Source of the DNA: Phycisphaerales bacterium | Lineage (GTDB): Bacteria > Planctomycetota > Phycisphaerae > Phycisphaerales > UBA1924 | Direction of reading: 5' to 3' | DNA: 64,000 bases | Assembly: GCA_029260495.1 (NCBI GenBank) | Contig: JAJDDD010000009.1 | Coordinates: 434,266 to 498,265, forward strand | Shown: one piece after another, positions 1-64,000 of the stretch | Layout of the letters: each line of letters starts with the position of its first letter | Numbering within the stretch: the first letter of the stretch is position 1 | The notes under the pieces: model-generated | Seen by the model: the letters and a program-made list of their open reading frames with translations, nothing else | What the model was told of the DNA's origin: nothing | Databases searched by the model: none | Made by a program: the position numbers and the translations under genes

Positions 1-1
1 C

Positions 2-1021
2 TTTGAGGAAACCTTCGCCCAGCAGCCCTTCCACCCGCTCTATCTTGAGCGCCTTTCGCCTTTCCAGGTCATTCGCTTCATGGATTGGCAGCGCACCAAT
101 GACTCCATCAACATCAACTGGGCCGATCGCACTCGTGCGGACGCACGCTCCCAGGGCGGCAAACGCGGCGTCTCGGTCGAGCACATGGTGCAGCTCGCCA
201 ACACCCTCGATATCGATCCATGGTTCTGCATGCCCCATCTCGCCACTGACGACTACATTCGCCAGTTTGCGACATTGGTGCGTGACACGCTTGAACCCGA
301 TCAGCAAATCTACATTGAGTTTTCTAATGAATGCTGGAACTATATCTTCCCGCAGACATGGTGGGTTCAAGAGCAGGCTGATCAACTGGGCATCTCCGCC
401 CGCCGGTTCTACGCTCAGCGCTCCGCCAACATGTTCCGCATCTGGGAAGAGGTTTTCGGCGGCTCCGATCGTCTCGTCCGCGTGCTTGGTTCGCAGGCCG
501 CCAACAGCGGCATCACTGGCCAGATCGTCAACGGGCTCCCCGATGGCGCCGAGGCTGACGCCATCGCAATCGCGCCGTATTTCCACGTTCCGCGCCTTGG
601 CGAAGACCCCGCCGTTCGCAGCTTCACCGTTGATCAACTCATCGATTCTGTCATCGAAGACCTCGATCAGCAGGCCATCGGATGGATGCGCGACACCAAG
701 CAGATCGCCGAACAGGCCGGATTGCGCCTCATCGCTTACGAAGGTGGTCAGCACTTCGTCGCGACCGGCGCCATGCTCAATGACGACCAGGTCACAAGCC
801 TCCTGAATGAGGCCAACCGCTCTCCGCGCATGCACGATCTCTATAAGAGCTACTTCCGCGCTTGGAATGAAATTTCCGGCGACGTCTTCGTTGCATTCAG
901 CTTTGTCGGACCCTACTCCAAGTGGGGATCCTGGGGTCATCTTGAATACATGACCCAGCCCATCAGCGAGGCGCCCAAGTTCCAGGCTCTCCTGGAGATC
1001 GCGCAGGTTCCCGAAGAGTGA
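2..1021 (+). CDS. 5'-truncated CDS continuing upstream of the window. Putative TIM-barrel glycoside-hydrolase-like protein with an FSNECWN motif.
   Basis: The frame is open from position 2 with no stop before the first Met at 80, so the gene begins upstream of the window. EFSNECWNY resembles the clan GH-A NEP/NEx catalytic acid/base motif. The functional call is weak. Confidence 0.35.
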   Translation, partial: FEETFAQQPFHPLYLERLSPFQVIRFMDWQRTNDSININWADRTRADARSQGGKRGVSVEHMVQLANTLDIDPWFCMPHLATDDYIRQFATLVRDTLEPDQQIYIEFSNECWNYIFPQTWWVQEQADQLGISARRFYAQRSANMFRIWEEVFGGSDRLVRVLGSQAANSGITGQIVNGLPDGAEADAIAIAPYFHVPRLGEDPAVRSFTVDQLIDSVIEDLDQQAIGWMRDTKQIAEQAGLRLIAYEGGQHFVATGAMLNDDQVTSLLNEANRSPRMHDLYKSYFRAWNEISGDVFVAFSFVGPYSKWGSWGHLEYMTQPISEAPKFQALLEIAQVPEE

Positions 1022-1055
1022 TCGCAGCAGTGCGTCACAACACAATGAAGATCTT

Positions 1056-1119
1056 GACGCGCCAATCCAATGCGCTCCGACCGCTCTTGACGAGCAGCGT
1101 GAGCGCATTGGATTGCGTC
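1056..1119. promoter_or_regulatory. Near-perfect 15-16 bp inverted repeat (CCAATCCAATGCGCTC / GAGCGCATTGGATTG) with a ~23 nt loop, in the 119-bp leader ahead of the EPS operon
   Basis: Read directly in the sequence. TTGACG hexamers sit at 1054-1059 and 1086-1091. No T-run follows, so it is not a classic terminator. It is a candidate operator or attenuator. Confidence 0.4.
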
Positions 1120-1140
1120 ATTTCATCATATTCATAAAAC

Positions 1141-2409
1141 ATGTCTTCGGACCCACAGCAAAAGATTGGCATCCTTATTCCGGAGTTTCCGGGACAAACT
1201 CACATCTTCTTCTGGCGCGAACTGCGCGCACTGCGTGAGATGGGAGTCGATGTTGAGGTGATCTCAACGCGCCGCCCCGAGCGATCGTGGATTTGTCACG
1301 AATGGTCGAAGGAAGCAATGCAGACAACGACGTACCTGCGTGAATCTTCGATCCTCGACATTGCAGTGTCGCTCCGTCAGCTTCTCACCGTAGGCCCGCG
1401 CGGGTGGATCAAGAGCCTGCGCCTCGCGATTCTTTCGGACGCTCCAACTCTTAAGGATCGTCTTCGCGCCATCGCAGCCATTCCCGTCGGCGCTCGTCTC
1501 GCAACGATCGCGCGCCGCCGCGGCCTGGTGCACATCCACGCCCACTCTTGTGGCGCCTCAGCTCTTATCGCGCTTCAGTCAAACCTGCTCGGCGGCCCCT
1601 CATACAGCCTGACTCTTCACGGCCCACTTTCAGATTACGGCCCCGATCAACGCCAAAAGTGGGGGGGCGCCGCCTTCGGCATCATCATTACGCAAAAACT
1701 GCTCGCAGAAATGCGCACGCTCCTCGCTGACGCTCTCCCCGATCGCATCGAAATTGCTCCAATGGGTGTGGAAGTAGATCGCTTCGTGCGCACAACGCCT
1801 TATCAACCGTGGGCCGGTGAGGGCGAGCTGCGCCTCGTTTCCTGCGGCCGACTTAATGCCTGCAAAGGCCATGATGACGCCATCCGCGCCGTTGCCCAAC
1901 TTCGCGGAAAGAACATTACCGCGCATCTGGACATTCTCGGTGAAGGCGCCGAGCGGGCCAAACTTGAAACGCTCATCACAGATCTTGATCTTGCAGATCG
2001 CGTCACACTTTCCGGCGCCATTGCTGAAGAACAGGTGTGCGAGCGCTTGGAGCACGCGCACATCTTTGTCCTCGCGAGTCATCACGAACCACTCGGCGTC
2101 GCCATCATGGAAGCGATGGCGATGCAAACGCCTGTCGTCGTCACCGGCGCCGGCGGGGTGAAGGAGCTGATCGATGATCAAGTCGATGGAATGCTTGTTT
2201 CGCCGCATGATCCACAGGCGCTCGCCTCTGCTATAGAACAGGTCGCTCGCGATCCCGGGCTCGCAGCATCTTTGTCAGCCAGCGCCCGCGCTAAAATCGA
2301 GCGCGACTTTCACTCTCGCCGCAGCGCAGAAACCCTGCTGGGCTTGCTCAACGTCATACCCCGCACAGTGCCTGCCGAAGAGTGCACACCAAACGAGTGC
2401 GCCGCATGA
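1141..2409 (+). CDS. GT4 family glycosyltransferase, resembling the PEP-CTERM/exosortase-associated sugar transferase (stp-like) class
   Basis: N-terminal IGILIPEFPGQTHIFFWRE and HIHAHSCGAS...LGGPSYSLTLHGP motifs. C-terminal GT-B EAMAMQTPVVVTGAGG. It is a paralog of the 11028..12332 product. Confidence 0.8.
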   Translation: MSSDPQQKIGILIPEFPGQTHIFFWRELRALREMGVDVEVISTRRPERSWICHEWSKEAMQTTTYLRESSILDIAVSLRQLLTVGPRGWIKSLRLAILSDAPTLKDRLRAIAAIPVGARLATIARRRGLVHIHAHSCGASALIALQSNLLGGPSYSLTLHGPLSDYGPDQRQKWGGAAFGIIITQKLLAEMRTLLADALPDRIEIAPMGVEVDRFVRTTPYQPWAGEGELRLVSCGRLNACKGHDDAIRAVAQLRGKNITAHLDILGEGAERAKLETLITDLDLADRVTLSGAIAEEQVCERLEHAHIFVLASHHEPLGVAIMEAMAMQTPVVVTGAGGVKELIDDQVDGMLVSPHDPQALASAIEQVARDPGLAASLSASARAKIERDFHSRRSAETLLGLLNVIPRTVPAEECTPNECAA

Positions 2410-3758
2410 GTAAGAGTCGTCCATCCGTCCTGGTTATCGCCGAATCATGCAACCCCGAATGGGTCAGTGTGCCGCTCGTGGGTTGGTTCCACGCTCGCGC
2501 TTTGCGCGAAGTCGCCGACGTTCATCTCGTCACACAGATCCGCAACCGCGATGCAATCTCGCGCACCGGCCTAATCGAAGGCGAAGATTTCACAGCGATC
2601 GATTCCGAACGCGTCGCTCGCCCCGTGTGGAAAATGGCCAACTTCTTCCGCGGCGATTCCGGCAAGGGATGGACCACTGCAACAGCGGTCAGTGCTCTCT
2701 CCTACTACTACTTCGAGCGCCTCGTCTGGCGTCGCTTCGCCGACGACCTCGCAGCCAAACGCTTCGATCTTGTCCACCGCGTCACGCCGCTCTCTCCAAC
2801 CCAACCCAGCACCATAGCTCCCAAATGCGCGCGCCTCGGCGTCCCATTCGTTCTCGGCCCGCTAAACGGCGGCCTCCCCTGGCCCCGCGGTTTTGACGAC
2901 GTTCGTCGGCAGGAACGCGAATGGCTCTCCTATCTTCGCCGCGCCTACAAGCTGCTGCCGGGTCTGAAACGCACCTACCGCGTCGCCTCCGCAACGATCG
3001 TCGCGTCACGCGCCACATTGGACCAACTACCCGCCAGCGCACACGATCGCGCGATCTACATCGCAGAGAACGGCGTCGCGCCGGAACGATTTACCGTCAA
3101 GCGCACCCGGAAAGCTCAGCGCCCCCTGAAACTCCTTTTCCTCAGCCGGCTCGTGCCCTACAAGGGCGCTGACATGCTCATCGACGCCGCCGCGCCTCTG
3201 CTCCAAAGCGGTGACATCCAGCTGGAGATTGCAGGCGAAGGCCCGCAGCGCGATCAACTCACTCAAAAACTCCGTGCGCTCAATCTTGAGTCTGAGTCAA
3301 TCCTCACCGGATGGGTCCAGCATGAAGACGTCCAGCGCAAGCTGATCAAAGCCGACGTCTTTGCCCTTCCCAGCATCCGAGAGTTCGGTGGCGGCGCCGC
3401 GCTTGAAGCAATGGCCGTCGGCGTGCCTCCCATCGTGATCGACTACGGCGGCCCGGCTGACCTCGTCACAGAGCGCACGGGCTGGCTTGTTCCTCTCGGC
3501 TCGCGCGCTCAAATCATCGAGCGCCTGCGCCAAACTCTGGTGCACATCGCGACGCGCCCGGATGTTGTTGACGAAAAAGGCGCCGCCGCGCTCCGGCGCG
3601 CTCATACGCAATTTTCATGGAATACCAAGGCTCAGCAGACCCTCCAGGTGTACGAATGGGTTCTGGGCCGGCGCAGCGACAAGCCCAGCTTTCCACTCCC
3701 CACGCCAGACATCGAACCCAGTCAGGTAGCTCCAGAACCAGCCAGCGCTGCAACATGA
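2406..3758 (+). CDS. GT4 family glycosyltransferase
   Basis: ATG at 2406 overlaps the upstream TGA (ATGA). The longer GTG 2382 start was rejected. GT-B C-terminal domain LEAMAVGVPPIVIDYGGPADLV. Confidence 0.75.
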   Translation: MSKSRPSVLVIAESCNPEWVSVPLVGWFHARALREVADVHLVTQIRNRDAISRTGLIEGEDFTAIDSERVARPVWKMANFFRGDSGKGWTTATAVSALSYYYFERLVWRRFADDLAAKRFDLVHRVTPLSPTQPSTIAPKCARLGVPFVLGPLNGGLPWPRGFDDVRRQEREWLSYLRRAYKLLPGLKRTYRVASATIVASRATLDQLPASAHDRAIYIAENGVAPERFTVKRTRKAQRPLKLLFLSRLVPYKGADMLIDAAAPLLQSGDIQLEIAGEGPQRDQLTQKLRALNLESESILTGWVQHEDVQRKLIKADVFALPSIREFGGGAALEAMAVGVPPIVIDYGGPADLVTERTGWLVPLGSRAQIIERLRQTLVHIATRPDVVDEKGAAALRRAHTQFSWNTKAQQTLQVYEWVLGRRSDKPSFPLPTPDIEPSQVAPEPASAAT

Positions 3759-5203
3759 CCGCTGTCAAACCCATCACAGATCCGCTCGAGCAGCAGACTG
3801 ACCCACCGCTCGAAAGCGATACGCCGATCGAGAACGCCCCAGCCCACGAACAGCCGGCCGGTGACGGCTCACTCAAAAAACGCGCCGTCTCGGGAAGCAA
3901 ATGGACCGCAGCGCAATATATTATCAGCCAGGTTCTTCGCCTCGCGAGCAACATCATCATGGCTCAGATTCTCGCTCCCGAGGATTTCGGTCTGGTGGTC
4001 ATTGTCACGGTCGTCATCACAGGTCTCTACATGCTCTCCGATCTGGGCACCGGTCCCGCCATTGTCCAAAGTGCGCGCGGCGAAGACCCAACCTTCTACA
4101 ACACCGCCTGGACGGTTAATGTGATTCGCGGCCTGTGTATCGCCGGGATTGTCGCTCTGCTCGCGCACCCCATCGCGATCCACTACGGATCTCCCATGCT
4201 CAGCGGCCTGCTCCTCGTCGCGGCCCTCGGGCCATTCATAAGCGCCTTTACATCCACCGCAATTTCTGTCCTCTACCGGCGAATGGACTACGCCAAAATT
4301 ACAATTCTTGAACTGGCAAGTCAGATCGTCGGCATCGCGGTAATGATTGGAACCGGTCTCATCACGCGATCAGTGTGGGCGCTTGTCGTCGGAGCGCCGG
4401 TCAGCGCGATCTTGCTTGTCGTAGCCAGTCACATCGTCGTCAAGGGTCATCACAATCGCCTCAGCTTTGATCGCGCTGCATTCTCAGAGCTATGGCGTTA
4501 CAGCAAGTGGATATTCCTGAGCACCGCAGTCTGGTTCCTCGCCTCCAATGGCGATCGAATCGGTCTTTCCAATCTGATCGATGAGGCGACGCTTGGCGTT
4601 TATTACTTCGCCTTCATGCTCAGCGAAGCCTTTGCCAAACTCGTCGAGACGCTCGCGGGGCGTGTTGGTTTTCCCGCGATATCTGAAATCGCCCGGCGCG
4701 AACCGCATCGGCTTTCCGAGATCTACTACCGCATCCGCCTGCCTCTCGATGCAATCGGTATGACCGCGGCTGGGGGTCTCGTCATCGCTGGCGCCGCCGT
4801 CGTCAACCTGCTCTACAACACCGAGTACGCCGCCGCCGGCTGGATGCTCCAGATACTCGGCATCCGCGTTGCCCTAACCTGCTTATCGGCGACCGCTACA
4901 CAATGTATGCTCGCCGTAGGCCAGTCCAAACAGACCTTCACTTCCAATCTCGCTCGCACTGTCTGGCTTCTGAGCGGCATTATTCTGGGATTTGCATACT
5001 TCGGCGTCCCCGGCGCCGTCTGGGCGATCGCTACCTCGGAAGTCGCCGCCATCTGCGTCCTCTGGATCGCACTCGCCAAGCGCAACCTTCTTCGCCCCGT
5101 CCTTGAGTTGCGATCAATCGCTTTTCTCGCGATTGGCGCTGGCGCCGGGGTGGTCGCTATTCCGATATTGAGCCATCTCGCCACGCTCGTTGGTCGCGCC
5201 TGA
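3755..5203 (+). CDS. Wzx-type polysaccharide flippase (polysaccharide biosynthesis protein / PST family)
   Basis: ATGA overlap at 3755. About 12 predicted TM helices. WTAAQYIISQVLRLASNIIMAQILAPEDFG is typical of Wzx/PST N-termini. The ATG at 3617 was rejected because it lies 141 bp inside the previous gene. Confidence 0.75.
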   Translation: MTAVKPITDPLEQQTDPPLESDTPIENAPAHEQPAGDGSLKKRAVSGSKWTAAQYIISQVLRLASNIIMAQILAPEDFGLVVIVTVVITGLYMLSDLGTGPAIVQSARGEDPTFYNTAWTVNVIRGLCIAGIVALLAHPIAIHYGSPMLSGLLLVAALGPFISAFTSTAISVLYRRMDYAKITILELASQIVGIAVMIGTGLITRSVWALVVGAPVSAILLVVASHIVVKGHHNRLSFDRAAFSELWRYSKWIFLSTAVWFLASNGDRIGLSNLIDEATLGVYYFAFMLSEAFAKLVETLAGRVGFPAISEIARREPHRLSEIYYRIRLPLDAIGMTAAGGLVIAGAAVVNLLYNTEYAAAGWMLQILGIRVALTCLSATATQCMLAVGQSKQTFTSNLARTVWLLSGIILGFAYFGVPGAVWAIATSEVAAICVLWIALAKRNLLRPVLELRSIAFLAIGAGAGVVAIPILSHLATLVGRA

Positions 5204-5222
5204 ATCGGTCTGATTTGATCTA

Positions 5223-6593
5223 ATGTCAACCACAATATTTGTCCCCATCGCGATGTACGGCTGGGCGCCCCTGGTGCTGCTCATGTTCCTCATCATGCCT
5301 CCCCGGCGCGCGGTCATCACCGCCTTCCTTGCTGCATGGCTCTTCCTGCCCATGGCGAGCTATTCGATCGAGGGGCTGCCTGACTGGTCGAAAATGACAG
5401 CCACTTCATTTGGCGTCATGGCTGGTGTCCTTCTCTTCGATCCAGCTTCCCTCTCAGCCTTTCGCGCCAAGATCATTGATCTGCCGATCATTGTGTGGTG
5501 CCTGACTCCCTTCATCGCATCAGTCACCAATGGCTTCGGCGTCTACGATGGCGTCTCCGCGATTGTGTTCAAAACCATCATCTGGGGGCTGCCATACTTT
5601 ATTGGTCGTCTCTACTTCTCTGATCTCGCCGGTCTTCGTGAGCTTGCCGTCGGTGTCTTTGTCGGTGGGCTCGTGTATGCGCCGTTCTGCATTATTGAGG
5701 TTGTTCTATCGCCGCAACTGCATCGCTGGGTGTACGGCTATCATCAGCATCAGTTTGCACAGACGATGAGGCTTGGCGGCTACCGCCCGATGGTCTTCAT
5801 GCAGCACGGGCTCGCTGTCGGCATGTTTATGATTAGCGCCTCGCTGGCTGGGATTTGGCTCTGGAAAACACGCAGTGTGCACAAAGTGCAGGGGATTCCC
5901 ATCGCAGTTCTCCTCGTGCCGCTGCTTATTGTCACTATTGCGATCAAGTCCCTTGGAGCGCTTATTCTCTTGGCTGTTGGCCTCATGGCGCTCGCCGCGA
6001 CGCGCTACGCCCGCACGCGCGCCCTTCTCATTGTGCTCGCGATCATGCCTCCCCTATATATCGCTGCACGAGGATTCCTCGGTTGGTCAGGGCGAGATCT
6101 CACTGCAATCGCGAGTCTGGTGAGCGCCGACCGGGCTGCATCTCTGGAGCACCGCATGGTCAATGAAGACATGCTCACCAATAAAGCCAAGCAGAAAATG
6201 CTCTTCGGATGGGCAAGTTGGGGAGGCAGTCGCGTATACAACGAAGAAGGAAAAGATATCTCAACGACGGACGGCATGTGGATCGTCGCATTCGGCAACT
6301 ACGGCGTCGTCGGACTCTCCGCGTTCATGCTATTCATCGCGCTGCCCGCGTGGGTGCTGCTCCGCCGCGCACGCGCGCCAGCCTGGGCTTCATCCCAGAT
6401 GGCGCCGGCGGCAATCTGCGCCACGCTTCTGCTCCTGTATTCCATCGACAACGTGCTCAACGCCATGATCAACCCGATCTTCGTTCTTATGGCAGGTGGC
6501 GTTGGCGGCTTGGTTTTCGGCGCAAGAACCGCAAGTTCCCGTCGCGCATCCCGGAGTCAGTCCACATTTTCGTATAGCTTGGGTTCAGGGTAG
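5223..6593 (+). CDS. Wzy/O-antigen-ligase-like polytopic membrane protein, possibly an exosortase-associated O-glycosylation ligase
   Basis: Multiple TM helices with a large loop near the C-terminus (NEDMLTNKAKQKMLFGWASWGG...). It sits immediately after Wzx. Confidence 0.6.
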   Translation: MSTTIFVPIAMYGWAPLVLLMFLIMPPRRAVITAFLAAWLFLPMASYSIEGLPDWSKMTATSFGVMAGVLLFDPASLSAFRAKIIDLPIIVWCLTPFIASVTNGFGVYDGVSAIVFKTIIWGLPYFIGRLYFSDLAGLRELAVGVFVGGLVYAPFCIIEVVLSPQLHRWVYGYHQHQFAQTMRLGGYRPMVFMQHGLAVGMFMISASLAGIWLWKTRSVHKVQGIPIAVLLVPLLIVTIAIKSLGALILLAVGLMALAATRYARTRALLIVLAIMPPLYIAARGFLGWSGRDLTAIASLVSADRAASLEHRMVNEDMLTNKAKQKMLFGWASWGGSRVYNEEGKDISTTDGMWIVAFGNYGVVGLSAFMLFIALPAWVLLRRARAPAWASSQMAPAAICATLLLLYSIDNVLNAMINPIFVLMAGGVGGLVFGARTASSRRASRSQSTFSYSLGSG

Positions 6594-6624
6594 ATCACAA
6601 CCGCTGAAGACGGAGCAGCACTGC

Positions 6625-7884
6625 ATGTACCTTGTCGCGATTCACGTTCCCATATTTCTTGACGGCGATCGCCCGCTGATCGCTACCGATTGGTTGCGCT
6701 CCCTCCGGCTGCTGCGCGACTCCTTTTCCGGTCGGTTCGGCCCCATCACCGTCGTCGCGCCCAGCCTTTCCACAAGCCATCCATCCGCAGAGCAGAAGCT
6801 CGAAGCCCCGGCGCCTGATGAAGACATCGTGCTGGAGCCATCCTTCGATTTCAGCGGCCGATGCAGAGATTTCTGGCTCCGTGATCGCAAGCAGTGGATC
6901 GCAGACGTTGATCGCCTGCTGCCAAACGCACAGGTAGTCCACGCAGGCCTCGATGATGTTTTTCGACCGGTCTCATATTCAGGTCACGCCCGCGCCGTCG
7001 CAGCAAACAAGCCCACCGTCTTCGTGCAGGACGTCGATATATCACTCCGCGCCCGACAGCTCGCCACCACACCCGTCGCTGCGATCAAGGCGAATCTCTA
7101 TGCGCTCCACTACGAACGCCTCGCGCGCAAAGGCGTGCAGGCGGCCGATCTCAGCCTTCTCAAAGGCCGCAGCATCATGCGCCGTTTCGCTTCCACCGCG
7201 CGCAACCCGCACACCTTCCACGACACCTCCTACCTCTCATCCGAAATCGTTCCAGCAGATGTCGTCGAGCGCCGACACGCTCGACCGGCTGACAGCCCCT
7301 TCCGGCTCGTCTATTGCGGCAGAATCGCTCGCGCCAAAGGCGTCTTCGAGAGTGTCGATATCATCGCCCGCGCACGCCGCCTCGGCCGCGACATCCGCTT
7401 CGACATGATCGGCGACGGTGAAGATCGCGCTGCGATCGAAAAAATCATCTCCGAGCAAAACCTGGATAGCTACATCCGCTGTCTCGGACCGCAGGCATAT
7501 GGGCCAGAGCTCATCCGCAAACTTGCTGAATGGGACGCCCTCCTCTTCACTCCCCCCGGCGAAGAAACACCGCGCATGATCTTCGATGGGTTCGCCGCCG
7601 GCCTGCCCCTCGTTGCCTTTGCTATCGAATATGTCGTAGAGCGCGCCGACGAAGACGCCGCCGCCTGCTTGCTCCCCAACGACAATCCACAGCAGGCAGC
7701 CCAACTCATCAATGATCTAGCCGCCGATCGGGAAAAGATCGCCAAACTCACCCGCGCTGCACACCAGGCCGCCCACAAACACGCAGCCGATGTCTGGTAC
7801 CAGCGCCGTGCCCAATGGACGATCGAAGCAGTCGAAAAACGCATCGGCGCTGCCAAAACCACAGTCAAGCTCTCCGCTGCCTGA
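6625..7884 (+). CDS. Glycosyltransferase, GT4-like (GT-B fold)
   Basis: First ATG after the Wzy-like stop, with a GGAG 9 nt upstream. The TTG at 6496 was rejected because of overlap. C-terminal LVYCGRIARAKG...GDGEDR...FDGFAAGLPLVAF pattern. Confidence 0.6.
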   Translation: MYLVAIHVPIFLDGDRPLIATDWLRSLRLLRDSFSGRFGPITVVAPSLSTSHPSAEQKLEAPAPDEDIVLEPSFDFSGRCRDFWLRDRKQWIADVDRLLPNAQVVHAGLDDVFRPVSYSGHARAVAANKPTVFVQDVDISLRARQLATTPVAAIKANLYALHYERLARKGVQAADLSLLKGRSIMRRFASTARNPHTFHDTSYLSSEIVPADVVERRHARPADSPFRLVYCGRIARAKGVFESVDIIARARRLGRDIRFDMIGDGEDRAAIEKIISEQNLDSYIRCLGPQAYGPELIRKLAEWDALLFTPPGEETPRMIFDGFAAGLPLVAFAIEYVVERADEDAAACLLPNDNPQQAAQLINDLAADREKIAKLTRAAHQAAHKHAADVWYQRRAQWTIEAVEKRIGAAKTTVKLSAA

Positions 7885-7902
7885 AATATTGCATAAGTCA
7901 CA

Positions 7903-8976
7903 ATGCCCACCGCGCTGCAAAAATCTCCCATGACGACGGACGAGCCAATCAATCCCGCTATCTCCGCCAGCGTATGCCGCGCCGCCGATCGCCTCCTCGT
8001 CGTCATCGTCAACTTTCACACCGCTGAACTAACCATCGACGCCCTGCGCTCACTTGCGCCCCATCTCGAGCCCGCTCGCGACGCCGTCGTCGTCGTTGAC
8101 AACGACTCCGGCGATGACTCTGTCCAGCGCATCAGCCAAACAATCGAACAAGAGCAACTCTCAGACGTCGCATCCGTCATCCCCGCCGGCTGCAACGGCG
8201 GCTTTGCGTTTGGAAACAACGTCGGCGCCAAACTCGCCTTCGCCGATGATCCCCATCCCAAATACATCCTACTCCTCAACCCCGACACGCTCGTCCACGA
8301 CGGCGCCATCCAGCACATGCGCTCCTTCATGGATACTCACCCTCAAGCAGGCATCCTCGGCTGCAAGATTGAAGACCCCGACAGCGTCGAACAAACAGCA
8401 GCCTTTCGTGCGCCGAGTCCGCTTTCCGAAATGGATTACGGCTTCCGTTCTGGTCCAATCTCCCGTGCACTCTCCCGCTGGAGTGTCTCGCTCGCGCCGG
8501 CGCAAAACGCCATTCAGTGCGATTGGGTTTCCGGCGCCTGCATGATGATCCGCTGCGACGTCATCAGCAAAATCGGCCCGCTCGATGAAGGCTACTTTCT
8601 CTATTACGAAGAGCTCGACTACTGCCTCCGCGCGCGCGACGCTGGCTGGGAAATCTGGCACACCCCCGCCGCAACCATTACACACTTCGAAGGCGCAGCT
8701 ACCGATATCCACGCCGCCCGCAAACGCCGCCCGCGATGGTGGTATGACTCCCGCCGTCGTTTCTTCGTAAAACGCTACGGAACCCTCGGCCTTCTCACCG
8801 CAGACGCCCTATGGGCGATCGGCCGGTCATTCCTGCATTTGCGCCGTCTGCTTCATCTCGGCGGAGATGTCTCCTGCGATCCAGCCCATCTTTCACGTGA
8901 TCTTCTCGGCGGCGACCTTCGCGCCGTTCTTTCCGGAGAAACCCGGCGAATCAAGCTGCAGGCGGTGAAAAAATGA
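7903..8976 (+). CDS. GT2 family glycosyltransferase (WbbL/rhamnosyltransferase-like)
   Basis: LLVVIVNFHT, VVVVDNDSGDDS, GFAFGNNVG and WVSGACMMIRCDV...YYEELDYCLRA motifs. Confidence 0.75.
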   Translation: MPTALQKSPMTTDEPINPAISASVCRAADRLLVVIVNFHTAELTIDALRSLAPHLEPARDAVVVVDNDSGDDSVQRISQTIEQEQLSDVASVIPAGCNGGFAFGNNVGAKLAFADDPHPKYILLLNPDTLVHDGAIQHMRSFMDTHPQAGILGCKIEDPDSVEQTAAFRAPSPLSEMDYGFRSGPISRALSRWSVSLAPAQNAIQCDWVSGACMMIRCDVISKIGPLDEGYFLYYEELDYCLRARDAGWEIWHTPAATITHFEGAATDIHAARKRRPRWWYDSRRRFFVKRYGTLGLLTADALWAIGRSFLHLRRLLHLGGDVSCDPAHLSRDLLGGDLRAVLSGETRRIKLQAVKK

Positions 8977-9971
8977 AAGCCGGCGTTATCATCATCGGAC
9001 GCAACGAAGGAGAGCGCCTCATTCGCTGTCTCGATTCACTCGCGACCGCGCGCAAGAACGGCTCGCTTCTGGTTTACGTTGACTCCGCCTCCTCAGACGA
9101 CAGTGTCGAAACATCCCAAACTCGCGTAGATCACGTCATCGCGCTCACCAATGACAAACCTCTCTCCGCAGCCCGCGCTCGCAATGCTGGCATCTCCTGG
9201 CTCCTTGACCACGACATTGACCTCATTCAGTTCATCGATGGAGACTGCGAACTCCATCCGGATTGGCTCGCCCGCGCTGCCGCAGCTCTGGAACAGAACA
9301 CACAAGCCGCGATCGTCACGGGCCGCCTGCGCGAAAAGCATCCCGATCGCTCGCCCTACAATCGCCTCTGCGATATGGAATGGGATTGCGGCGTCGGTGA
9401 GATAGAAGCGTGCGGCGGTGTATTCTTCGCCCGCGCACAGGCAATCCACGATGTCGGCGCCTTCCGCGAAGACATTCCCGCTGGTGAGGAGCCGGAACTC
9501 TGCTTGCGCCTCCGCACCGCTGGCTATACGGTTTTTGCAATTGACGCTCCCATGGCTCTGCATGACGCTGATCTCATTTCGTTTTCCCAGTGGTGGCGTC
9601 GAATGACGCGCACCGGCTATGCGTTCGCGCTCGGCGCCTCGCTTCACGGCGCCGGTCCCGAGCGACACTGGGTTCGTCACGCGCTTCGCCCCTGGCTCTG
9701 GGCCGTCATTCTTCCGTTGCTCGCGATCATCCCCGCCTGGCCAACCGCTGGACTCAGCCTCGCCGTTCTCCTCGCGTACCCAATACAGTTCCTGCGCATC
9801 ACCAAGGACCGCCAATCGCGAGGGGACTCCGCCTCGAGCGCACGCCTCTACGCCTTCTTCACCCTGCTTTCCAAGTTTCCCGAAGTCATCGGACAGACTC
9901 GTTTTTACTTCGAGCGGTTCACCGGCAGATCACCCAGCATCATCGAACACAAGAAAGCCTGCGTCGTCTGA
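8973..9971 (+). CDS. GT2 family glycosyltransferase
   Basis: ATGA overlap at 8973. MKAGVIIIGRNEGERL...VYVDSASSDDSVE GT-A N-terminus with a DxD-like FIDGDCE. C-terminal TM helices. Confidence 0.7.
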   Translation: MKAGVIIIGRNEGERLIRCLDSLATARKNGSLLVYVDSASSDDSVETSQTRVDHVIALTNDKPLSAARARNAGISWLLDHDIDLIQFIDGDCELHPDWLARAAAALEQNTQAAIVTGRLREKHPDRSPYNRLCDMEWDCGVGEIEACGGVFFARAQAIHDVGAFREDIPAGEEPELCLRLRTAGYTVFAIDAPMALHDADLISFSQWWRRMTRTGYAFALGASLHGAGPERHWVRHALRPWLWAVILPLLAIIPAWPTAGLSLAVLLAYPIQFLRITKDRQSRGDSASSARLYAFFTLLSKFPEVIGQTRFYFERFTGRSPSIIEHKKACVV

Positions 9972-11020
9972 TGAAGAGCGCCATATGGAAAACCTTGTAC
10001 TCGCGTTGGAGAGGCCAACTGCAGCGCCCGGAGCCGGGGCTGTCGCTCTTGCTTCTGACCCCGGGCGATCTTCCTGTCTTTCTTAAGATCGCCCTCGCCG
10101 TCTGCGCGCGTCAGAACGGATCGTGCCTGCGCGAAACACTCGTCATACCGGATGTTAAAACCACGGGACTCACCGATCTTGTCGCCAGCAGCGCCCGCGA
10201 CTGGCCGCACGGCGAGATGCGCATCGTTGATCTTCCCCTCATTGATCGTCTCATCATTCGCCGCTTTCACAATCCACACTTCAACTGCTGGCTGCAGTTC
10301 ATTCGCGGGGTCGAAGCAGCCCGCTCAACCCATGTCCTCTGGCACGATGCTGATCTCTTCATCTCTGACCCAGCATTCCTCGACGCGCAGCATCAGCGGG
10401 CGACAGAGGAAAATTTGGACTGTCTCGGCGTCAGCCCTGTGTGGGATTCCTGGTTCCGCGAGCGCGGGCTTGACCATGTCACCGCGACGTGGGAACTCAT
10501 GCTGCGAGCCGACTGGATTCGCTCCTTCAAGCCATGGGAGCACCGTGGTCACGACGCAGATTGGCATGGCGATCGCCACACCTTCGATATCTCGCTTCTC
10601 CCACAAGCAAGAACCCCGCCCGAGCGTGTGGGCCGCTCCGATGTCGCCGATTCCTTCATTCATTTCAACTACGTCATCTGCACCTACCGCTGGTTCCAGC
10701 AGTCTGATGGTCCATACGAGGATGAGAACTTCCGAATCCTGCTCGTGCGCTTGCTGATTGATGCCTTCGATGACTCCGGTTGGGAGTACGAGGCGCCCAG
10801 CGTCGAGGATCTCGCCCGCGGCTTGACCAATGCAGATCTTCCGGTCACCTATCTCAAAAAGAGCACCCGTGACAACTATTCCGAATTTCGCAACAAGCTC
10901 CAGCAACTTATCGAGTCAACTATTCTCACGACCCAGCAGTCCGAGACTCTCTCAGAAGGTGTGTCTGTCTTCGACCGCTTGTTGAACTGGTCCAATCAAC
11001 AGGCGCCAGCAGCCGTATGA
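9971..11020 (+). CDS. Hypothetical protein of unknown function embedded in the EPS operon. No recognisable family.
   Basis: TGATG overlap start at 9971. The in-frame 9590 start was rejected because it would overlap the upstream gene by 380 bp. No TM helices. Contains WHDADLFISD. Confidence 0.5.
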   Translation: MKSAIWKTLYSRWRGQLQRPEPGLSLLLLTPGDLPVFLKIALAVCARQNGSCLRETLVIPDVKTTGLTDLVASSARDWPHGEMRIVDLPLIDRLIIRRFHNPHFNCWLQFIRGVEAARSTHVLWHDADLFISDPAFLDAQHQRATEENLDCLGVSPVWDSWFRERGLDHVTATWELMLRADWIRSFKPWEHRGHDADWHGDRHTFDISLLPQARTPPERVGRSDVADSFIHFNYVICTYRWFQQSDGPYEDENFRILLVRLLIDAFDDSGWEYEAPSVEDLARGLTNADLPVTYLKKSTRDNYSEFRNKLQQLIESTILTTQQSETLSEGVSVFDRLLNWSNQQAPAAV

Positions 11021-11027
11021 GCCCAAC

Positions 11028-12332
11028 GTGAAGATTGCATATCTCATAAACCGATATCCCGCGGTGAGCCACAGCTTTATCCGTCGAGAGATCGCGGCGC
11101 TCGAAGAGATCGGCGTCGCCGTCGAGCGATTCTCCATCCGCGATTGTGCGCACGAAGTTGTTGATGAGCACGATCGCGAAGAAGCCGCCCGAACACAGGT
11201 TCTGCTCGACAATGGCGTGAGGGGCTTATTGGCGCCGACACTCCGGGCTCTGTTCAAGACGCCGCTCGGATTCATGCGATCGCTCCGTGCTGCAGTTCAA
11301 CTGGGATGGAAATCAGATCGCGGCGTGCTTCGGCATCTCATCTACCTCAGTGAAGCCTGCGCACTCAAAGGACGACTTGCTGAATCCGGCTGTGACCACG
11401 TCCATGCGCACTTCGGCACCAACTCGACTGCGGTCGCCATGTTATGCAGAACTCTCGGCGGCCCCAGCTACAGCTTCACAGCGCACGGACCAGAGGAGTT
11501 TGACAAGCCTCTCCAGATCGGACTGGCGGAAAAGATTCACCACGCTTCATTTGTCGCCGGTGTTTCCAGTTTCGGCAGGTCACAGCTCTACCGCTGGTGC
11601 GCATGGAATGAGTGGCCCAAAATCAAGGTCATCCATTGCGGTGTTGACAACTCATATCTCACGCGGGCCCCGACTCCGGTTCCAGAAGCGTGCACGCTCG
11701 TATGCGTCGGCCGGCTCTGTGAACAAAAAGGCCAAGGCATCCTCATCGAAGCCACAGCCCAACTCGCAGCGCAAAATCACAACCTCGAGTTGGTGCTGGT
11801 GGGTGATGGGCCGATGCGGGGGGGGCTTGAAGAGATGATCGCGAGAAGGGGACTTGCTGATCGCGTGCGCATCACCGGGTGGATGACAGGAAAAGAAGTG
11901 CAGCAGGAGCTGCTGCGTGCGCGCGCCCTGGTGTTGCCGAGCTTTGCGGAGGGGCTCCCGGTGGTAATCATGGAGGCGCTGGCGATGGGCCGCCCTGTCA
12001 TTTCAACATACATCGCAGGGATTCCAGAGCTTGTCGAAGACGGTGTGAACGGCTGGCTGATCCCAGCGGGGGATATAGAACAACTGGCAACCGCGATGCG
12101 GACCGTGATTGACGCGACACCTGAAAAGCTGGGGCGGATGGGCCGCGAGGGTGCGCTCCGTGTTGCAGAACGGCACGATGCGCACAAAGAAGCTCAAAAA
12201 TTGGCGATGTGCTTCACTTGTGCGCTCGGCGCCGACAAGGAAACAGACCATGTGTCCGGTGATGTAGGTCATGAACCCGGGGCGCCCGCCCCGGTGTCGC
12301 AAGCTGGAAAAAGCCTTGGCAGCATGAACTGA
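11028..12332 (+). CDS. GT4 family glycosyltransferase, stp-like. Paralog of 1141..2409.
   Basis: GTG start. KIAYLINRYPAVSHSFIRREIAALEEIGV and HVHAHFGTNS...LGGPSYSFTAHGP motifs mirror the first gene. GT-B C-terminus EALAMGRPVIST. Confidence 0.8.
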   Translation: MKIAYLINRYPAVSHSFIRREIAALEEIGVAVERFSIRDCAHEVVDEHDREEAARTQVLLDNGVRGLLAPTLRALFKTPLGFMRSLRAAVQLGWKSDRGVLRHLIYLSEACALKGRLAESGCDHVHAHFGTNSTAVAMLCRTLGGPSYSFTAHGPEEFDKPLQIGLAEKIHHASFVAGVSSFGRSQLYRWCAWNEWPKIKVIHCGVDNSYLTRAPTPVPEACTLVCVGRLCEQKGQGILIEATAQLAAQNHNLELVLVGDGPMRGGLEEMIARRGLADRVRITGWMTGKEVQQELLRARALVLPSFAEGLPVVIMEALAMGRPVISTYIAGIPELVEDGVNGWLIPAGDIEQLATAMRTVIDATPEKLGRMGREGALRVAERHDAHKEAQKLAMCFTCALGADKETDHVSGDVGHEPGAPAPVSQAGKSLGSMN

Positions 12333-12333
12333 T

Positions 12334-13632
12334 TTGTTGCTTCATCTCATGAACATCTTACTCGCGGTTTGTGCGATTGTGCTTGTGATTCCGATGATGG
12401 TGTACATCATCGAATGCGCTGCTGCGATTGTCCCTCGGCGCGCGCGCAAGTTGGATTCGAACGGGGAGCGAGCTGGAGCGACGATCATTATTCCTGCGCA
12501 CAATGAGGCAGGGTCAATCGAGCGGACGGTTGCGTCTGTACAAGAGGAAATGAGCGCAGCGGATCGGCTCATTGTGATTTCGGACAACTCGACAGATGAC
12601 ACCGCGGCGCGCGCAAGAGAGGCGGGAGCGGAGGTCTTTGAGCGCAATGACGCAGAGAGGCGCGGCAAGGGGTATGCGCTTTCTTTCGGGCTTGATCAGA
12701 TCGCGGTCAATCCGCCTGCAGTTGTCGTGTTTGTTGATGCGGATTGTGAACTTGCGTTTGGAAGTCTCAATGCGCTGGTGCGGCAGGCAACGCGCACAGG
12801 GGCGCCTGCGCAGGGCGTGTATCTGCTCGCGGGCGATGAATCGCCGAGCTCGCGCGAGGCCGTCTCTCGGCTGGCGTTTGTCGTGAAGAATCTGGTGCGT
12901 CCTATGGGGCTCGATCATCTGGAGCTTCCATGTTTGCTTACGGGGACGGGGATGGCGTTCCCGTGGGAGATGATCCGGGCGGCGCCTTTGGCGGGTGGGA
13001 ATATTGTTGAGGATATGCAGCTTGGTATAGATCTTGCGATCGCGGGATCGTCGCCGCGATTGTGCGCCGGAGCGCACATACGGGGCGCCTCGGCGACGAA
13101 TGATGACTCCGCCCGTGCGCAGCGCACGCGGTGGGAGCATGGGCATTTGCGGACGCTTACCTCTCAGGGGCCGCGTCTGGTTCGGGCTGCGGCGATGCAG
13201 GGTCGGGGCGATCTTCTGGCGCTGGCGCTGGAACTCACTGTTCCTCCATTGTCATTGCTTGTGGCGGTCGTGTTTGTTGGGACTGTTCTTGCGACATTTG
13301 CAGCGCTTTTGGGAGCATGGTGGTGGCCGGCGAGTTGGCTTGCATCAGGGCTTGCGGGCGTTGTTGTGGTGACGCTGCTGGCCTGGTGGAAGCATGGTCG
13401 TGCGCACGCGCCGGGACGGGCGCTGCTGGCGGCGCCGGCGTACATCCTGTGGAAGCTCCCGTTGTACGCGAAGTTTTTCGTGAAGCCAGAGACAGAATGG
13501 GTGCGCACCGAGCGCGCGGGTGAGCGCACAAATAATAGAGATGAGAGCGCGGATGCAGCTTCAGCTTCGACGTCTGCCGAGGATGAGTCTTCGCTTGATG
13601 AACCGATCACCGAGCGGAGGGCGGCTTCGTGA
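12334..13632 (+). CDS. Membrane-anchored GT2 family glycosyltransferase (N-terminal TM, central GT-A domain, C-terminal TM helices)
   Basis: IIIPAHNEAGSIERT, VISDNSTDDT and VFVDADCE motifs. TTG start at 12334. An in-frame ATG at 12349 is an equally plausible start. Confidence 0.7.
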   Translation: MLLHLMNILLAVCAIVLVIPMMVYIIECAAAIVPRRARKLDSNGERAGATIIIPAHNEAGSIERTVASVQEEMSAADRLIVISDNSTDDTAARAREAGAEVFERNDAERRGKGYALSFGLDQIAVNPPAVVVFVDADCELAFGSLNALVRQATRTGAPAQGVYLLAGDESPSSREAVSRLAFVVKNLVRPMGLDHLELPCLLTGTGMAFPWEMIRAAPLAGGNIVEDMQLGIDLAIAGSSPRLCAGAHIRGASATNDDSARAQRTRWEHGHLRTLTSQGPRLVRAAAMQGRGDLLALALELTVPPLSLLVAVVFVGTVLATFAALLGAWWWPASWLASGLAGVVVVTLLAWWKHGRAHAPGRALLAAPAYILWKLPLYAKFFVKPETEWVRTERAGERTNNRDESADAASASTSAEDESSLDEPITERRAAS

Positions 13633-14468
13633 TGGGGGCGGTCGTGACAACTGAAGAGAGCGCGACGGCGGCGAAGGCATTAGACGTCTTCGGCGCGGTC
13701 GATTTATGTGGCGTTGTGCTGCACAAGGTGACCGAGCGAGGGTGCATTGATTGGATATTGATTGAGCTGAACTCGGGGCGCGGCGGTTGGGTGGTGACGC
13801 CGAATCTTGAGATTGTGCGGCGTTGTGCGAAGAGCGCCGAAGAGCGCGACCTTGTGGCGCGGGCGGATCTTCGAGTGGCGGACGGGATGCCGCTCATTTG
13901 GGCGAGCCGGGTTCGCGGTGAGGCGCTGCCTGCTCGTGTGGCGGGATCGAGCTTGATATTGACGTTGTCTGAGGCAGCGGCTGCGAGGGGGCGATCGATT
14001 TTTCTGCTGGGGGGCGAGCCTGGGTCAGCGGAGGAGGCTGCGCAGGAGTTGGCGAAGCGCAATAAGGAGTTATCGGTCGTGGGAACTTATTGCCCGCCGA
14101 TGGGCTTTGAGCGCGACGCTGAGGAGATGGCTCGGATTCGGGAGGCGCTTGTCGATGCGAACCCGGACATCGTCTTCGTTGGACTTGGCTTCCCGAAGCA
14201 GGAGCGATTGATCGCGGAGGTCCGAGAACTCCTCCCGCAGGCATGGTGGCTGGGCGTGGGCGTGAGTTTTAGCTTTGTGAGCGGCCATGTGCAGCGGGCG
14301 CCGGGCTGGATGCAGCGGTGCGGCGTTGAGTGGTTGCACCGACTGTCGCAGGAGCCGGGGCGGCTGGCGAGGCGATACCTGATCGACGGAATTCCTTTCG
14401 GGATGCGGCTGATGATCGGCTCGGCAGCGTGTCGATTGAGGGGGAAGCGTCAAGGAGCTGTCCGATGA
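13632..14468 (+). CDS. WecB/TagA/CpsF family (GT26) glycosyltransferase
   Basis: VVTPNLEIVRR...ADGMPLIWASR...IFLLGG...VFVGLGFPKQE matches the WecG/TagA pattern. The start overlaps the upstream stop (GTGATG). Confidence 0.75.
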   Translation: MGAVVTTEESATAAKALDVFGAVDLCGVVLHKVTERGCIDWILIELNSGRGGWVVTPNLEIVRRCAKSAEERDLVARADLRVADGMPLIWASRVRGEALPARVAGSSLILTLSEAAAARGRSIFLLGGEPGSAEEAAQELAKRNKELSVVGTYCPPMGFERDAEEMARIREALVDANPDIVFVGLGFPKQERLIAEVRELLPQAWWLGVGVSFSFVSGHVQRAPGWMQRCGVEWLHRLSQEPGRLARRYLIDGIPFGMRLMIGSAACRLRGKRQGAVR

Positions 14469-14962
14469 GCCTATCTGTGCGAACCATTTCGAGTGCAAGC
14501 TGTTCTGTGGAGGATGCGTACAAGCGCGCGTCTGCGGAAGTGGAGCCGGTGTTTGTTCCTGCGAAGATTTATACGGACGATCGAGGGTGGTCGCTGATGA
14601 ATCAGATGCAGGGTGTGATGCGCCCTGAGGGGCAGCTCAACTACTCGGTGCAGTACCCGGGCGTCATCAAGGCGTGGCATCGGCATGCGAAGCAGACTGA
14701 TTTCTGGATGTGCATCCAGGGGCACATGAAGATGGGCGTGTATCGGGATGATGGCGCCGCGTGGATGTTGGTTTCGGGTGAAAAGAATGCAGGCGTGGTG
14801 ATCGTGCCTCCTACATTGTGGCACGGAGCAGCGACTGTGGGACCGACGAGCGCGGGGCTTCTCTACTTTGTGACGCACGCGTACGACCCGCAGGCGCCCG
14901 ATGAGGAGCGAATGCCATTTGACGAGGTTGAGGGGTTCAACTGGGGTGTTGAGTGTCGCTAG
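14465..14962 (+). CDS. Cupin-fold sugar-nucleotide isomerase/epimerase (RmlC / FdtA-WxcM C-terminal-like)
   Basis: ATGA overlap at 14465. A ~166 aa all-beta protein with KAWHRH...DFWMCIQGHMKMGVY. The family assignment is from memory only. Confidence 0.45.
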   Translation: MSLSVRTISSASCSVEDAYKRASAEVEPVFVPAKIYTDDRGWSLMNQMQGVMRPEGQLNYSVQYPGVIKAWHRHAKQTDFWMCIQGHMKMGVYRDDGAAWMLVSGEKNAGVVIVPPTLWHGAATVGPTSAGLLYFVTHAYDPQAPDEERMPFDEVEGFNWGVECR

Positions 14963-14963
14963 C

Positions 14964-15911
14964 GTGACGAAGGACGACGATGAGACGAACAGTCGCGCGA
15001 AGGAGTGCGCGGTCGTTGCGTGTGTGTTGCTCACGGGTGGATTGCGTCCGTCGCCTCTTGTGACTGCGGCGCGACGGTCGGTGTTGGATCTATTTCTCAC
15101 GCCGGAACGAACGGTATTGGGCGTGTGGCTCGATCATCTTCGGAATCTGAATCATGGATCAGCGGTTCCGTGTCGGATTGTGCATGGGGGCGATGGGCCA
15201 ATGCCTTTCGGCGCGGCGATCGGAGAGGGAGCAGCGGTCACGTTCGAGAAGGAGCATGGTCAATATCGGGGGCCAGCGGGCGCGTTGCGGGATGCTTGCG
15301 GGATGTACGGCGAAGAGGACGTGGTGTTGGTTGCTGACGGGGCGCGGTGGGTTTCGGCGTCGTTGGATGGGTTGGTGGCGGCTCATCGTTCGCATGGCGC
15401 GGATGTGACGGTTGCGGCGAATCCGGATGGCTCGCCGACTGGGGCATACCTATTGAGCCGGCGCGTAATTGACCTGACGCCGACCAAGGGATTCATGGAT
15501 TTGAAAGAGCAGTTGCTCGAGAAAGCGTTGCAGTCCGGGATGAGGATTCGAGTTCACACGCTGGACGGCGGCTCGAAGCCACTGCGAACGAGGAAGCAGT
15601 TTTTGGGGGTGTGCGCGGAAATTGGAAGGCGGGAAGAGCAACGTCCGAAAACTGCTGGAGAGTCTGCGAGGCTGGAGGGGGTGAGTTGGCGTGCTGCTGA
15701 CGGTGAGTTGGGGGCAGGCTGCGTGCTGGTGGACTCTGTGGTGATGCCGGGGGCGGTCGTGGGAGAAGGGGCGGTGGTGGCGAGAACGATCGTTTGTCCT
15801 GGGGCCCGGGTCCAGCCCGGGGCGCGTGTGGTCGATGCTGTTGTGAGCGCGGAAGGTGTAAGATCAGGAGACGAGCGGCCGGCTGTTGGCCGCTGGAAGG
15901 TTCGGTCATGA
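14964..15911 (+). CDS. Nucleotidyltransferase-fold protein with a C-terminal left-handed beta-helix (hexapeptide repeats)
   Basis: A GTG follows 1 nt after the upstream TAG. CAVVACVLLTGGLRPSPL resembles the NTP-transferase G-rich loop. C-terminal VLVDSVVMPGAVVGEGAVVARTIVCPGARVQPGARVVDAVV hexapeptides. Confidence 0.5.
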   Translation: MTKDDDETNSRAKECAVVACVLLTGGLRPSPLVTAARRSVLDLFLTPERTVLGVWLDHLRNLNHGSAVPCRIVHGGDGPMPFGAAIGEGAAVTFEKEHGQYRGPAGALRDACGMYGEEDVVLVADGARWVSASLDGLVAAHRSHGADVTVAANPDGSPTGAYLLSRRVIDLTPTKGFMDLKEQLLEKALQSGMRIRVHTLDGGSKPLRTRKQFLGVCAEIGRREEQRPKTAGESARLEGVSWRAADGELGAGCVLVDSVVMPGAVVGEGAVVARTIVCPGARVQPGARVVDAVVSAEGVRSGDERPAVGRWKVRS

Positions 15912-16774
15912 TCCAGCGTCGGGCGTGGAGATTTTCGGACGGTGTGCTGCTCGCAGCGTTGGTGGGGCTGGCGATCGTTGCGACCCGTGAGATATGGCGC
16001 GATATCTTTCGTATTGGTTGGCACAACGAAGAGCAGTCGCACATTCTGCTGGCGCCGTTGATCGCGCTGTGGTTGATGTGGGTGCGTCGGGAGCGGCTGC
16101 GATTCTGCAGGCCGTGCTGGACGTTGCTCGGGCCGTTGGTTGTTGGCGTGGGTTGGGCGCTGGCGTGGTATGGGTTTCATGGATCGACGACAGTCTTTTG
16201 GCATTTCGGGGCTCTGCTGATTGTCGCGGGGGCGGCGATTACGGTGGTGGGGGTTGAGTTTGTTCGGAACTTTGCGCCGGCGATGATTGCGTTGGTGTTC
16301 TTGATGCCGGTTCCTGGGGATATCCGCGGGGACATCGCGGTGCCATTGCAGAAGGTGACAGCGACGGTGACGCAGTTCGGGATGGAGCTTTTTGGCGTGC
16401 CGGTGACACGGGCGGGGAATCAGTTGTCTTTGAACGGGCAGGATGTCGCGGTGGCCGAGGCGTGTAATGGGATGCGCATGGTGGCGGCGCTGGTGCTGGT
16501 GAGTTTTGCGTTTGTGTTTTCGACTCCGATGCGGCAGGGGGTTCGCATATTTATTCTTGCGATTAGTCCGCTGGTTGCAATTGTGTGCAATGTGATTCGC
16601 CTGGTGCCGACGGTGTTGCTTTATGGATATTCGAGCAAGGACGCGGCGGACACATTCCATGATGTGAGCGGGTGGGCGATGCTGTTCGTTGCGCTGGGGA
16701 TTTTGTGGGGTATTTTCGGCGTTCTGCGATGGATTGAGATTCCGATTACGCCGTATGCAGTGGCGGAGGAATAG
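15908..16774 (+). CDS. Exosortase (Xrt family transpeptidase for PEP-CTERM proteins)
   Basis: ATGA overlap at 15908. 8 TM helices. VAVAEACNGMRMV carries the conserved exosortase Cys. A conserved Arg/Asn-containing segment lies downstream (NVIRLVPTV). Confidence 0.8.
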   Translation: MIQRRAWRFSDGVLLAALVGLAIVATREIWRDIFRIGWHNEEQSHILLAPLIALWLMWVRRERLRFCRPCWTLLGPLVVGVGWALAWYGFHGSTTVFWHFGALLIVAGAAITVVGVEFVRNFAPAMIALVFLMPVPGDIRGDIAVPLQKVTATVTQFGMELFGVPVTRAGNQLSLNGQDVAVAEACNGMRMVAALVLVSFAFVFSTPMRQGVRIFILAISPLVAIVCNVIRLVPTVLLYGYSSKDAADTFHDVSGWAMLFVALGILWGIFGVLRWIEIPITPYAVAEE

Positions 16775-17470
16775 ATGGGCACAAGCAGGTGGTACAACGT
16801 GTTTGGTCGGGTAGCGCCGGGGGCGAGCGCTGTGATTCTCGGAGCGGTTTTAGTTGTCGGGGGGATTGATGCGGAGTCTTTGCCGGGAGCGGGGAAGTAT
16901 CACAAGGCGGTGAAGGTGGCGATCGAGGGTGTGCCTTACCGGATTGGGCAGTGGGTGGGGACGGACGTGGACACGCCGATTGAGGCGGTCAAGCTGCTGC
17001 GGCCGAATGAGATTTTGCATCGCCGGTTTGTGAATACGACGACCAACGAGACGGTGGCGCTGCTTGTTGTGCATTGCACGGACACCAATGACATGTTGGG
17101 GCACTACCCGCCACAATGCTACCCGGCGCACGGCTGGAGACGGGAAGGCACACAGCAAACGACGCTGGAGTTTGAGGATCAGCTTTATCCAGCGACGGAG
17201 TACGAGTTCAATCGGATGGTGCAGGGGCGCGAACAGCGTATGAGCGTGTTCAGTTTTTTTGTGCTGCCTGATGGATCGATCGTGGCGGATATGAAAGGAT
17301 TGAAGAGCGCATCGGGGCGGAAGTCGGCTTCGCAGCTTGGCGCTGCTCAGGTGCAGATTGTCGGTGGAGAAGACTTGCCGGCGGAGAAGCGCAGGGAAAT
17401 CGTGCATGAGTTTGTGCGTGCGATAGAGCCGACGATCCGAGTAGTCGCGGAGGGGATCAAGAATGGATAA
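16775..17470 (+). CDS. EpsI-like exosortase-associated protein
   Basis: ATG directly after the exosortase stop. Signal-anchored ~230 aa protein in the position EpsI occupies next to XrtA. The family call rests on position and size. Confidence 0.5.
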   Translation: MGTSRWYNVFGRVAPGASAVILGAVLVVGGIDAESLPGAGKYHKAVKVAIEGVPYRIGQWVGTDVDTPIEAVKLLRPNEILHRRFVNTTTNETVALLVVHCTDTNDMLGHYPPQCYPAHGWRREGTQQTTLEFEDQLYPATEYEFNRMVQGREQRMSVFSFFVLPDGSIVADMKGLKSASGRKSASQLGAAQVQIVGGEDLPAEKRREIVHEFVRAIEPTIRVVAEGIKNG

Positions 17471-19667
17471 GTTTTTAATGAATGGCCAGGCTTCTGCGGA
17501 AGGCGGAGGCGAGGCGCCTGAAAACCTGCTGCATGTGGTGCATCGGCGGCTGCGCGGACGGTATCCGTGGGCGATTGCGCTTGGGCTGGTTCTGTCGCTG
17601 CCGTTCGCGGCGCTGGGATGGAAAGCGAAGCAGCCGGAGTTTCGGAGCACGGGTTTGGTTAATGTTGAAGATCAGGCTGAGTCGGTGCTTTTTGCAGATG
17701 TTCATACTCCGATCCGTCGGTTTGACACATTCGTGAACAAACAAGCGACGTTCCTTCGCGGGCGACGCGTAATTGACAAAGCGGTGGAGAATGAGGAGCT
17801 CCTGGATGTTGGTTGGCCACAGGGTCAGGAGGGCATTCGCCTGCTTCAAAAGAAGCTGTCGATCGGGTATGCGCGCGGGGAGTCATTGATCAGTGTCAAT
17901 GTTTCGCATCCGGACCCGACGATGGCGCGGATAGCGGTGAATGCGGTTCTGGACGCTTACAATGAGCTGTTCGGCGAGACAGGCGCGCTGCGAGCGACTG
18001 AAAAGGAACGCACGCTCCAGGAGCGCGAGCGGAAGCTCCTCAATGAAATTTCGGCGCTGCAAAGGCAGAAAATCGCCCTTTCCGAAGAGTTCGGCCAAGA
18101 CCAGCTAAGCACCATGCATGCGCGCAAGGTGGAGGAGCTCAGTGAAATTGATCGGGAAATGTCGCGCGTTGATGTCGCGATCAGCGAAGCGGAGCTACGC
18201 GATGAAGATGAGCAGAGTCGTGAGTCGCAGATCGCGAGCGTTGTTGAGACATTGTCCGAGCGTGATCCGGTGTTGAACACGTTGCAGCGTGACCTTGAAA
18301 CGCTGAGGGCTCAGTACGCGGGGCTGACAAATCTGGGCGAGAGGCATCGAACGAAGCGGCGTCTTCGCACTGAAATCGAGGTTAAACAGGCGCAACTTCA
18401 GAATCGATTTGACGAGTTGATTGAACAGGCTGGGGAGATGGGACAGTCTGAGCTTGGGACATTGCAGTTGCAGACGCCGCAACGGCTGCAGGCGTATCGC
18501 GAGCGGCTGATCGAGCGTCAGGAGGCCGTGCGCAATGACGCAAGCGAGCTGAACAAGAAACGACTTGAGCTGGACTTGATCAGCGAACAGATCGCGGAGA
18601 AAACGAAGATTCGGCTGTTGACAACCCAGCGGCTCGATCAACTTCGTGTTGAGCGCGAAAGCAGAACTGAGGGTCATGTGACCATCGCGCAGCACGGCGA
18701 CATTCCGGTGGACATCGAGGACAAGCGCAAGATGTTTGCAGCAATTGGCGCTATGTTTGGTGGCGGACTTGGCGTGGGGATCGTCTTTCTCCTTGGTCTG
18801 TTTGATAGCAGGCTGCGGTATATCGACGATCTTGAGCGAGAGGCGCTCGCCGTGCCATTGCTTGGCACGCTTCCTGATCTGGGATCGAAGAATCTTGAGC
18901 ATGATGAAATCGCGGCGCTAGCTGTGCATAATCTGCGCAATATGTTGCAGCTTCAGGCGTCTCCCGGGGACGGCAATTGCAGGGTGTATACGATCACGAG
19001 CGGTTCGCCGGGTGACGGCAAGACAAGTCTGGCGCTGGCGATGGGGATGTCGTTTGCATTGTCAGGACAAAAGACGCTGCTCCTGGACGCCGACCTGGTT
19101 GGGCATGGACTCACGCACGAGCTTGGGCATGATGGGGCGCAGGGATTGTGCCAGGCGGTGCGGGAAGAGGATGCGAAGACGCACATTCAGAGTACGACTA
19201 TTGAGAATTTGTGGACACTTCCGTGTGGCAGGCAAAATGTGATCGACGCGAAAAACCTCTCGCAGGAGATGATGCAGCATGTGATCGGGCAGTTGCGCCA
19301 GGAGTACGACACGATTATCGTGGACACGGGGCCGCTTCTTGGCAGTCTGGAGGCGAACTTGATGGCATCATTGTCCGACGGAGTCGTGCTGACGATCTCG
19401 CGTGGGCAGAACCATAAGTTTGTCAACGCCTGTCTAGAGAGGTTGCGGCAGATGAACGCGAAATGCGCGGGGCTGGTCTTCAACAAGGCGGAGGCGAGGG
19501 ATTTCAATCGGAGCGTGAGCGCTGCTTCAGTGTGTTCGCAGTCGATTCGGAATCAGTCGCTTCTGGATAAGTCTGCCAATGCGCCGGAGCGTAACGCGCG
19601 CGGCGCGTTGGTGCGGGCAGTGATCGGCGGACCTTCAGACGCCAATGAGGAAAAGCCGGCGGCGTGA
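17463..19667 (+). CDS. GumC/Wzc-like polysaccharide co-polymerase (chain-length determinant) with a C-terminal P-loop ATPase (BY-kinase-like) domain
   Basis: N-terminal TM, long coiled-coil periplasmic region and a second TM. Walker A TSGSPGDGKTS, A' LLLDADL and B IIVDTGPLL. No C-terminal tyrosine cluster. Confidence 0.75.
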   Translation: MDKFLMNGQASAEGGGEAPENLLHVVHRRLRGRYPWAIALGLVLSLPFAALGWKAKQPEFRSTGLVNVEDQAESVLFADVHTPIRRFDTFVNKQATFLRGRRVIDKAVENEELLDVGWPQGQEGIRLLQKKLSIGYARGESLISVNVSHPDPTMARIAVNAVLDAYNELFGETGALRATEKERTLQERERKLLNEISALQRQKIALSEEFGQDQLSTMHARKVEELSEIDREMSRVDVAISEAELRDEDEQSRESQIASVVETLSERDPVLNTLQRDLETLRAQYAGLTNLGERHRTKRRLRTEIEVKQAQLQNRFDELIEQAGEMGQSELGTLQLQTPQRLQAYRERLIERQEAVRNDASELNKKRLELDLISEQIAEKTKIRLLTTQRLDQLRVERESRTEGHVTIAQHGDIPVDIEDKRKMFAAIGAMFGGGLGVGIVFLLGLFDSRLRYIDDLEREALAVPLLGTLPDLGSKNLEHDEIAALAVHNLRNMLQLQASPGDGNCRVYTITSGSPGDGKTSLALAMGMSFALSGQKTLLLDADLVGHGLTHELGHDGAQGLCQAVREEDAKTHIQSTTIENLWTLPCGRQNVIDAKNLSQEMMQHVIGQLRQEYDTIIVDTGPLLGSLEANLMASLSDGVVLTISRGQNHKFVNACLERLRQMNAKCAGLVFNKAEARDFNRSVSAASVCSQSIRNQSLLDKSANAPERNARGALVRAVIGGPSDANEEKPAA

Positions 19668-21109
19668 ACTCGCTGCACGAGAGCGTGGTGATGCATCAGA
19701 GGCCGGCTGAAATTTCAGCGGATCGGTGGTCACGCGCCCATACTCGAGTGTGGGGGCTTTCCATTGAGGAAACCCATGATCGTTATTGGGCTTCCAAAGG
19801 CGTGCAGGTTGTGCGGCCTGGCGGGGCGGCGGTGATTGGCCGGGGCCCGATGCTGTACCTGCTTCTTCGGCGTGGCGAGCTGGTGCTGTTCAAATTCGCA
19901 CCTGTGGTCAAGCGGCTGAACTGGATTCGATCGCGCGCGATGCGTTTACGGATCGTTGATCTGGACGCGGACTCCTATGTTGAGCGGGTGATTGCAGATG
20001 ATGATGGCGGATTTATTGCGATTCGCAGGGACTACAGCGTCGAGACGCACGGCTCGACGCGCGCCGCGGTCACAGGCGAAGCAAAGCTTGCGCGGCAGTG
20101 GCGCGATGCGGACAACGCGCGGGAGGGATGGCGAGCGATTGTTGCGCGAGCGGGGGCGGATCGGACGAGTGTGCATCGTTGCGTGGGGCGGATATTTGAC
20201 GCTGAGGATGATGAATCGCTTGAAGAGTGTCTGACAAGCCTGATGCAGCGGTGGAAAAATCCAACGCTGGGTTTGGATGGCGTTTATGAGTTCATGCCTG
20301 GCGTTCTTTTGCATGAGTCTGCGGAAGTTGAATCTGGAGCAGTGCTGCTGCCTCCGGTGTGGATTGGAGCCGGTTCGCGCATTGGTGGACAGGCGGTGGT
20401 CGTTGGGCCAACTCTTACGCCCGATGAGCCTGATGCCCAGCCAACACAGCGGGAAGTATCGTGGGAGCGGATTCAGTATCCCGGTTGGCGTCCGACACCG
20501 AGGTTGCGCGGGCGATGGTTCCGCATGAGCAAGCGCGTGTTTGATATTGGTTTCAGCCTTGCGGTGCTCGCGGCAACGGCGCCGATCTATCCAATCGCAA
20601 TCGCGTTGATTTTTCTGGAGGATGGGTGGCCGCCCTTTTTTGCGCACAGGCGGCAGACACGGCGGGGGCGAACGTTTCCGTGCTACAAGTTTCGCACGAT
20701 GTCTCGCGGGGCGGATTCAATGAAGGAGGAACTGGAAGCGAGCAATGTCTGCGACGGGCCGCAGTTCTATATAGAGGTAGACCCGCGTGTGTCGAAGGTT
20801 GGCAAGTGGCTTCGGCGGTTTCAGATTGATGAACTACCACAGTTTTGGAATGTGTTGCGCGGGCATATGAGCGTCGTTGGGCCGCGCCCGAGCCCGGACA
20901 GTGAAAATCAGTATTGTCCTGCGTGGCGTGAGGCGAGGCTGAGCATTCGGCCTGGTGTGACGGGCCTGTGGCAGGTGCGGCGCACGCGGGAGCCTGCGAC
21001 GGATTTTCAGGAGTGGATTCGGTATGACCTTGAGTACGTTCAGCATGAGAGCTGGCGTCTGGACCTTTGGATCATTCTCAAGACGATTGGGAAGGTCATC
21101 AAGAGCTAG
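19664..21109 (+). CDS. Priming sugar-1-phosphate transferase (bacterial sugar transferase family, WbaP/EpsE-like) with an atypical ~285 aa soluble N-terminal domain
   Basis: GTGA overlap start. The C-terminal ~195 aa (RVFDIGFSLAVL...KFRTM...DELPQFWNVLRGHMSVVGPRP) is the conserved catalytic domain. The N-terminal domain has no TM helices and an LbH-like stretch. Confidence 0.8.
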   Translation: MNSLHESVVMHQRPAEISADRWSRAHTRVWGLSIEETHDRYWASKGVQVVRPGGAAVIGRGPMLYLLLRRGELVLFKFAPVVKRLNWIRSRAMRLRIVDLDADSYVERVIADDDGGFIAIRRDYSVETHGSTRAAVTGEAKLARQWRDADNAREGWRAIVARAGADRTSVHRCVGRIFDAEDDESLEECLTSLMQRWKNPTLGLDGVYEFMPGVLLHESAEVESGAVLLPPVWIGAGSRIGGQAVVVGPTLTPDEPDAQPTQREVSWERIQYPGWRPTPRLRGRWFRMSKRVFDIGFSLAVLAATAPIYPIAIALIFLEDGWPPFFAHRRQTRRGRTFPCYKFRTMSRGADSMKEELEASNVCDGPQFYIEVDPRVSKVGKWLRRFQIDELPQFWNVLRGHMSVVGPRPSPDSENQYCPAWREARLSIRPGVTGLWQVRRTREPATDFQEWIRYDLEYVQHESWRLDLWIILKTIGKVIKS

Positions 21110-21118
21110 GAACGAGCT

Positions 21119-24100
21119 ATGACGAATCGGGCGAAAAAAAGACTTTTGCTGTTGGGTGTGTCGGTTGTCATCGCGGGCGGCGGCGTGGTGGGATTGCAGC
21201 AACTGCGCAATATACAGTCTGCGCGCACACTGAAGTCGAATTTTGAAGAAGGGATGGCGGCGCACGAAGCAGGGCGTCATAAAGATGCCTCTACAAAGCT
21301 CTGGTATTATGTGACTGTCGCGCAGTCGGACGACGTGGATGGTGAAGCTCTGCTCGCGTTTGTCGAGAGTCGCCGGCAGACACCGGACGAGAACGGAAAG
21401 CATTTGCTTGAATCAATCCTGGTGGCGAAACGCGCAAGGGATTTAATGCCGAGCGACGTGCGGCCGCTTGAGCATTTGCTTGCGCTATATGGCATAACAG
21501 GGCAGTTTTCGGAACGGCTGGACGCTGCGAACCGATTGCTCGCGATTGATGACAAAAATTACGAAGGGATGAAGGCGAAGATCTCGTCATTTTGGCGATT
21601 GGGCGAGCGTGATCAAGCTCTCCAGGTTGCGCAGTCGATGGCGGAGGTGTACGAGGATGACATTTTTGCGCATTCCTTGGTCTTGCAGCTTTATGAGGAT
21701 CTCGACAAGCCAAAGCGCGAAATGCTGGATTATGCGCAAGCGGTCTCGAAGAAATACCCGGACGATGCGCGATTCACACTTCTTGTCGCGCAGGTGCACG
21801 CGGCTGCGAATGAAGATCAGAAGGCGAGGGAGATCGCGCAACAGGCTCTTGGGATGGATATTTCCGACGCGGTGACATTGCGGGAGTTGCTGCTCGTGCT
21901 CGACCGGCTCGGTATGACCGCTGAGGCGGCGGCGGTGATTGACCGAGAGACGGCGAAGGAAGGTGTGAGTGATGAGTTCTATGCGATCGCTGCGGAGCGG
22001 GCGTGGAAGGAGTCGCGCATCTCGAAGTCGCTCGAGTACATCAGGCGGGCGTCAGTTGATCCGGAGTCGGCCAAGGATAACGTCCTGGGATGGCGGGCGT
22101 TCCTTGAACAAGGAGCGACGGATGTAAGCGAGCGTGAGAGTATTGTTGAAATTCTGCGCGGGCGGGGAACTCCGGAGGCAGCGACGTGGATTTCATTGCT
22201 TCGGGCGCAGGATGCGATGGCGCAAAGCGATTGGGCGTTAGCGCAGGAGGAGCTGCGCACAGCGCAGACGACAGATGATGGAAACTCGCTCGCCATCTAC
22301 ATGATGGGTGAGACTGAGCGCCGGCTGGGCGAGTGGCGGGCCGCGATTGAGCGCTGGGGTGAGCTGCGCAAGACCGAGCCAACGTGGGTTCGCTTGCATG
22401 TTGATTTGGCCTCTGCGCTGCTCGACCATGAGTTCCCTGCTGAGGCGTACATCATCGCGGCGCGTGGGGCGCAGGTGGCGCCGAACCAGGTTGTGATGGC
22501 GCCTGTGCTCGCGCGGGCTTCTATGGAAGTGATCGAGCGCCAGATATTGACGGGAACGGAAGCTGAAACTCCGCTGGCGTTTCTTGAAGAGCTACGAGAG
22601 AAGCTTCCTCCATCGGGATTTGTACAGTCGCTTTTGGCGCGGGCGTATGCAGCTTTAGACAGGCCGGCCGAAGCGAAGGAGGCCATTGAAGTTATTTTCA
22701 AGAACGATCTTGAGGCGCCATCTGACTCGCTGGGGCCGCTCCTTGCGATGAACAAACGGTATGAATGGGGGTTTGCCGAGCAGATTCGTGCGGTGAGTCC
22801 GGAATCGCCCGCGAGTGTATTTACGCTGGCGATCGAGGCGCACCAGGCAGGTGACACGAAGGCAGGAATGCGCATGTTGCGCAATGCGGTCGAGTCGCAC
22901 GAAGGCGGCGAGCGGCTGGCGTATGAGCTTCGTCTCGCGGCGTATCAGGATCTTGTAGATGCGCCAGAGGCATTGGAGAATTTGAGCCGGATCGGCGCGG
23001 ACAACCCACAGTCAGCTGAAGCGCAGCGGCTGGTGCTCAACTCACGGGCGGCCTGGCGGGATGAAAAGATCGTCAGCTCCGCGATCGCGAGCTTGCGGAA
23101 TCTGGCTGGGAACAAGTCATCGCTCTGGCGCGTCGCGGAAGCGCGGCGACTGTTGACGTTTAGCGATCCGAACAATCCGAACGATCGGCAGGACAAGGCT
23201 GCCCGCGTCGTCAACGACGTATTGAAATCGGTCATTACGAATGATCCGCGGGCAGGGCGGGCGCATGAGCTTGCTGCTGAAGCCTGGCTTATTCTTGATG
23301 AACGCAATAACGCGATCCATCACCTGGAGCTTGCGCTCGCGGCCCAGCGCGATGCGATACGTCTGTATCCAAAGCTGATTTCACTCTTTCAGCAAGCAGG
23401 CGATGCGGAAGGCGCAAAGCGGTATCTTCAGAAGTTTTCACAGCAAACAAACATCACTCCTGAAATGCAACGACGGCGAGCTGCGCTGCTCGTTTCGCAG
23501 AACATGATTGATCCAGCGATGGATGATTTTCGCAGCCTGGCGCAGGCGGGCGACGTGAGAGCACAGGTTTCGCTGGCTGCATTGCACTCTCGCCTGGGTG
23601 AGGTCGGTCAGGCAAGAGAGATGTACGAGCAGGCGCTGAGGCATGATGACGAGTTGGCGCCTTTTGTCGCGGAAGCTGCTGCGGAGTATTTTGCTTCGCA
23701 AGGCGAGATGGATCGAGCGCGCAGCATTTTGACCGAACATCTCAAGGATGCGGGACGCGAGGGGATGCTGGCCGCGCTGCTCATGAGGCACGGTCTTGCC
23801 GGTGAAGCTGAAGATATTTACACCCGCTTGGCGCAGTCTGAAAACTCGGGGGCAGCATGGAGCGATCTTGCCCGATTCTACCTTTCACAGCGGCGCGTCG
23901 ATGAGGCAGAGCAGGCAATTAGCCAGGGGCTTGCCGTAGCGCCTGATGATGAAAATCTTATACACACAGCGAGCATGGTGTCCATGGCGGGCGGTGAGGA
24001 GATCGCAGCAGAGGGGCTCTCTGATGCGCTGACCGCGTTTGGACTCGATCCGGACAGTCGCTCGGGCATCGCGCTTCAGGAGGCGCTGGATCATATCCAG

Positions 24101-25297
24101 GCGAACCCGACGGACCTTGACGGCTACATTGACCGGCTGCGTCGACTGGTGGAGCGAGATGCGACGTTTTATCCAGCCTGGCAGATGCTTGTGCAAGCCC
24201 ATATGCGCAAGGGTGATGTTCCCTCGGCGCTGGAGGTTGCGCAGTCCGCGACTCAATCACTTCCAGCTGACCCACGTCCGGCGAAAATGGTGACCGAGCT
24301 TCTCATGCGCCAAGGGCGCACGGATCAGGCGATTGCAGCGGCGAAACTGTGGCGCGAACGCGCGCTTGCGAATCCGTACCCCACCGATCTGCTAATTGCG
24401 CAGTTGAATGACCGAATGGGTCGTTATGAGGAAGGACTTGGATGGCTGGCGCCCTACCGTGATCGGATTATTCGTGAAGGAGACACGGCGCCGACGCCTC
24501 TTGAGTTGCTCGCATCGTTGCACGCAGGAGCCGATCAAGAGGAGATTGCTCTTGAGTTGCTTTGGGATCGGGCCCAGGAAAGTCAAGCGTGGCGGGGAGG
24601 GTACCTCCGCGCCGGCTATCGCATGTTTGATCGCCCGGCCGAGGCACGGGAGTGGTTTGAGCGCGTGACGCCGCTCATGCTCAGCACAACTTCAGAACGA
24701 ATCGCGATGGGGCGGGCTTGGTATGACCTTGGCGTGCAGCATGTGACCAGAGAGGACTTCCAGCGCACGGTGGACATCGTTGAGCCGGCGCTGGATGATC
24801 CGGACGCGCGTGGGGCGGCTGCGGCGTTTTGTGCTGCGTGCTATGAGCAACTGAATCAGCCGGAAGAAGCGGAGCGGCTGTATCGGGTTGCAATCAGTGA
24901 AAATCCGGGCCAGGCGGATCTCAAAAACAATCTTGCGTTTCTGATTCTGACGCAGGGCGGCTCGCTGGAAGAGGCGTTGGCGCTCGCGACGAGCGCGACA
25001 GAATCCTCGTTGAACATCGCGACGTTCTTCGATACGAAAGGGCAGGTGCTGTTCAAACTCGGGCGGGCGGAGGAAGCTGAGACAGCGTTCCGCCAGGGGC
25101 TGGAGATTGATCCGGCGGATCCCTTGCTCCTGATCGGCCTGGCGGAAGCGTTGCATGCGCAGAAGGAGTTCGGCGAAGCGCAGCGCGTGCTTTCGCTGCT
25201 TGAAGCCATGAACAACTTTCGGTCCGGGCTGAGCGGTGATCTGACTGCTCGCTACAACAGTGTGAAGAGTCAACTTCGCGCCAGTGGGGGGGATTGA
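21119..25297 (+). CDS. Very large TPR-repeat protein (1392 aa) with an N-terminal signal anchor. PrsT-like PEP-CTERM-system TPR protein.
   Basis: AGGAA RBS. KKRLLLLGVSVVIAGGGVVGL anchor. Repetitive A/L/E/R-rich TPR-like helices throughout. Sits adjacent to the exosortase core. Confidence 0.7.
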   Translation: MTNRAKKRLLLLGVSVVIAGGGVVGLQQLRNIQSARTLKSNFEEGMAAHEAGRHKDASTKLWYYVTVAQSDDVDGEALLAFVESRRQTPDENGKHLLESILVAKRARDLMPSDVRPLEHLLALYGITGQFSERLDAANRLLAIDDKNYEGMKAKISSFWRLGERDQALQVAQSMAEVYEDDIFAHSLVLQLYEDLDKPKREMLDYAQAVSKKYPDDARFTLLVAQVHAAANEDQKAREIAQQALGMDISDAVTLRELLLVLDRLGMTAEAAAVIDRETAKEGVSDEFYAIAAERAWKESRISKSLEYIRRASVDPESAKDNVLGWRAFLEQGATDVSERESIVEILRGRGTPEAATWISLLRAQDAMAQSDWALAQEELRTAQTTDDGNSLAIYMMGETERRLGEWRAAIERWGELRKTEPTWVRLHVDLASALLDHEFPAEAYIIAARGAQVAPNQVVMAPVLARASMEVIERQILTGTEAETPLAFLEELREKLPPSGFVQSLLARAYAALDRPAEAKEAIEVIFKNDLEAPSDSLGPLLAMNKRYEWGFAEQIRAVSPESPASVFTLAIEAHQAGDTKAGMRMLRNAVESHEGGERLAYELRLAAYQDLVDAPEALENLSRIGADNPQSAEAQRLVLNSRAAWRDEKIVSSAIASLRNLAGNKSSLWRVAEARRLLTFSDPNNPNDRQDKAARVVNDVLKSVITNDPRAGRAHELAAEAWLILDERNNAIHHLELALAAQRDAIRLYPKLISLFQQAGDAEGAKRYLQKFSQQTNITPEMQRRRAALLVSQNMIDPAMDDFRSLAQAGDVRAQVSLAALHSRLGEVGQAREMYEQALRHDDELAPFVAEAAAEYFASQGEMDRARSILTEHLKDAGREGMLAALLMRHGLAGEAEDIYTRLAQSENSGAAWSDLARFYLSQRRVDEAEQAISQGLAVAPDDENLIHTASMVSMAGGEEIAAEGLSDALTAFGLDPDSRSGIALQEALDHIQANPTDLDGYIDRLRRLVERDATFYPAWQMLVQAHMRKGDVPSALEVAQSATQSLPADPRPAKMVTELLMRQGRTDQAIAAAKLWRERALANPYPTDLLIAQLNDRMGRYEEGLGWLAPYRDRIIREGDTAPTPLELLASLHAGADQEEIALELLWDRAQESQAWRGGYLRAGYRMFDRPAEAREWFERVTPLMLSTTSERIAMGRAWYDLGVQHVTREDFQRTVDIVEPALDDPDARGAAAAFCAACYEQLNQPEEAERLYRVAISENPGQADLKNNLAFLILTQGGSLEEALALATSATESSLNIATFFDTKGQVLFKLGRAEEAETAFRQGLEIDPADPLLLIGLAEALHAQKEFGEAQRVLSLLEAMNNFRSGLSGDLTARYNSVKSQLRASGGD

Positions 25298-25349
25298 AAA
25301 TGTTATTCGTGGGGCGCATTGATTGTTGCTGTGTTTTCGGAAGGAGTCG

Positions 25350-26123
25350 ATGATGAAGGGTGTCATCCTGGCGGGCGGGCTTGGAACCAGGCTGCGCCCG
25401 CTGACGCTTGTGACGAATAAGCATCTGCTGCCGATCTACGATCGGCCGATGATCTACTATCCGATTCAATGCCTGCTGAACGCGGGGATTGATGAAATCC
25501 TTCTGGTGACTGGTGGTGAGCACGCGGGAGACTTTCTCAAGCTCCTTGGCAATGGGAAATCGCTTGGCATCAAGGAACTGCACTACACCTATCAGGAAGG
25601 TGAAGGAGGCATTGCTGATGCGTTGTCGCTGGCGGAAGACTTTGCAGACGGTGGAAAGATTGTCGTAATTCTGGGTGACAACATTATCGAACGCAATATC
25701 GCGCGGGCGGCAGAGGACTTCTCCACGCAGGCAACCGGCGCCAAGATTCTGTTGAAGGAGGTCGCTGATCCTGAGCGGTTCGGCGTCGCGCGGGTTGAGG
25801 GCGAACGAGTGGTGGAGATCGTTGAAAAGCCCGAAAACCCAGCATCGCGCCTCGCGGTGACAGGCATTTATATGTACGACAACACCGTTTTTCAGATCGT
25901 TCGCGGCGTTAATCCCAGCGATCGCGGAGAGCTTGAGATAACGGACGTTAATAATGCGTATATCAAGCGAAGCGATATGACGTACGAAACGATGGCTGGC
26001 TGGTGGACGGACGCAGGGACGTTCCAGAGCCTCTACCGGGCGAATCAGATGGTCGCTGAGGGCGGAGCCAATCATATGGATGCGGCGGCGCCCAAGGCGG
26101 GGAAGGCAGCGTCGATAGCATAA
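25350..26123 (+). CDS. Glucose-1-phosphate thymidylyl/uridylyltransferase-like sugar nucleotidyltransferase (RmlA-like short form)
   Basis: GGAAGGAG RBS then ATGATG. MKGVILAGGLGTRLRPLT...KHLLPIYDRPMIYYPI is the canonical RmlA N-terminus. Confidence 0.8.
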   Translation: MMKGVILAGGLGTRLRPLTLVTNKHLLPIYDRPMIYYPIQCLLNAGIDEILLVTGGEHAGDFLKLLGNGKSLGIKELHYTYQEGEGGIADALSLAEDFADGGKIVVILGDNIIERNIARAAEDFSTQATGAKILLKEVADPERFGVARVEGERVVEIVEKPENPASRLAVTGIYMYDNTVFQIVRGVNPSDRGELEITDVNNAYIKRSDMTYETMAGWWTDAGTFQSLYRANQMVAEGGANHMDAAAPKAGKAASIA

Positions 26124-26160
26124 GCACGCGTACTTGATATCCCATAGTTATCACACTTAA

Positions 26161-26197
26161 CGGAGCTCCTCGCGATGGCGGGCGGCTCCGTTTTTTT
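26161..26197 (+). terminator. Rho-independent terminator ending the EPS operon
   Basis: CGGAGC...GCTCCG stem followed by seven T residues, 38 nt after the RmlA-like stop. Confidence 0.6.
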
Positions 26198-26570
26198 ATG
26201 CGCACAAATCCATTGGCGGGTTCTCGGACATACGAACCATGTTGGCAAGTGAAAACAATCGACTGATAACAAAGATGTTGCACAACTGCGCGCACTGGCG
26301 CTGGACGTTCACTGGGGCGCGTATATCTCTTGGGCAGCGCAGGTAAGAGAGTTGTCAACTTTATCAGAGGCCCCTGTGGGAATAGCGAATCTGGCGCGAA
26401 TATGCCGGCGCTGAATCTGCAAGAGGCTGGCGAAACGGTTGACCACTCTCAGCCCTGGTGTACTTAGAAGTAAGTGACTGACTTTCGGCGAGCGTCACCG
26501 ACTCATGCTCGCTTCATGTATTTCTGATCCCGTTTACCGGCGCTGTGTCGCCCGAGTCGGACGGGGAGCA

Positions 26571-27350
26571 ATGGAGAAGTTAGAAATGAAAAATGGGATC
26601 ATTCTTAGTGTTGGAGCGGCTGCACTGCTTGCCTCTGCGGGCGCTGCGCAGGCTGCGACCGCGAGCATCGACGGTCTTGGTGGCGAAGTTCAGATCGTGT
26701 CCGGCGTTATTGACGGCGTGTTCGGCACATCGTCGCCCGATATGTCGCCCAGCGCCCTTGCGAACATCCATGGAACGCTGATGGATGACGGCATTGAGAC
26801 GAATGGCAAGGTCACCAGCGTTTTCCTCGAAACCGATAACGGGCTCGCATGGGTCATTCTCGTTGACAAGCAACTCTTTGGCGACGACGATCGCGGTGGC
26901 CCCGCGGCGAGCCTTCTCTTCGCGAGCACAGCTGACGGCGATAAAGATCCCTTCATCAACGATGATGAAGAAATGGAAATCGCAGTGTTCGGCGGTGGAC
27001 TTCAGGCCGCCAATGGTCAGTTCAACTGGAACTCCGATGGTGAGGGCGATGGCTTCGCCTGGGCTGGTCTTGAGCCTGGTGACTTCATGACCTTCCAGTT
27101 CGAGGAAATCAAAAGCATCACCACACAGCGCGGCGGAACGGCTCCAACCTCCCCGGGTCTGGACAGCACCGATACGTTCCAGTTCGCCTCATGGACGGGC
27201 GATTCATTCGAACTGATGCCTGACATGGGCAGCTTCTCGATCGACAATCAGTTCGCTTACAGCGTGACGATTCTTCCGCTGCCGCAGCCCGCGATGCTCG
27301 GCCTGGCGGGTCTGGCCGGCCTCGGCGTGATCCGCCGTCGCAAGGCCTGA
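26571..27350 (+). CDS. Secreted PEP-CTERM domain protein (putative exosortase substrate), acidic and Asp/Gly-rich
   Basis: Signal peptide MKNGIILSVGAAALLASAGAAQA. C-terminus TILPLPQPAMLGLAGLAGLGVIRRRKA is a P-x-P motif, hydrophobic helix and Arg cluster. An alternative start is 26586. Confidence 0.75.
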   Translation: MEKLEMKNGIILSVGAAALLASAGAAQAATASIDGLGGEVQIVSGVIDGVFGTSSPDMSPSALANIHGTLMDDGIETNGKVTSVFLETDNGLAWVILVDKQLFGDDDRGGPAASLLFASTADGDKDPFINDDEEMEIAVFGGGLQAANGQFNWNSDGEGDGFAWAGLEPGDFMTFQFEEIKSITTQRGGTAPTSPGLDSTDTFQFASWTGDSFELMPDMGSFSIDNQFAYSVTILPLPQPAMLGLAGLAGLGVIRRRKA

Positions 27351-27472
27351 TATCAACAAACCAAACTTGTTGTTTGGGACACATACACGCACGGGGCCGA
27401 CGCAAGTCGACCTCGTGTTTTTTTAATCGTTCAAAGCGATGGGATCGCGGTCGCGCCTCATCTTGTGTTGGC

Positions 27473-28459
27473 TTACACGAATCGCGGCGTGATGGTTTCG
27501 ATCTTCTCGAGCGCTGCTGCGAGGTAGCGCGGGCTTCCCTCGCGATGCAAGAACGCTGGAACACATGCCGCCATGAGCACCCGGCGAATGTCTGCGAGGT
27601 CAGCGTAATCAGCGTCCAACTCGAGGCCGTTCTCTCGGCGGGCGTGCGCGATGAGCTTGACCGGCTTGAGATCGTGAAGCGATTCGGGATGACCCCAATA
27701 GATGCGCTCGAGATAGACCGCATCTTCGATCCAGTGTCCCGGATGTGTTTCTGCAAGATCAAGCAGAATACAACCTGCCGGACCCCAGGGTGAATTTTCG
27801 TCGCGGCGCATCGCATTGCCCGCGTGTACATCGCCGTGACACCACGCATTCATGGGTCGATTCAGCCAGAGGCGCAGAATATTTGGAAGAGCTTTGGCTG
27901 TCTGTTTGAGGGCTTTGCTCCATCGCTGAGCTTCAGAAATCGGATTGTCGCGGACGGCTTGGCGGGCTTGTTCAAGAAGCGATTCCCAGTCCGCGACGGG
28001 GCGGGCGACGCCCGTCGGCGCGACGGGCGTGGCGTGCTGGTGAAATCGAGCGGCGGCATCGGTGAGTTCAAGAATTACATCCTTGTGCCGATCGGTCGCC
28101 AGGGGGTCACCCGGCAGGCGCTCCATAACGAGCCAGGCGAGGTCATACCCGCCGATCTCGGTGCCCTCGGCAGCGATGCGGGGCGTAGGAGCTTTTGTCT
28201 GCGCGAGCACGGTCGTAAACCGATGTTCGCGCGGCCCGACCGGGAACTTGATCACCACTTCGCGCGGATCCGCTTCACCATCAAATGTAAACGTGGAATA
28301 GCCAGTCGCGGCGCCTCCCCTCTGCCAGTCCGCCTTGAACCAGCGAATTGGACCAAGCTGCCCCTCACAGGCATCGCGCAGCGCCGGAGCAAGAGCGTGG
28401 GCCAACTCGTGCGGCGCCGAAATCTGCGGTGACGTTCCATCCTCCGTCATCATCTTCAT
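27473..28459 (-). CDS. Aminoglycoside-phosphotransferase (APH) / protein-kinase-like fold small-molecule kinase
   Basis: CHGDVHAGNAM catalytic loop (Brenner HGD motif) and a downstream D-x-A metal-binding region. Overlaps the upstream aminotransferase stop by 4 nt. Confidence 0.7.
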   Translation of the reverse strand: MKMMTEDGTSPQISAPHELAHALAPALRDACEGQLGPIRWFKADWQRGGAATGYSTFTFDGEADPREVVIKFPVGPREHRFTTVLAQTKAPTPRIAAEGTEIGGYDLAWLVMERLPGDPLATDRHKDVILELTDAAARFHQHATPVAPTGVARPVADWESLLEQARQAVRDNPISEAQRWSKALKQTAKALPNILRLWLNRPMNAWCHGDVHAGNAMRRDENSPWGPAGCILLDLAETHPGHWIEDAVYLERIYWGHPESLHDLKPVKLIAHARRENGLELDADYADLADIRRVLMAACVPAFLHREGSPRYLAAALEKIETITPRFV

Positions 28460-29931
28460 GATAGGGGCGCCTCCATGCTTCGGGGGTGAACGGTCGAAAC
28501 CTTTGCGTCAGTTCCGCAAGTACGGATCACTGCAATGAGGATGTCCAGCATGCGATCGAGCGTTTCAAGCGGCATCGCTGGGGCGGGCATCAGAATGACG
28601 ACATTACCGAGCGGCCGGATCATCAGCCCGCGCTGGCGCGCCAGTTCACAGACCTGGACCGCCAGTCGATGCTCCGGGTCCAGCGATCTCCACGGCGAGC
28701 GCGACGCGACCAACTCGATCCCGGCCATCACGCCGCGAATACGCACATCTCCGACAGTTGGAAGATCCGCAAGCTCAGCCCGCAGCCGCGATCGTAGGCG
28801 CTGCTGAAGCACACCAACATTGCTGAGAATGTCGTTTTTCTTGAAGAGATCAAGCGATGCGAGCGCGGCGGCGCAGCCGAGTTGGTTGCCTGTATAGGTG
28901 TGCCCGTGGTAGAGCGTGCGGCGTTCGTGGTGTTCACCTTCGAAAGAGGCTGCAATGTCGTTCGTGCAAAGTGTCGCAGCGAGCGGGAGATAGCCGCCGG
29001 TGATTCCCTTCGCCAGGCACAAGACATCCGGGCGGACGCCTTCTAGTTCGCACGCGAACATCGCGCCCGTCCTGCCGAACCCAACGGCGACCGCATCAGC
29101 GATGAGCGGGATATTCCGAGAGCGAGCCGCCCGCGCGACGCCAGCGAGAAAGCCTTCAGGCTGTTCGATCATGCCCCCGGCGCCCTGCATGAGCGGCTCA
29201 ATCACAACGCCCGCAGCATGTTCGCCGACCTCATCCAGCACGCGCTCAAACTCCTTGAGAGCATGATCGCACACGCGCACACGCCGCTCCTGATCCCAGG
29301 ACGGCCATTCTCTCGGATCATTGGTCGGCGCATCCGTTCTGCATACGTCAGGCGCCGGCGCCCAAACGGTGCGAAAGGTGAGTTTCCGGTACGGACGATG
29401 AAAGGCATCGACATAGCCGACGCTCATCGCGCCGATTGTGTCGCCGTGATACGCGCCGGAGAAGCCGATGAGCGTATCGCGTTCGGGATGTCCCGAGTGG
29501 TAGTGATGCCCAACGACCATCTTGAAGGCGACCTCCGTCGCGGTGGCGCCGGCGTCGGAAAAGAACACTCTCTCCAAACGCGCGCCGACCAATGGAGGCT
29601 CGGCGCCCTCGGTCGGCGTGTTGACAGTTTCAACCAGGCGAGCGGCAAGCTCAATCGAGGGCGCATTGGAAAAGCCCAGCAGGGTTGAATGGGCGACGCG
29701 CGAGAGCTGATCCGTGATCGCACGATCAATCTCCGGCACACGATGCCCATGCACATTGCACCACAACGAAGAAAAGCCGTCGATATACCGATTGCCATGC
29801 GTGTCGATGAGCTCAAAACCGTCCGCCCGATCGACAATCAGAGGTTCGTGCTCACGCCATTGGCGCATAGGCGTAAACGGATGCCAGACATGGGCGTGAT
29901 CGAAGTGGGCGAGGCGCTGCGTCTCATCCAT
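28456..29931 (-). CDS. Class-III PLP-dependent aminotransferase family protein (BioA/AGXT2L-like). A phospho-lyase role is possible.
   Basis: HAHVWHPFT N-terminal motif plus PLP-lysine region. About 490 aa, longer than typical BioA. ATG at 29931 preferred over the TTG at 29937. Confidence 0.75.
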   Translation of the reverse strand: MDETQRLAHFDHAHVWHPFTPMRQWREHEPLIVDRADGFELIDTHGNRYIDGFSSLWCNVHGHRVPEIDRAITDQLSRVAHSTLLGFSNAPSIELAARLVETVNTPTEGAEPPLVGARLERVFFSDAGATATEVAFKMVVGHHYHSGHPERDTLIGFSGAYHGDTIGAMSVGYVDAFHRPYRKLTFRTVWAPAPDVCRTDAPTNDPREWPSWDQERRVRVCDHALKEFERVLDEVGEHAAGVVIEPLMQGAGGMIEQPEGFLAGVARAARSRNIPLIADAVAVGFGRTGAMFACELEGVRPDVLCLAKGITGGYLPLAATLCTNDIAASFEGEHHERRTLYHGHTYTGNQLGCAAALASLDLFKKNDILSNVGVLQQRLRSRLRAELADLPTVGDVRIRGVMAGIELVASRSPWRSLDPEHRLAVQVCELARQRGLMIRPLGNVVILMPAPAMPLETLDRMLDILIAVIRTCGTDAKVSTVHPRSMEAPLS

Positions 29932-29966
29932 TGACAAGAGTGTACCGTGCCGGGAAGCTCGCGCGC

Positions 29967-30875
29967 ATGGAGCAAAAGACTGACATGGGGCCGGTGCTGA
30001 TTCTGGACGGCGCCACCGGCACGGAACTGGCCCGGCGGGGGTTTGACACCTCGCTTCCGCTCTGGTCCGCTCGGGCGGTTATTGAAAAATCGCCCCTCTT
30101 GGGGGAGATTCACCGGGCGTATCTGGACGCTGGCGCCGACGCGATCACCACCTGCACGTTTCGGACGCACGCGCGGAATTTGGCGATTGTTCACATGGCG
30201 GATCGCGCCGCTGAGTTGACACGCCGAGCGGTTGAAATCGCGCGTACAACTCGGGATGAGATCAACCCGAAGGCAGAAGTGCTCGGCTCGGTGGCGCCGC
30301 TTGAGGATTGCTACTCCCCGGAGCTTGCGCCGAACTACGAAACATGCCGCCGCGAGCATGGCGCGATGATTCAGCATCTGTTGGAGGCCGGTGTTGACAC
30401 CATATTGATCGAAACGATGGGAACTATTCGCGAGGCGGTCGCTGCGGCGGAAGTCGCGGCCCAGTGCGCGCCGGGGAAGTGGATGTTGAGTCTTTGTGCG
30501 CATGGGCAAGGCGCCCCGGGCGAGCTGTTGTCCGGCGAGGCGATCGAAGTGTTGTTCAGTCATCTGCGCGGCTCGCTGGGTGAAGACGTCGGCGGCGTGC
30601 GCGCGATTGGCTTGAACTGTGTGCCCGCGCCGGCGCTGGCGTCGGAGGTCGCTCACCTGCGACGTACTCTTGACGACGCAATCCCAATTATCGCCTATGG
30701 CAACGTCGGCAGGCCTGATCCCGATCAAGGTTGGGTGAACACCGATGCGATCGAGCCGGAGCGGTATGCTGTATACGCCCGTGTGTGGGCTGTCGCTGGC
30801 GCCCGCATGATTGGCGGGTGCTGTGGGACGACGCCGGAGACGATCGCGGCGTTGCGCCTGAATCTCAAGAACTGA
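29967..30875 (+). CDS. Homocysteine S-methyltransferase domain protein
   Basis: ILDGATGTELARRGFD...PLWSA...YLDAGADAITTCTF...GGCCGTTPETIAAL. The start is uncertain between 29931, 29967 and 29985. Confidence 0.75.
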   Translation: MEQKTDMGPVLILDGATGTELARRGFDTSLPLWSARAVIEKSPLLGEIHRAYLDAGADAITTCTFRTHARNLAIVHMADRAAELTRRAVEIARTTRDEINPKAEVLGSVAPLEDCYSPELAPNYETCRREHGAMIQHLLEAGVDTILIETMGTIREAVAAAEVAAQCAPGKWMLSLCAHGQGAPGELLSGEAIEVLFSHLRGSLGEDVGGVRAIGLNCVPAPALASEVAHLRRTLDDAIPIIAYGNVGRPDPDQGWVNTDAIEPERYAVYARVWAVAGARMIGGCCGTTPETIAALRLNLKN

Positions 30876-31210
30876 TTACAGAAGCGGGCAAACAAGGTTT
30901 GGATGTCCCAAATATGGTTTCCAGGGACATAGAACGGGATTACCGAAAGACAGCCTCTCACGCTCCGAAATAGAATACGACGATGGATTGAGCCTTGAAT
31001 CAAACTCGCTCGACTCATTCGCACGCGGCGATTTGCTGCGTCGGCGAACCTCGTGATCCAAAACGGAAGTCAGAGGTTGGCGGCCGACGTGCCTGACGAA
31101 CGATGACATCAGAGCTGCGATTTCCTCTCAAGAAGGGGAATCGTTGCATCACACCGACCCCCAGCCCCCGCGAGGTCGCTGGCTCGGGTCGAGAAGAAGG
31201 AGATACTTCC

Positions 31211-32791
31211 ATGTTGACCATTGTGACAGTGACTATTGGCGTCGTGATCGCATTCGCGATTCTGAGCACGCTGCCCAAGCTTCCGACGAACTCCGCCAAG
31301 GGTGGAGCGATCGCGCTGGCGCTCATTGTGTTTGTGCTCTCGCTTGTAATTGGGTCGTTTCGTTATGTAGCGAGTGACGAAGTGGGAATCGTCATTAAAA
31401 ACGTCGGAACAAAGAGTCTTCCAGCTGGCAGTATTATCGCAGTTAACGGCGAGATGGGCCCGCAAGCGCGCATTCTTGCGCCGGGCTGGCATCCCTGGCT
31501 CTGGCCTGGCGTCTACACCGTGAAAAAAGCGGGTGTGACGCGAATCCAGGACAACACCGTCGGGCTCATTGTGGCTCGTGATGGTCAGCCGCTGCCGCCG
31601 GAGGTCGTGTATGCGCCTGAATGGAAGCCGGATGAGGTTGGGCAGATGCTCAACGCGATGCACTTCCTCACCGACGGCGCCGGGCACAAGGGCCCGCAGA
31701 CGACTGTGCTGACACCGGGCAGCTATCGCATCAACACGGCGCTCTTTGAGATTCGAGAGGTGTCGGTCACCAATGTCGAAAAAGCAACTGTCGGCGTTAT
31801 CAAATCGAACGTTGGCGCGCGCACACATAGTGACATAAAAATTGGCGCCGTATCGCTTGTCGATCGTGGGGAAGTCGGCATTTGGCGCACGCCTTTCAAG
31901 CCTGGCAAGCTTTACCTCCATACGGACGCCTTTGAGGTCACAATGATCTCGACGGAGTTGAAGACGACTCGGTACACCAAGGCAGACTCTGCAGGGGAAG
32001 AGAGCGAGATCACGGTGCGCTCTATTGACGGATTTACTTTTCCTGTTGATGTCCGTATTGAATATCAGATCGATCCAGGACATGGACCGCTCGTCGTCGC
32101 AAACTTTGGCGACGATGGCGCAAAGCTGCGCGAACGTCTCAACTCAGTCGTGCGAGCGGTCTTCCGAAACAACGCGGAAGGCGTCAAAGCGCTGGACTAT
32201 GTGCGCCAACGCTCGATTCAGGAGCAGCAGTCTCGTGAGATGATCGCCAGTGAGATGCAGGCGATGGGCGTGACGGTGACCGCCGTGCGTATCGGCGACG
32301 TGGGTGATGAAAAGACGCTGGGGTCGCTTCTGAAGACGCAGACCGATCGCGAGATCGCCGTGCAGGAGCAGATCACGTTTCAAGAGCAACAGCGAGCCGC
32401 TGAACAGCAGAAGGCGCTTTCGCGCACCTTGCAGGAAGCTGAGGAAGAAAAACGTCTGGCGACGGCTCAGTATCAGGTCCAGATCGCCGAGCGTGAGAAA
32501 GAGCGCCAGATCATTGGCGCCGAGGCTCAGGGCGAGCAAATTCGCATCGAAGCTGAGGCCCAGTCTCAAGCCTTCAAGCTGCTCGCCGAGCAGATCGGGC
32601 GTGGGAATGCTGCACTTATAGAACAGCTCAAGATCATCGGCGAGAGCGGAATACAAATTACGCCGCGCGTGATGGTCGTGAACAGCGGCGCCAGTTCAAC
32701 TGGCGAACCGTTGTCCGGCTCCGGCGAGACGACGGCCCTGATCGGCACGATGCTGGATTCCATGTTGGATCGCTCCGCGGGTACGAACTGA
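31211..32791 (+). CDS. SPFH/band-7 flotillin-like protein with a C-terminal coiled coil
   Basis: GAAGGAG RBS 10 nt upstream. N-terminal TM, SPFH core and an EQQ/AEA-rich flotillin-type heptads region. Confidence 0.75.
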   Translation: MLTIVTVTIGVVIAFAILSTLPKLPTNSAKGGAIALALIVFVLSLVIGSFRYVASDEVGIVIKNVGTKSLPAGSIIAVNGEMGPQARILAPGWHPWLWPGVYTVKKAGVTRIQDNTVGLIVARDGQPLPPEVVYAPEWKPDEVGQMLNAMHFLTDGAGHKGPQTTVLTPGSYRINTALFEIREVSVTNVEKATVGVIKSNVGARTHSDIKIGAVSLVDRGEVGIWRTPFKPGKLYLHTDAFEVTMISTELKTTRYTKADSAGEESEITVRSIDGFTFPVDVRIEYQIDPGHGPLVVANFGDDGAKLRERLNSVVRAVFRNNAEGVKALDYVRQRSIQEQQSREMIASEMQAMGVTVTAVRIGDVGDEKTLGSLLKTQTDREIAVQEQITFQEQQRAAEQQKALSRTLQEAEEEKRLATAQYQVQIAEREKERQIIGAEAQGEQIRIEAEAQSQAFKLLAEQIGRGNAALIEQLKIIGESGIQITPRVMVVNSGASSTGEPLSGSGETTALIGTMLDSMLDRSAGTN

Positions 32792-32833
32792 GATTTCAAA
32801 ATCTCACTGATTCATAGTACTGAGCATCCCATA

Positions 32834-32861
32834 GGGGTCAGCCTGGCGCTGGCCCCTTTTT
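32834..32861 (+). terminator. Rho-independent terminator after the flotillin gene
   Basis: GGGGTCAGC-ctggc-GCTGGCCCC followed by TTTTT. Confidence 0.55.
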
Positions 32862-32929
32862 CATTCCTGCGTCTTCTTTCCAATAGCTAAGATGATTCCT
32901 TATGATTCGGTTTTGTCGCGAAACGCTCG

Positions 32930-33568
32930 TTGAAAGTATTGGCATTTGGTGCAATGACCCCAGGTTCAGCGGACATACGCATGGTGATGGGACAAGCCGC
33001 CAGCCCAGGTGAGGGCGAAGAGAACGCCTCGGTTGCCGAGTTGCTCACACGCGATGGGTTTGCGCAGGAGTTCTCCGGCGCTTCTCGGACGCTGTGGTGC
33101 GTGGCGGCGGCGGTGCTGCGCGATCGGTCGCGGGCGGATGATGTTGTGCAGGAGGCAGCGATTGTCGGACTGCGGAAACTGGATGAGTACACACCCGGCG
33201 GAAGTTTCGTCGCGTGGATGAGCCAGATCGTGAGATTTGTCGCCCTCAACGAGGGGCGGAAAGAGCAACGACGACGGACACATGGGATGGACCCCGAGAC
33301 GCTCGCGAGCATGACGATGTCGGAATCGACGCACAGTGGGGGGGGCGCTGAAGGTGAGCTTGATGTGCAGGTGCAAGAGGCGATTGACGAGCTTCCCGAG
33401 GCAGCCCGCGTATGCCTGGTCCTGCGAACGGTGCGTGAGATGTCTTATGCCGATATCGCTGTTTCACTGGGAATCCCAGAGGGCACAGCGATGAGCCATG
33501 TTTATCGAGCAAGGAAGGCGTTGCGGGAGAAACTGCAGAACAGCCTGCCTGACAGAGATATGGAGTAG
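32930..33568 (+). CDS. ECF-type RNA polymerase sigma-70 factor
   Basis: Region 2 (DDVVQEAAIVGLRKLDEY...FVAWMSQIV) and region 4 (LPEAARVCLVLRTVREMSYADIAVSLGIPEGTAMSHVYRARKALRE). Confidence 0.75.
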   Translation: MKVLAFGAMTPGSADIRMVMGQAASPGEGEENASVAELLTRDGFAQEFSGASRTLWCVAAAVLRDRSRADDVVQEAAIVGLRKLDEYTPGGSFVAWMSQIVRFVALNEGRKEQRRRTHGMDPETLASMTMSESTHSGGGAEGELDVQVQEAIDELPEAARVCLVLRTVREMSYADIAVSLGIPEGTAMSHVYRARKALREKLQNSLPDRDME

Positions 33569-33577
33569 TTTGATCTG

Positions 33578-34321
33578 ATGGCCAATGAGTTTGCGGACAA
33601 TCAGGAGCAGGCGCTGAACCGTTATTTCGACGGCCAGATGACGCCGGAGGAGCGCGCCGCCTTTGAGGAAGCTGCCCGAAACGATACTGATTTGGCCCGT
33701 CAGATCGAGATGCAAGGTCGCGTTGATGATTCGCTGCGCTCAATGTTCGCGCCGCCCGATGATCTTGAGTCGCGTTTCGTGCTGCCCGAAACGCCTGTGA
33801 TCGCGCACCTGCCACGGACTCCATCGCGCATGTGGGTTCGGCTAGCTCTTGCTGCGGTTCTGGCATTGAGTGCCGTTGGCGCCTGGTTCACATACCGACC
33901 CGGTTCCTCGACTCGCTCACCCTATGAACCGCTGTCTCTCACTGAAGTTTTCTCAGTTGTCGAAGCAAAGAACTGGCATCCGAGCACCGTATGCACAAGC
34001 GATGAGGCATTTCGCAGCTTTGCCCACAAGCAGATTGGGCGTGAAGTGTTGGTGGTGCAGACCTGTACGCTTTCGGCCCTGGGTTGGGAATATGGCCAGT
34101 GGCTGTTGTCAGAGCCGACAGCGGTCGTGCTGATGCGCGATGGGGATGAGCACGTCATGGTGTTGATGGGTGAACTCAAAGGGCACAACCCACCTGAGAT
34201 TGATGCAACCAGTGACCTGCGCGTGTATCGCCGCGACCTGGCTCCCATCGTGCTCTACGAGATTTCTCGTCTTGACGAGCCGCACACGCTCGACGCGTTT
34301 TATCTGCCTGAAAGCGAGTAA
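33578..34321 (+). CDS. Anti-sigma factor (single-pass membrane protein) cognate to the upstream ECF sigma
   Basis: Starts 9 nt after the sigma gene. N-terminal anti-sigma helix (MTPEERAAFEEAARND) and one TM (WVRLALAAVLALSAVGAWF). Confidence 0.55.
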   Translation: MANEFADNQEQALNRYFDGQMTPEERAAFEEAARNDTDLARQIEMQGRVDDSLRSMFAPPDDLESRFVLPETPVIAHLPRTPSRMWVRLALAAVLALSAVGAWFTYRPGSSTRSPYEPLSLTEVFSVVEAKNWHPSTVCTSDEAFRSFAHKQIGREVLVVQTCTLSALGWEYGQWLLSEPTAVVLMRDGDEHVMVLMGELKGHNPPEIDATSDLRVYRRDLAPIVLYEISRLDEPHTLDAFYLPESE

Positions 34322-34361
34322 GACAGCTGTATTGAAAGATCCTGCACAGCGTGTGAGGTGT

Positions 34362-35285
34362 TCATGCCTCGCGCGTGCGAATTGCTTCAATAAGTTCGCC
34401 TGTATGTTTGCGCAGGCCTGCGTCGCCGCGATTGAGAGGAACGCCGAGAAACTCAGCGCTCGCGGTCTTGCTGAACATGTTCTTCGCCGGCGGGCCGGTG
34501 TCGGGCTCGACCATGGATTCGGGAAGCCCAAGAATGTCTCGAGCGTGCTCAGCAAAACGGGTGAACTTGGCGTAGCAGTCAGCCAGGTGGAACGCGCGGC
34601 CCGCGGCCTCAGCCTGTTCGCAGGAGCGCAGAATCGCTAATGACACGTCTTCCACATGGACAAATTTTCCGCCGCCCGGTTTATCTTTCGGGGTGACGCA
34701 TTCGCCATTGAGGAGTTTTTTCACCAGGCGGTAGCCGTGACTTCGCTCCAGATTCACAGGCTCGACACCGTAGACCGCACAGGGCCGGAGGGCGACGATC
34801 TCCATCCCCCAGCGCGCCTTGGCGGACCAGAGATGGGCCTCGACAGCGGCCTTGTAGGCGCCATACAGCCCGCCAGGACGCAGCGGATGTTCCTCGTCAA
34901 TCTGCCCACCCCATCGGGGGAGCATTTCGTTGTGGGTCGCGACGGAGGAGAGGAAAACAAAGCGTTTGACGTTGGCCCGATAAGCCGCCTCCAGTAGGCA
35001 AATTGAGCCGATAAGATTGGACTGGAGATGGCTGTGAAGGTCGCTTTTTTCCAGAGATGCCCAATCGACGGAGTTATGAACGATCGCATCGCACTGATCG
35101 AGAAGATCCGGCCAGATTTCGGGATCCGCATGGTCACCTACTACGAATCGCTTGATGGCGCCCTCGATGGGTCCGCGCGCTGACGTTGGGCGAACGAGGC
35201 CGACGACCTCGTGCCCGTGTTGATGGAGCGTATGTGCTGCGTCGGCTCCGATGAATCCGGAGGCGCCTGTTAGAGCAATGAGCAT
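34362..35285 (-). CDS. NAD-dependent epimerase/dehydratase (SDR) family protein
   Basis: MLIALTGASGFIGAD Rossmann motif at the chosen start. The longer ORF reaching 35516 was rejected as an N-terminal over-extension. Confidence 0.7.
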   Translation of the reverse strand: MLIALTGASGFIGADAAHTLHQHGHEVVGLVRPTSARGPIEGAIKRFVVGDHADPEIWPDLLDQCDAIVHNSVDWASLEKSDLHSHLQSNLIGSICLLEAAYRANVKRFVFLSSVATHNEMLPRWGGQIDEEHPLRPGGLYGAYKAAVEAHLWSAKARWGMEIVALRPCAVYGVEPVNLERSHGYRLVKKLLNGECVTPKDKPGGGKFVHVEDVSLAILRSCEQAEAAGRAFHLADCYAKFTRFAEHARDILGLPESMVEPDTGPPAKNMFSKTASAEFLGVPLNRGDAGLRKHTGELIEAIRTREA

Positions 35286-35388
35286 GCTGGATCGTACCGA
35301 AGTAACCGAATCAGAGCACGCCGGATTGACACCTTCGCCGCACACTTCTAGTTTTCGTTCAGCCCCAACGCATGGGGCCAAGACGTCG

Positions 35389-36714
35389 ATGACATCTGAT
35401 TCATCACAACCCGCTAGCTCCGGTCCTGAGAAGCTGAAGATGCCGGATGAGTCGCACGCAGGCGACTCGAAGGGGGATTCTGCAGGCGGATCGCGCAGCG
35501 GCGCGAGCGTGGACACCGTTCTGGGCCGGCTCGTCGTTGAGCAGGGGCTCGCGACTCACAATGAGGTTGACGATTGCCTGAAGAGCAAAACACCTGAAGA
35601 TTCTCTCGCTTCGTTGCTCGTGAAGGGTTCCTTTGTGACGCCTTCACAACTCGAACGGCTGAAGCGCGTCGTCGAGGCCGAGCGATCAGGCCAGCAGATT
35701 CCGGGGTTCCGCATTCTCGGAAAGCTCGGCGCCGGGGCGATGGCCACAGTGTTCAAAGGCAAACAACTGAGCTTGGATCGAACCGTCGCGATCAAGGTGC
35801 TGCCACGAAAGTTCTCAAGCAATGCTGAATTTATTGAACGGTTCTACGCCGAGGGCCGCGCCGCGGCCCAGCTCAACCATCCCAACATCGTGCAGGCGTA
35901 TGACGTCGGCAAGGCGGGCGAGTTTCACTATTTCGTGATGGAATTTGTAGAAGGCTCGACCGTCTATGAGCAGATTGTGCGCGCCAAACGGTACTCCGAA
36001 GCTGATGCAATCAACATCGCGATTCAGATGGCAGAAGCCCTCGAACACGCGCACAGCAAGGGGTTGATTCATCGCGATGTGAAACCCAAGAACATCATGC
36101 TCACCAGGAGCGGGATCGCCAAGCTCGCGGATATGGGTTTGGCGCGCGGGATTTCCGACAAGGAGGCAGCCGAGCAGGAAGCTGGGAAAGCCTACGGAAC
36201 GCCTTATTACATCAGCCCCGAGCAAATTCGGGGTGAGCGCGTATTGACACCCGCAGCGGACATTTATTCGCTGGGCGCGACGCTGTATCACATGGTGACG
36301 GGGAATGTGCCTTTCGATGGAAAGAATCCGTCGGATGTGATGCACAAGCATCTGAAGACGGCTTTGATCCCGCCGGATCATGTAAATCCGAAACTTTCAG
36401 CCGGCATCAGCCAAATCATCGAGATGATGATGGCCAAGGATCCGCGCGAGCGATATACGAGCTGCGCAGATGTGCTGACGGATCTTCGTTCGGTTCGTGC
36501 AGGTGATCGCCCAATTTTTGCGCGCAGCGAAGTGGTGGCAGCGGATCTTTCTACGCTAGCTGCTGAAGCGGAGAGCGCCTCGATCACCGAGATTCCGATC
36601 GATCGCTTTCGCACTCCGTCGCCGTGGAGTCACCCCTTGGCGCAGGTGTTCGTGTATTTGCTGATCGTGAGTGTGATCGCCAACGCAGTGTTGTTGATTC
36701 TGTACTTGTCCTAG
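35389..36714 (+). CDS. Hanks-type serine/threonine protein kinase with a C-terminal TM anchor
   Basis: GAGAMATVFKG...AIKVL, HRDVKPKNIML, DMGLAR and APE-like GTPYYISPEQ motifs. Start uncertain: in-frame Mets at 35251, 35278, 35389 and 35440. Confidence 0.8.
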   Translation: MTSDSSQPASSGPEKLKMPDESHAGDSKGDSAGGSRSGASVDTVLGRLVVEQGLATHNEVDDCLKSKTPEDSLASLLVKGSFVTPSQLERLKRVVEAERSGQQIPGFRILGKLGAGAMATVFKGKQLSLDRTVAIKVLPRKFSSNAEFIERFYAEGRAAAQLNHPNIVQAYDVGKAGEFHYFVMEFVEGSTVYEQIVRAKRYSEADAINIAIQMAEALEHAHSKGLIHRDVKPKNIMLTRSGIAKLADMGLARGISDKEAAEQEAGKAYGTPYYISPEQIRGERVLTPAADIYSLGATLYHMVTGNVPFDGKNPSDVMHKHLKTALIPPDHVNPKLSAGISQIIEMMMAKDPRERYTSCADVLTDLRSVRAGDRPIFARSEVVAADLSTLAAEAESASITEIPIDRFRTPSPWSHPLAQVFVYLLIVSVIANAVLLILYLS

Positions 36715-36739
36715 CTGGAGAAGAGCGGGATCAATCCGG

Positions 36740-37201
36740 CTACTCCACCTCAAAGATGAACTCAATTTCAACCGGCGCCCCAAGCGGCAGGGCGACCGAT
36801 CCGACTGCGGCCCTCGCATGCCGGCCTGCTTCGTCAAATATCTCAAAGAGCAGATCGCTCGCACCATTCGCGACCTTCGGTTGATCGGTGAAGCCGGCCT
36901 CACAGGAGACGAAGCAGCCCAGCCGAACGACCCTGCGGACCCGGTCGATCGACCCAATCTCCGCTGTTAGGGCAGCGAGAGCATTGAGCAGGCATTGGCG
37001 GGCACACCGCTGAGCGTCCTCCAGAGGGACATCTCCGGGGACATTGCCGGTCGCAAGGAGCTTCCCCTCAGACATGGGCAGCTGCCCGGAGACAAAGACC
37101 AGCGAGCCCGTGCGGACCGTGGGGAGGTAGGAAGCGACGGGTTTGGCCGGCTCCGGGAGCGAAAGTCCCAGCTCGGCGAGGCGGGCGGACGGTGTGGACA
37201 T
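36740..37201 (-). CDS. RidA/YjgF/Endoribonuclease L-PSP family protein
   Basis: About 154 aa. PVASYLPTVRTGSLVFVSGQLP...GCFVSCEAGFTDQPKVANGASDLLFEIFDEAGRHARAAVGSVALPLGAPVEIE is typical RidA. GAAGGG RBS. Confidence 0.75.
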   Translation of the reverse strand: MSTPSARLAELGLSLPEPAKPVASYLPTVRTGSLVFVSGQLPMSEGKLLATGNVPGDVPLEDAQRCARQCLLNALAALTAEIGSIDRVRRVVRLGCFVSCEAGFTDQPKVANGASDLLFEIFDEAGRHARAAVGSVALPLGAPVEIEFIFEVE

Positions 37202-37271
37202 CAGTTTCCCTTCTTCTCTAGCGTTCGCAGCTTCACAAATGCAGCAAACAGTTTCCGGGAACCGCAACGCC

Positions 37272-37299
37272 TTGACAAGCGAACGGACAAGCGTAGAAT
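37272..37299 (+). promoter_or_regulatory. Near-consensus sigma-70-type promoter: TTGACA, 16 nt spacer, TAGAAT
   Basis: Read directly. It lies ~370 nt upstream of the DUF1559 gene. A T6 run at ~37489 follows a weak stem. Confidence 0.4.
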
Positions 37300-37667
37300 T
37301 TGTATATCGGGGCTCCGGCTCCGTGTGGTGAGTTGCGGACAGTAGTGCATACACCTTCATCGGTGTAATCCTGCCCTTATTCGGACCCGCAGTTGGTTTC
37401 AGCTGCTAGATCATTTGATCCATACGCGGTCCGCAAGCCTCACTGACAACTTGAAGCTGCACAGCGTGGCGCCCTTGGTTGCTCTTCGATCTTTTTTCGC
37501 GGAGTAGCTTTCGGATGCCCGTGACGCGGTGCAGCAGGGAAAACCATGCGTGGCGCGCATGCTTTGGCATGGTGCGCAAACGCAACTGTTGTCGGATACA
37601 GGTACAGTTAAACAACAGCTGAGCTTTCTATCAGGGCGCACACGGGTGTTCGGGAAAGAGCAGCGAC

Positions 37668-38759
37668 ATGACAATGGAGATGCAACGTATGCATACGAAC
37701 AAGAAGCGTGGTTTCACGCTCATCGAACTGCTGGTGGTGATTTCGATCATCGCGCTGCTCATCGGCATTCTGCTTCCGGCCCTGGGTCGGGCGAGAAAGA
37801 ATGCGCAGGCTCTGAAGGACAGCGCGCAGATCCGCCAGATCCATACGGGTCTGTCAGTGTGGTCGACCAACAACAAGGATCGGTACCCAATGCCCTCAAC
37901 TGTCGACCGTCAGGGGTTTACAGAGGGTGTGGAGATCACGGATCCCAACACACCAGATCCGAACGCCTGGGAGAAGAATCGGACGTCGGCGATGTTCGCG
38001 ATTTTGATTACCAACGGCAACATCGTTCCGGAGATCTGCGTAGCTCCGCAGGAGCCGAACGGCCAAATTACCCCCGATGATGATTACAGAATCAACTTCG
38101 GCAGCACTGTCACAGCTCCGCCAAATGTGCCGGCCCGCGCACTGTGGGATCCGTTCTTCAAGTCAGTTCCTGGGCTGCCCAACAGCCCATTGGCCGGTAG
38201 CCAGAACTATGTCATCGGTCAGCTGGACTCCCTCGCCAACTCGAGCTACGCACACACGGCGCTGTGGCCCGTTTCTGGTCGAGGCGGCCACTGGAACTCG
38301 AATTTCAACTCTAACTTCGCCATTCTGGCTGACCGTGGGCCGCTCTACGCAGCTGATGGCGGCGGATCGGGTGATAACTTCCTCGAATCTCCAGACACAG
38401 GAACCTGGGATCTGGCAGACGGCATTCAGGGCACTTCCTCAGATACGCTCCGCTTTGCGGGCAGCGCTCGCGAATGGGGCGGGAACGTTGGCTACAACGA
38501 TGGTCATGTCACCCTCGAACAGACTGCAGATCCGACGAACCTCACGTTTATTGACGAAGCCGAAGATGAAACCAAACGTGACAACATCTTTGTCGACGAA
38601 ACCAACCAGTTTGATTCCGGGCTTCCGAGCCAGCGGTCAAATCATATTCTTCGTGTATGGTCCTCAGGCATCGATACCTCCGCGGACATCACGGAGTCCG
38701 CTTTTGAAGATGACATGTATTGGGACGGCAAGAGCGGCGTCAGCGGTCCCGGCGGTTAA
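37668..38759 (+). CDS. DUF1559-type protein with an N-terminal prepilin-like cleavage/methylation domain (type II/IV pilin-like signal)
   Basis: KRGFTLIELLVVISIIALLIGILLPALGRARKNA is the class-III signal. C-terminal GGNVGYNDGHV resembles the family C-terminal box. Confidence 0.75.
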   Translation: MTMEMQRMHTNKKRGFTLIELLVVISIIALLIGILLPALGRARKNAQALKDSAQIRQIHTGLSVWSTNNKDRYPMPSTVDRQGFTEGVEITDPNTPDPNAWEKNRTSAMFAILITNGNIVPEICVAPQEPNGQITPDDDYRINFGSTVTAPPNVPARALWDPFFKSVPGLPNSPLAGSQNYVIGQLDSLANSSYAHTALWPVSGRGGHWNSNFNSNFAILADRGPLYAADGGGSGDNFLESPDTGTWDLADGIQGTSSDTLRFAGSAREWGGNVGYNDGHVTLEQTADPTNLTFIDEAEDETKRDNIFVDETNQFDSGLPSQRSNHILRVWSSGIDTSADITESAFEDDMYWDGKSGVSGPGG

Positions 38760-38789
38760 TTTTGATTTCACATTGACTGCATAAATAAT

Positions 38790-38823
38790 AAAGAGCCGGG
38801 CGTTCGCGTCCGGCTCTTTTTTT
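38790..38823. terminator. Bidirectional rho-independent terminator between convergent genes
   Basis: A-rich tract, AGAGCCGG-gcgttcgcgt-CCGGCTCT stem, T7 run. Confidence 0.6.
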
Positions 38824-39559
38824 ACCGCTGCATGCTGAGGGAAATAAAGCGGCGCAGCAGGCAGTTGGCGTCCGGTGTCGGTCGAAGCCGCTCATCGTTC
38901 TCTGTGAGTTTGGGCTCATCCGCGAGGTACTGAGCGCTGTACACCTCAAGACGCTCCGCCAGGCGCTGCTCGGTCATCTCGATGTGAAACTGAGTTCCGT
39001 AAATCGGCTTCCCCTCGAACCGAAACACCTGATTGCCGCAAACGTCAGACTCACACAACTCGATCGCGCCAGCGGGGAGATCGATCACGCGATCGTGATG
39101 GCCCATGTGCGCATGGAACTGGAGCGGGGCCTCAGCGAACAGTTCATCACGACGCCCAGCCTTCGTCTGGCAGACGAGCCTGGTGCCGACTTCCGAATGT
39201 GCATGGTCTGTCTCGACACGTCCCCCCATCACCTTGGCGATGAACTGGTGCCCCCAGCACAAACCGATGAGCGGGCGAGACTCTGCAACCAGCCCGCGCA
39301 CAACTTCAGCGAGCGAATCGGTGAAGTCATACTGGTTCGTCACGGAATGCACGCCGGCGCCGCCAATCAGAACGACGTCGCCTGAAACATCCCCCAGTGT
39401 GATGTTGGGACTCGAGACAACATTCCAGGCAGCGATTTGCTCCATCGAGACGCCCACCTGCTCCGCGACGCACTGCTGTTCATGCAGAGCGACATCCTCG
39501 CGCTCACGAATCTGAATAAGAAATAGCCGCGGATTGAAAGGGGGGTTGGGCAAGCTCAC
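38822..39559 (-). CDS. Class I glutamine amidotransferase-like protein
   Basis: GLCWGHQFIA nucleophile elbow with Cys, and a downstream His (FHIEMTEQ) region. Confidence 0.7.
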   Translation of the reverse strand: MSLPNPPFNPRLFLIQIREREDVALHEQQCVAEQVGVSMEQIAAWNVVSSPNITLGDVSGDVVLIGGAGVHSVTNQYDFTDSLAEVVRGLVAESRPLIGLCWGHQFIAKVMGGRVETDHAHSEVGTRLVCQTKAGRRDELFAEAPLQFHAHMGHHDRVIDLPAGAIELCESDVCGNQVFRFEGKPIYGTQFHIEMTEQRLAERLEVYSAQYLADEPKLTENDERLRPTPDANCLLRRFISLSMQR

Positions 39560-39598
39560 TCCGGATTGAATTTAAGGGGTCAAACAGCAGGAGACCGT

Positions 39599-40417
39599 TT
39601 AGAAACGCACCGTCACTCCGCTGAACAGATTAACGTCATCCGCGTCACCAGTCAGCCCAATGTTGACGCCAGCATCGAGAATCATGTTGTCGGTCAGTTG
39701 GTAGGTGACGCCAACACCGAGAATGCCACGATAATCTACATCCGAATCGGTGCTCGCAATCCCGATGCCTTCAATATACGCGCCGAGATCCTCAGTGATG
39801 TCAAATCCAACAGCGCCCGTCGTGATAAATTCCGTGTCGAAGCTGTCATCCACTTCGTCGTAGACGAAATCAACCTCAAACATCAAGCCGAGCCCGATCC
39901 CCTCCGCAAGATCAGTGGCGAAGGGAAAGATAATTCCCCCTTCGACATGATCGTTGCCAAGATCATCCGACGCGGTGGGCGCCTTGATGAATGGCATGAT
40001 GGCAAAAGCGGCGCCCCCGCCATCGTTGCCCCACAGGTTTATTTTCAGCCGAACCTGTGTATCGCCAACGCCATCATGAGTTTCCGCTCCGTCATCAGCG
40101 TGAATGAACGGATCAAAGACAAGCTGTAAATCAACATTGTTTAGTAGGCCCAGCTTCAGATTCGCCGGCGCTGCGGTGAGGGCTTTCGCATCGCCGTTCT
40201 TCGCATAGTCGATGAAGCTCAGTTCCAACTGGACAGCGCCGGCGTCAACTGTGACTGGGCTCTCGGTAAAATCAGGTCGGTCAGCGCTGATCGGGCGCCA
40301 AAGCTCCCGCGGCGTTGGGTTGAACAATGAGTACTGGCTCTTGTCGGTCGATGCTGGCTCTGCTTGCGCATGCACTGTCAAAATGGCGAGCGGGAGCAGG
40401 ACGCGTGTCCATCTCAT
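39599..40417 (-). CDS. Outer-membrane beta-barrel protein (alternating amphipathic beta strands, C-terminal Phe)
   Basis: Signal peptide MRWTRVLLPLAILTVHAQA. Ends ...GVTVRF. AGGAGA RBS. The longer N-terminus to 40543 was rejected. Confidence 0.55.
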   Translation of the reverse strand: MRWTRVLLPLAILTVHAQAEPASTDKSQYSLFNPTPRELWRPISADRPDFTESPVTVDAGAVQLELSFIDYAKNGDAKALTAAPANLKLGLLNNVDLQLVFDPFIHADDGAETHDGVGDTQVRLKINLWGNDGGGAAFAIMPFIKAPTASDDLGNDHVEGGIIFPFATDLAEGIGLGLMFEVDFVYDEVDDSFDTEFITTGAVGFDITEDLGAYIEGIGIASTDSDVDYRGILGVGVTYQLTDNMILDAGVNIGLTGDADDVNLFSGVTVRF

Positions 40418-40443
40418 GATAATTCTCCTGGTGAAAGTTGCAG

Positions 40444-40496
40444 GGTCGGCAGATATGTAGCCTGTGCTACAGATGGCGAGCAATATGTAGCACTCG
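40444..40496. promoter_or_regulatory. Two tandem 22-bp imperfect palindromes ATATGTAGC-N4-GCTACAGAT/ATTT, 31 bp centre to centre, 27-79 bp upstream of the OMP start
   Basis: Read directly. The cores TGTAGCctgtGCTACA and TGTAGCactcGCTACA are perfect 6+6 inverted repeats. Confidence 0.45.
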
Positions 40497-40594
40497 CTAC
40501 ATTTGCTGTCAAGGGCACAAATCGCCGCCCCTCTCTGGTTCACTCACGAATGACATTTATTAAAGTGGCCAGGAGAAATCCCAAAACCAAGCGG

Positions 40595-41554
40595 TTATGG
40601 TGTCGCAAGACTCTCGGCAGCCGCACGCCGTTCGCGCTCAATCAGACGCTCATAGAGAGCGATCAGGTGCTCGGAGAACTGCTCGCTTTGTGTCTCCGGC
40701 GCTGTGCGGTCACTCAACATGCGAACGCGCCAGAGGTGATACGCAGCCCCTTCAAGATCATCCAATCGCTCCAAAGCGTCAGCGAGCAGAAGATGCGCCG
40801 AGCAATTGTCACCATCAATCAGCAGGGCTCGCTGCAGAACGCCAGCGGCTTCAGCGGGGGCGTCGCGGGCCAACTCAACTCGACCCAGGCCGATCAGCGA
40901 GGCGATGTCAGCCGCGTCGGCCCGGATCGCGTTGCGATACGAATTCGCTGCCTGCTCGTATTGGCCCAACCGAAAAAGACACTCGCCTAGCAAGGCGTTC
41001 GCCATCGGGTCGGCGGAGTTTCGTTGCAGCGCCTTGCGCAATGAGTGCTCCGCCTCGACGAGCGAATCGTCAGCGAGCAGGTGTGCTCCCATCGCAGCCA
41101 GCGGCTCGGCGGCACGAGGATTCTCCGTCGCTGCCCGCTCGAGCCTTTGCATCGCCTGCTCACGATCACCTCGTTCCATCTCGATCGCTGCGAGGTTGAT
41201 CGCGGCGCGGAGATTCTCCGGCCTCTGGCGAAGCACCTCGCGATATTCCTGCTCAGCTTCGGCGACAACCCTCGCCCGCTCGTCAGAATGTTTGCGTTGC
41301 GCCTGTGTTTCAAGCGCAATCGCCAGATTGAAACGAGCGCGATAGTCATCGGGCGATTCATCCAGCGCCAAGCGATACTCACGGATCGCTTGTTCAACGT
41401 CGCCATTGGAATAGAGATAAACGCCTTTGTTGAAATGCGTGCGAATTGGCGTAATGCCGCCCCCACCGCAGCCGGGCAGAGCGAGGGCCGTCACCGCGAC
41501 ACAGAGGCATAGGCGGACGTTCGAAAGTCGATTATCCGCCATCATCATTCTCAT
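40595..41554 (-). CDS. TPR-repeat lipoprotein
   Basis: MRMMMADNRLSNVRLCLCVAVTALALPGCGGG lipobox. Multiple TPR-like helices (EQAIREYRLALDESPDDYRARFNLAIALE...). Confidence 0.6.
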   Translation of the reverse strand: MRMMMADNRLSNVRLCLCVAVTALALPGCGGGGITPIRTHFNKGVYLYSNGDVEQAIREYRLALDESPDDYRARFNLAIALETQAQRKHSDERARVVAEAEQEYREVLRQRPENLRAAINLAAIEMERGDREQAMQRLERAATENPRAAEPLAAMGAHLLADDSLVEAEHSLRKALQRNSADPMANALLGECLFRLGQYEQAANSYRNAIRADAADIASLIGLGRVELARDAPAEAAGVLQRALLIDGDNCSAHLLLADALERLDDLEGAAYHLWRVRMLSDRTAPETQSEQFSEHLIALYERLIERERRAAAESLATP

Positions 41555-42758
41555 CGCGCTGCATGTAAGGCCGGACTCTGCCCGTCGTTCGGTTGCCGGT
41601 TTCGTCAAGACTGGATTCTTCCAGGATTGATTCACTATCACCGAAAAGAAGGAAGGCTGGGTTGGCGCGGATCTTTCGCATCGCCATCTCCGCCTGCCAC
41701 ATGGTCCGGCGCAGGCGGCGAATTGTCTCTGCGACTTCCGGGCGATTCTCCGCCAGCATCCCACTGCCCAGTTTCAACGCTTCTTGAGCTTCCGCGGTGA
41801 GCTGCGCAAGGTAGCCATCCAGATCCGTCGCGGTGTCATTCAACTGGGCGACGAAAGAGTCAATATTGGCGCGATTGTCTGCGATCAGATCTTCGACCGC
41901 CTGAGTAACTTCCTGCGCGCTGGCGAGCGCCGCAGAACCCTCATCGAAAATGGTCTTGACACGATCTTCGATCTCATTGACGTAGCTCTCGCGGAGTGTC
42001 GTCAACGTTTCATCAGCGTTTTCGAGCACCTTATTCGCTGGATCAACGAGCATCTGATGCATGCCATCAGTGTTTTCCTTATCGAAAAAAGATCGAACAT
42101 CGGCAATCGCCTCATCCAAACCAGAGATGGTGTCCGCGATGCGATCCAGATTCCGAGAAGTAAGCAACCTGTGATCGACCTTCGCCATCATGCTATTCAG
42201 TTTGCGAATGACCGGCTGGAGTTGTGTAAAGAGCTCAACCATGCCGGCGCTGTCGAGCGCCCGAATGGCAATAGGCTGATCCGTCGGCTCAATGGGCGAT
42301 CCTTCCTCCCAGTAGCCAGCGTCCAGCGAAATATAGTTGTCGCCGAAGAAACCATCCTGCGCGATGCGCACCGTCGCAGTGGATGCGTCAATGCGCAGCT
42401 CGCTGTGGCGAATATGAAACTCCACACGGACGACCTGCCTGGTCATTCCCGCAGCGATTGTCGAATAGGCGACGTCGCCAAATGTTTCGATCAGGCGTTG
42501 GGCGTCATTCTCACTCAATGGCGCCTGCGAGATTTCAAGCCGAGTCACCTCACCGACTTCTAGTCCCGCGACCGAAACACCGGCGCCCTGAGAGAGCCCC
42601 TTGACATCGCTGAACTCCGCTGCATACAGAACGGGCTTTGGGCCGTACAGCTTGGTGAGGTCGAACTCAGTGACGCGAAAGGAAAACAACGCGAACACAA
42701 CGATCGCCGCCGTCACGAATACACCGGATACGATTTCACTTTTGGTGTACGCCGCCAT
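41532..42758 (-). CDS. mlaD: MlaD/MCE-domain protein (ABC lipid-transport periplasmic component) with a long helical C-terminal extension
   Basis: N-terminal TM then an MCE domain (VKGLSQGAGVSVAGLEVGEVTRLEI). Genomic context with MlaE and MlaF. Confidence 0.7.
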   Translation of the reverse strand: MAAYTKSEIVSGVFVTAAIVVFALFSFRVTEFDLTKLYGPKPVLYAAEFSDVKGLSQGAGVSVAGLEVGEVTRLEISQAPLSENDAQRLIETFGDVAYSTIAAGMTRQVVRVEFHIRHSELRIDASTATVRIAQDGFFGDNYISLDAGYWEEGSPIEPTDQPIAIRALDSAGMVELFTQLQPVIRKLNSMMAKVDHRLLTSRNLDRIADTISGLDEAIADVRSFFDKENTDGMHQMLVDPANKVLENADETLTTLRESYVNEIEDRVKTIFDEGSAALASAQEVTQAVEDLIADNRANIDSFVAQLNDTATDLDGYLAQLTAEAQEALKLGSGMLAENRPEVAETIRRLRRTMWQAEMAMRKIRANPAFLLFGDSESILEESSLDETGNRTTGRVRPYMQRDENDDGG

Positions 42759-42778
42759 AAGCCTGCCGTGGCTCCTTC

Positions 42779-43582
42779 CTACATCAGAAGGTCATCAAGA
42801 TACTGATTTTCCGTGAGCACGCCGGCGTTGGGCCCAGCGACCTCACCCGTGAGAAACTGTCGTACGCGTGGGTCGGAACTGTTTTCAAGATCGTCGAGGT
42901 CGCCATCAAGAATCACCAACCCCTTGTCAAGCATGATGATATGGTCCGCGATTCTTCGCACGCTCTCAAGCACATGGGTGACGACGACGCTGGTCATCCC
43001 CATGCTGTCGCGCAAGCGGTTGATGAGCTGATCAATCCGCGTCGTGGCGATCGGGTCGAGCCCCGCCGATGGCTCATCATAGAAAAGCACTTTGGGATCC
43101 AGCGCCAACGCCCGTGCGACGCCGGCGCGTTTCAGCATACCGCCCGAGATTTCGCTGGGCCGCCGATCCGCAGCATGAAGAAGATCCACCTGGTGCAGCT
43201 TGATCTTCACCATTGTCTCAATGGTTTCCGAATCAAGTTGGGTGTGATATTCAAGAGGCAAGGCGATATTCTGGGCGATGGTCATAGAGTTCAGCAGTGC
43301 GCCGCTCTGGAACATGACGCCGAAGCTGCGTCGAGCTTCGTCAAGCGCTCGTCCTCGCAGGCAGCAGATGTCCTTCCCGCCAATCGCAACAGCGCCCGAC
43401 GTGGGTTTGTGAACGCCGATCATCACCTTGAGAAGAGTGGTTTTCCCCCCGCCCGAGCCGCCGAGAATGCAGACAGTCTCACCTCGCTTGACAGTGAATG
43501 AGACGCCATGCAGTACATCAGCCGCGCCGAAGCTCTTGTGGACATCATCCACGACGATCATGTGTTGGGCAGTGTCATTCAC
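42779..43582 (-). CDS. mlaF: ABC transporter ATP-binding protein, MlaF-like
   Basis: Walker A GGSGGGKTT, signature LSGGMLKRAGVARAL, Walker B VLFYDEPSAGLD. Confidence 0.85.
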   Translation of the reverse strand: MNDTAQHMIVVDDVHKSFGAADVLHGVSFTVKRGETVCILGGSGGGKTTLLKVMIGVHKPTSGAVAIGGKDICCLRGRALDEARRSFGVMFQSGALLNSMTIAQNIALPLEYHTQLDSETIETMVKIKLHQVDLLHAADRRPSEISGGMLKRAGVARALALDPKVLFYDEPSAGLDPIATTRIDQLINRLRDSMGMTSVVVTHVLESVRRIADHIIMLDKGLVILDGDLDDLENSSDPRVRQFLTGEVAGPNAGVLTENQYLDDLLM

Positions 43583-44436
43583 AGGAAGTAGTTAATCAAC
43601 AACGCGGTGAGCAAAGCATCCGCAAGCACGACGACAACCAGACACGTCACGACCGAAACCATAATATTCCTGCCCAGCCCCGTCGGACCGCCTTTGGAGG
43701 TGAGGCCGAAATAGCAGCTAATCAGACTGACCAACAGCGAAAAAACAACCGCCTTCAGTATGCCGCTCAAAACATCGGACATCGAGAGAAAATCAAAGCT
43801 CTGGCGGATGTAAAACGCCGTTGAGATATCGTACAGCGCCCAAGCGGAAATCCACCCGCCCGCCATCCCGACGATATACGCGAAGAGCACCAGGCAGGGA
43901 GCCATCACAATCATCGCGAGGATGCGCGGCGCCACGAGATAACCGATCGGGTTGATCGCCATCGTCTCCAGCGCCGTGATCTCATCATTAATGTTCATCG
44001 AGCCAAGCACCGCTGTAAACGAAGCGCCAACACGAGCGATCAGCACAATCGCCGTCATCAGCGGGCCGAGCTCCCGCGTCATCGAGAGCGCCACCATGCC
44101 AGGCGCCTGATCAATCTGTCCATACTGTTGCAGAACATCGCCGGTCTGCAGGATCAAGATGGAGCCCATGAGTATTGCAACCAACGAAACAATGGGCAGC
44201 GACCGCACGCCCACATTGGTCATCAGCGGGAAAAGCTGGGCCCGCAGCCGGCTCTCGCCGCGCATCGGGCCGATGGTTGAGAAATAGACCGCTTGCATAA
44301 ACAGATGCCACATGCCCCCTGTCACGCCAAAGCATCGCTCCGCCCATGGGACGACGCCAAGCGAGATGCGCCCGATTTCGCCAAAAAAAGCGCCCGGCGA
44401 TCGTAGGACAGCGTTAACAGCCCCCATCGCTTGCAC
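43579..44436 (-). CDS. mlaE: ABC transporter permease, MlaE family
   Basis: Polytopic with MlaE-like helices. ATGA overlap with mlaF. Confidence 0.8.
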   Translation of the reverse strand: MQAMGAVNAVLRSPGAFFGEIGRISLGVVPWAERCFGVTGGMWHLFMQAVYFSTIGPMRGESRLRAQLFPLMTNVGVRSLPIVSLVAILMGSILILQTGDVLQQYGQIDQAPGMVALSMTRELGPLMTAIVLIARVGASFTAVLGSMNINDEITALETMAINPIGYLVAPRILAMIVMAPCLVLFAYIVGMAGGWISAWALYDISTAFYIRQSFDFLSMSDVLSGILKAVVFSLLVSLISCYFGLTSKGGPTGLGRNIMVSVVTCLVVVVLADALLTALLINYFL

Positions 44437-44737
44437 CGCTGTGTTCTATAGAAAAAACCCGATCCAGTCGGGCAAGCTCCATCACCGCCATCACCCTCGG
44501 GCTGGGATCTCGCAAAATAAACTCAACACCACGCTTGCGCGCGAGCTTGAGTCCCTGAATAAGCACCGCGATCCCGGAAGAGTCAATGTACGTCACATCC
44601 CCAAGATGGACGATAAATTTCTCGATCCCGATCAATCCTGCGGAAATGTGATTGGCTAACTCCGGGGAAACCTGCAAGTCCACTTCACCGCGCACCAGCA
44701 GCAGCCGGAGCGAGCCTTCGCTGCGCGTCTCAAACAT
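44414..44737 (-). CDS. STAS-domain protein (MlaB-like / anti-sigma-antagonist fold)
   Basis: ISAGLIGIEKFIVHLGDVTYIDSSGIAVLIQGLK is a STAS core. Heads the Mla-like operon. The start may extend to 44806. Confidence 0.6.
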   Translation of the reverse strand: MFETRSEGSLRLLLVRGEVDLQVSPELANHISAGLIGIEKFIVHLGDVTYIDSSGIAVLIQGLKLARKRGVEFILRDPSPRVMAVMELARLDRVFSIEHSGASDGGC

Positions 44738-44960
44738 GCCAGGCTCCTTCGCCGAGCGTGATGTATGAGGAAAACATGTTCTCCATATTCCGGAGGCGCC
44801 TCTCAATATGGACCAAAATCAGTGGGACGCGCGAGTCTGTCATACTATGGTAATGCACAACGCCGCGTTGCGGTGGTGATCGGGGTTCTGGCGCTCTGTT
44901 CATACACGACCATATGCCAAAAAAAACCGCCCAGCGTCTGCCGGACGGTGTGCTCGTCAA

Positions 44961-45031
44961 CTGGGGATCAAGGATTCGAACCTTGACTAACTGATTCAGA
45001 GTCAGTCGTGCTACCGTTACACCAATCCCCA
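44961..45031 (-). tRNA. tRNA-Gln: tRNA-Gln (anticodon CUG)
   Basis: Manual fold of 5'-UGGGGAU...AUCCCCAG. 7-bp acceptor stem, anticodon stem ACUGA/UCAGU with loop CUCUGAA, T-arm CAAGG-UUCGAAU-CCUUG. The CCA end is not encoded. Confidence 0.8.
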
Positions 45032-45106
45032 AGGATTGGTTCATCGTATCACGTCGGCAGATGGTCAGGCAAATCGTCCAGCGAGAGCTGGAGCCACCAA
45101 GTCGCC

Positions 45107-46267
45107 TCAGCCTTGCCATTCATCTTGCCAGCGGCGGAAATGCTCAATCTTCACCCGCCGTGCCGTCGCACCGTCGCTGGGCCTCGACGCCTTGACAATG
45201 TCAGCGAGAAGCTCGCTCGTCAGTGCAGCAGCATGCCCCTGCCAGCGGATTGTCCAGTCCGGACTAATAACCATAACGTGCGGAATGCCGCGCACGCCAA
45301 TTGAGTTCGCAACACGGTGGTGCGGATCTGCCGCCACCGCATAGTTCATCATCTTCTTTTGGGCAAAGTTGCGCACAACTTGCGCACTCTCAGAAGACAG
45401 CCCCACAACCTGCACACTGTCACTGAACTCAGCAGCCAGGCTGTTCATGTGCGGGATCCCCGCAACACACGGCCCGCACCACGTCGCCCAGAAATCCACA
45501 ACAACCACTTTCCCAGCCAGACTGTCCGGCTCGTTCTGCACCCATTCGCCGACCACAAGCCGCGGCGCCTTCTTGCCTTGCATATTCCGTGCGCTCAGCC
45601 GCCCTCGATTCGCAGGGGGGTAAGAGGCTGTCGTAACAGCCGGCGTCTCGATAACAATCTCCCCTTCCGGCGGCGCGGGAATCGCCGACACCTTCACCGT
45701 GGAGTCCACCGTTTCGCCAATGAGCTTCTGAACAGCGCCCTGCACGCCGCGCGCAGTCAACCCCGCGTAGCGCACCTCGCCATTTCGATCCAGCACCAGC
45801 GTCGTTGGTCTTCGATACACACCCAGCTCATCGAGATACGCGCCCGTCGCGTCAACCGCGATATGCACGCCCTCGATGGTCACATTGCTCAGAAACGCAT
45901 CAACATTCTCGGCGCCTTCCGGCGTGTGGATCGCGATCATCGCGACCTCATCACCGTACCGATTCAGACGGCTCAGCCGATTCGCAGCAGCCCGTCCCAG
46001 TGCGCTCTTGCTCGTCCATGTTTGCACCACCACGATCTTGCCGCGCAGCGCCCCCAGACTCAATGCCTCGCCATCCACCCATTCCAGCGAGTCAGACAAC
46101 TCGGGCAACGCATGCCCGCGCACATGGTCAAGCCACAGCCTGTCCTGCTCCGCAATACCAGGGTCCGCCCATCCCGTTGGAAGTGGCGCTGAATTCCCAG
46201 CGATCGCCAGCGGACTGCCTGCAAGCGCCAAGCCCATTGCCAGGCTTCCGAGAAGGCGTGCGAACAT
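45107..46267 (-). CDS. Periplasmic TlpA/ResA-like thiol:disulfide oxidoreductase with tandem thioredoxin-fold domains
   Basis: Signal peptide MFARLLGSLAMGLALAGSPLAIAG. WATWCGPCV CxxC motif in the second domain. The first domain lacks CxxC. Confidence 0.7.
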   Translation of the reverse strand: MFARLLGSLAMGLALAGSPLAIAGNSAPLPTGWADPGIAEQDRLWLDHVRGHALPELSDSLEWVDGEALSLGALRGKIVVVQTWTSKSALGRAAANRLSRLNRYGDEVAMIAIHTPEGAENVDAFLSNVTIEGVHIAVDATGAYLDELGVYRRPTTLVLDRNGEVRYAGLTARGVQGAVQKLIGETVDSTVKVSAIPAPPEGEIVIETPAVTTASYPPANRGRLSARNMQGKKAPRLVVGEWVQNEPDSLAGKVVVVDFWATWCGPCVAGIPHMNSLAAEFSDSVQVVGLSSESAQVVRNFAQKKMMNYAVAADPHHRVANSIGVRGIPHVMVISPDWTIRWQGHAAALTSELLADIVKASRPSDGATARRVKIEHFRRWQDEWQG

Positions 46268-46451
46268 GGAGTGTTCCTTTCGATGAATTCGAGTCTTCGT
46301 AGGGCTGCCAAACGCCCTCAGGCGCCGGGTTTTCCGTGTGTGATCAATGTTGGCCCGCCTCCTGGCGGTTCGTCTTGTCAACAAGACAAACCACCACGGC
46401 AGGCTGATTATTCCGATTGCGTCAGCCAAACGGCCCGTGAGTCTGACCCCC

Positions 46452-46907
46452 TCATCCCGCGCCGCTGCCTCGCTCCACAGCCGTGATCGCCTCCATCACG
46501 TCCCTGCAGATTGGAAAAACACGATCCAGCTGTGTCAATCTGAATAGATACGAAACTGACTGGGCGGCATTCGTCAGCGCGATCCGGCCGCCCGATTTCT
46601 GCAGCAGCGTAAGCATCTCCACCAGCGCTCCGATACACGCTGAGTCCATATAGCTGACGCTCTGCAAGTCAAACACCACGTGGCGAATCCCGCCGGCGCC
46701 AATGTGCTGGAGCAGATCCGCAATCAGTGTCTTCGCATCAAGTCCGGAAATCTCCGTCACCGTCACGGTCACCACGACCGTCTGACCGAGCTTCTCTAGC
46801 GTTGCGAGATTTTCCGGTGGTGGGGGAGCAGCGACGTCCGGGAGTCGCTCCTTGGCGAGCTCCTCCATAGCATTTTCAGTGCGCTTGGCTTGTTTTGACT
46901 TAAACAT
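46452..46907 (-). CDS. STAS-domain anti-sigma-factor antagonist-like protein
   Basis: GGAGG RBS. VTVTEISGLDAKTLIADLLQHIGAGGIRHVVFDLQSVSYMDSACIGALVEM is a SpoIIAA-like core. Confidence 0.6.
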   Translation of the reverse strand: MFKSKQAKRTENAMEELAKERLPDVAAPPPPENLATLEKLGQTVVVTVTVTEISGLDAKTLIADLLQHIGAGGIRHVVFDLQSVSYMDSACIGALVEMLTLLQKSGGRIALTNAAQSVSYLFRLTQLDRVFPICRDVMEAITAVERGSGAG

Positions 46908-47031
46908 GGTGAGCCTCCGTTTGGTTCTCCAACCACGCAGGCCAACTGCCTCATCGACATAACTCCTCGCCCGCTGAACATGCAGGTCAGGAGTCGTCGT
47001 CAAGAAGCTCCCATGATTCGGATTGCAACGG

Positions 47032-47280
47032 TTACCCGACCCGGCGATGAATCGCAGACGCCGATCCATTCGATTCGGGAGGACGATTTATCGGCGTCGC
47101 CCTGCCCGGCCGATCCGGTGGCAGCGTGTCCGGTCCAGACGACTGGCCGCCCTGTGGCCCCGCGGGCGCCGGGCTCGGTGTCTGCGTTTGCAGTCGCCGC
47201 GAGCGAGCCTCGTCAATGGAAGCGTCCAGTTTCCGCAGGATGTCCTTCACCTGGTCATATGACTTCTTTGACGTGCTCAT
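47032..47280 (-). CDS. Small hypothetical protein (82 aa) with a helical N-terminus and a P/G/Q-rich tail
   Basis: AGGAGG RBS 10 nt upstream of the ATG at 47280. No recognisable family. Confidence 0.35.
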   Translation of the reverse strand: MSTSKKSYDQVKDILRKLDASIDEARSRRLQTQTPSPAPAGPQGGQSSGPDTLPPDRPGRATPINRPPESNGSASAIHRRVG

Positions 47281-47513
47281 CTCTTGACGCCTCCTTGCGT
47301 TTGCGATATCGGCCCGTGCAGGGGGTGTCTTGCGTCGTCGTGGACCTCTTTTGGCGACGGAACGCCGGTCTGTGTGGTCTGGGCGAGAAGCCAACCAGCA
47401 TGTCCGCCCGATAAGGCGTTGAAATCAGTCGCTCCACTTCATCGGGGCCCTCGCCACCTCGCTACAGTTGTGCCCTCGCACTGATCCCCGTAAGCGCTAC
47501 CCAGGAGTGAATC

Positions 47514-48695
47514 ATGTCGCCCCAGACTGCCCGCCCCGCCATTGATCTCTCTGATCTCGCTGTCAACGGCGCCCCGCCGATCTCAAACACTTCGATCGGC
47601 GTCATTTCAGTCACGCTCACCGAAGCGGATATCGACGCCGCCGTCAGCGTGTTGCGATCAGGCATGCTCGCCCAGGGACCCCACGTCGCGGAGTTCGAAG
47701 AGCGATTTGCGAAAATAACCGGCGCCAAACACGCCGTCGCCTGCGCCAATGGCACCTGCGCCCTCCAACTCGCCTACGGCGTCCTCATCAATCCCGGCGA
47801 CGAAGTCCTCGTCCCCGCCTGGGGCTACATTGCGACTGCATCTATGATCGTCGCAGCCGGCGCCAAACCCATCTTCTGCGACGCTGATCCAACCACCTAC
47901 AACATCGATCCTCAAGACGCCGCTCGCAAGATCACCAGCCGCACAACCGCAATCGCAGCGACGCATCTCTACGGAGCGCCCGTTGATATTAATCGCTTTG
48001 ACGCGCTCGCAAAGGAACGCGACCTTCACATCATCTATGACGCCGCCCAGTCTCATCTCGCGACATTCAACAACACCGGGCTCGGCGCGTTCGGCGACGC
48101 CGTCACCTACAGCTTCTATCCCACAAAAAACATGACGACCGGCGAAGGCGGAATGGTCACCACCAACGACCAAGAAGTCGCCAATCGCCTGCGCCAGCTT
48201 CGCAGTCACGGCGAAACAGAAAAATACGTCCACGGAACCATCGGCTTCAACTACCGAATGACAGACCTTGAAGCTGCCATCGGGGTCAGCCAGCTCTCGC
48301 GCCTGCCTGACCTCACCGGCCAGCGCCAACACAACGCCCGCGCGCACGACGCTGCCATCGCCAAAATCGAAGGACTACACGCGCCCGTCACAGCGCCAAA
48401 CAGTGAACACGCATATCACTTGTATGCAGTGCGCATGGAAGTCGATCGATTCAAATGCACTCGCGATGAGTTCTGCGCCGCGCTCAAAGCTGAGGGCGTG
48501 GGGTCAGCAATTCACTATCCACGCTCGCTGACACGCCAGCCTGTCTTCGCCAGCGAAATCGCTGATCATCCCCCCGTGGCCGATCGTTTGGCTGAATCCC
48601 TCTTCTGCATTCCCGTGCATCCAGCCCTCTCAGAGCAGGAAGTCGCCCTTGTCGGCGAGGCGCTCGCGAAAGTTGCCGCTGCGTATCGCATGTGA
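47514..48695 (+). CDS. DegT/DnrJ/EryC1/StrS family PLP-dependent sugar aminotransferase
   Basis: AGGAG RBS. Family pattern (…GDEVLVPAWGYIATA…, active-site Lys region FYPTKNMTTGEGG). Confidence 0.85.
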   Translation: MSPQTARPAIDLSDLAVNGAPPISNTSIGVISVTLTEADIDAAVSVLRSGMLAQGPHVAEFEERFAKITGAKHAVACANGTCALQLAYGVLINPGDEVLVPAWGYIATASMIVAAGAKPIFCDADPTTYNIDPQDAARKITSRTTAIAATHLYGAPVDINRFDALAKERDLHIIYDAAQSHLATFNNTGLGAFGDAVTYSFYPTKNMTTGEGGMVTTNDQEVANRLRQLRSHGETEKYVHGTIGFNYRMTDLEAAIGVSQLSRLPDLTGQRQHNARAHDAAIAKIEGLHAPVTAPNSEHAYHLYAVRMEVDRFKCTRDEFCAALKAEGVGSAIHYPRSLTRQPVFASEIADHPPVADRLAESLFCIPVHPALSEQEVALVGEALAKVAAAYRM

Positions 48696-48728
48696 TTGGC
48701 AAATGAACAGCCTCATACTGCGCCGTTC

Positions 48729-49739
48729 CTACTGCGGAAAGCGAATATCAAGCACGATCGCTGCGTCATCCGCCTCAAGTGTCGCAGGGCCCAACCCCGC
48801 CGGCGCCAGCGTTGTGTTCCCCGGGTGTAGGTGATGCAGCCGCCAGCTTCCATCTGTTGATCGCAACCGCGCCGATCCCTCAATGCACATAAGAACCGCC
48901 GGTGCGCCATCACTCTCAAGAGTGTGCATGTCGCCTTGGCGCGAACGCAGCTCACGAATCACGAAAAATTCCGTGCGCACAAGCTCCGTAAGCCCGGCGC
49001 CTTCCCCCCGCGCCGGCTTCATCGGTGTCGGCGTCTCGAAATCAATGCAGGCCAGCGCCTGCTCAATGTGCAGCTCGCGCCCCGCTCGTCCCCAATCAAA
49101 AACGCGGAACGTCGTGTCGCTTGGCGTTTGCACTTCAGCTACCAACACACCCGCGCCGAGCGCATGAACCGTCCCGCTGGGCAGATTGTGACAATCACCG
49201 TTCTTCACAGGAACCGCGATCAAATCCTCCACGACTGTTCCATCTTCTATGTGCGCGCGAAAACGCTCAGTCGTCACGCCAGGCTTGACCCCCTTATAAA
49301 TCACCGCGCCGGGTTCAGCCTCAACTACGTACCACGCCTCGGTTTTTAAGTGAGCATCAGTGTGGCTCCGGGCGTATTCCGGACTCGGATGCACCTGCAC
49401 CGAAAGGTCTTCGCGTGCGTCAAGAAATTTGATCAAAAGTGGAAAGCCATCTTCGGGCGCCGTTGAGATCCGCCCCATGAACTGATCGCCCCATGCTTGC
49501 ATCACCTCGCGGATCGTTCGTCCCTGCATAGCCCCGCTGTCGATGATGGAGTGGGCCGACCCGCCTCCTCCGCCTGACGGGCTCGTGGAAGCAAGATCAA
49601 CAATCTCCCACGATTCGCCAACCTTCGCTTCCGGCGGCAGTTTTTTCCCGAGTCTCTCCAGCCGCCGCCCGCCCCAGACCTTCTCCATCAGGATCGGCGT
49701 GAATGTGAGCGGCTCAATCGATTGTGGCGTCTCAGTCAT
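48729..49739 (-). CDS. manA: Type I mannose-6-phosphate isomerase (cupin)
   Basis: LMEKVWGG, PLLIKFLDAREDLSVQVHP and AWYVVEAEPGAVIY zinc-ligand regions. Confidence 0.75.
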   Translation of the reverse strand: MTETPQSIEPLTFTPILMEKVWGGRRLERLGKKLPPEAKVGESWEIVDLASTSPSGGGGGSAHSIIDSGAMQGRTIREVMQAWGDQFMGRISTAPEDGFPLLIKFLDAREDLSVQVHPSPEYARSHTDAHLKTEAWYVVEAEPGAVIYKGVKPGVTTERFRAHIEDGTVVEDLIAVPVKNGDCHNLPSGTVHALGAGVLVAEVQTPSDTTFRVFDWGRAGRELHIEQALACIDFETPTPMKPARGEGAGLTELVRTEFFVIRELRSRQGDMHTLESDGAPAVLMCIEGSARLRSTDGSWRLHHLHPGNTTLAPAGLGPATLEADDAAIVLDIRFPQ

Positions 49740-51009
49740 GGGCAGGATTGTGACCTTCCCCCGCTCCCGGCTCAAACGTCGCCGAGCCGCCTTTGTCAGC
49801 TTCCGGCTCGGCAGTCTCTTTGTGACGAGCTGCTCGCCGCATCAAACGGGCAAGTTCCTCGGCAGTCGGAGTGTGCTCACCCAGCCTGACGAACGCATCC
49901 GTTCGGCGACTCTGAGCCAGCAGCACATGATGGCTCACCAGCCCGATGGTCTCCTGGGCGGCGTCACTGATGGGCCCCATGCGCACACGGCCCTCGAACG
50001 TGCGCACCTGCACGAGCGATTCTGCAACGGCTCCCCGATCCGCCGGATCCAGATCACAGATCGGCGCCGCCAAACTCGGCGTGATGAGCCAGAGTCGAAT
50101 CCAGCCTTTGCGAGCGCAACGAACCAGCGCCAGCCAGCGAAAGTCCTCCAGTTCGCCAACGCCGCCAAACTCAGATTTGCTGAATGGGCCCAGGGCATCG
50201 AGTTGGCCCTTGAGCTGCTTCGCCTGCTCGAAGCTCTGCTCTTCCGCTGCCCGTCGCATTGTGTCGTTGATGCGGTCGATGTGCGCACTGATCGGCTCAC
50301 GAGAAAAAGCGATCGCCTGCGCGAGTCGTTCCTTGTACACAGCCATTGTTTCGCTTCCGTCGCAGGGCGCCGGGCACTTGCCCATTTCCTTATATGCGCA
50401 CGCTTGCCCATTGGGCGCCTGCTCAAGAATGTGCGGAAACCGGCACAGATCAAACAGATCGTCGAGCAGATCGGTGAACCGGGTGAGCTTGTGTTTATCG
50501 CGGAAGGGTCCGATGAGGGCGGTTCCTTCGTCGCAGCTGACGTCCTTCGTCAGTGACCATCCGGGCAGCGCTGTTTTGGTCCAGCGCGGAAAAGGCGCCT
50601 TCCGGTCGACATGGGCAAACCACGCCTGCCATCGCGAGATCGCCGCTCGGTGTGTGTGCGGCGCCAACCGGCGGGCCAGATGCAGGAATATCAGATCGCG
50701 CTCAAAGACACTCGATGACGAAACCACCAGGATTCTGCGCACAAGCCCGCGAAGCTCCGCCAGCGCCGGCGCCGGGCTGGCAGCGTCTTCGAGGCCGAGC
50801 TTCCGACACACATGCGCACGGGCGCTGCTTGTGCAGGCGATGAGCACGGTCTCTAAGCGCGCAGATTGAAGGATGACGACGCCGCCCGTCGTCGGGATGC
50901 GCGCGACAGCTTCCTTGATGGAGCTGTCTTCAATCGTGATATTGACATCAGGCGAGAAACAAGCGTCAAGCGCACTGTGCAAGCAAGCTTCCCGGCTTTG
51001 GCTGGGCAT
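49732..51009 (-). CDS. UvrC-like protein covering only the N-terminal half (degenerate GIY-YIG, Cys cluster, UVR domain). Lacks the C-terminal nuclease and HhH half.
   Basis: CAYKEMGKCPAPC matches the UvrC C-x-Y-x4-C-x2-P-C box. AEEQSFEQAKQLKGQLDAL is UVR-like. The GIY-YIG tyrosines and GKA are replaced. The start may be internal. Confidence 0.45.
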   Translation of the reverse strand: MPSQSREACLHSALDACFSPDVNITIEDSSIKEAVARIPTTGGVVILQSARLETVLIACTSSARAHVCRKLGLEDAASPAPALAELRGLVRRILVVSSSSVFERDLIFLHLARRLAPHTHRAAISRWQAWFAHVDRKAPFPRWTKTALPGWSLTKDVSCDEGTALIGPFRDKHKLTRFTDLLDDLFDLCRFPHILEQAPNGQACAYKEMGKCPAPCDGSETMAVYKERLAQAIAFSREPISAHIDRINDTMRRAAEEQSFEQAKQLKGQLDALGPFSKSEFGGVGELEDFRWLALVRCARKGWIRLWLITPSLAAPICDLDPADRGAVAESLVQVRTFEGRVRMGPISDAAQETIGLVSHHVLLAQSRRTDAFVRLGEHTPTAEELARLMRRAARHKETAEPEADKGGSATFEPGAGEGHNPAHD

Positions 51010-51018
51010 CCGGTTGTG

Positions 51019-51564
51019 TCACAACGCCGTGGGAGCGATATCGTTCAGAACCATCCCGGTGATTTTGCTCTCAAAGACGAGTTTGTCGTCAACGACGCCC
51101 TGAATACGCGTGATGAACCGGCGCGGACGATAGTGAACTTCCCTGCACAGGAGCAGCAGATCATCGCCGGGGGAGACGGCGCCTCGAAAGGTAGTGTCTT
51201 CAATTCGTGTGAATCCAGCGACGCAGGGCACACCAAGGCGCTTGTAGAAGAGATAGCTCGAAAGCTGTGCGCCGGCCTCAACCATCAGAACGCCAGGGAG
51301 CACAGGCTTGCTGGGAAAGTGTCCCTTGACCCAGAACTCATCATGACGGACATGCTTGACCGCGATGCCTGCTTCATAGCCGGGCAAATGCCAGAGGATT
51401 GCATCCAACTGCACGATTTCGCCGCGGTGCGGGAGTATTTCGCACACCTGCTCACGTGTGAGTAGCGCATGCGACAGGTCCAACTCCTTGTAGTCCAGGA
51501 TAAACCCGGATCGAGAGTCGCAGGAAGGCAGGGGCGCCAAGGGTGTTTGGGCCTTGCTGGGCAT
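51019..51564 (-). CDS. fabZ: 3-hydroxyacyl-ACP dehydratase FabZ (hotdog fold)
   Basis: HFPSKPVLPGVLMVEAGAQ matches the FabZ active-site motif. Confidence 0.8.
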   Translation of the reverse strand: MPSKAQTPLAPLPSCDSRSGFILDYKELDLSHALLTREQVCEILPHRGEIVQLDAILWHLPGYEAGIAVKHVRHDEFWVKGHFPSKPVLPGVLMVEAGAQLSSYLFYKRLGVPCVAGFTRIEDTTFRGAVSPGDDLLLLCREVHYRPRRFITRIQGVVDDKLVFESKITGMVLNDIAPTAL

Positions 51565-51603
51565 TGCTTCCGGTGAATAAGGGTTGTTGGGCCTGGCCTG
51601 ATA

Positions 51604-51855
51604 TCAATCCTGGCGCAGGTCCAGCACCTTCACCCGAACCTCCTGGGCGGTGTTTTTGATGTCCTGCATCACTTTGCGGATGCGGGTGCCAGCGGCTTTG
51701 TTGCCGCCTTCAGCTTTGCGAATATCTTCATCAATTTCTGAGATCAACTGCTTCAGACGCTCGAATGCCTCCACGCTCAGTCTCCGTTCGCTAAAAGGGG
51801 CGGATTGCGGCGCACCATGGCCGGCGAAGACGGCAATTTGACCGATACCGGCCAT
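51604..51855 (-). CDS. Histone H1-like protein, Hc1 family
   Basis: LKQLISEIDEDIRKAEGGNKAAGTRIRKVMQDIKNTAQEVR aligns with chlamydial Hc1 (LKAEKGNKAAAQRVR). The ORF can extend to 52050 with an Arg-rich N-terminus. Confidence 0.5.
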   Translation of the reverse strand: MAGIGQIAVFAGHGAPQSAPFSERRLSVEAFERLKQLISEIDEDIRKAEGGNKAAGTRIRKVMQDIKNTAQEVRVKVLDLRQD

Positions 51856-51937
51856 CTTGGCAAGTCGCCCCCTCACAGAGAGCCTCTGGCGGGGGGCCGG
51901 ATGGCCAAAACGCAACCCTGTGGAGTCTGCGACTGCC

Positions 51938-53125
51938 TCAATGCCACGGGTCGATCGCCCCCTGCTCGTCACACTCGCCCTCAGCTCCCGCACTTGGGCC
52001 AAAAGTGATGGCGTTTTTGCCCTGACTCTTGGCCTGAAGGGACAACTCATCAGCCCGGGCTATCAGAGAAGAGGCATCGTGGCCATCCCAGGGAAAAGTC
52101 GCCATTCCAGCGGAGATAGTCAATGTCTGGGGGGCCTCGGCGCCGAGCTTGGGGAACCGATGTTCGCAGATTTGCTGCTGGAATCGTCTGGCGATCTGGC
52201 CAATCTCCGCCGGGGGCTGGCTCGCGGGGCTGCGCGGCCCCTCGGGGCTGTCGAAGACGACGACAAACTCGTCACCGCCGAGCCGGCAAACGCGATCGGT
52301 GGGGCGAATGACGGATTGCAACAGCCTGACCGATTCTCGAAGGATTTCATCGCCGGCGGCGTGCCCGTAGCGATCGTTGTAGCTCTTGAAGTCATCAATA
52401 TCAAAGAGCATAACCGTCACCGTGACGCGCATCGCGCGAGCCCGCGCGAGAGCAGCCGGCAGGAAGCGGTCGAGGTATCTCCGGCTCCATGCTCCGGTCA
52501 GTGAATCAGTGAACGCAGCGAGGCGCAGCTGGCGCTGTTGCTCAACGAGCGCAAGCCACGGCGCGAGAATGCTTGCTTCATGAGTGAGGGTCGCCTGGTC
52601 TGTTGCGTCGCCAATGAGCCAGCCGAAACGGTGGCCGAGGCGCTCGACGGGCGCGCGCGCCGCAGACGGGGTTGTATCGTCGCTTGGTTCGTTCTCCGAA
52701 GAAAAGCGGAGTGTGTCGTCCTGCGTGCGCACTCGGGCGGCTTCAAGCAGACACTCTGTCGGATCCCCGCCAGTGAGGATGTCTTCCAGCGTGCGCACGT
52801 CTGGAACCGGCGCAAGGTCAGCAGTTGCCGCGGCGGGAGCTTTGCCGTTTTCAAACGCGATGCTTTCGTTCTCGAGGACGCGCAGCTGGACATCGGCGCG
52901 AATGCAGCGCGCGGCTTCGAGGAACCGGGCGCGCTCGTTTGATTCGAGAAGGCCTGCAGGCATGACGATTTCGCACGGATGCTGCCCGGGAGCTTCGCGC
53001 AGCGCCAAGAGCGAATCGACGGGCGATTCTGCATGAAAGGCGAGCGATTCCTGTGGGTCAACTGAATCGGAGGCCAGCCCGACGCTGATCAACGTGGTGT
53101 CACTCTGTTGGCGATCGCTGGTCAT
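51938..53125 (-). CDS. GGDEF-domain diguanylate cyclase with an uncharacterised N-terminal domain
   Basis: RYGHAAGDEILRESV and RLGGDEFVVVF (GGDEF) motifs. Confidence 0.8.
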   Translation of the reverse strand: MTSDRQQSDTTLISVGLASDSVDPQESLAFHAESPVDSLLALREAPGQHPCEIVMPAGLLESNERARFLEAARCIRADVQLRVLENESIAFENGKAPAAATADLAPVPDVRTLEDILTGGDPTECLLEAARVRTQDDTLRFSSENEPSDDTTPSAARAPVERLGHRFGWLIGDATDQATLTHEASILAPWLALVEQQRQLRLAAFTDSLTGAWSRRYLDRFLPAALARARAMRVTVTVMLFDIDDFKSYNDRYGHAAGDEILRESVRLLQSVIRPTDRVCRLGGDEFVVVFDSPEGPRSPASQPPAEIGQIARRFQQQICEHRFPKLGAEAPQTLTISAGMATFPWDGHDASSLIARADELSLQAKSQGKNAITFGPSAGAEGECDEQGAIDPWH

Positions 53126-53128
53126 TGT

Positions 53129-53833
53129 TCACACGCCCTCCTGATCGGGGGCATCAAGGTCGTCGCGCAGAAGCATGGCGAGTTCTTCGCTCGTGAGTGA
53201 CGCCCGGGCTGGGGGCGCGTCGTCTGTGTGCTGAAGGGGGGAGCCCAGGCTCTCGTCTTCGCCGGGGAATTCAACATCAAGCATGCCATCACGAAAACGC
53301 AGTGATTCTGCCTGTTCATGCTTATTCGGTTTTTCGCCGTTGCGATTTGGCGCCGCTGATGAAGCGTCTGTGCGCAAATTGTCGGGATCAGCATTGGATT
53401 GATTGCGAGAACGCGGGGAAGAGAAATAGCCACACAACTGTGGGCGCTCTGCGGCGCAGAAGCGCCAACACACCACGTCCGGCGCACGGGTTCGCAGCGC
53501 TTTGGCGAGTTCATCAGCGCGGGGGACGCGATCGGGCTCAACGATCACCACCGCTTGCCCTGTTTGCGATTCAGCCACCAGAGCAGCCGCTGCGAAGACA
53601 TCTGAAACGATCGCAAGCGTAGCGCCGCGACTTTCCAGTGTGCGCACCAGCTCATCCGGTGCTCGCGCGCCGGCGCAGATCATGACGCATTCGACAGGAT
53701 CGCTGGAGGGCGACTTGTGTCGGTCCGCGTCAGTTTTCTCGGCCGGTCGGGGCATACCGAAGTCTAGCACGCGCTGGGGGTGGAAATGGACCGGATGATG
53801 CATCGCGGGGAACGGGGGATAAAGGCTTTTCAT
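53129..53833 (-). CDS. Hypothetical protein
   Basis: ORF abutting the GGDEF and murG genes on the same strand. Low-complexity acidic C-terminus. No recognised motif. Confidence 0.35.
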   Translation of the reverse strand: MKSLYPPFPAMHHPVHFHPQRVLDFGMPRPAEKTDADRHKSPSSDPVECVMICAGARAPDELVRTLESRGATLAIVSDVFAAAALVAESQTGQAVVIVEPDRVPRADELAKALRTRAPDVVCWRFCAAERPQLCGYFSSPRSRNQSNADPDNLRTDASSAAPNRNGEKPNKHEQAESLRFRDGMLDVEFPGEDESLGSPLQHTDDAPPARASLTSEELAMLLRDDLDAPDQEGV

Positions 53834-54987
53834 TTCAGCAGCAGTTCTGCGATGCGGCGTCCTCCGTCGGCAGGGCCGAGCGCGCGCAGGGCTTCAGCCA
53901 TCTTGCCCCGCTTTCCAGGGTTTGTCAGGAGTTCCTGAAGCGTTTTGGCATGGGTTTCCATGTTCTTGTCGCCGGCGATTTCGTCGTGGGCGATGATGAC
54001 GCCTCCTCGGCTGGCGAGCGGCTGGGCGTTTAGGCGTTGATGTTCGTCGCTGTGATATGGGTACGGGAGAAGCAAGGCCGGGGTGACGCTGGCCCAGATT
54101 TCCGCGATGGTTCCGGCGCCGCAGCGGGCGATGGAAAGGTCTGCTGCCGCCCATGCGGACGGCATATCGTCGATGAACTCGGTGACGATGGCGCGAAGGT
54201 CTGCTTGCTCGTATGTCTCGCGGAGGTGAGAAATATTGGCGCCGGCGCCTGTCTGGTGGAGAATCTGCCAGTCGGCGAGCGTTTGCTTTCTCTCGCGTAC
54301 GAATGCTGAGAGAAAATCATTGATCGATCGGGCGCCCTGGCTGCCTCCTGTGATGAGGAGTGTTGGTTTGTTCTCGTCGAGGCCGAAGGATTGGCGGGCC
54401 TGGGCGACGGTTCGGGAACCGGCAGCAGCGTCGCGAACAATGGGTGGGACAGCGATTGTCTTGCTCACTGATCGCGCTTGCCAGGCGAGGTCGCCATCGA
54501 TCGCCGCGGCGGGTGAGGCGTCGATGAGTGTGTGCGCGCGGCGGGCGATGAATCGGCTCGCGAGCCCGAGCCTGGCGTCGAGGTTGATCGCGACGAGCCG
54601 GCAGCGCTCTGCGCGGGCTGCCTGCGCCGCTGGAGCTGCGACAAAGCCACCGAGCGAGACGAGCAATGGCGACAGATTGCGATCTTTGAGCGATCGCAGC
54701 GCTGCCCGGGTTTTTCTGACGCTTGGTCCCCAGGATCGGGCGAGGCGCCAGACTCCTCTCGGCGTGGCGCGCAACGGCTGAGCGGGAAGGGGGTCAAATA
54801 TTTCGTTGTGTGCGGAGAGAATCTGATGATCAATAGTGCGCGTTGAGCAGAGGAACTGGATGTTGGTTGTGGCGTCGAGCAGTCGGATTTGTTCAGCGAT
54901 GGCGAGAGCTGGAAAGATGTGTCCGCCGCTTCCACCGCCGGCGAAGATGATGGCGACGCCTTTTTTTTCACCATCATCCGTGTTCAT
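53830..54987 (-). CDS. murG: Undecaprenyldiphospho-muramoylpentapeptide beta-N-acetylglucosaminyltransferase MurG
   Basis: FAGGGSGGHIFPALAIA N-terminal motif. ATGA overlap with upstream ftsW. Confidence 0.8.
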   Translation of the reverse strand: MNTDDGEKKGVAIIFAGGGSGGHIFPALAIAEQIRLLDATTNIQFLCSTRTIDHQILSAHNEIFDPLPAQPLRATPRGVWRLARSWGPSVRKTRAALRSLKDRNLSPLLVSLGGFVAAPAAQAARAERCRLVAINLDARLGLASRFIARRAHTLIDASPAAAIDGDLAWQARSVSKTIAVPPIVRDAAAGSRTVAQARQSFGLDENKPTLLITGGSQGARSINDFLSAFVRERKQTLADWQILHQTGAGANISHLRETYEQADLRAIVTEFIDDMPSAWAAADLSIARCGAGTIAEIWASVTPALLLPYPYHSDEHQRLNAQPLASRGGVIIAHDEIAGDKNMETHAKTLQELLTNPGKRGKMAEALRALGPADGGRRIAELLLK

Positions 54988-56360
54988 TCGTCGACCGCGC
55001 GCAGCAGGGCGTCTTGACGATCGAGCATGGCGCGAGCGGTCCCGGGCCTGACGATCACCTCAACGAGCGGCTCATTTTCCTCGAAGTCTACAGATCTGGT
55101 TCGCGCTTCGTCTTCAGCTTCCGGACTAGCTGAGAGCGTCTGCGCCGCCTGGCGGTAGTCGATTGCGACGAGCAGGCCGAGCGCTCCGGCGGTCAGGATC
55201 CAGCCCGTGCCTCCGGCGCTCATGAGGGGGAGCGCGATTCCCTTGGTCGGGCCGAGCCCGGTGACGACCATCAGGTTCATGAGTGCCTGAAGTCCGACGG
55301 TTGAAATCACGCCCAGGCCGATCAAGCGCAGCGTCTGTGAGCGTTCGGATCGCACGATAGTCCAGCCGGACCAGAGCAGCGTGAGGTAGAGGAAAATCAC
55401 AACGCTTGCGCCGGCGAGGCCGAGCTCTTCGCAGATGACGGCGAAGAGGAAGTCGCTTTCGTCGGCGGGGAGGTAGCCGAATTTTTGCAAGCCGAAGCCA
55501 AGCCCGCGTCCAAACCCGCCTCCGTTGGAGATCGCAACCATGGACTGGATCATGTGATAGCCAGCGTCCTGGGGGCTGGCGAAGGGATCAAGGAAGGCGG
55601 TGAGGCGCTGGAGGCGGTAGGGGCGTGTGATCACGGCTGCGACGAGCCCGAGGACAGCGATGGGGGAGAGCGCGACAAAGTGGACCAGTCTGGCTCCAGC
55701 GGAGAGGAGCACGATCGCGCTGGTGAGGGCGATGAGGGTCGCGGTGCCGAGATCTTCCAGTGTAATGAGGCATGCGAGCAGCCCCACCGCGATGATCGCC
55801 GGTGTGAGCCCGGGCCAGAAGGATTGGAGCTTTCGTCCCTGGGAAGCGGCGTAGGCGCCAAGGGCGATGAGCAAACCCCACTTGGCGATCTCGCTTGGCT
55901 GGATCGTCACGACGCCGAAACCCGGGATGGAAGCGCCGAGCCATCTGCGGGCGCCGTTGAGCTCGACGCCGAGCATCGGAACGTAGACGAGCAAGCAGAC
56001 GCCTGCGAGAAGTCCAGCAGCAAGCAGGAGGGCTATCGGGTTGCCGAGCGAGCGTGTGATCCACTCGAGGGGCAGGCGCGACATTAGCAGCAACGTGAGG
56101 GCTGATGCGAGCAGGTAGATCGTTTGTCGTGACCGGAGAAGGGAGCCGATGGAGAGGGCGCTATCAGCGCCGATCGTCAGCCCTGCACTTGTGACCATGA
56201 CAGCCCCAAGGCTGAGCAGCGCTAGTGCGCACAAAATTACCGCGTGCCCCGGGCGCATATGCGAAGCATCATCGGATTGCAGGGCGGTCAGGCTGCACCG
56301 ATTGGGAATGGCAGCGTGAATCGCGATCGGTTTAGTCCTCGGGCACGCCGATGTCCTCAT
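54984..56360 (-). CDS. ftsW: FtsW/RodA (SEDS) family peptidoglycan glycosyltransferase, FtsW by context
   Basis: 10 TM helices and SEDS motifs. An alternative start at 56258 (MRPGHAV) gives a typical short N-terminus. Confidence 0.75.
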   Translation of the reverse strand: MRTSACPRTKPIAIHAAIPNRCSLTALQSDDASHMRPGHAVILCALALLSLGAVMVTSAGLTIGADSALSIGSLLRSRQTIYLLASALTLLLMSRLPLEWITRSLGNPIALLLAAGLLAGVCLLVYVPMLGVELNGARRWLGASIPGFGVVTIQPSEIAKWGLLIALGAYAASQGRKLQSFWPGLTPAIIAVGLLACLITLEDLGTATLIALTSAIVLLSAGARLVHFVALSPIAVLGLVAAVITRPYRLQRLTAFLDPFASPQDAGYHMIQSMVAISNGGGFGRGLGFGLQKFGYLPADESDFLFAVICEELGLAGASVVIFLYLTLLWSGWTIVRSERSQTLRLIGLGVISTVGLQALMNLMVVTGLGPTKGIALPLMSAGGTGWILTAGALGLLVAIDYRQAAQTLSASPEAEDEARTRSVDFEENEPLVEVIVRPGTARAMLDRQDALLRAVDE

Positions 56361-56793
56361 TCCAGAGATCCGGGCGTTCGGCGATGAAAGCCGTCATGAG
56401 TGCGATACAGCGAGGATCATTGAGGACATGTACCTCGATGCCGTGTTCGAGCATCAGGTCTTCAGCCCCCATGAATGTCTTGTGCTCGCCGATGATGACA
56501 CGAGGGACGCGGTGCAGCAGGGCGGTCCCGGTGCACATGATGCATGGGCTGAGTGTGGAGGCGAGGGTGAGTGTGTGCCAGTCCCTGCGGCGGCCTGCTC
56601 TTCGGATGCAGGAGACTTCAGCGTGGGCGGTGGTGTCGCCGGTCTGGACGCGCTCATTGTGGCCGGCGGCGATGATGACGCCATCTGGCGATCCGAGGGC
56701 GGAGCCGATTGGAATCCCGCCTTCTCGCTGTGATTTGATCGCCTGCTCTAGTGCAGCGTCGAGCAGTTCGCCGTCGAAGGCTGTGAGAGCCAT
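56332..56793 (-). CDS. Cytidine/deoxycytidylate-type nucleoside (tRNA adenosine / guanine) deaminase
   Basis: HAE...PCIMCTG zinc-binding motifs. AGGAGG RBS. Confidence 0.75.
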   Translation of the reverse strand: MALTAFDGELLDAALEQAIKSQREGGIPIGSALGSPDGVIIAAGHNERVQTGDTTAHAEVSCIRRAGRRRDWHTLTLASTLSPCIMCTGTALLHRVPRVIIGEHKTFMGAEDLMLEHGIEVHVLNDPRCIALMTAFIAERPDLWNEDIGVPED

Positions 56794-56853
56794 TCTTTAT
56801 CCTCCTTTTTCGACACAGCGGAATGGGCTGAATGCCGCCCTACAATCTACGCG

Positions 56854-57312
56854 ATGGCTGATGAGCAAGAGTGGTATGCCGACGGATTGAAGTTTGAATG
56901 CACGATGTGCGGCGCGTGCTGCACGGGGCGCCCGGGGTACGTTGCGTTTACGGACGAGGAGGCGCGGGGAATCGCCAAGCGGCTGGGCATCAGCGTGGCG
57001 GCGTTCTACCGCGATTATGCGCATGAGACGGAGATGGGGTGGTCGTTTACGGAAGTGCACACAGAGCACGGGCATGATTGCGTGTTTCTGGACCGGGAGT
57101 CGATGCCGGGGAAGGCGGTGTGCAGCCTGTATGAAGCGCGGCCGCTTCAATGCAGGACTTTTCCGTGGTGGCCTGAAAATTTGAAGAGTCAGCGGACGTG
57201 GCGCGAGGTTGGGCAGGAGTGTGAGGGGATTGGTCGCGGCGATTTTGTGCCGATCCAGCAGATTCGCATCCAGCGGGATCTGCATCGCAATGAGGATGGC
57301 GATGGCGTCTGA
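56854..57312 (+). CDS. YkgJ-like Zn/Fe-chelating CxxCxxCC domain protein
   Basis: CTMCGACC cluster plus additional conserved Cys residues. A TACAAT sits 8 nt before the ATG. Confidence 0.6.
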   Translation: MADEQEWYADGLKFECTMCGACCTGRPGYVAFTDEEARGIAKRLGISVAAFYRDYAHETEMGWSFTEVHTEHGHDCVFLDRESMPGKAVCSLYEARPLQCRTFPWWPENLKSQRTWREVGQECEGIGRGDFVPIQQIRIQRDLHRNEDGDGV

Positions 57313-57832
57313 GGTGCGCGCATGGCTTGCGTCGGCGCGAGATGTGCGCATCGCGGCGGAGCTGGAGGCGGTCTACGCGGAGGCGGCTGAAGAGACTATT
57401 CGGCGCGGTCCGGCGTGCTGGGCGTCGGGACGCTGTTGCAACTTTGAAAAAACAGGTCACCTCCTTTATGTGACGGGACTCGAAGCGGCGTACACAGTTG
57501 TGCGTTTATCGACTTCGGAAAAAGAGGCGGCGACCGGGGCGCTTGGGGACATGCGGCTGCCCGTGCTTGAGACTGGAAAGCTTGTCGCGGCGACGAATCA
57601 CGACGGGTGTCCGTTTCAGTCAGCCAACATTTGCACGGTGCATACGATCAAGCCACTGGGATGCCGACTTTATTTTTGTGATCGATCTGCACAAGACTGG
57701 CAGCACGAAGCGCTTGAACGTCTTCATCGGCGCATTCGCCTGCTTCATGATGAGCACTCGATTCCGTATTCCTATGGCGAATGGCGCAGCATGCTTGCGC
57801 TGCTGGGCGATGAGGATGGACTCACTTTTTGA
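57302..57832 (+). CDS. Second YkgJ-like Cys-rich protein (paralogous architecture)
   Basis: ACWASGRCCNF and GCPF...CTVH...GCRLYFC clusters. Start uncertain between 57284 and 57302. Confidence 0.5.
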   Translation: MASEVRAWLASARDVRIAAELEAVYAEAAEETIRRGPACWASGRCCNFEKTGHLLYVTGLEAAYTVVRLSTSEKEAATGALGDMRLPVLETGKLVAATNHDGCPFQSANICTVHTIKPLGCRLYFCDRSAQDWQHEALERLHRRIRLLHDEHSIPYSYGEWRSMLALLGDEDGLTF

Positions 57833-57848
57833 GAAACATCGGTTGTCT

Positions 57849-58670
57849 CTACAGGCCGGCCATCAACGTTGTGCGCACATGCTCGTGCAGTGCGGCGTTT
57901 GTCCCGACGGCGCCGCCGGTTTCAATGGATTTCCCGCCTGAAAAGTCTTGAAATGTGCCTCCCGCTTCCTCGATCATGACTGCGAAGGGCGCGATGTCCC
58001 ATGTTTGGACGCCGGCTTCGAGCCAGGCTTCGGCTCTGCCGTCAAGAAGCATGGAGCACCCGGCGAGATCGTTTCCGGCGATGGTGTAGCTTGCGGTTTC
58101 GATCAGCTTGAGGACGCCTGCGCGATGCGGGCCGGCGAGCAAACGCGAGATGGAGCCGAGGCTCAGATTCGAGCGCGACCAGTCGGTTTCGCTGGAGACA
58201 CTGACGCGCTTGCCGTTGCGCCAGCAGCCGAGCCCACGTCCGGCCCAGTAGGCGACACTCTGTGTCGGCAGGCCCATCGCGCCGGCGATGACCTCGCCGT
58301 TGTGCTGGAGTGCGATGAGCGGTCCCCAGAAAGGCAGCCCGCGCGCAAAGCGATGTGTGCCATCAAGGGGATCGACGATCCAGCGGGTATTGGGGTCACC
58401 TTCATGCAGGCCGGTTTCTTCAGCGAAGATGGTGTGGCGGGGAAAGGCCGCGTGAATCGTTTCGACGATGACACGCTCTGACTCGCGGTCAGCGGTTGTC
58501 ACGGGCGTGCCGTCAGTTTTCCAGTCAACATCAAAGGAAGCGCTGTGAAAGGAGTGAAGCTGTATTTCACCTGCGCGCTGGGTGGCGAGGCGGGCGATTT
58601 CCATCGTGCGCTGTACAAAGTCCGTATCTGCTGGCGCCGCCATAGTTAGAACCCCGCCAACTGGAGCCAT
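57849..58670 (-). CDS. Inositol monophosphatase family protein
   Basis: IVDPLDGT and WDIAPFAVMIEEAGG motifs. Confidence 0.8.
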   Translation of the reverse strand: MAPVGGVLTMAAPADTDFVQRTMEIARLATQRAGEIQLHSFHSASFDVDWKTDGTPVTTADRESERVIVETIHAAFPRHTIFAEETGLHEGDPNTRWIVDPLDGTHRFARGLPFWGPLIALQHNGEVIAGAMGLPTQSVAYWAGRGLGCWRNGKRVSVSSETDWSRSNLSLGSISRLLAGPHRAGVLKLIETASYTIAGNDLAGCSMLLDGRAEAWLEAGVQTWDIAPFAVMIEEAGGTFQDFSGGKSIETGGAVGTNAALHEHVRTTLMAGL

Positions 58671-59311
58671 TCAGAGGGCGCTGTGTCCATGGCTGAGGCG
58701 ATGACAAGCAGCGATTCGAGGCTGGGAAGGTGGGCGCCTCGCTCGATGGAGCTGAGCTGACTGACGCTGACGCCGCTGTGCTCGCTGAGATCCTTGAGGG
58801 TCCAGCCGCGAGCAGTGCGAGCCAGGCGCACCTGCCTGCCCAGCGCCGCGCGCAGGCGATCCTGAGGGAGCCCACCGAGGTTGAAATCGGTGGCAGCCTG
58901 ATGGAGCGTCCCGCGCAGCTCCTCGAGAGAAAAGGGCTTGGCGAGGTAGTCGAAGACATCGCGTTTGAAGGTTTGCCGCATCGTTTCGAGCGATGGATAT
59001 CCGGTGACAACGATGACACAGAGTTTGGACCAGCGTTCACGAATCCGCGCGAGCACTTCTTCGCCGGTGTGCTTGCCCATTTTGATATCGAGGAGCACGA
59101 CCTCCGGGAGTCTCTCCTCGCACATTTGGTAGAACTCGGTCGGGGTCGCTGCGACGCGCACGTCGTGGCCTTCGTGTTCGAGGACGCTGCGGACGTAGTC
59201 ACGGAAATCTGCGTCGTCATCGAGCGCAATGATGGCTAAGTGCGCTGGTGCGGCGGCGCCGCTGTTCGTCGATGAGCCGGCTTCGGGATGAGGCGAAGGA
59301 TCCGCCGTCAT
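58646..59311 (-). CDS. Response regulator with an N-terminal REC domain and a C-terminal XRE-type HTH
   Basis: DDDADF...LLDIKMGKHTG...VTGY receiver. LARTARGWTLKDLSEHSGVSVSQLSSIERG HTH_XRE. ATGA-coupled to the upstream histidine kinase. Confidence 0.7.
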   Translation of the reverse strand: MTADPSPHPEAGSSTNSGAAAPAHLAIIALDDDADFRDYVRSVLEHEGHDVRVAATPTEFYQMCEERLPEVVLLDIKMGKHTGEEVLARIRERWSKLCVIVVTGYPSLETMRQTFKRDVFDYLAKPFSLEELRGTLHQAATDFNLGGLPQDRLRAALGRQVRLARTARGWTLKDLSEHSGVSVSQLSSIERGAHLPSLESLLVIASAMDTAPSEWLQLAGF

Positions 59312-60849
59312 GTCTTGATCGCTGCTCCCGTCTTGCTGATGGTTTCATCGAGATGCTCGAGGGCGGCGCCCTGGACGGGCAGCATAACCTCGAAGACCGC
59401 TCCGCCCGTCGGCGCGTTTCGTGCGAGGAGCACGCCGCCGTGCTCGCGGACGATTCCCTCGGCGACGGCGAGCCCGAGGCCTGTGCCGTGCGCATCGAGG
59501 CGGGTGCTGGTGAAAGGCTCGAATAGCCGGGGGAGGACATCGGGATCAATCCCCGGCCCGTCGTCAGCGCATCTGATGGTCACCCACTCGCATTCATCGC
59601 GGTGCTCGTGTTCGGCGGCGATAACAATCTTGCCGTCGCCATTCATTGCGTCCGCGGCATTGCGGAGCAGGTTGACAAAGACCTGCGTGAGCCGATCTTC
59701 ATCGCCGATCACCTCGGCGCCTGAGGGGACTTCATTGACAAGCTCGACGTCGCGCGCCTCCCGATCGATGCGCACGAGTGTCCACGCCTCCTCGATAATC
59801 GTGCGCAGATCCACCGGCGACTGCTCGGGCGGGCGCACGCGGGCAAAGTCCAGGAGGCTCTCGCTCAGTCGCTCGAGGCGATGGACTACGCGCTGCATCA
59901 GGGCGGCCTGAGCGGGATCCACGCCGGCGCCTGGATTTTCAGCCAGCCTTTCCACCGACCCCTTCAACACGGCGAGCGGCGTGTTCAGCTCATGCGCGAG
60001 CCCAGCAGAAAGCAGGCCGAGACTGACGAGACGGTCTTGATCGGCCATGTTTCGCTTAGCGGTTTCAAGGAGATGATTCTTGCGTTTGAGATCCATCGCG
60101 ACGTCTTCGAGCTGGTCCAGGGCTTCTGCCAGAGCGCGCTCGTGCTCGCGAATATTCATGATGGATTCATTGCGCGATCGCATGATCTCGCCGAGCTCGT
60201 CGGCGGGGATGGCGGCCTCGGGAATTAGCTCGTGATCTCGATCGCCCGACTGTACAGCGAGGTCGGCGGCGAGCAGGCGACGGATCGGGCCGTACACCTG
60301 CCTGGGCAGCACGAAGACCTCGAGCGTCGCCGCGATCAGGAAGTACACACCGACAACGGCGGCAACGACCAGCAGATACAGGCGCAGGACCGCCGCACGA
60401 GCCGCGCTGGCGCGGACGGAGGCTTCGAAGAACTCTTCGCGGTCGGCGTCCCACATGACTGCGCGAGGCCAGCCGGCCGCTGTCTTGCCTATGACCACAT
60501 CATTGGCACTGGCGCGGGCGCGGCTTGCAAGCTCAGGAGGCAAGTCGAGCGCGGCGGCCGGGCCGGTGTTTGTCGTAATAGTTTCGCGCAGTGATGACAG
60601 GCTCTGGCTCGCAGGATCAACTGCGAGCAGGCGCACAGCGAGTGTGCAACTGACCTCTTCGCTTTGTGCGACGACATCACGAATCGCAGGCCTTTCTGCG
60701 AGAAAGAGGACGAGGGCGAGCGTGATCGAGAAGCCTGTGTGCAGTAGAATCAGCTTCTTCCGAATGCGCATTCCTCTGAGGATGCTCACAGCCGGCGGCC
60801 TTGTTCCGGGTCGGCATTGAGCTGCGTCCTGGCTGGGAAGGGTGTTCAC
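59308..60849 (-). CDS. Sensor histidine kinase
   Basis: H-box LAHELNTPL. HATPase N, G1 and G2 boxes (DDGPGI, GTGLGLAVA). N-terminal TM region. An alternative start is 60771. Confidence 0.8.
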   Translation of the reverse strand: MNTLPSQDAAQCRPGTRPPAVSILRGMRIRKKLILLHTGFSITLALVLFLAERPAIRDVVAQSEEVSCTLAVRLLAVDPASQSLSSLRETITTNTGPAAALDLPPELASRARASANDVVIGKTAAGWPRAVMWDADREEFFEASVRASAARAAVLRLYLLVVAAVVGVYFLIAATLEVFVLPRQVYGPIRRLLAADLAVQSGDRDHELIPEAAIPADELGEIMRSRNESIMNIREHERALAEALDQLEDVAMDLKRKNHLLETAKRNMADQDRLVSLGLLSAGLAHELNTPLAVLKGSVERLAENPGAGVDPAQAALMQRVVHRLERLSESLLDFARVRPPEQSPVDLRTIIEEAWTLVRIDREARDVELVNEVPSGAEVIGDEDRLTQVFVNLLRNAADAMNGDGKIVIAAEHEHRDECEWVTIRCADDGPGIDPDVLPRLFEPFTSTRLDAHGTGLGLAVAEGIVREHGGVLLARNAPTGGAVFEVMLPVQGAALEHLDETISKTGAAIKT

Positions 60850-60901
60850 AGTGCTTGAATGGTACTCAATGATATGGAGGGGCTCGCTGAATAAGTTTGG
60901 T

Positions 60902-61645
60902 TTACGTCAGCACGATCACAGTGCCGGCGCCGATGCCTGCGATGAATAGCAGGGCGAGGATCCAGAGAGCCAATGTGTGCACGCGTCGAGCTCGTTTGGC
61001 CGTTCGCATGCGAACGATGAAATCATCCGCGTCAAGCCCCAGCGCCGCGGCGCGGAGGTCAGCGACGGCCCGATTGTGTCGCTCGTCCAGTTCGCGCTCC
61101 ATGATTTTGCGAGCTTCCTGGGCGTGACGAACGACTGCCTGCTTGGAGCAATCCATCGCCCGCGCCATCTCCAGTACGTTTTTTCCATCAATCTCTGTGA
61201 GAATCCATGCTTCCATGAGCTGGCGTTTGATCGCGTGGAGCACCATCGACGCGCGGGCGGCTTCGCCTGTCATGAGCGGCTGGTTGAGAGCCGGGCGCCC
61301 GGGGGCTGCGGGTGTCACCTGCCGACCCCAGGTTGGAACGGGGTCAGGGCGCTCGATTTCATCGGTCTCGGCGCTCTGGCGCGAAGCGGCGTGGGCAGAG
61401 CGAAAATCTTTGAGGCGCAGGTGAATCTTTCGCTTTCGTGGGGCTCGGCGGGAGGCCGCGTCTGAGCGCATCGTCTCGCGCGTTCGAAGGATGATGAGCC
61501 GATCCAGGTGATCGGCTGAGGGCAGCGCGGATAAGTCCGTGTTTCTGGTGATATCCCCAATGAGCCACTCTGCGACGGCAGTGTCACCCGTCAGGAGGAC
61601 GGCCAGCCGCCACGCACGTCGGATTGCTGCTTCTTCTGCTCGCAT
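60902..61645 (-). CDS. ECF-sigma-like HTH protein with a C-terminal TM anchor. Function uncertain.
   Basis: LMEAWILTEIDGKNVLEMARAMDCSKQAVVRHAQEARKIM resembles sigma-70 region 4. C-terminal LALWILALLFIAGIGAGTVIVL helix. Confidence 0.35.
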   Translation of the reverse strand: MRAEEAAIRRAWRLAVLLTGDTAVAEWLIGDITRNTDLSALPSADHLDRLIILRTRETMRSDAASRRAPRKRKIHLRLKDFRSAHAASRQSAETDEIERPDPVPTWGRQVTPAAPGRPALNQPLMTGEAARASMVLHAIKRQLMEAWILTEIDGKNVLEMARAMDCSKQAVVRHAQEARKIMERELDERHNRAVADLRAAALGLDADDFIVRMRTAKRARRVHTLALWILALLFIAGIGAGTVIVLT

Positions 61646-61750
61646 GGCGCCATTGTCACGCGCCGAGCGTGAGCTTGCACTAGGCTTTGCCCGGTCGGCT
61701 GGAAAAGTCGTTCCTTTTGGACTTCCTTCGTCTCCCCTGCAGGTTTCTTT

Positions 61751-62746
61751 TTGATGGCACGCCGCAAGCTTCTGGTCATAGTGATGTGCACGCTGCTGCT
61801 GGCGGGCTTGGTGCTGCTGCGTCTGGCGCTGGCGCCGGACATTGTGAACGGGGGAGCGAGCATCGAGTTTCCAATGGAAGGACAGGATTGGTCGCTGCGG
61901 GGGGCGCGGGTGGCGAGCGCGCTTACCGTTGGGACGGCGCTGGCGGTCGCGGGCGTATTGCTACAGGCTCTGCTGCGCAATCCGCTGGCTGCTCCGAGTG
62001 TGCTGGGGCTGACATCTGGCGCGAGTTTGGGAGTTGTAATCTCGCTGTACGTTGGTTTTCTTGTGACGGGTCAGCTGAACGTGTATCACCGGCCGGTGGT
62101 CCCGGCTCTTATCGGCGCGTTCGCCACGCTTGCGATCGTGTACACGCTGGGGCAGCGGCGGGGGCTTATCCATCCCGTGTCGCTGATTCTGGTCGGGGTG
62201 GTGATCAGTGTGATCTGTGGAGCGGCGATTGAGTTCATCCAGCAACTGCTTCCGGATCGCGGCTGGACGGTCGCGATGCAGTGGCGTCTTGGGGCGATTT
62301 CTGACGATCTTTCCTGGACGTTCATTTTGATCGCTGCGGCGATGACACTTGTTCTGGTGGGTGTTTCGGTGGCGCTGGCGCCGGCGCTGGATGCGATGTC
62401 GCTTGGCGATGATGAGGCGATCGCAGTGGGGACGCCGCTTGGGCAGGTTCGGATGATTTGCTTTGGGATTGCGGGGATTTTGGCGACGATCGCGGTGGCG
62501 GTCGCGGGGCCGATCGGCTTTGTTGGGTTGATTTGTCCGCATGTTGTGCGCGTGCTGGCGGGTCCGTCGCATCGGTCGCTGCTCATCGGAGCGGCACTGG
62601 CGGGTCCGTGTCTGGTGATCGCTGCGGATGTGCTGGTGCGCGCGATTGATCTTGGCGCCGGACGGATGCCGATTGGCGTGTTGACGGCGATGGTGGGGGG
62701 GCCGCTTTTTCTTCTGTTGATCCGCCGTGGGTTTGTTCTGAAATGA
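61751..62746 (+). CDS. Iron-chelate/B12-type ABC transporter permease (FecCD family)
   Basis: Polytopic with FecCD motifs, including C-terminal GGPLFLLLIRRG. Confidence 0.8.
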   Translation: MMARRKLLVIVMCTLLLAGLVLLRLALAPDIVNGGASIEFPMEGQDWSLRGARVASALTVGTALAVAGVLLQALLRNPLAAPSVLGLTSGASLGVVISLYVGFLVTGQLNVYHRPVVPALIGAFATLAIVYTLGQRRGLIHPVSLILVGVVISVICGAAIEFIQQLLPDRGWTVAMQWRLGAISDDLSWTFILIAAAMTLVLVGVSVALAPALDAMSLGDDEAIAVGTPLGQVRMICFGIAGILATIAVAVAGPIGFVGLICPHVVRVLAGPSHRSLLIGAALAGPCLVIAADVLVRAIDLGAGRMPIGVLTAMVGGPLFLLLIRRGFVLK

Positions 62747-63546
62747 CAATGCGCTTTGACAATGTGAGTTTCAGCTACCGCGCGGGGTTGCCGGTGTTGC
62801 GTGATGTTTCATTCGAGTTTGAGCCGGGCGCGGTGACAGCGATTGTTGGCCCGAATGGCGCGGGGAAGTCGACGCTGATGCGCCTGGCGATTGCGGCGCT
62901 GGCGCCAGACTCGGGAGCTGTTGTGCTCGACGGAGCGCCATTGCGGCAGATCAAGGCGCGCGCACGTGCGCGGCGCCTTGCGTATATCGCGCAGCAGCCC
63001 GAGGTCGCCTTCGCGTTTACGGTTCGGGAGGTCATCTCGCTAGGCCGGCACGCCCTGCCTCGATCTGATGCGGCCATCGAGAGTGCGCTTACCGCATTCT
63101 CTATCGAGTCGCTCGCGGAATCGCCTTTTCACAAACTCAGCGTCGGTCAGCAGCAGATGACGGCGTGTGCGCGGGCTCTGGCCCAGCTTGATGCGCAGGC
63201 AGATGACCTGACGGGCAAGATTTTGCTGGCGGATGAGCCCGCGTCCGCGATGGATCCGAAGCATGCCCTGCGCACGCTGGAGCTGTTTCGATCGCTGGCT
63301 CGCAGAGGGTTGGCGGTGGGCGTGGTGCTGCATGATCTGACTATGGGGCGCCGATTTGCGGATCGGGCGATCGCGCTGGACTCTGACGGCAGGATTGCAG
63401 CGACGGGCGACGCTGCGAGTGTTTTGGCGCCGAAGACGCTGGGCGAGCTCTTTCGAGTGACGTTCCTTGAAGCGAGCACGGAGGCGGGCGTGGTGCTCAC
63501 TCCCACACTTTCAACGCTCCCGGCGCCGGAAGAGCCGATAGAATGA
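62743..63546 (+). CDS. ABC transporter ATP-binding protein (FecE/BtuD-like)
   Basis: Walker A GPNGAGKST, signature LSVGQQQM, Walker B LLADEPASAMD. ATGA overlap with the permease. Confidence 0.85.
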   Translation: MTMRFDNVSFSYRAGLPVLRDVSFEFEPGAVTAIVGPNGAGKSTLMRLAIAALAPDSGAVVLDGAPLRQIKARARARRLAYIAQQPEVAFAFTVREVISLGRHALPRSDAAIESALTAFSIESLAESPFHKLSVGQQQMTACARALAQLDAQADDLTGKILLADEPASAMDPKHALRTLELFRSLARRGLAVGVVLHDLTMGRRFADRAIALDSDGRIAATGDAASVLAPKTLGELFRVTFLEASTEAGVVLTPTLSTLPAPEEPIE

Positions 63547-63553
63547 ATCGCAC

Positions 63554-64000
63554 ATGAGCACACAGTTAGTCGTCATTCTGATCATGATCGGCATCTCCTT
63601 TGTGAGCTGGATTTTCGGCAAAGCGAAGGAGCAGCGGGAGATTCAGCGCATCAATCGTGCGCGCAATCAGCAGCGGCAGGAGGCTTTGCGGACAGGGCGA
63701 GGGCTCGGGGAGCCTTCTGCTGGGCAACGCGCGCCGGCGATCCAATCACAACAGAAAACGACTGAGGCGCAGACGCTGGCTGAGCGACGCCAGGCGCAGC
63801 TTCGCGCATTGCGGGAACAGCAGCTGGCGCGGATGCGGTCACAGATGGGCGGTCAGCAACAACGATCGACGCCCACAGCGCCTCGGCGCGCTCCGCGTCC
63901 TGCTCCTGCGCCGCCCGCCCGGCGTGCGCAGCCATCAGCAAGCCAGACTCCTGCAGCTCGCCCACGTCCCAAGCAAACACCGTCGAGGTCTGCAGGCGCT
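63554..64000 (+). CDS. 3'-truncated CDS. Membrane-anchored protein with a Q/R/A-rich low-complexity region.
   Basis: ATG at 63554. N-terminal TM LVVILIMIGISFVSWIF. The frame stays open to the window end, so it is absent from the stop-delimited ORF list. Confidence 0.4.
   Translation, partial: MSTQLVVILIMIGISFVSWIFGKAKEQREIQRINRARNQQRQEALRTGRGLGEPSAGQRAPAIQSQQKTTEAQTLAERRQAQLRALREQQLARMRSQMGGQQQRSTPTAPRRAPRPAPAPPARRAQPSASQTPAARPRPKQTPSRSAGA

Follow-up and report, generated by a model that had tools for sequence, protein, structure and literature searches.

The 64-kb stretch of DNA analysed here (the window) carries 19 tightly packed, co-directional plus-strand ORFs that span positions 1141-26123 (~25 kb), with a further gene, g20, downstream (Table 1). 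The probability of 19 genes sharing one orientation at random is ~2^-18. Inspection of ORFs and junctions bore out every structural claim that a first-pass annotation had made for this array, including start/stop overlaps at no fewer than seven junctions. ATGA overlaps lie at 2406, 3755, 8973, 14465 and 15908, a TGATG junction at 9969-9973, and GTGA overlaps at 19664 and, absent from that annotation, at 13629. To these are added a TAGATG abutment at 16772-16777 (g14/g15) and an 8-nt overlap at 17463-17470 (g15/g16). The largest likely start-to-stop gap in the array is ~31 nt and intergenic terminators therefore have no room inside it. A generic terminator scan found matches within the array to be no commoner than in shuffled sequences.

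Table 1. Genes and structural features of the locus (positions in the window)
Feature	Description	Position	Strand	Evidence
5' hairpin	Very stable hairpin 5' of g01	1055-1121	+	Within 119-nt gap 1022-1140
g01	GT4 glycosyltransferase, Myxococcus EpsE-type	1141-2409	+	NF041876 530.8 bits (cutoff 400); PF00534 128 bits
g02	GT4 glycosyltransferase, EpsH-like below cutoff	2406-3758	+	NF041879 508.6 bits (cutoff 800); PF00534 106 bits
g03	Wzx / MOP-family flippase	3755-5203	+	PF13440 173.5 bits; NF007773 135 bits
g04	Wzy_C-type membrane protein (polymerase or ligase)	5223-6593	+	Weak PF04932; 10 TM-like segments
g05	GT4 glycosyltransferase	6625-7884	+	PF13692 52.6 bits; PF00534 48.1 bits
g06	GT2 glycosyltransferase	7903-8976	+	PF13641 64.8 bits; rhamnosyltransferase TIGR01556 59 bits (below cutoff)
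g07	GT2 glycosyltransferase, EpsD-like below cutoff	8973-9971	+	PF00535 56 bits; NF041875 62.5 bits
g08	Protein with one N-terminal TM segment	9971-11020	+	No family match
g09	GT4 glycosyltransferase, EpsE-like paralogue	11028-12332	+	NF041876 243 bits
g10	Membrane GT2 glycosyltransferase, EpsU-like below cutoff	12334-13632	+	NF041865 196.8 bits; PF00535 65 bits
g11	WecG/TagA/CpsF (GT26) glycosyltransferase	13629-14468	+	PF03808 194 bits; TIGR00696 153.9 bits (cutoff 69)
g12	Small cupin, FdtA/WxcM/RmlC-like sugar-nucleotide enzyme (weak)	14465-14962	+	PF14667 29.6 bits; PF05523 18.4 bits
g13	Divergent sugar-1-phosphate nucleotidylyltransferase-like protein, Rossmann-like and left-handed beta-helix (LbH) domains	14946-15911	+	AF2, Foldseek
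g14	Exosortase outside all curated subtypes	15908-16774	+	PF09721, TIGR02602
g15	EpsI, N-terminal TM anchor and periplasmic domain	16775-17470	+	PF11984 50.1 bits (cutoff 26.1)
g16	Wzc-like PCP-2a co-polymerase	17463-19667	+	TIGR01007 88.7 bits; TIGR03017 66.9 bits
g17	Priming phosphoglycosyl transferase (PGT)	19664-21109	+	PF02397 195 bits; WbaP 8t53 5e-33
g18	1392-aa TPR protein with N-terminal membrane anchor	21119-25297	+	Many TPR families; conserved in relatives
g19	RmlA-type sugar-1-phosphate nucleotidylyltransferase	25350-26123	+	PF00483 197 bits
Terminator	Intrinsic terminator closing the array (hairpin + T7)	26159-26199	+	Folding vs shuffles
g20	Small secreted protein, signal peptide and C-terminal sorting tail (presumptive exosortase client)	26571-27350	+	Tail and family comparison

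The array closes, as first annotated, in a single terminator, whose GC-rich hairpin (nt 26159-26192, 9+5 bp, dG -23.8 kcal/mol, z = -3.0) was equalled by 1 of 200 shuffles. At the other end, the hairpin preceding g01 (-49 kcal/mol, z = -5.8, as stable in none of 200 shuffles) marks the 5' boundary of the array, either as the terminator of the ORF at 80-1021 or as a leader structure. Elsewhere in the window, a pseudopilin-type N_methyl protein is encoded at 37668-38759.

The plus-strand GC3 skew is negative for genes up to 11020 (-0.15 to -0.58) and positive for those in 12334-25297 (+0.36 to +0.59). The switch falls inside g09, at ~11.4-11.7 kb, and the two halves of the array therefore differ in history. 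It is conceivable, if somewhat unlikely, that instead of a single operon the array comprises two or more adjacent modules (1141-~12300 and ~12300-26123) with separate promoters as well as histories. Beyond the change of sign, relatives keep the core genes described below but have other or inverted genes upstream of them, and the sequence also occurs in an independent Logan contig, which starts 38 nt before g11. However, the junctions concerned have gaps of 7 nt and 1 nt and a 4-nt overlap, hence no intergenic space, the terminator scan shows no excess, and the order g07-g09-(g10)-g11 recurs in other genomes; a single transcript is moreover compatible with a modular evolutionary history. A chimeric assembly with its join near 11.5 kb is highly improbable: the skew change is sharp and other assemblies on record do not have the exact g09 protein, but g09 is an intact, full-length GT4 enzyme that aligns end to end with the NF041876 model (1-389), at least 10 other genomes share the gene order across the junction, and unrelated assemblies, one of them a complete chromosome (L021), show comparable skew switches.

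At the centre of the array lies the exosortase g14. Failure of HMM searches to assign it to this family had been named beforehand as one outcome that would refute the first-pass annotation; the assignment succeeded, with 175.1 bits for PF09721 (cutoff 25.7), 129.6 for TIGR02602 (cutoff 105.55) and 57.9 for the TIGR04178 signature (cutoff 23). All subtype models, by contrast, score below cutoff, among them XrtA (TIGR03109, 131.2 vs 208) and XrtD (TIGR04152, 115.6 vs 400). A crude scan finds seven hydrophobic segments in g14, and 20 diverse family members of 56-71% identity all share C186 (in AEACNGMRM), R190, R231 and H251. The family counts over 770 homologues (55-71% identity, all ~288 aa long), nearly all of which bear Phycisphaerales or Phycisphaeraceae names, in agreement with the Planctomycetota origin first proposed, and 319 species genomes encode a relative. 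EpsI was also correctly placed beside the exosortase, g15 passing the PF11984 cutoff and scoring 37.7 bits against TIGR02914 (cutoff 42.8).

Most of the remaining genes belong to a polysaccharide pathway. HMM searches upheld the priming transferase, the RmlA-like enzyme g19, the flippase and eight non-priming glycosyltransferases (four GT4, three GT2 and one WecG/TagA). Wzx/Wzy-pathway parts thus comprise a priming PGT (PF02397, 195 bits), Wzx (PF13440, 173 bits; 11 hydrophobic segments) and a two-TM PCP-2a protein with a P-loop domain. The Wzy-like assignment of g04 is tentative, with a weak match that covers the whole PF04932 profile (E 0.014, 15.6 bits, cutoff 31.7; 7.6e-6 for one homologue). 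For g19, TIGR01208 (234 bits) and TIGR01207 (233 bits) both fall below their equivalog cutoffs, and g12 is kept at 56-65% identity in closer relatives. No match to g08 was found in Pfam, NCBIfam or PDB sequences, nor by tblastn of related loci. The claim that the locus holds every element of the pathway was overstated, because the window has no Wza/OPX exporter: PF02563 was found in none of the 20 locus proteins or 30 other window proteins scanned, and none was found in two annotated related loci (L083/L084). A gene for the exporter may lie in another part of the genome. An "Hc1-like" gene, also listed initially, was not found in the window.

The AF2 model of g13 (pLDDT 88.5) has as its best Foldseek matches tlr0611, GDP-mannose pyrophosphorylases and AGPase (E 1e-13 to 1e-11). 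In g16, initially called Wzc/GumC-like, the Wzc-like PCP-2a architecture was upheld: TM segments at 35-53 and 426-444, a coiled periplasmic domain, and a P-loop ATPase domain below the TIGR01007 cutoff (88.7 vs 108). Tyrosine is absent from its last 70 aa and from the last 40 aa of 67 of 73 homologues; judged by its sequence, g16 lacks the C-terminal tyrosine cluster that true BY-kinases (Wzc) have. In g17, a PglC/WbaP-type monotopic catalytic domain (aa 284-480) is fused to an N-terminal NTP-transferase/LbH-like domain matching 8x7s and 7d72 (GMPPA/B), and its family includes full-length members. Of the "PrsT-like TPR protein" originally proposed, the TPR part stands for g18 and the PrsT part does not: similarity to TIGR02917 is generic (148.7 vs 312.2), and the membrane anchor (TM at 9-27) has no Cys lipobox.

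Between the array and g20 lie ~450 nt and the terminator, and g20 therefore forms a separate transcription unit. Its start is most likely 26571 or 26586 (MEKLEMKNG..., a signal peptide) rather than 26505. The protein, rich in Gly, Asp, Ser and Thr, is the only tail-bearing one in the window, ending in VTILPLPQP...RRRKA, that is ILPLPQP-AMLGLAGLAGLGVI-RRRKA. Described at first as a PEP-CTERM substrate, it carries PLP in place of a Glu-containing motif and falls below the cutoff of every curated sorting-signal model: PF07589 is missed by 0.3 bit (20.4 vs 20.7), VPLPA-CTERM TIGR03370 scores 15.4 (cutoff 25.35) and TIGR02595 gives no match. Across the 112 clusters of the g20 family, PxP occurs in 91 of 93 intact tails, with x being L (42), A (23), T (13), S (5), I (3), V (3) or G (2) and Glu in none of the 91.

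These features bear on whether the locus is simply the regular XrtA/PEP-CTERM (EpsH) system of Haft et al. 2006 in a new phylum. XrtA is indeed the best-scoring exosortase subtype model for g14 (131 bits), PrsT is the top NCBIfam match of g18, models for the XrtA-system kinase, chain-length protein and sugar transferase match weakly, and the g20 tail comes very close to PF07589. We nevertheless consider this improbable. In addition to XrtA and PrsT, the cutoffs are far off for TIGR03018 (79.8 vs 230.65), TIGR03007 (22.7 vs 278.85) and TIGR03013 (140 vs 393.35), and the failed TIGR02595 search, the missing Glu and the missing lipobox weigh against it as well. No PrsK/PrsR-type pair was found next to the locus or elsewhere in the window, and no sigma-54-type -24/-12 match in either intergenic region. 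With no exosortase subtype model or XrtA-system marker at cutoff, the profile comparisons indicate that the locus is not a canonical XrtA/PEP-CTERM system.

Synteny was surveyed by tblastn of all 20 proteins against related loci of at least 15 kb. In nearly all surveyed loci (~50 related genomes) g13-g14-g15-g16-g17-g18 occur in the same order and strand, the exosortase always directly downstream of g13, and independent gene calls with Pfam labels concur on this order. Junctions within the core are ATGA, TAGATG, the 8-nt overlap and GTGA. The genes g01-g10 match relatives patchily at 27-45% identity, in some on the opposite strand. The locus thus appears to consist of two parts: an order-wide core of g13-g18, which g11, g12 and g19 often accompany, and a variable glycosyltransferase/Wzx/Wzy cassette, g01-g10, that would set polymer chemistry. 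Proteins with the cognate signal accompany the exosortase beyond the window. Sequence reaches 1.3 kb or more beyond the TPR/RmlA gene in 35 loci, of which at least 18 encode, directly after that gene, a 210-260 aa signal-peptide protein with the tail [VI][VI]P[LT]Pxx-hydrophobic-RRRR. PxP-tail proteins at related loci fall into several unrelated sequence families.

Taken together, this locus of a Phycisphaerales bacterium probably encodes a Wzx/Wzy-type assembly line for an exopolysaccharide or capsule, with an exosortase module of its own at the centre. Gene content, conserved catalytic residues, synteny and the tail motif are the observed basis of this proposal, from which we infer all biochemical steps. 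NDP-sugars would be supplied by g19, g12 and possibly g13; the monotopic PGT g17 would load the lipid carrier with the first sugar-phosphate, and the eight glycosyltransferases (g01, g02, g05-g07, g09-g11) would build a large repeat unit. After flipping by g03, the unit would be polymerised by g04 with the co-polymerase g16, g18 presumably acting as a periplasmic scaffold. The export step has no assigned gene in the window. Separately from the polymer path, g20 would be exported by Sec and retained in the inner membrane through its C-terminal PxP, helix and RRRK tail. The exosortase g14 (Cys-Arg-His) with EpsI g15 would then remove this tail, and processed g20 would be released or transferred to the cell surface or polymer. 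It probably ties the polysaccharide to the cell, like the PEP-CTERM proteins of floc-forming Betaproteobacteria, where pepA and prsT are required for floc formation and PepA moves EPS from the soluble to the bound fraction (PMC9850573); CrtB is likewise required for PEP-CTERM protein export and adhesion to polysaccharide (PMC12188702).

Alternatively, g04 could be a WaaL/PglL-like ligase that transfers a lipid-linked glycan to lipid A-core or to a PxP-tail protein, making this an O-antigen or protein-glycosylation system. PF04932 spans ligases as well as polymerases and matches g04 weakly, glycosylation of PEP-CTERM proteins has been proposed (PMC1569441), and the composition of g20 would suit it. 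We regard this as quite unlikely, however: an ATPase-bearing PCP-2a co-polymerase such as g16 is typical of EPS/capsule and not of O-antigen, and g04 sits in the variable cassette, missing from many loci that keep the core, to which a ligase for a conserved client should belong. The polymer assembly line with its exosortase module remains the preferred reading.

As in the XrtA/PEP-CTERM/PrsT systems (PMC1569441), including those of Zoogloea and Aquincola (PMC9850573), the exosortase lies inside an EPS locus. Its neighbours there include a chain-length/kinase protein, a priming sugar transferase and a large TPR protein. The clients, which are small and secreted, have a P-x-P, a helix and an Arg-rich C-terminus, and binding of polymer to cell is the probable role. 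Unlike those systems, the motif has no near-invariant Glu, the TPR protein is membrane-anchored and no lipoprotein, EpsI has a gene to itself, the PGT bears an extra NTP-transferase-like domain, and the locus has no PrsK/PrsR or sigma-54 signature and no Wza-like exporter. The first-pass annotation based novelty on a lack of experimental characterisation in the phylum. This is true of most systems and hence a weak argument; PEP-CTERM/EpsH was reported for Planctomycetes in 2006 (PMC1569441), and for Stieleria a PEP-CTERM gene has been noted within an EPS region (PMC7293339).

The hydrophobic-P-L-P motif without Glu resembles that of XrtD/VPLPA-CTERM (TIGR04152, TIGR03370), and XrtD is the third-best model for g14. 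However, XrtD is a 486-aa exosortase-EpsI fusion whereas two separate genes are found here, and the tails, at 12-17 bits, fall short of the VPLPA-CTERM cutoff. Similarity to Myxococcus xanthus Eps is seen in g01, which passes the EpsE equivalog cutoff, and in g02, g07, g10, g11 and g17, for which EpsH, EpsD, EpsU, EpsA and EpsZ are best or near-best; all these models but EpsE lie well below cutoff. To our knowledge, the Myxococcus Eps pathway includes no exosortase, and it exports via an OPX/beta-barrel pair. Cyanoexosortase B of Nostoc punctiforme differs in its subtype model (CrtB, 48.9 bits vs 300) and, unlike g14, serves many genome-scattered clients from outside a polysaccharide operon (PMC12188702). 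This locus type is widespread in Phycisphaerales; it departs from the textbook version in its details but varies a theme already known.

Nineteen consecutive plus-strand open reading frames (g01-g19) run from 1141 to 26123, as the first-pass annotation had proposed, and all of the start/stop overlaps that it listed are present (ATGA at 2406, 3755, 8973, 14465 and 15908, GTGA at 19664 and TGATG at 9969-9973). Genes are further coupled by a second GTGA (13629), by abutment at TAGATG (16772) and by an overlap of 8 nt (17463), and array genes are never more than about 31 nt apart. The claimed terminator closes the array, a GC-rich hairpin followed by seven T (-23.8 kcal/mol, z = -3.0). At the 5′ boundary, a hairpin of -49 kcal/mol (z = -5.8) lies inside the 119-nt gap before g01 and could be either the terminator of the co-directional upstream ORF or a regulatory leader. 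Matches to a sigma-54-type promoter (TGGCAC-N5-TTGC, at most two mismatches) were rarer than in shuffled sequences and absent from the two intergenic regions of the locus. The upstream ORF contains the motif 'EFSNECWN', which we take to be reminiscent of clan-A glycoside hydrolases; it has no Pfam match, a PDB sequence search returned nothing below E 0.2, and its product may be an EPS-associated hydrolase.

Features of the exosortase locus and of its surroundings (window coordinates)
Feature	Gene	Coordinates	Strand	Remarks
Upstream ORF		80-1021	+	
Gap with 5′ boundary hairpin		1022-1140		
GT4 glycosyltransferases	g01, g02, g05, g09		+	
MOP flippase	g03		+	
GT2 glycosyltransferases	g06, g07, g10		+	
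WecG/TagA enzyme	g11		+	
NTP-transferase-like protein	g13	14946-15911	+	
Exosortase	g14	15908-16774	+	PF09721 175 bits; TIGR02602 129.6 (cutoff 105.55)
EpsI	g15		+	PF11984 50 bits
Two-TM PCP-2a protein with P-loop domain (Wzc-like)	g16	17463-19667	+	
Bac_transf priming transferase (PGT)	g17		+	N-terminal 280 residues, 19664-20500
TPR protein	g18		+	1392 aa
RmlA-type nucleotidylyltransferase	g19		+	
Array-end terminator		26159-26199		
Candidate client	g20			start most likely 26571 or 26586
ECF-type sigma factor		32930-33568	+	within 30 kb of locus
NAD-dependent epimerase/dehydratase		34362-35516	-	
Ser/Thr kinase		35251-36714	+	within 30 kb of locus
DegT-type aminotransferase		47514-48695	+	
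Phosphomannose-isomerase-like protein		48729-49775	-	
GGDEF diguanylate cyclase		51938-53125	-	within 30 kb of locus

Gene content was assigned by Pfam and NCBIfam profile scans, which recover the eight glycosyltransferases expected besides the priming enzyme (four GT4, three GT2 and one WecG/TagA) and place the g14 product in the exosortase family, above the TIGR02602 cutoff, as had been predicted. The putative Wzy, g04, has ten hydrophobic segments; its Wzy_C match is weak (E = 0.014) but spans the full profile, and one homologue reaches E 7.6e-6. PDB sequence searches with g04 and g08 returned nothing below E 0.2. The Wzc-like g16 keeps its P-loop ATPase and lacks the C-terminal tyrosine cluster, and 67 of 73 Wzc-like homologues likewise have no tyrosine in their last 40 residues. 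A Wza-type outer-membrane (OPX) exporter is missing from the 20 proteins of the locus, from the 30 further window proteins that were scanned and from two annotated relatives. With neither this exporter, nor a PrsK/PrsR-like pair flanking the locus, nor a sigma-54 match, the claim that every element of the pathway is present is therefore too strong. Sugar-nucleotide genes scattered outside the operon could feed it, and the GGDEF protein, the ECF-type sigma factor and the Ser/Thr kinase are candidate regulators. The Hc1-like gene reported earlier did not reappear, as crude composition filters found no Lys/Ala-rich ORF in the window.

Homologues of the exosortase number more than 770, at 55-71 % identity and of nearly the same length. 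Those that are named come from Phycisphaerales or Phycisphaeraceae MAGs, in agreement with the proposed Planctomycetota host and placing it in the class Phycisphaerae. A relative is encoded in 319 species-representative genomes, cultured strains included. Across 20 diverse members Cys186, Arg231 and His251 do not vary, and the enzyme thus looks active from its sequence. Public annotation gives it a generic name only and no exosortase subtype model reaches its cutoff: XrtA scores 131 against 208 and XrtD 116 against 400, with XrtW, XrtV, XrtB, CrtA-C and others scoring lower still. The markers of the XrtA system also stay below cutoff (PrsT 149 against 312, tyrosine autokinase 80 against 231, chain-length determinant 23 against 279, sugar transferase 140 against 393), so that by model score the locus falls outside both XrtA and XrtD and the PrsT-like label given to g18 is not sustained.

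Using all 20 proteins as tblastn queries against those related loci that span at least 15 kb, we find that the order g13-g14-g15-g16-g17-g18 on one strand is kept in nearly all of them, often with g11 and g12 upstream and, in closer relatives, with g19 downstream. The genes g01-g10 give scattered matches of 27-45 % only, sometimes on the other strand. Two long contigs with independent gene calls and precomputed Pfam labels give the same picture. Fixed machinery is thus joined to a replaceable chemistry cassette, much as in capsule and O-antigen loci. In the cultured Poriferisphaera sp. WC338 (NZ_CP194516.1), a TPR-like gene lies directly 3′ of the exosortase and EpsI genes, the Wzc-like and PGT genes being absent from that junction; the core is here reduced or rearranged. 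An independently assembled Logan contig (SRR15505519, 5384 bp) of identical sequence starts 38 nt before g11, close to the boundary between cassette and core, a position that may reflect strain variation upstream.

Base composition changes within the array. The plus-strand GC3 skew is -0.15 to -0.58 in genes up to 11020 and +0.36 to +0.59 in genes from 12334 to 25297, the sign changing inside g09 at about 11.4-11.7 kb even though all genes on both sides are on the plus strand. Across the window the skew is negative at 80-11020, strongly positive at 12334-25297, near zero at 26.5-43 kb, negative at 43.5-51 kb and positive at 52-64 kb, and outside the array it follows blocks of DNA rather than gene orientation. 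A replication origin was rejected, since switches occur several times in the window and the one in g09 falls within an intact gene. An assembly misjoin is unlikely, because g09 is whole and aligns with its model over the full length, the order g07-g09-(g10)-g11 recurs in at least 10 other genomes, and related loci, which show every overall skew sign, have several internal switches themselves. The exact g09 sequence, a check of contiguity across the switch, is not on record in other entries. Our best guess is a mosaic history in which parts of the locus were exchanged between lineages, which fits the variable cassette.

Within the core, g13 is annotated everywhere as 'hypothetical'. Its confident predicted model (pLDDT 88.5) matches GDP-mannose pyrophosphorylases, AGPase and tlr0611 (E 1e-13 to 1e-11), structures in which a Rossmann-like domain is joined to a left-handed beta-helix (LbH), and the glycine-rich loop of g13 (AGGLRPxPL) is shortened. 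The priming transferase belongs to a full-length family of about 477 aa; residues 284-480 of its model match PglC and WbaP, and its first 280 residues match the nucleotidyltransferase/LbH structures that g13 also hits. This common fold is apparent only via structure prediction, BLASTP giving a marginal match confined to the LbH region (E 0.045). Enzymes of this fold are often catalytic/regulatory heteromers, such as GMPPA/GMPPB, AGPase and eIF2B. Since g13 and the PGT N-terminal domain share the fold and always co-occur, the two may form a heteromer, and it is attractive to suppose from the models that their pairing would couple precursor supply or sensing to initiation. In the collection of papers searched, none on PGT-nucleotidyltransferase fusions turned up.

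The PEP-CTERM substrate claimed downstream of the array, g20, has the expected architecture, with a signal peptide and the C-terminus VTILPLPQP-AMLGLAGLAGLGVI-RRRKA, but lacks the glutamate and stays below every curated model (PF07589 20.4 against 20.7, VPLPA-CTERM 15.4 against 25.35, TIGR02595 no match). Among the 35 related loci whose sequence runs on for at least 1.3 kb past the TPR/RmlA gene, at least 18 have a client-like protein in the same position and on the same strand, the retrieved sequence ending too early in most of the others. These proteins (210-260 aa, with a signal peptide, ending in [VI][VI]P[LT]P...RRRR) belong to several sequence families that are unrelated to one another, so that conservation lies in position and tail. 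Some relatives carry two tandem client genes with such tails after the TPR gene (related loci L057, 19233-20243, and L033, 13404-14686). An exhaustive search for g20 homologues gave 112 clusters, 93 with an intact basic C-terminus, of which 91 have PxP, where x is L (42), A (23), T (13), S (5), I (3), V (3) or G (2) and never E. As the glutamate of the PEP motif is near-invariant according to Haft et al. (PMC1569441), the Glu-less tail is, by sequence, a distinct signal variant, VPLPA-CTERM being the closest known signal.

The boldest reading, to which we give slightly less than even weight, makes the locus the type example of an exosortase system that is uncurated and order-wide in Phycisphaerales. 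Such a system would have its own Glu-less signal, (V/I)(V/I)-P-[L/A/T]-P followed by a helix and RRRR; a client gene that follows the operon directly; a fixed six-gene core, with a priming PGT whose pseudo-nucleotidyltransferase domain may, by analogy with GMPPA/GMPPB, pair with the separately encoded, paralogous-fold g13 and gate initiation; and export without a locus-encoded OPX, possibly via the giant TPR scaffold. Exosortases are abundant but poorly understood and, to our knowledge, the acceptor in the presumed transpeptidation and the fate of the clients are still not known. Here a single exosortase is translationally coupled to a co-polymerase and a priming transferase and adjoined by a single client gene, a compact setting that suits experimental study, its core being kept in hundreds of Phycisphaerales genomes, cultured strains among them (Phycisphaerales bacterium ac7 as well as genomes classed as Phycisphaera or Mucisphaera). 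Because the tail scores below all curated models, such clients are unlabelled in current annotation. Since Phycisphaerae are frequently found in marine particles, sediments and wastewater, the polymer may be of importance for aggregation.

The likeness to the Myxococcus EPS pathway lies in the glycosyltransferase families, several of which match NCBIfam models from that pathway, g01 passing the EpsE equivalog cutoff. With XrtA/PEP-CTERM systems the g20 tail shares its architecture but not the glutamate, and no XrtA-system marker reaches cutoff. [quoted passage not shown] PEP-CTERM/EpsH has been known in Planctomycetes since 2006 (PMC1569441), and an EPS region with a PEP-CTERM gene was noted in Stieleria (PMC7293339). 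Thus the locus is real and well defined and would serve well as a model system, but is no surprise, extending a known theme without overturning current ideas.

What the first reader, a model, noticed from the sequence alone, without database searches (positions are those of the whole stretch)
15908..17470. Compact exosortase (288 aa) with a separate EpsI-like partner
The exosortase ORF carries the diagnostic AEACNGMR Cys motif and 8 TM helices but no fused C-terminal EpsI domain. A signal-anchored 231-aa protein follows with zero intergenic distance (TAG ATG). Which Xrt subclass this is cannot be told by eye. The subclass determines which PEP-CTERM variant is recognised. The PEP-CTERM protein here has an LPQP rather than a canonical PEP core, which may indicate a subclass-specific signal.
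Basis: partly seen in the sequence, partly recalled or inferred. Interest (0 to 1): 0.6.

Follow-up and report, generated by a model that had tools for sequence, protein, structure and literature searches.

The report
Phycisphaerae exosortase–EpsI pair, PLP-tailed cargo
This is a real but fairly ordinary protein-sorting enzyme (exosortase) with its separate helper protein EpsI inside a polysaccharide gene cluster of a Phycisphaerae bacterium; it fits no named exosortase subclass and appears to recognise a Pro-Leu-Pro tail instead of the classic Pro-Glu-Pro.

Summary
ORF 15908-16774 (288 aa) is a bona fide exosortase: Pfam PF09721 175 bits, TIGR02602 129.6 bits against a cut-off of 105.55, and invariant C-x-G, N-x-x-R and H-x-x-x-G motifs. 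ORF 16775-17470 (231 aa) follows at TAG|ATG and is an EpsI/DUF3485 protein.

No named subclass model is reached. XrtA is best at 131 bits against 208, and XrtD scores 116 against 400. The enzyme belongs to a large clade (relatives in 319 species genomes; the best 80 nearly all labelled Phycisphaerae or Planctomycetota) with a conserved gene order: LbH gene, exosortase, EpsI, tyrosine kinase, priming sugar transferase, giant TPR protein.

Separate EpsI is not unusual; it is the founding Methylobacillus arrangement. Sister proteins at 40-52% identity carry the same EpsI domain fused.

The useful new point is the signal. Just after the TPR gene, 24 of 60 related loci and the window encode secreted proteins with unrelated mature domains. 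All end in [VI][VI]-P-L-P-x-[AG]-A, a TM helix and RRRR. The central residue is Leu in 27 of 35 tails and never Glu. The core is therefore PLP, not "LPQP". The tail misses all curated signal models, and VPLPA-CTERM is the closest.

Verdict: an unnamed exosortase/signal variant of a known system, of modest interest.

The parts
14946..15911 (+). Conserved upstream gene. It is nucleotidyltransferase-like with a C-terminal left-handed beta-helix (hexapeptide) region. Its stop overlaps the exosortase start (ATGA).
   Evidence: Weak LbH/GMPPB_C hits. It is called as 321 aa in L001. A homologue lies directly upstream of the exosortase in nearly all 80 loci. The junction was read.
15908..16774 (+). 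Exosortase of 288 aa and 8 TM helices. Cys186 is at nt 16463-16465, Asn228/Arg231 at nt 16589-16600, and His251 at nt 16658-16660.
   Evidence: PF09721 175 bits; TIGR02602 129.6 against 105.55; TIGR04178 57.9 against 23. All named subclasses fall below their cut-offs. Invariant residues are and the AF2 model.
16775..17470 (+). Separate EpsI-family partner of 231 aa: an N-terminal membrane anchor plus a periplasmic Mog1/PsbP-like domain. It has an invariant motif VHC..D..GH.PP.CY..GW.
17463..19667 (+). Fused chain-length-determinant and BY-type tyrosine autokinase (734 aa, two TM segments). It overlaps the EpsI stop by 8 nt.
   Evidence: TIGR01007, TIGR03018 and TIGR03017 hits, all sub-threshold. 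TM segments are, the junction, and the conserved position.
19664..21109 (+). Priming polyprenyl-phosphate glycosyl-phosphotransferase (481 aa).
   Evidence: PF02397 195 bits; TIGR03025 230.6 bits. Its position is conserved.
21119..25297 (+). Giant TPR protein (1392 aa, N-terminal anchor), PrsT-like.
   Evidence: TIGR02917 148.7 bits against a cut-off of 312 (not reached), plus many TPR Pfam hits. Its position is conserved.
25323..26123 (+). Glucose-1-phosphate thymidylyltransferase-like gene, the last gene of the operon. The true start is probably a few codons downstream.
   Evidence: TIGR01208/TIGR01207 at about 233 bits. The same gene follows the TPR gene in 12 of the 'no tail found' loci plus L027 (13 loci in all), and in L083-L085.
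26177..26199 (+). Terminator-like hairpin plus T-run that separates the operon from the cargo gene.
   Evidence: sequence read.
26586..27350 (+). Predicted exosortase cargo of 254 aa. It has a Sec signal peptide (…AGAAQA|ATAS) and a mature domain with no Pfam match. Its C-terminal tail ILPLPQPAMLGLAGLAGLGVIRRRKA is at nt 27270-27347.
   Evidence: P0241 is the 254-aa gene call. L083 shows the same order relative to the exosortase cluster.
11028..14962 (+). Upstream glycosyltransferase block of the same cluster: GT4, GT2, WecG/TagA-type and a small cupin-like ORF.

Best explanation
ORF 15908-16774 encodes an active inner-membrane exosortase, a Cys/Arg/His peptidase or transpeptidase with its active site at the periplasmic face. 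ORF 16775-17470 encodes its dedicated, membrane-anchored periplasmic EpsI subunit. The two are translationally coupled with each other and with a Wzy/Wzc-type exopolysaccharide pathway (tyrosine kinase/co-polymerase, priming transferase, giant TPR protein).

The pair belongs to a Phycisphaerae-wide clade that is not any named Xrt subclass. Its probable substrates are Sec-exported proteins whose C-terminus reads [VI][VI]-P-L-P-x-[AG]-A, then a TM helix, then RRRR (a 'PLP-CTERM' tail).

Proposed mechanism: after export the cargo stays tethered by the tail helix. The exosortase recognises the PLP motif at the membrane-periplasm interface, Cys186 cleaves there, and the protein is released or transferred to an acceptor, probably linked to the polysaccharide layer made by the same cluster. 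EpsI, a Mog1/PsbP-like binding module, most likely helps position the substrate or acceptor.

Shown: family membership, conserved catalytic residues, conserved operon, fusion/fission with EpsI, and the recurrent PLP tail at the cluster end. Inferred: cleavage of that tail by this enzyme, the nature of the acceptor, and the role of EpsI.
For: Family membership:
- PF09721 175 bits, TIGR02602 129.6 against 105.55, TIGR04178 57.9 against 23.
- C186-N-G188, N228-x-x-R231 and H251-x-x-x-G255 are invariant in 20 clade members. These are the three motifs that define the family in PMC1569441.
- In the AF2 model, Cys186, Arg231 and His251 lie near the same (periplasmic) ends of the last three helices.

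Partner:
- PF11984 is above its cut-off.
- The partner gene lies directly downstream of the exosortase in 81 of the 82 related loci. The exception is L002, which ends inside that gene.
- All 48 fused relatives (520-590 aa) carry a C-terminal domain homologous to the window's partner, with E down to 1e-46.
- The fold is a confident Mog1/PsbP-like binding fold.

Subclass:
- Every named Xrt model is below its cut-off for the window protein, for 20 clade members and for 10 fused relatives.

Signal:
- 25 of 215 ORFs just after the TPR gene carry a PxP-TM-RR tail, against 7 of about 5,100 elsewhere, and all 7 are artefacts.
- The mature domains are unrelated to each other (16-36% identity). They include PepA-, EDSAP-1-, XDP1-, DUF4114- and TED-like domains known from PEP-CTERM cargo, yet the tail is constant.
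- The central residue is L in 27, T in 5, A in 2, M in 1 and E in 0 of 35 tails.
- L083 repeats the window's exact gene order through to the cargo gene.
Against: - There is no experimental evidence for cleavage.
- Whole genomes could not be searched, so the number of PLP-tailed proteins per genome is unknown. It is also unknown whether canonical PEP-CTERM proteins or a second exosortase coexist.
- One cargo homologue (P0250, L087) is encoded away from the cluster.
- Ten assessable loci show no tail after the TPR gene.
- The tail is close to the known VPLPA-CTERM motif (up to 23.3 bits against 25.35), so 'distinct signal' is a matter of degree.
- TIGR02914 (EpsI) is narrowly missed (37.7 against 42.8).
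- Triad distances could not be measured because model coordinates are not exposed.
Confidence: 0.72

Rival explanations
1. It is simply a divergent orthologue of exosortase A (XrtA). It would process ordinary PEP-CTERM proteins encoded elsewhere in the genome, and the PLP-tailed neighbour would be only a sloppy PEP-CTERM variant.
For: XrtA is the top-scoring subclass model at 131 bits. The cluster has XrtA-system-like parts: a PrsT-like TPR protein, a TIGR03018-like kinase, a TIGR03013-like transferase and stp2-like GT4s. Pfam PEP-CTERM gives weak hits to 6 of 19 tails.
Against: XrtA scores 131 against a cut-off of 208 for the window protein, and no better than E=9e-40 for any of 20 clade members. 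All XrtA-system accessory models are also far below their cut-offs. TIGR02595 does not list 18 of 19 cluster tails at E<=1, and Glu is absent from the core in 35 of 35 tails. No canonical PEP tail was seen in 1.5 Mb of clade loci.
Confidence: 0.13
2. It is a split member of the XrtD/VPLPA-CTERM system: an XrtD whose EpsI domain has become a separate gene, recognising VPLPA-type tails.
For: TIGR03370 VPLPA-CTERM is the best short-signal model and aligns full-length (1-24 of 25) at 11-23 bits. Fused relatives score best against the XrtD model, and the EpsI partner matches the XrtD C-terminal half. Several tails literally read V-[VI]-P-L-P-A.
Against: The XrtD model scores only 113-159 bits against a cut-off of 400, even for full-length fused relatives. 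No tail reaches the TIGR03370 cut-off of 25.35. For the exosortase domain alone, XrtA scores higher than XrtD. The higher XrtD score of fused proteins is largely explained by the model covering the extra EpsI domain.
Confidence: 0.12
3. The ORF is not a sorting peptidase at all. It would be another polytopic membrane family (CAAX protease or transporter) or an inactive relic.
For: None found. The crude hydropathy scan detected only some of the helices.
Against: All significant HMM hits are exosortase/archaeosortase models. The catalytic motifs are invariant across the 20 aligned homologues (48-71% identity across the clade). The gene is syntenic in 80 species genomes. No solved structure resembles the model, with TM <= 0.22 and none at E <= 0.001, and a sequence profile finds nothing in the PDB.
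Confidence: 0.01

Closest known systems
EpsH/EpsI of the Methylobacillus sp. 12S methanolan locus and the XrtA/PEP-CTERM system (Haft 2006, PMC1569441)
   Same: An 8-TM exosortase with C-x-G, N-x-x-R and H-x-x-x-G motifs, with EpsI encoded by the next gene. It is embedded in an EPS locus with a tyrosine kinase, a priming transferase and a TPR protein. The cargo has a signal peptide plus a tripartite C-terminal tail and is encoded as a separate unit behind a long intergenic region.
   Different: It scores 131 bits against the 208-bit XrtA cut-off. The accessory proteins are below the XrtA-system cut-offs. The tail core is P-L-P (never P-E-P) and is not listed by TIGR02595 for 18 of 19 cluster tails. 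No sigma-54-type site lies upstream of the cargo gene. The taxon is Phycisphaerae.
XrtD / VPLPA-CTERM (TIGR04152 / TIGR03370)
   Same: The signal motif is nearly the same at the core (V-P-L-P-A against [VI]-P-L-P-x-[AG]-A). TIGR03370 is the best-matching curated signal model. Fused relatives of the window enzyme have the XrtD-like exosortase+EpsI architecture.
   Different: The enzyme scores 116 bits (fused relatives 113-159) against a cut-off of 400. Tails reach at most 23.3 bits against 25.35. The window enzyme is split from EpsI.
XrtB and XrtV systems with their own separate EpsI proteins (NF045609 EpsI type B, NF045608 EpsI type V)
   Same: A compact exosortase of about 270-290 aa plus a separately encoded EpsI protein of about 220 aa.
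   Different: Scores are far below the cut-offs: XrtB 63 against 275, XrtV 83 against 313, EpsI-B 29 against 220 and EpsI-V 25 against 228.
Dedicated sorting systems with the target gene near the enzyme gene (for example JDVT-CTERM/MrtJ, Haft 2023 bioRxiv 10.1101/2023.06.07.544157)
   Same: A cargo gene recurs at a fixed position next to the sorting-enzyme cluster.
   Different: Here the cargo's mature domain changes from genome to genome, and at least one homologue lies elsewhere in a genome. The system is therefore probably one-to-several, not strictly one-to-one.

Membership tests
Exosortase/archaeosortase superfamily (PF09721, TIGR02602, TIGR04178) | Score above the curated cut-offs of the family HMMs | tested here: met
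   PF09721 175.1 against 25.7; TIGR02602 129.6 against 105.55; TIGR04178 57.9 against 23
Exosortase/archaeosortase superfamily (PF09721, TIGR02602, TIGR04178) | Invariant Cys-x-Gly, Asn-x-x-Arg and His-x-x-x-Gly motifs (PMC1569441) | tested here: met
   C186-N-G188, N228-V-I-R231 and H251-D-V-S-G255 are invariant in 20 clade members (definition)
Exosortase/archaeosortase superfamily (PF09721, TIGR02602, TIGR04178) | About 8 TM helices with the triad near the outer face of three consecutive helices | tested here: met
   The AF2 model has eight long helices. C186 starts helix 182-205, R231 is late in helix 210-241 and H251 is early in helix 244-275. Positive loops at 60-72 and 206-213 fit a cytoplasmic location. 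Distances were not measurable.
Exosortase/archaeosortase superfamily (PF09721, TIGR02602, TIGR04178) | Peptidase/transpeptidase activity on a C-terminal sorting signal | not testable with these tools
   Needs genetics or proteomics
Exosortase A (XrtA, TIGR03109) | Score at or above the 208-bit curated cut-off | tested here: not met
   131.2 bits. The best of 20 clade members has E=9.2e-40, still well below the cut-off.
Exosortase A (XrtA, TIGR03109) | Cognate canonical PEP-CTERM (TIGR02595) cargo | tested here: not met
   TIGR02595 is not listed for any of the 19 cluster tails at E<=1. One family homologue reaches 12.5 against 16. Glu occupies the core in 0 of 35 tails. The whole-genome cargo set was not examined.
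XrtD / VPLPA-CTERM system (TIGR04152, TIGR03370) | Enzyme score at or above 400 bits, with a fused EpsI domain | tested here: not met
   115.6 bits with no fused domain. Fused relatives score 113-159 bits.
XrtD / VPLPA-CTERM system (TIGR04152, TIGR03370) | Cargo tails at or above 25.35 bits on TIGR03370 | tested here: not met
   The window tail scores 16.8, and homologues 10.9-23.3
Other named exosortases (XrtB, C, H, J, N, Q, T, V, W, X, Y; CrtA-C) | Score at or above each curated cut-off | tested here: not met
   All are far below their cut-offs
EpsI family (PF11984 / TIGR02914) | HMM score above the cut-off | tested here: inconclusive
   PF11984 50.1 against 26.1 (met); TIGR02914 37.7 against 42.8 (narrowly missed). 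NCBI names close relatives 'exosortase-associated EpsI family protein'.
EpsI family (PF11984 / TIGR02914) | Encoded adjacent to, or fused with, an exosortase | tested here: met
   A zero-nt gap in the window. The gene is adjacent in 81 of 82 related loci, the exception being L002, which ends inside the gene. It is fused in 48 of 48 long relatives.
Tripartite C-terminal sorting signal (criteria in Haft 2023, 10.1101/2023.06.07.544157) | Motif abutting a TM helix followed by an Arg-rich cluster at the extreme C-terminus; N-terminal signal peptide; carriers otherwise unrelated | tested here: met
   The 35-tail logo, signal peptides, and mature domains at 16-36% identity from several families

The most novel reading that the evidence does not exclude
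The Phycisphaerae clade is a distinct, as yet unnamed exosortase subclass with its own cognate 'PLP-CTERM' sorting signal. The cluster carries a swappable cargo slot at its 3' end, after the TPR gene, in which different surface-protein domains have been exchanged while the tail is kept. This would make it a semi-dedicated exosortase system that couples one variable surface protein to one exopolysaccharide.
Probability: 0.55. Interest if true: 0.45.

Novelty: new variant of a known kind. Interest (0 to 1): 0.33.

Why it matters
Exosortase systems are inferred almost entirely from comparative genomics, and current annotation depends on subclass-specific HMM pairs (enzyme plus signal). Here both halves fall through the curated net across a whole class of Planctomycetota. 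The enzyme is named only generically. The cargo proteins are annotated as hypothetical proteins with no Pfam domain, because no signal model recognises the P-L-P tail.

Defining this pair would let hundreds of Phycisphaerae genomes have their exosortase-dependent surface proteome annotated. It would also add a natural E-to-L variant of the PEP motif that bears on what the enzyme actually reads. The practical and conceptual gain is incremental: it extends a known principle (subclass-specific signal flavours) and does not reveal a new mechanism.

Tried and rejected
- The sigma-54 promoter idea for the cargo gene, as in proteobacterial PEP-CTERM genes, was rejected. There is no TGGCAC-N5-TTGC-like site in 26124-26585, and the window-wide count is below chance.
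- The conserved upstream LbH gene is not a paralogue of the N-terminal domain of the priming transferase. They share only repeat-level similarity (E=0.049).
- Rfam found nothing but a tRNA-Gln in the window, so there is no known riboswitch or leader in the long intergenic region.
- A solved-structure homologue of the exosortase does not exist by sequence or by fold.
- The Haft 2012 subclass paper (PMC3256604) is not held. Statements about XrtD/VPLPA pairing therefore rest on the NCBIfam model names and on my own knowledge.
- Literature searches for exosortase or PEP-CTERM together with Phycisphaerae or Planctomycetota returned only incidental citations.
Full report
**1. Observation**

- The ORF list and direct reads of the junctions confirm the geometry. 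ATG 15908 overlaps the stop of the upstream ORF (ATGA). The exosortase ORF ends at TAG 16772-16774, and the next ORF starts at ATG 16775. That ORF's stop (17468-17470) lies inside the start of the following kinase gene (ATG 17463).
- A longer TTG-initiated reading from 15794 exists. However, all 120 listed homologues are about 288 aa and begin at the equivalent Met, and the identical 288-aa product is on record (P0001; L001).
- AEACNGMR is residues 183-190.
- The window is about 58-63% G+C. It carries a prepilin-type N-methyl protein, and its close relatives are all Phycisphaerae MAGs or isolates. The source is therefore a Phycisphaerae (Planctomycetota) genome.

**2. What the two proteins are**

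The exosortase:
- The 288-aa protein matches Pfam Exosortase_EpsH at 175 bits. It passes the generic NCBIfam exosortase model TIGR02602 (129.6 against 105.55) and the signature model TIGR04178.
- Haft et al. 2006 (PMC1569441) define the family by three motifs that carry a putative Cys/Arg/His triad: Cys-x-Gly, Asn-x-x-Arg and His-x-x-x-Gly.
- In an alignment of 20 clade members at 56-71% identity to the window protein, C186-N-G188, N228-x-x-R231 and H251-x-x-x-G255 are all invariant.
- An AlphaFold2 model (pLDDT 83) shows eight long helices and a beta-hairpin (167-181). The three residues sit near the same ends of the last three helices. With the positively charged loops 60-72 and 206-213 assigned to the cytoplasm, the triad faces the periplasm, as in the published model.
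- No solved structure resembles the model, either by sequence or by fold. The CAAX-protease alternative has no support.

The EpsI partner:
- The 231-aa protein passes Pfam DUF3485/EpsI (50.1 against 26.1) and narrowly misses TIGR02914 (37.7 against 42.8).
- NCBI already names several close relatives 'exosortase-associated EpsI family protein'.
- Its model is confident (pLDDT 93.5): an N-terminal TM helix followed by an alpha/beta domain.
- An invariant motif VHC..D..GH.PP.CY..GW (C101, H110, C115) sits in a loop region.

**3. Subclass**

- No named subclass model is reached: XrtA 131 against 208, XrtD 116 against 400, XrtW 104 against 425, XrtV 83 against 313, XrtB 63 against 275, and the others lower.
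- None of 20 clade members does better than E=9e-40 on XrtA.
- An exhaustive search of 1.84 billion representatives gave 170 proteins at E<=1e-30.
- The nearest relatives outside the clade (40-52% identity) include 48 proteins of 520-590 aa. Their C-terminal halves are homologous to the window's EpsI partner in 48 of 48 cases, with E down to 1e-46.
- Ten of these relatives were scanned and also miss every named subclass. The nine that carry a fused EpsI domain score 113-159 against 400 on XrtD.
- In a neighbour-joining tree the Phycisphaerae split forms cluster together, beside a mostly fused group.
- Two conclusions follow:
  - The enzyme belongs to an unnamed radiation roughly equidistant from XrtA, XrtD and XrtW.
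  - 'Compact with separate EpsI' is one state of a fusion/fission polymorphism. It is also the arrangement of the founding Methylobacillus EpsH/EpsI pair, so it is not a distinguishing novelty. The fusions do give Rosetta-stone evidence that the two window proteins act together.

**4. Context**

- A scan of one genome per species found 319 genomes with a relative. The best 80 are nearly all labelled Phycisphaerae or Planctomycetota, with a few other labels such as L015.
- Nearly all that are long enough share the same gene order: LbH/nucleotidyltransferase-like gene, exosortase, EpsI, chain-length-determinant/tyrosine-kinase fusion, priming glycosyl-phosphotransferase, TPR protein of about 1,400 aa.
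- The kinase, transferase and TPR protein resemble XrtA-system components (TIGR03018, TIGR03013, TIGR02917/PrsT), but all score far below their cut-offs.
- Upstream lie GT4, GT2 and WecG-type glycosyltransferases and a flippase. The pair is thus embedded in a Wzx/Wzy-type EPS cluster and is translationally coupled to it.

**5. The signal**

- Only one ORF in the 64-kb window has a motif-TM-basic tail that looks real: 26505-27350. Its public gene call is 26586-27350, 254 aa, with a signal peptide ending AQA|A.
- The same screen on 1.5 Mb of clade loci found such tails almost exclusively in the first gene or two after the TPR gene. There, 25 of 215 ORFs match. Elsewhere 7 of about 5,100 match, and all 7 are low-complexity off-frame artefacts.
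- Of 60 loci with the TPR gene:
  - 24 show the tail.
  - 14 end too soon to tell.
  - 12 have the window's rmlA-like gene inserted, so the cargo would lie beyond the fetched flank. This arrangement was verified in full on L083, which repeats the window's order through to the cargo gene and the APH and aminotransferase genes beyond it.
  - 10 show none.
- The carriers are mutually unrelated (16-36% identity). They include PepA-like, EDSAP-1-like, XDP1-like, DUF4114 and thioester-domain proteins, all families known as PEP-CTERM cargo. Only the signal peptide and the tail are shared.
- The 35-tail logo is [LAF]-[TVI]-[VIL]-[VI]-P-[L27 T5 A2 M1]-P-x-[AGP]-A-x-L-[GA]-x-x-G…RRR[RK]. Glu never occupies the centre.
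The equivalent of P-E-P is P-L-P.
- Curated models do not capture the tail:
  - TIGR02595 is absent at E<=1 for the 19 cluster tails. It gives one 12.5-bit hit (cut-off 16) in the cargo family.
  - Pfam PEP-CTERM gives six weak hits.
  - The closest model, VPLPA-CTERM (TIGR03370), aligns end to end but reaches only 11-23 bits against 25.35.
- The window's own cargo family is small (12 clusters), has no Pfam domain and is annotated as hypothetical.
- One homologue (P0250) is encoded away from any exosortase cluster, so the system is probably one-to-several, not strictly one-to-one.

**6. Mechanism (inferred)**

- By analogy with the PEP-CTERM/exosortase model (PMC1569441; Haft 2023 preprint), the cargo is exported by Sec and held by its C-terminal helix and Arg cluster.
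- The PLP motif at the membrane-periplasm boundary is then recognised by the exosortase and cleaved via Cys186. The protein is released or transferred to an acceptor associated with the polysaccharide made by the same cluster.
- EpsI, anchored beside the enzyme and fused to it in sister lineages, most plausibly positions the substrate or acceptor.
- A terminator-like hairpin (26177-26199) and a 460-nt intergenic region make the cargo gene a separate transcription unit. This matches the pattern noted for PEP-CTERM genes in 2006, but there is no sigma-54-like site here.
- None of the catalytic steps has been tested.

**7. Comparison and novelty**

- Functionally this looks like an XrtA-type EPS-linked sorting system, with a signal that resembles the VPLPA flavour.
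- By membership it is an exosortase and an EpsI protein. It is not a member of XrtA, XrtD or any other named subclass as curated.
- Subclass-specific signal flavours are an established principle. An additional unnamed enzyme/signal pair in Phycisphaerae is a new variant of a known kind.
- I found no paper in the held library that describes it.

**8. Verdict**

The separate EpsI is ordinary.
- The most useful outcome is the definition of a clade-wide P-L-P tail and a conserved cargo slot at the end of the cluster.
- Interest is modest (0.33).

Noticed in passing
window 1-26000: GC skew changes sign within a run of + strand EPS genes. It is -0.10 to -0.18 over 1-10 kb and +0.14 to +0.29 over 12-26 kb, flipping near 10-12 kb. 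This could mean the cluster is assembled from two segments with different histories, or that a replication-related skew boundary lies here.
   Followed up: no
P0253 (representative library protein, 496 aa): A close relative (50% identity) has the exosortase domain fused at its N-terminus to a PssE/Cps14G-like glycosyltransferase domain. This directly links the sorting enzyme to polysaccharide synthesis.
   Followed up: partly
window 26124-26585: A 460-nt intergenic region lies before the cargo gene, preceded by a terminator-like hairpin at 26177-26199. It has no Rfam family and no sigma-54-like site. Whether this region is conserved in L083/L085 was not examined.
   Followed up: partly
window 16775-17470 (EpsI residues 99-121): The motif VHC..D..GH.PP.CY..GW, with two Cys and a His, is invariant in 35 homologues. 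It could be a periplasmic disulfide or a functional site.
   Followed up: partly
L087:5700-11868: A homologue of the window's cargo protein (P0250, tail VIPLPAAAWLGLAGLGGAAIARRRRMA) lies next to Tricorn-like protease genes and far from any exosortase cluster. PLP-tailed proteins are therefore not confined to the cluster.
   Followed up: partly
L015 (WYBR01000042.1): The record is labelled Vicinamibacteraceae (Acidobacteriota), but it carries the complete Phycisphaerae-type cluster at 58% identity. This is probably a mislabelled or contaminated bin.
   Followed up: no
window 9590-11020: A long ORF (up to 476 aa, start uncertain) inside the glycosyltransferase block has no Pfam or NCBIfam match.
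   Followed up: no
window 14946-15911 and 19664-20530: The gene coupled upstream of the exosortase and the N-terminal 280 aa of the priming transferase both contain hexapeptide-repeat segments. Their similarity is only marginal (E=0.049). The upstream gene is nevertheless conserved next to the exosortase in nearly all loci, and its role is unknown.
   Followed up: partly
window 51938-53125 (-), 58646-60849 (-): A GGDEF diguanylate cyclase and a histidine kinase with a receiver-HTH regulator lie 25-45 kb downstream. They are possible biofilm regulators, but no link to the cluster was shown.
   Followed up: no
L063, L082, L049 (Phycisphaera sp. and relatives), about 9 kb downstream of the exosortase: In these loci the cargo slot holds DUF4114-type proteins whose tail core is A-P-T-P-Q-A-A rather than P-L-P. 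This is a lineage-specific sub-variant of the signal.
   Followed up: partly

Follow-up and report, generated by a model that had tools for sequence, protein, structure and literature searches.

A predicted monotopic phosphoglycosyl transferase with a diverged nucleotidyltransferase-like N-terminal domain in Phycisphaerae exosortase loci

Monotopic phosphoglycosyl transferases (PGTs) transfer the first sugar-1-phosphate to polyprenyl phosphate. They gate entry to bacterial glycoconjugate pathways, and their regulation is an active question, as exemplified by the WbaP accessory domain and by EpsW-EpsZ. In a 64,000-nucleotide stretch of Phycisphaerales DNA (the window), an exosortase locus encodes a predicted priming sugar transferase whose N-terminal part (hereafter, the N-domain) had been proposed to be a fused nucleotide-sugar-modifying or regulatory module. 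The locus raises the question of what this domain is and what it does for the enzyme to which it is joined. The genes on which our analysis draws are the following:

14901..15911, + strand: "LbH-tail" protein, a divergent GMPP/AGPase-like nucleotidyltransferase (NTase) with a left-handed beta-helix (LbH) (man1P_GTase C-terminal match, 3.7e-10)
15794-16774, + strand: exosortase (PF09721, 3.4e-51; TIGR02602 above cutoff)
16775-17470, + strand: EpsI (DUF3485/EpsI)
17463..19667, + strand: polysaccharide co-polymerase/tyrosine autokinase (Wzc-like), upstream of the PGT gene, whose start its stop overlaps (TIGR01007, 3.6e-25; AAA_31)
19664..21109 (stop included), + strand: whole gene for the N-domain + PGT fusion, 481 aa (ORF list)
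21119..25297, + strand: downstream 1392-aa TPR protein, PrsT-like (TIGR02917, 1.6e-43, below its cutoff)
25323-26123: bona fide RmlA-like NTase, separately encoded

The PGT gene starts with GTG and overlaps the stop of the preceding gene by 4 nt. The true start of the exosortase gene is probably later than 15794. A protein identical to the 481-aa product (P0001) is present in a public NCBI assembly, and in 76 of 78 homologous loci a single ORF runs through the N-domain and PGT without interruption, in agreement with the original prediction of a single gene. That two genes have been joined by a frameshift or assembly error might be suspected from the 2 loci of the 78 in which a frameshift or stop separates the two parts, but this is ruled out by the single ORF in the other 76. 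The segments of the encoded protein are as follows:

Residues ~28-205 (19745..20278, + strand): alpha/beta part of the N-domain, modelled as a divergent, motif-less NTase-like fold
Residues ~206-252 (20279..20419, + strand): short LbH stub (sub-threshold Hexapep match, modelled strands, ST0452 alignment)
Residues 253-283 (20420..20512, + strand): low-confidence linker (pLDDT, conservation)
Residues 284-320 (20513..20623, + strand): predicted re-entrant membrane helix (model, hydropathy, WbaP/PglC alignment, PMC10312794)
Residues 321-481 (20624..21106, + strand): PGT catalytic core (PF02397, invariant columns, PglC TM-score)

The bacterial sugar transferase domain expected at the C-terminus was recovered as a PF02397 (Bac_transf) match spanning residues 290-480 with an E value of 7.6e-58, a score of 195.4 bits against a cutoff of 27, and coverage of the entire profile. 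The same domain matches WbaP (8t53, 7.6e-34) and PglC (8e37, 1.3e-24), and comparison of PglC with the PGT model yields TM-scores of 0.68-0.72, normalised to the target. In an alignment of 36 sequences, D389-E390 of the DELPQ motif (nt 20828-20833) are invariant and align with the same motif in WbaP. Likewise, GPRP (residues 406-409) and PGxTGLWQ (residues 430-437) are invariant in the 36 sequences and line up with the same WbaP motifs. The features that define the monotopic PGT superfamily, namely the catalytic domain match, the Asp-Glu dyad and the nucleotide-binding motifs, are all found here, and on this sequence evidence the gene product is a monotopic PGT of the PglC/WbaP type (PF02397 superfamily).

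A single transmembrane helix had been proposed to precede this domain. The model instead has a helix at residues 284-305, a break at A306-P307 and a second helix at residues 308-320, indicating a re-entrant arrangement. The sole stretch exceeding 1.4 in a Kyte-Doolittle profile (19-residue window) is centred on residues 301-311, and the region of residues 284-320 aligns with the re-entrant helix region of WbaP and PglC. P310 is invariant and K290-R291 are ~90% conserved in the 36-sequence alignment, while a basic stretch, RLRGRWFRMSKR, starts at residue 280 and continues into the helix. This helix-break-helix, with its proline after basic residues, is the predicted re-entrant helix of monotopic PGTs, a type of helix that can be mis-assigned as transmembrane (PMC10312794).

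Residues 1-285 contain no hydrophobic helix (Kyte-Doolittle 19-residue maximum, 1.22), as had been stated, and a soluble alpha/beta domain is modelled at the N-terminus. The hydropathy and the model together rule out the four-transmembrane domain of a WbaP-type enzyme. When the fold was compared with PDB libraries using Foldseek, the closest structures were sugar-1-phosphate nucleotidylyltransferase + LbH proteins and heteromeric NTase+LbH pairs. No NTP_transferase (PF00483), GT-A or acyltransferase family was detected in the N-domain by sequence in Pfam-A and NCBIfam, and the domain is uncatalogued in both. Searches of PDB sequences with phmmer and hmmsearch returned sub-threshold matches only (E 0.03-0.2), and a profile-profile comparison with the true NTase of the locus (hhalign) gave a probability of 0.07%, which is not significant. 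Among the conserved positions of the N-domain, we found no motif corresponding to the GxGxR(L) signature, the catalytic Lys or the metal-binding Asp; GxGxR is absent from the protein sequence as well, and the metal-binding Asp position falls, in a weak alignment, in a variable stretch. The D/E-rich core that had been described as conserved-looking did not hold up across 80 species: among acidic residues 100-200, only E107 (99%) and D112 (80%) are conserved, and the DDD and DAEDDESLEE runs are specific to the protein of this window. In the model, the N-domain looks like a reduced and highly divergent relative of proteins in which a sugar-1-phosphate nucleotidylyltransferase is followed by a left-handed beta-helix (GMPP, GlmU, eIF2B gamma/epsilon), and it seems to have lost both the signature for NTP binding and the greater part of the helix. 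It is probably an inactive, stripped-down look-alike of a sugar-nucleotide synthase.

An active sugar-1-phosphate nucleotidylyltransferase, which would make the NDP-sugar donor and channel it to the fused PGT, is an alternative that the NTase-like fold brings to mind, and conserved polar residues (Y105, E107, R122, Y124 and T137) lie on strands that secondary-structure order alone equates with the sugar-binding lobe. We regard it as improbable, because the GxGxR/K signature is missing, neither Pfam, NCBIfam nor hhalign yields an NTase match, only ~60 residues precede the strand aligned with the NTase 'vlvADG' core (versus ~140 in the NTase-like relative used for the alignment), a separate gene at 25323-26123 already supplies a bona fide RmlA-like NTase, and Y105 and Y124 are lost in stand-alone copies of the N-domain. 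The N-domain might also be a GT-A glycosyltransferase adding the second sugar, which would make the protein a classical bifunctional PGT. This is very doubtful: no DxD motif is conserved in the 80-species comparison, no glycosyltransferase (GT) family matches the N-domain, the top 50 Foldseek hits are NTases and include no GT-A enzymes, and an LbH stub after the alpha/beta part is typical of NTases. The locus, moreover, already contains at least 8 separate GT genes; several of its glycosyltransferases match Myxococcus Eps models, with scores below the cutoffs.

The hexapeptide-like segment that had been noticed in the N-domain lies at residues 214-246, where Hexapep matches at E 4.4e-5 to 1e-4 are sub-threshold (22-23 bits against a cutoff of 27) and short beta-helix strands are modelled. 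A sub-threshold match of 22-23 bits is seen in 10 of 27 members. The modelled stub consists of four to six short strands (residues 207-252), its invariant positions are W233-x-G235-x-G237 and G248-P249, and in a sub-threshold match residues 214-246 align with the first LbH turns of the ST0452 nucleotidylyltransferase, at the NT/LbH junction. No multi-coil LbH above the Hexapep family threshold was found in the N-domain. The weak Hexapep match could be taken to suggest a fusion to an LbH acyltransferase as in Neisseria PglB, which the below-cutoff score and the presence of only four to six short strands rule out. An ordinary WbaP-type large PGT, this acyltransferase fusion and a two-gene artefact are thus refuted by the tests run, and we give them almost no credence. 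In the linker, D254 is invariant, W267 is specific to the fused form, and pLDDT is ~50 at residues 271-285.

The N-domain + PGT family is conserved, occurring in at least 166 species-level genomes of Phycisphaerae/Planctomycetota. The possibility that the fusion recurs in exosortase loci of related genomes was borne out, with an exosortase found in 58 of 63 loci. The Wzc-like kinase gene is upstream on the same strand in 58 of 63 loci and is the nearest upstream gene in 65 of 73; the TPR gene is downstream in 49 of 71 and is found at stand-alone N-domain loci also. Within the exosortase gene clusters of Phycisphaerae, the fusion belongs to the conserved core. In some loci, the same gene slot holds the N-domain by itself, as a stand-alone protein; these members were recovered by an alignment-based search, a single-member query having matched itself only. 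Invariant residues shared by the two forms are H38, D39, W42, R45, R51, W87, R96 and W146; R40, Y105, E107, R122, Y124 and W267 are specific to the fused form.

The LbH-tail gene lies upstream on the same strand in all 63 of 63 fused-type loci, and its family profile matches VTC1 (5.4e-4), GMPPA (2.1e-3), AGPase and eIF2B gamma in the PDB. Since heteromeric NTase+LbH pairs of precisely this kind are its best structural neighbours, the N-domain could pair with the LbH-tail protein (14901-15911) as a GMPPA/GMPPB- or KJC/VTC1-like catalytic/pseudo-catalytic pair, coupling nucleotide-sugar supply or sensing to the priming enzyme. We consider this pairing unlikely, given that the two families show no significant profile match with either 4-sequence or 62-sequence alignments, and that one long stand-alone locus (L087) has an N-domain without the LbH stub and without an LbH-tail gene within 20 kb. 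A BLASTP comparison of the N-domain with the LbH-tail protein matched the hexapeptide region alone (E 0.047).

From the architecture, fold resemblance, missing signature motifs, conservation, synteny and stand-alone copies, we infer a role for the N-domain. The reading we favour, at somewhat better than an even chance, is a priming PGT whose diverged NTase/LbH-like N-domain acts as a non-catalytic regulatory or adaptor module in the exosortase locus. The PGT would serve a Wzx/Wzy-type exopolysaccharide pathway embedded in that locus. The re-entrant helix would hold the catalytic core (residues ~284-481) in the inner leaflet and, therefore, the N-terminal ~255 residues would be cytoplasmic, beside the active site. 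There, the N-domain would tie priming to a conserved core of exosortase, EpsI, tyrosine-kinase co-polymerase, N-domain and giant TPR protein. It might do so by binding the kinase or the TPR protein, whose genes flank its own, or by responding to a ligand (a nucleotide or sugar-phosphate) in a remnant pocket, as in the nucleotide-sensing accessory domain of WbaP. Of the two functions originally proposed, the regulatory one fits better, and kinship to nucleotide-sugar enzymes is upheld by the fold; a modifying activity is unsupported, no enzyme family having been detected by sequence and GxGxR being absent. The N-domain probably regulates or anchors the priming enzyme. More tentatively, and with a chance well short of even, it may be a core subunit of a Phycisphaerae-type exosortase machine, a pseudo-nucleotidyltransferase that docks on the tyrosine-kinase co-polymerase and/or the giant TPR protein, so that the fused form tethers glycan initiation to the export/sorting complex, possibly gated by nucleotide sugars.

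Large monotopic PGTs (WbaP, WcaJ and EpsZ; TIGR03022/03023/03025; the XrtA-associated TIGR03013) have the same catalytic core, matches being limited to the C-terminal ~195 residues. They, too, carry an N-terminal cytoplasmic accessory domain, to which a nucleotide-sensing regulatory role has been assigned in WbaP, and act as the priming enzyme of an operon beside a Wzc-like kinase. Unlike them, the protein described here lacks a four-helix transmembrane bundle and PF13727 (CoA_binding_3), its accessory domain is predicted to have an NTase/LbH-like fold in place of the WbaP DUF, and every full-length NCBIfam score is below cutoff; the XrtA/PEP-CTERM sugar transferase TIGR03013 (EpsB_2) scores 140 bits against a cutoff of 393 and covers residues 287-478 only. 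The genomic context is nevertheless analogous to that of the XrtA/PEP-CTERM system (exosortase, EpsI, PrsT-like TPR). The best structural neighbours are non-catalytic NTase+LbH paralogues such as GMPPA, Arabidopsis KONJAC/KJC and eIF2B gamma/epsilon. They, too, place an LbH after an alpha/beta NTase-type domain, and our working hypothesis here is a regulatory/scaffolding role; however, the N-domain is far shorter, its N-terminal lobe being truncated and its LbH reduced to a stub, and it shares no significant sequence similarity with them. It is also a bacterial domain, tied to a membrane enzyme.

One example of the bifunctional monotopic PGTs (BiPGT class) is Neisseria PglB, in which a PGT is joined to an LbH acetyltransferase. 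Members of this class combine a PglC-like core and re-entrant helix with an extra fused domain (PMC11626204, PMC10312794). The protein described here likewise has a PglC-like core, a re-entrant helix and an extra soluble cytoplasmic domain at one terminus, but the fused domain has no recognisable catalytic family or motif, has a predicted NTase-like pseudo-fold outside Pfam-A/NCBIfam, and also exists independently in the same operon slot. In Myxococcus xanthus, the soluble cytoplasmic module EpsW controls the monotopic PGT EpsZ at the first step of a Wzx/Wzy exopolysaccharide pathway (PMC12802240). Our proposal of control by a soluble cytoplasmic module at that step is similar, although EpsW, a phosphorylated receiver domain, is a protein of its own that controls a large PGT in trans, whereas the module here is NTase-like and usually fused in cis.

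The fusion represents a third kind of accessory architecture, which is neither a four-helix bundle + DUF nor, as far as families and motifs show, a fused catalytic enzyme. The N-domain is a clean candidate for a new Pfam/NCBIfam family, and its separate occurrence at the same position allows a direct search for partners. The family is fixed in position within an exosortase/PEP-CTERM-type cluster, in which polysaccharide synthesis and the sorting of proteins are linked. If the N-domain is indeed a core subunit of the exosortase machine, the priming of polysaccharides would be joined structurally and directly to the sorting of proteins by exosortase.

The 481-residue protein is encoded by an intact open reading frame (ORF) at 19664-21109 (+) in the ORF list of the window. 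Its GTG start codon overlaps the stop of 17463-19667 by 4 nt, and an identical protein is recorded on a 793-kb NCBI contig. Residues 290-480 match the full profile of the Pfam bacterial sugar transferase family PF02397 (E 7.6e-58; 195 bits, cutoff 27), and matches to the NCBIfam models for WbaP, WcaJ, EpsZ and TIGR03013 are confined to the C-terminal ~195 residues, all below the full-length cutoffs. A 19-residue Kyte-Doolittle scan found a single hydrophobic stretch, at ~295-320, and none in residues 1-285 (maximum score 1.22). Thus, the core of the original prediction, a phosphoglycosyl transferase (PGT) catalytic domain following ~285 soluble residues, holds.

The C-terminal half aligns to S. 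enterica WbaP (8t53; E 7.6e-34) and C. concisus PglC (8e37; E 1.3e-24), both alignments running from a basic K-R-x-F-D motif via the hydrophobic helix to the C-terminus. In the full-length AF2 model, superposition of this half on PglC gives a TM-score of 0.68-0.72 (normalised to PglC). Among 36 family members, the catalytic Asp-Glu pair D389-E390 (in DELPQ), GPRP 406-409, PGxTGLWQ 430-437 and P310 are invariant. The hydrophobic stretch had been read as a single transmembrane helix; it is modelled instead as two helices, 284-305 and 308-320, with a break between them at A306-P307. From the model we take this to be the re-entrant membrane helix that monotopic PGTs have, an element once annotated in error as membrane-spanning (PMC10312794). 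The N-terminal module (N-domain, ~1-255) would then lie on the cytoplasmic face, adjoining the PGT active site. The protein belongs to the monotopic PGT superfamily, having all three of its defining features. Large (WbaP-type) PGTs carry a four-helix bundle and PF13727; we looked for both and found neither, and the protein is therefore not a large PGT. Nor is it a small PGT, and its fit to the bifunctional class is loose, as the extra domain shows no catalytic signature.

Residues 1-210 are covered by no Pfam or NCBIfam family, and the N-domain is absent from Pfam-A (2025 copy) and NCBIfam 20.0. A word-indexed search returned 38 clusters, all of 427-499 aa with PF02397, and an exhaustive profile search returned 407 representative clusters at E<=1e-3, 141 of them at E<=1e-30. 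Trp, Arg and Gly predominate among the positions that are conserved in at least 95% of 80 species genomes: G31, H38, R40, W42, A43, R/K45, G46-V-Q-V-V-R51, L66, L67, W87 and R96; E107, R122, Y124, T137, A143, W146 and W197; and W215, W233, G235, G237, G248, P249, D254 and W267. At residue 215 (nt 20306-20308), Trp in 96% of 80 members, the window protein has Leu, a lineage-specific substitution of an otherwise near-invariant position at the beginning of the beta-helix stub. The supposed D/E-rich conserved core did not hold up, as the runs DDD (112-114) and DAEDDESLEE (179-188) are not conserved across the 80 species; only E107 (99%) and D112 (80%) are.

The N-domain AF2 model, for which 27 aligned sequences were used, has high confidence (pLDDT 86.6, pTM 0.80). 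It comprises an alpha/beta domain at ~30-205 and, after it, a run of four to six short strands at 207-252. The top 50 Foldseek matches in the PDB are all sugar-1-phosphate nucleotidylyltransferases (NTases), most with a left-handed beta-helix (LbH) tail, namely tlr0611, GMPPA/GMPPB, VTC1/KJC2, eIF2B gamma/epsilon, RmlA, GlmU and ST0452; the best E is 3.7e-8, yet TM-scores are only 0.25-0.38. Concordant, sub-threshold sequence matches were found to the ST0452 NT/LbH junction (E 0.03-0.2) and to tlr0611 (E 0.08). The proposed hexapeptide-like segment was partly borne out: short strands are modelled there, and Hexapep was the only family returned by a permissive Pfam scan (E<=1; 10 of 27 members, residues ~214-246), but these matches are sub-threshold. 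From the predicted structure, and not from significant sequence homology, we conclude that the N-domain is probably related, remotely and in minimised form, to the NTase+LbH architecture.

Genes of the window locus, all on the + strand.
1141-3758, +, two GT4 glycosyltransferases
3617-5203, +, Wzx-type flippase
5223-6593, +, polytopic membrane protein without family
6496-7884, +, GT4 glycosyltransferase
7903-9971, +, two GT2 glycosyltransferases
11028-13632, +, GT4 and GT2 glycosyltransferases
13629-14468, +, WecG-family transferase
14901-15911, +, divergent NTase+LbH ("LbH-tail") protein
15794-16774, +, exosortase
16775-17470, +, EpsI
17463-19667, +, Wzc-like co-polymerase/tyrosine kinase
19664-21109, +, N-domain and PGT fusion (this gene)
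21119-25297, +, 1392-aa PrsT-like TPR protein
25323-26123, +, RmlA-like NTase
26505-27350, +, secreted protein, PEP-CTERM-like tail

Two ORFs of about 460-476 aa deserve comment: 5223-6593 (+), with roughly ten hydrophobic segments and no Pfam match, encodes a candidate Wzy-type polymerase, and 9590-11020 (+) has one hydrophobic region only and neither a Pfam nor an NCBIfam match. The 336-aa LbH-tail protein is a divergent GMPP/AGPase-like NTase with a degenerate LLxGGLR replacing GGxGxR, and may partner or supply the PGT. Because the ORFs called for it and for the exosortase share about 118 nt, the exosortase probably begins later than called. The exosortase scores above the generic TIGR02602 cutoff (129 bits against 105.55) and reaches the cutoff of no named subtype (for XrtA, 130.6 against 208), and therefore may be an unnamed Phycisphaerae-specific subtype. 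One likely substrate of the exosortase is the 281-aa product of 26505-27350, which has an N-terminal signal-like hydrophobic segment and a C-terminal tail, ILPLPQPAMLGLAGLAGLGVIRRRKA, resembling a PEP-CTERM sorting signal in which the motif is the variant PLPQP; the only PEP-CTERM match is weak (EDSAP-1, E 2.6e-4).

Relatives occur in 166 of the species-representative genomes scanned, nearly all of them carrying the label Phycisphaerae, Phycisphaerales or Planctomycetota; every record listed is a metagenome-assembled genome. We sampled 80 homologous loci. In 78 of them a PGT domain comes after the N-domain, the remaining two stopping at a contig edge, and the two domains form one uninterrupted ORF in 76 of the 78, which speaks against a frameshift or two separate genes. 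The exceptions, a frameshift (L030) and an in-frame stop (L049) between the domains, may reflect errors in MAG assembly, pseudogenes or genes that are split naturally. Among loci with at least 5.5 kb available upstream, the kinase co-polymerase is present in 58/63 and EpsI in 50/63, and the fusion recurs with an exosortase upstream, as the survey originally proposed had asked, in 58/63. The nearest upstream gene is the kinase in 65/73 loci; the TPR gene lies downstream in 49/71 of those with at least 5.5 kb available on that side. Three individually inspected loci have the same gene order. The LbH-tail gene is upstream, on the same strand, in 63/63 fused-type loci with that length of upstream flank, a co-occurrence that makes a GMPPA/GMPPB-like pairing of the N-domain with the LbH-tail protein an attractive variant.

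Stand-alone N-domain genes.
L085:1374-2180, stand-alone N-domain
L086:436-1236, stand-alone N-domain
L087:10001-10576, stand-alone N-domain, 191 aa
P0204, stand-alone N-domain, on its own contig

Several representatives are 253-287 aa long and stop 15-30 residues past an ILWD motif. Two stand-alone copies are complete genes with a kinase-type gene upstream; at L085, which has sufficient flank for identification, a TPR gene lies downstream. A 9.5-kb contig reads EpsI, kinase, 265-aa N-domain protein, 1396-aa TPR protein and ABC-2 permease. Likewise, L087 (31-kb contig) reads exosortase, EpsI, kinase, 191-aa N-domain protein, TPR protein, Wzm, Wzt, methyltransferase, GT2 and GT4, with neither a monotopic PGT nor an LbH-tail gene in the 20.6 kb examined, which weakens the pairing with the LbH-tail protein. 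At four stand-alone loci, forms of 191-268 aa lie between the kinase co-polymerase and a giant TPR protein, with ABC-transporter genes (Wzm alone, or Wzm and Wzt) further on in two; the 191-aa form lacks the beta-helix stub. The N-domain is therefore a separable module; what accompanies it throughout is the kinase co-polymerase and the TPR protein, and not the PGT. Stand-alone forms retain G31, H38, D39, W42, R45, G46, V50, R51, L67, W87, R96, R133, T137, A143, W146, W197, P200, W233, G235 and D254, and lose R40, A43, Q48, Y105, Y124 and W267; E107 and R122 are kept in only about half.

The evidence goes against a catalytic N-domain. No NTase family was detected in it by Pfam, NCBIfam or the 27-member permissive scan, hhalign gave no match to the RmlA-like NTase family of the locus, and the GxGxR(L) signature is absent from the 481-aa sequence and from the conserved positions. 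The only stretch aligning to the LbH-tail family, at a non-significant probability of 1.7%, pairs the "vlvADG - helix - strand" core with beta 64-67, alpha 78-88 and beta 92-99. In this alignment the metal-binding Asp position falls on variable residues 68-72, and ~60 residues precede the core, against roughly 140 in the aligned relative. A complete RmlA-like NTase is separately encoded at 25323-26123. We also rejected an acyltransferase, since the LbH stub is too short and one stand-alone homologue has none, and a GT-A enzyme, since no DxD motif is conserved in the 80 species.

We infer that the N-domain would be a non-catalytic regulatory or adaptor module of a conserved core of exosortase, EpsI, kinase co-polymerase, N-domain and TPR protein. 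When fused, it may keep the priming PGT at the exosortase-kinase-TPR machinery or control PGT activity; precedents exist in WbaP, with its nucleotide-sensing DUF, and in EpsZ, which EpsW activates. The fused-specific residues Y105, E107, R122 and Y124 sit on consecutive strands, which, judged from secondary-structure order only, may correspond to the NTase sugar-binding lobe, and could form a ligand pocket or a cis-interface with the PGT core. The fusion is no categorical surprise, but is of use to PGT and exosortase specialists and leads to a directly testable hypothesis.
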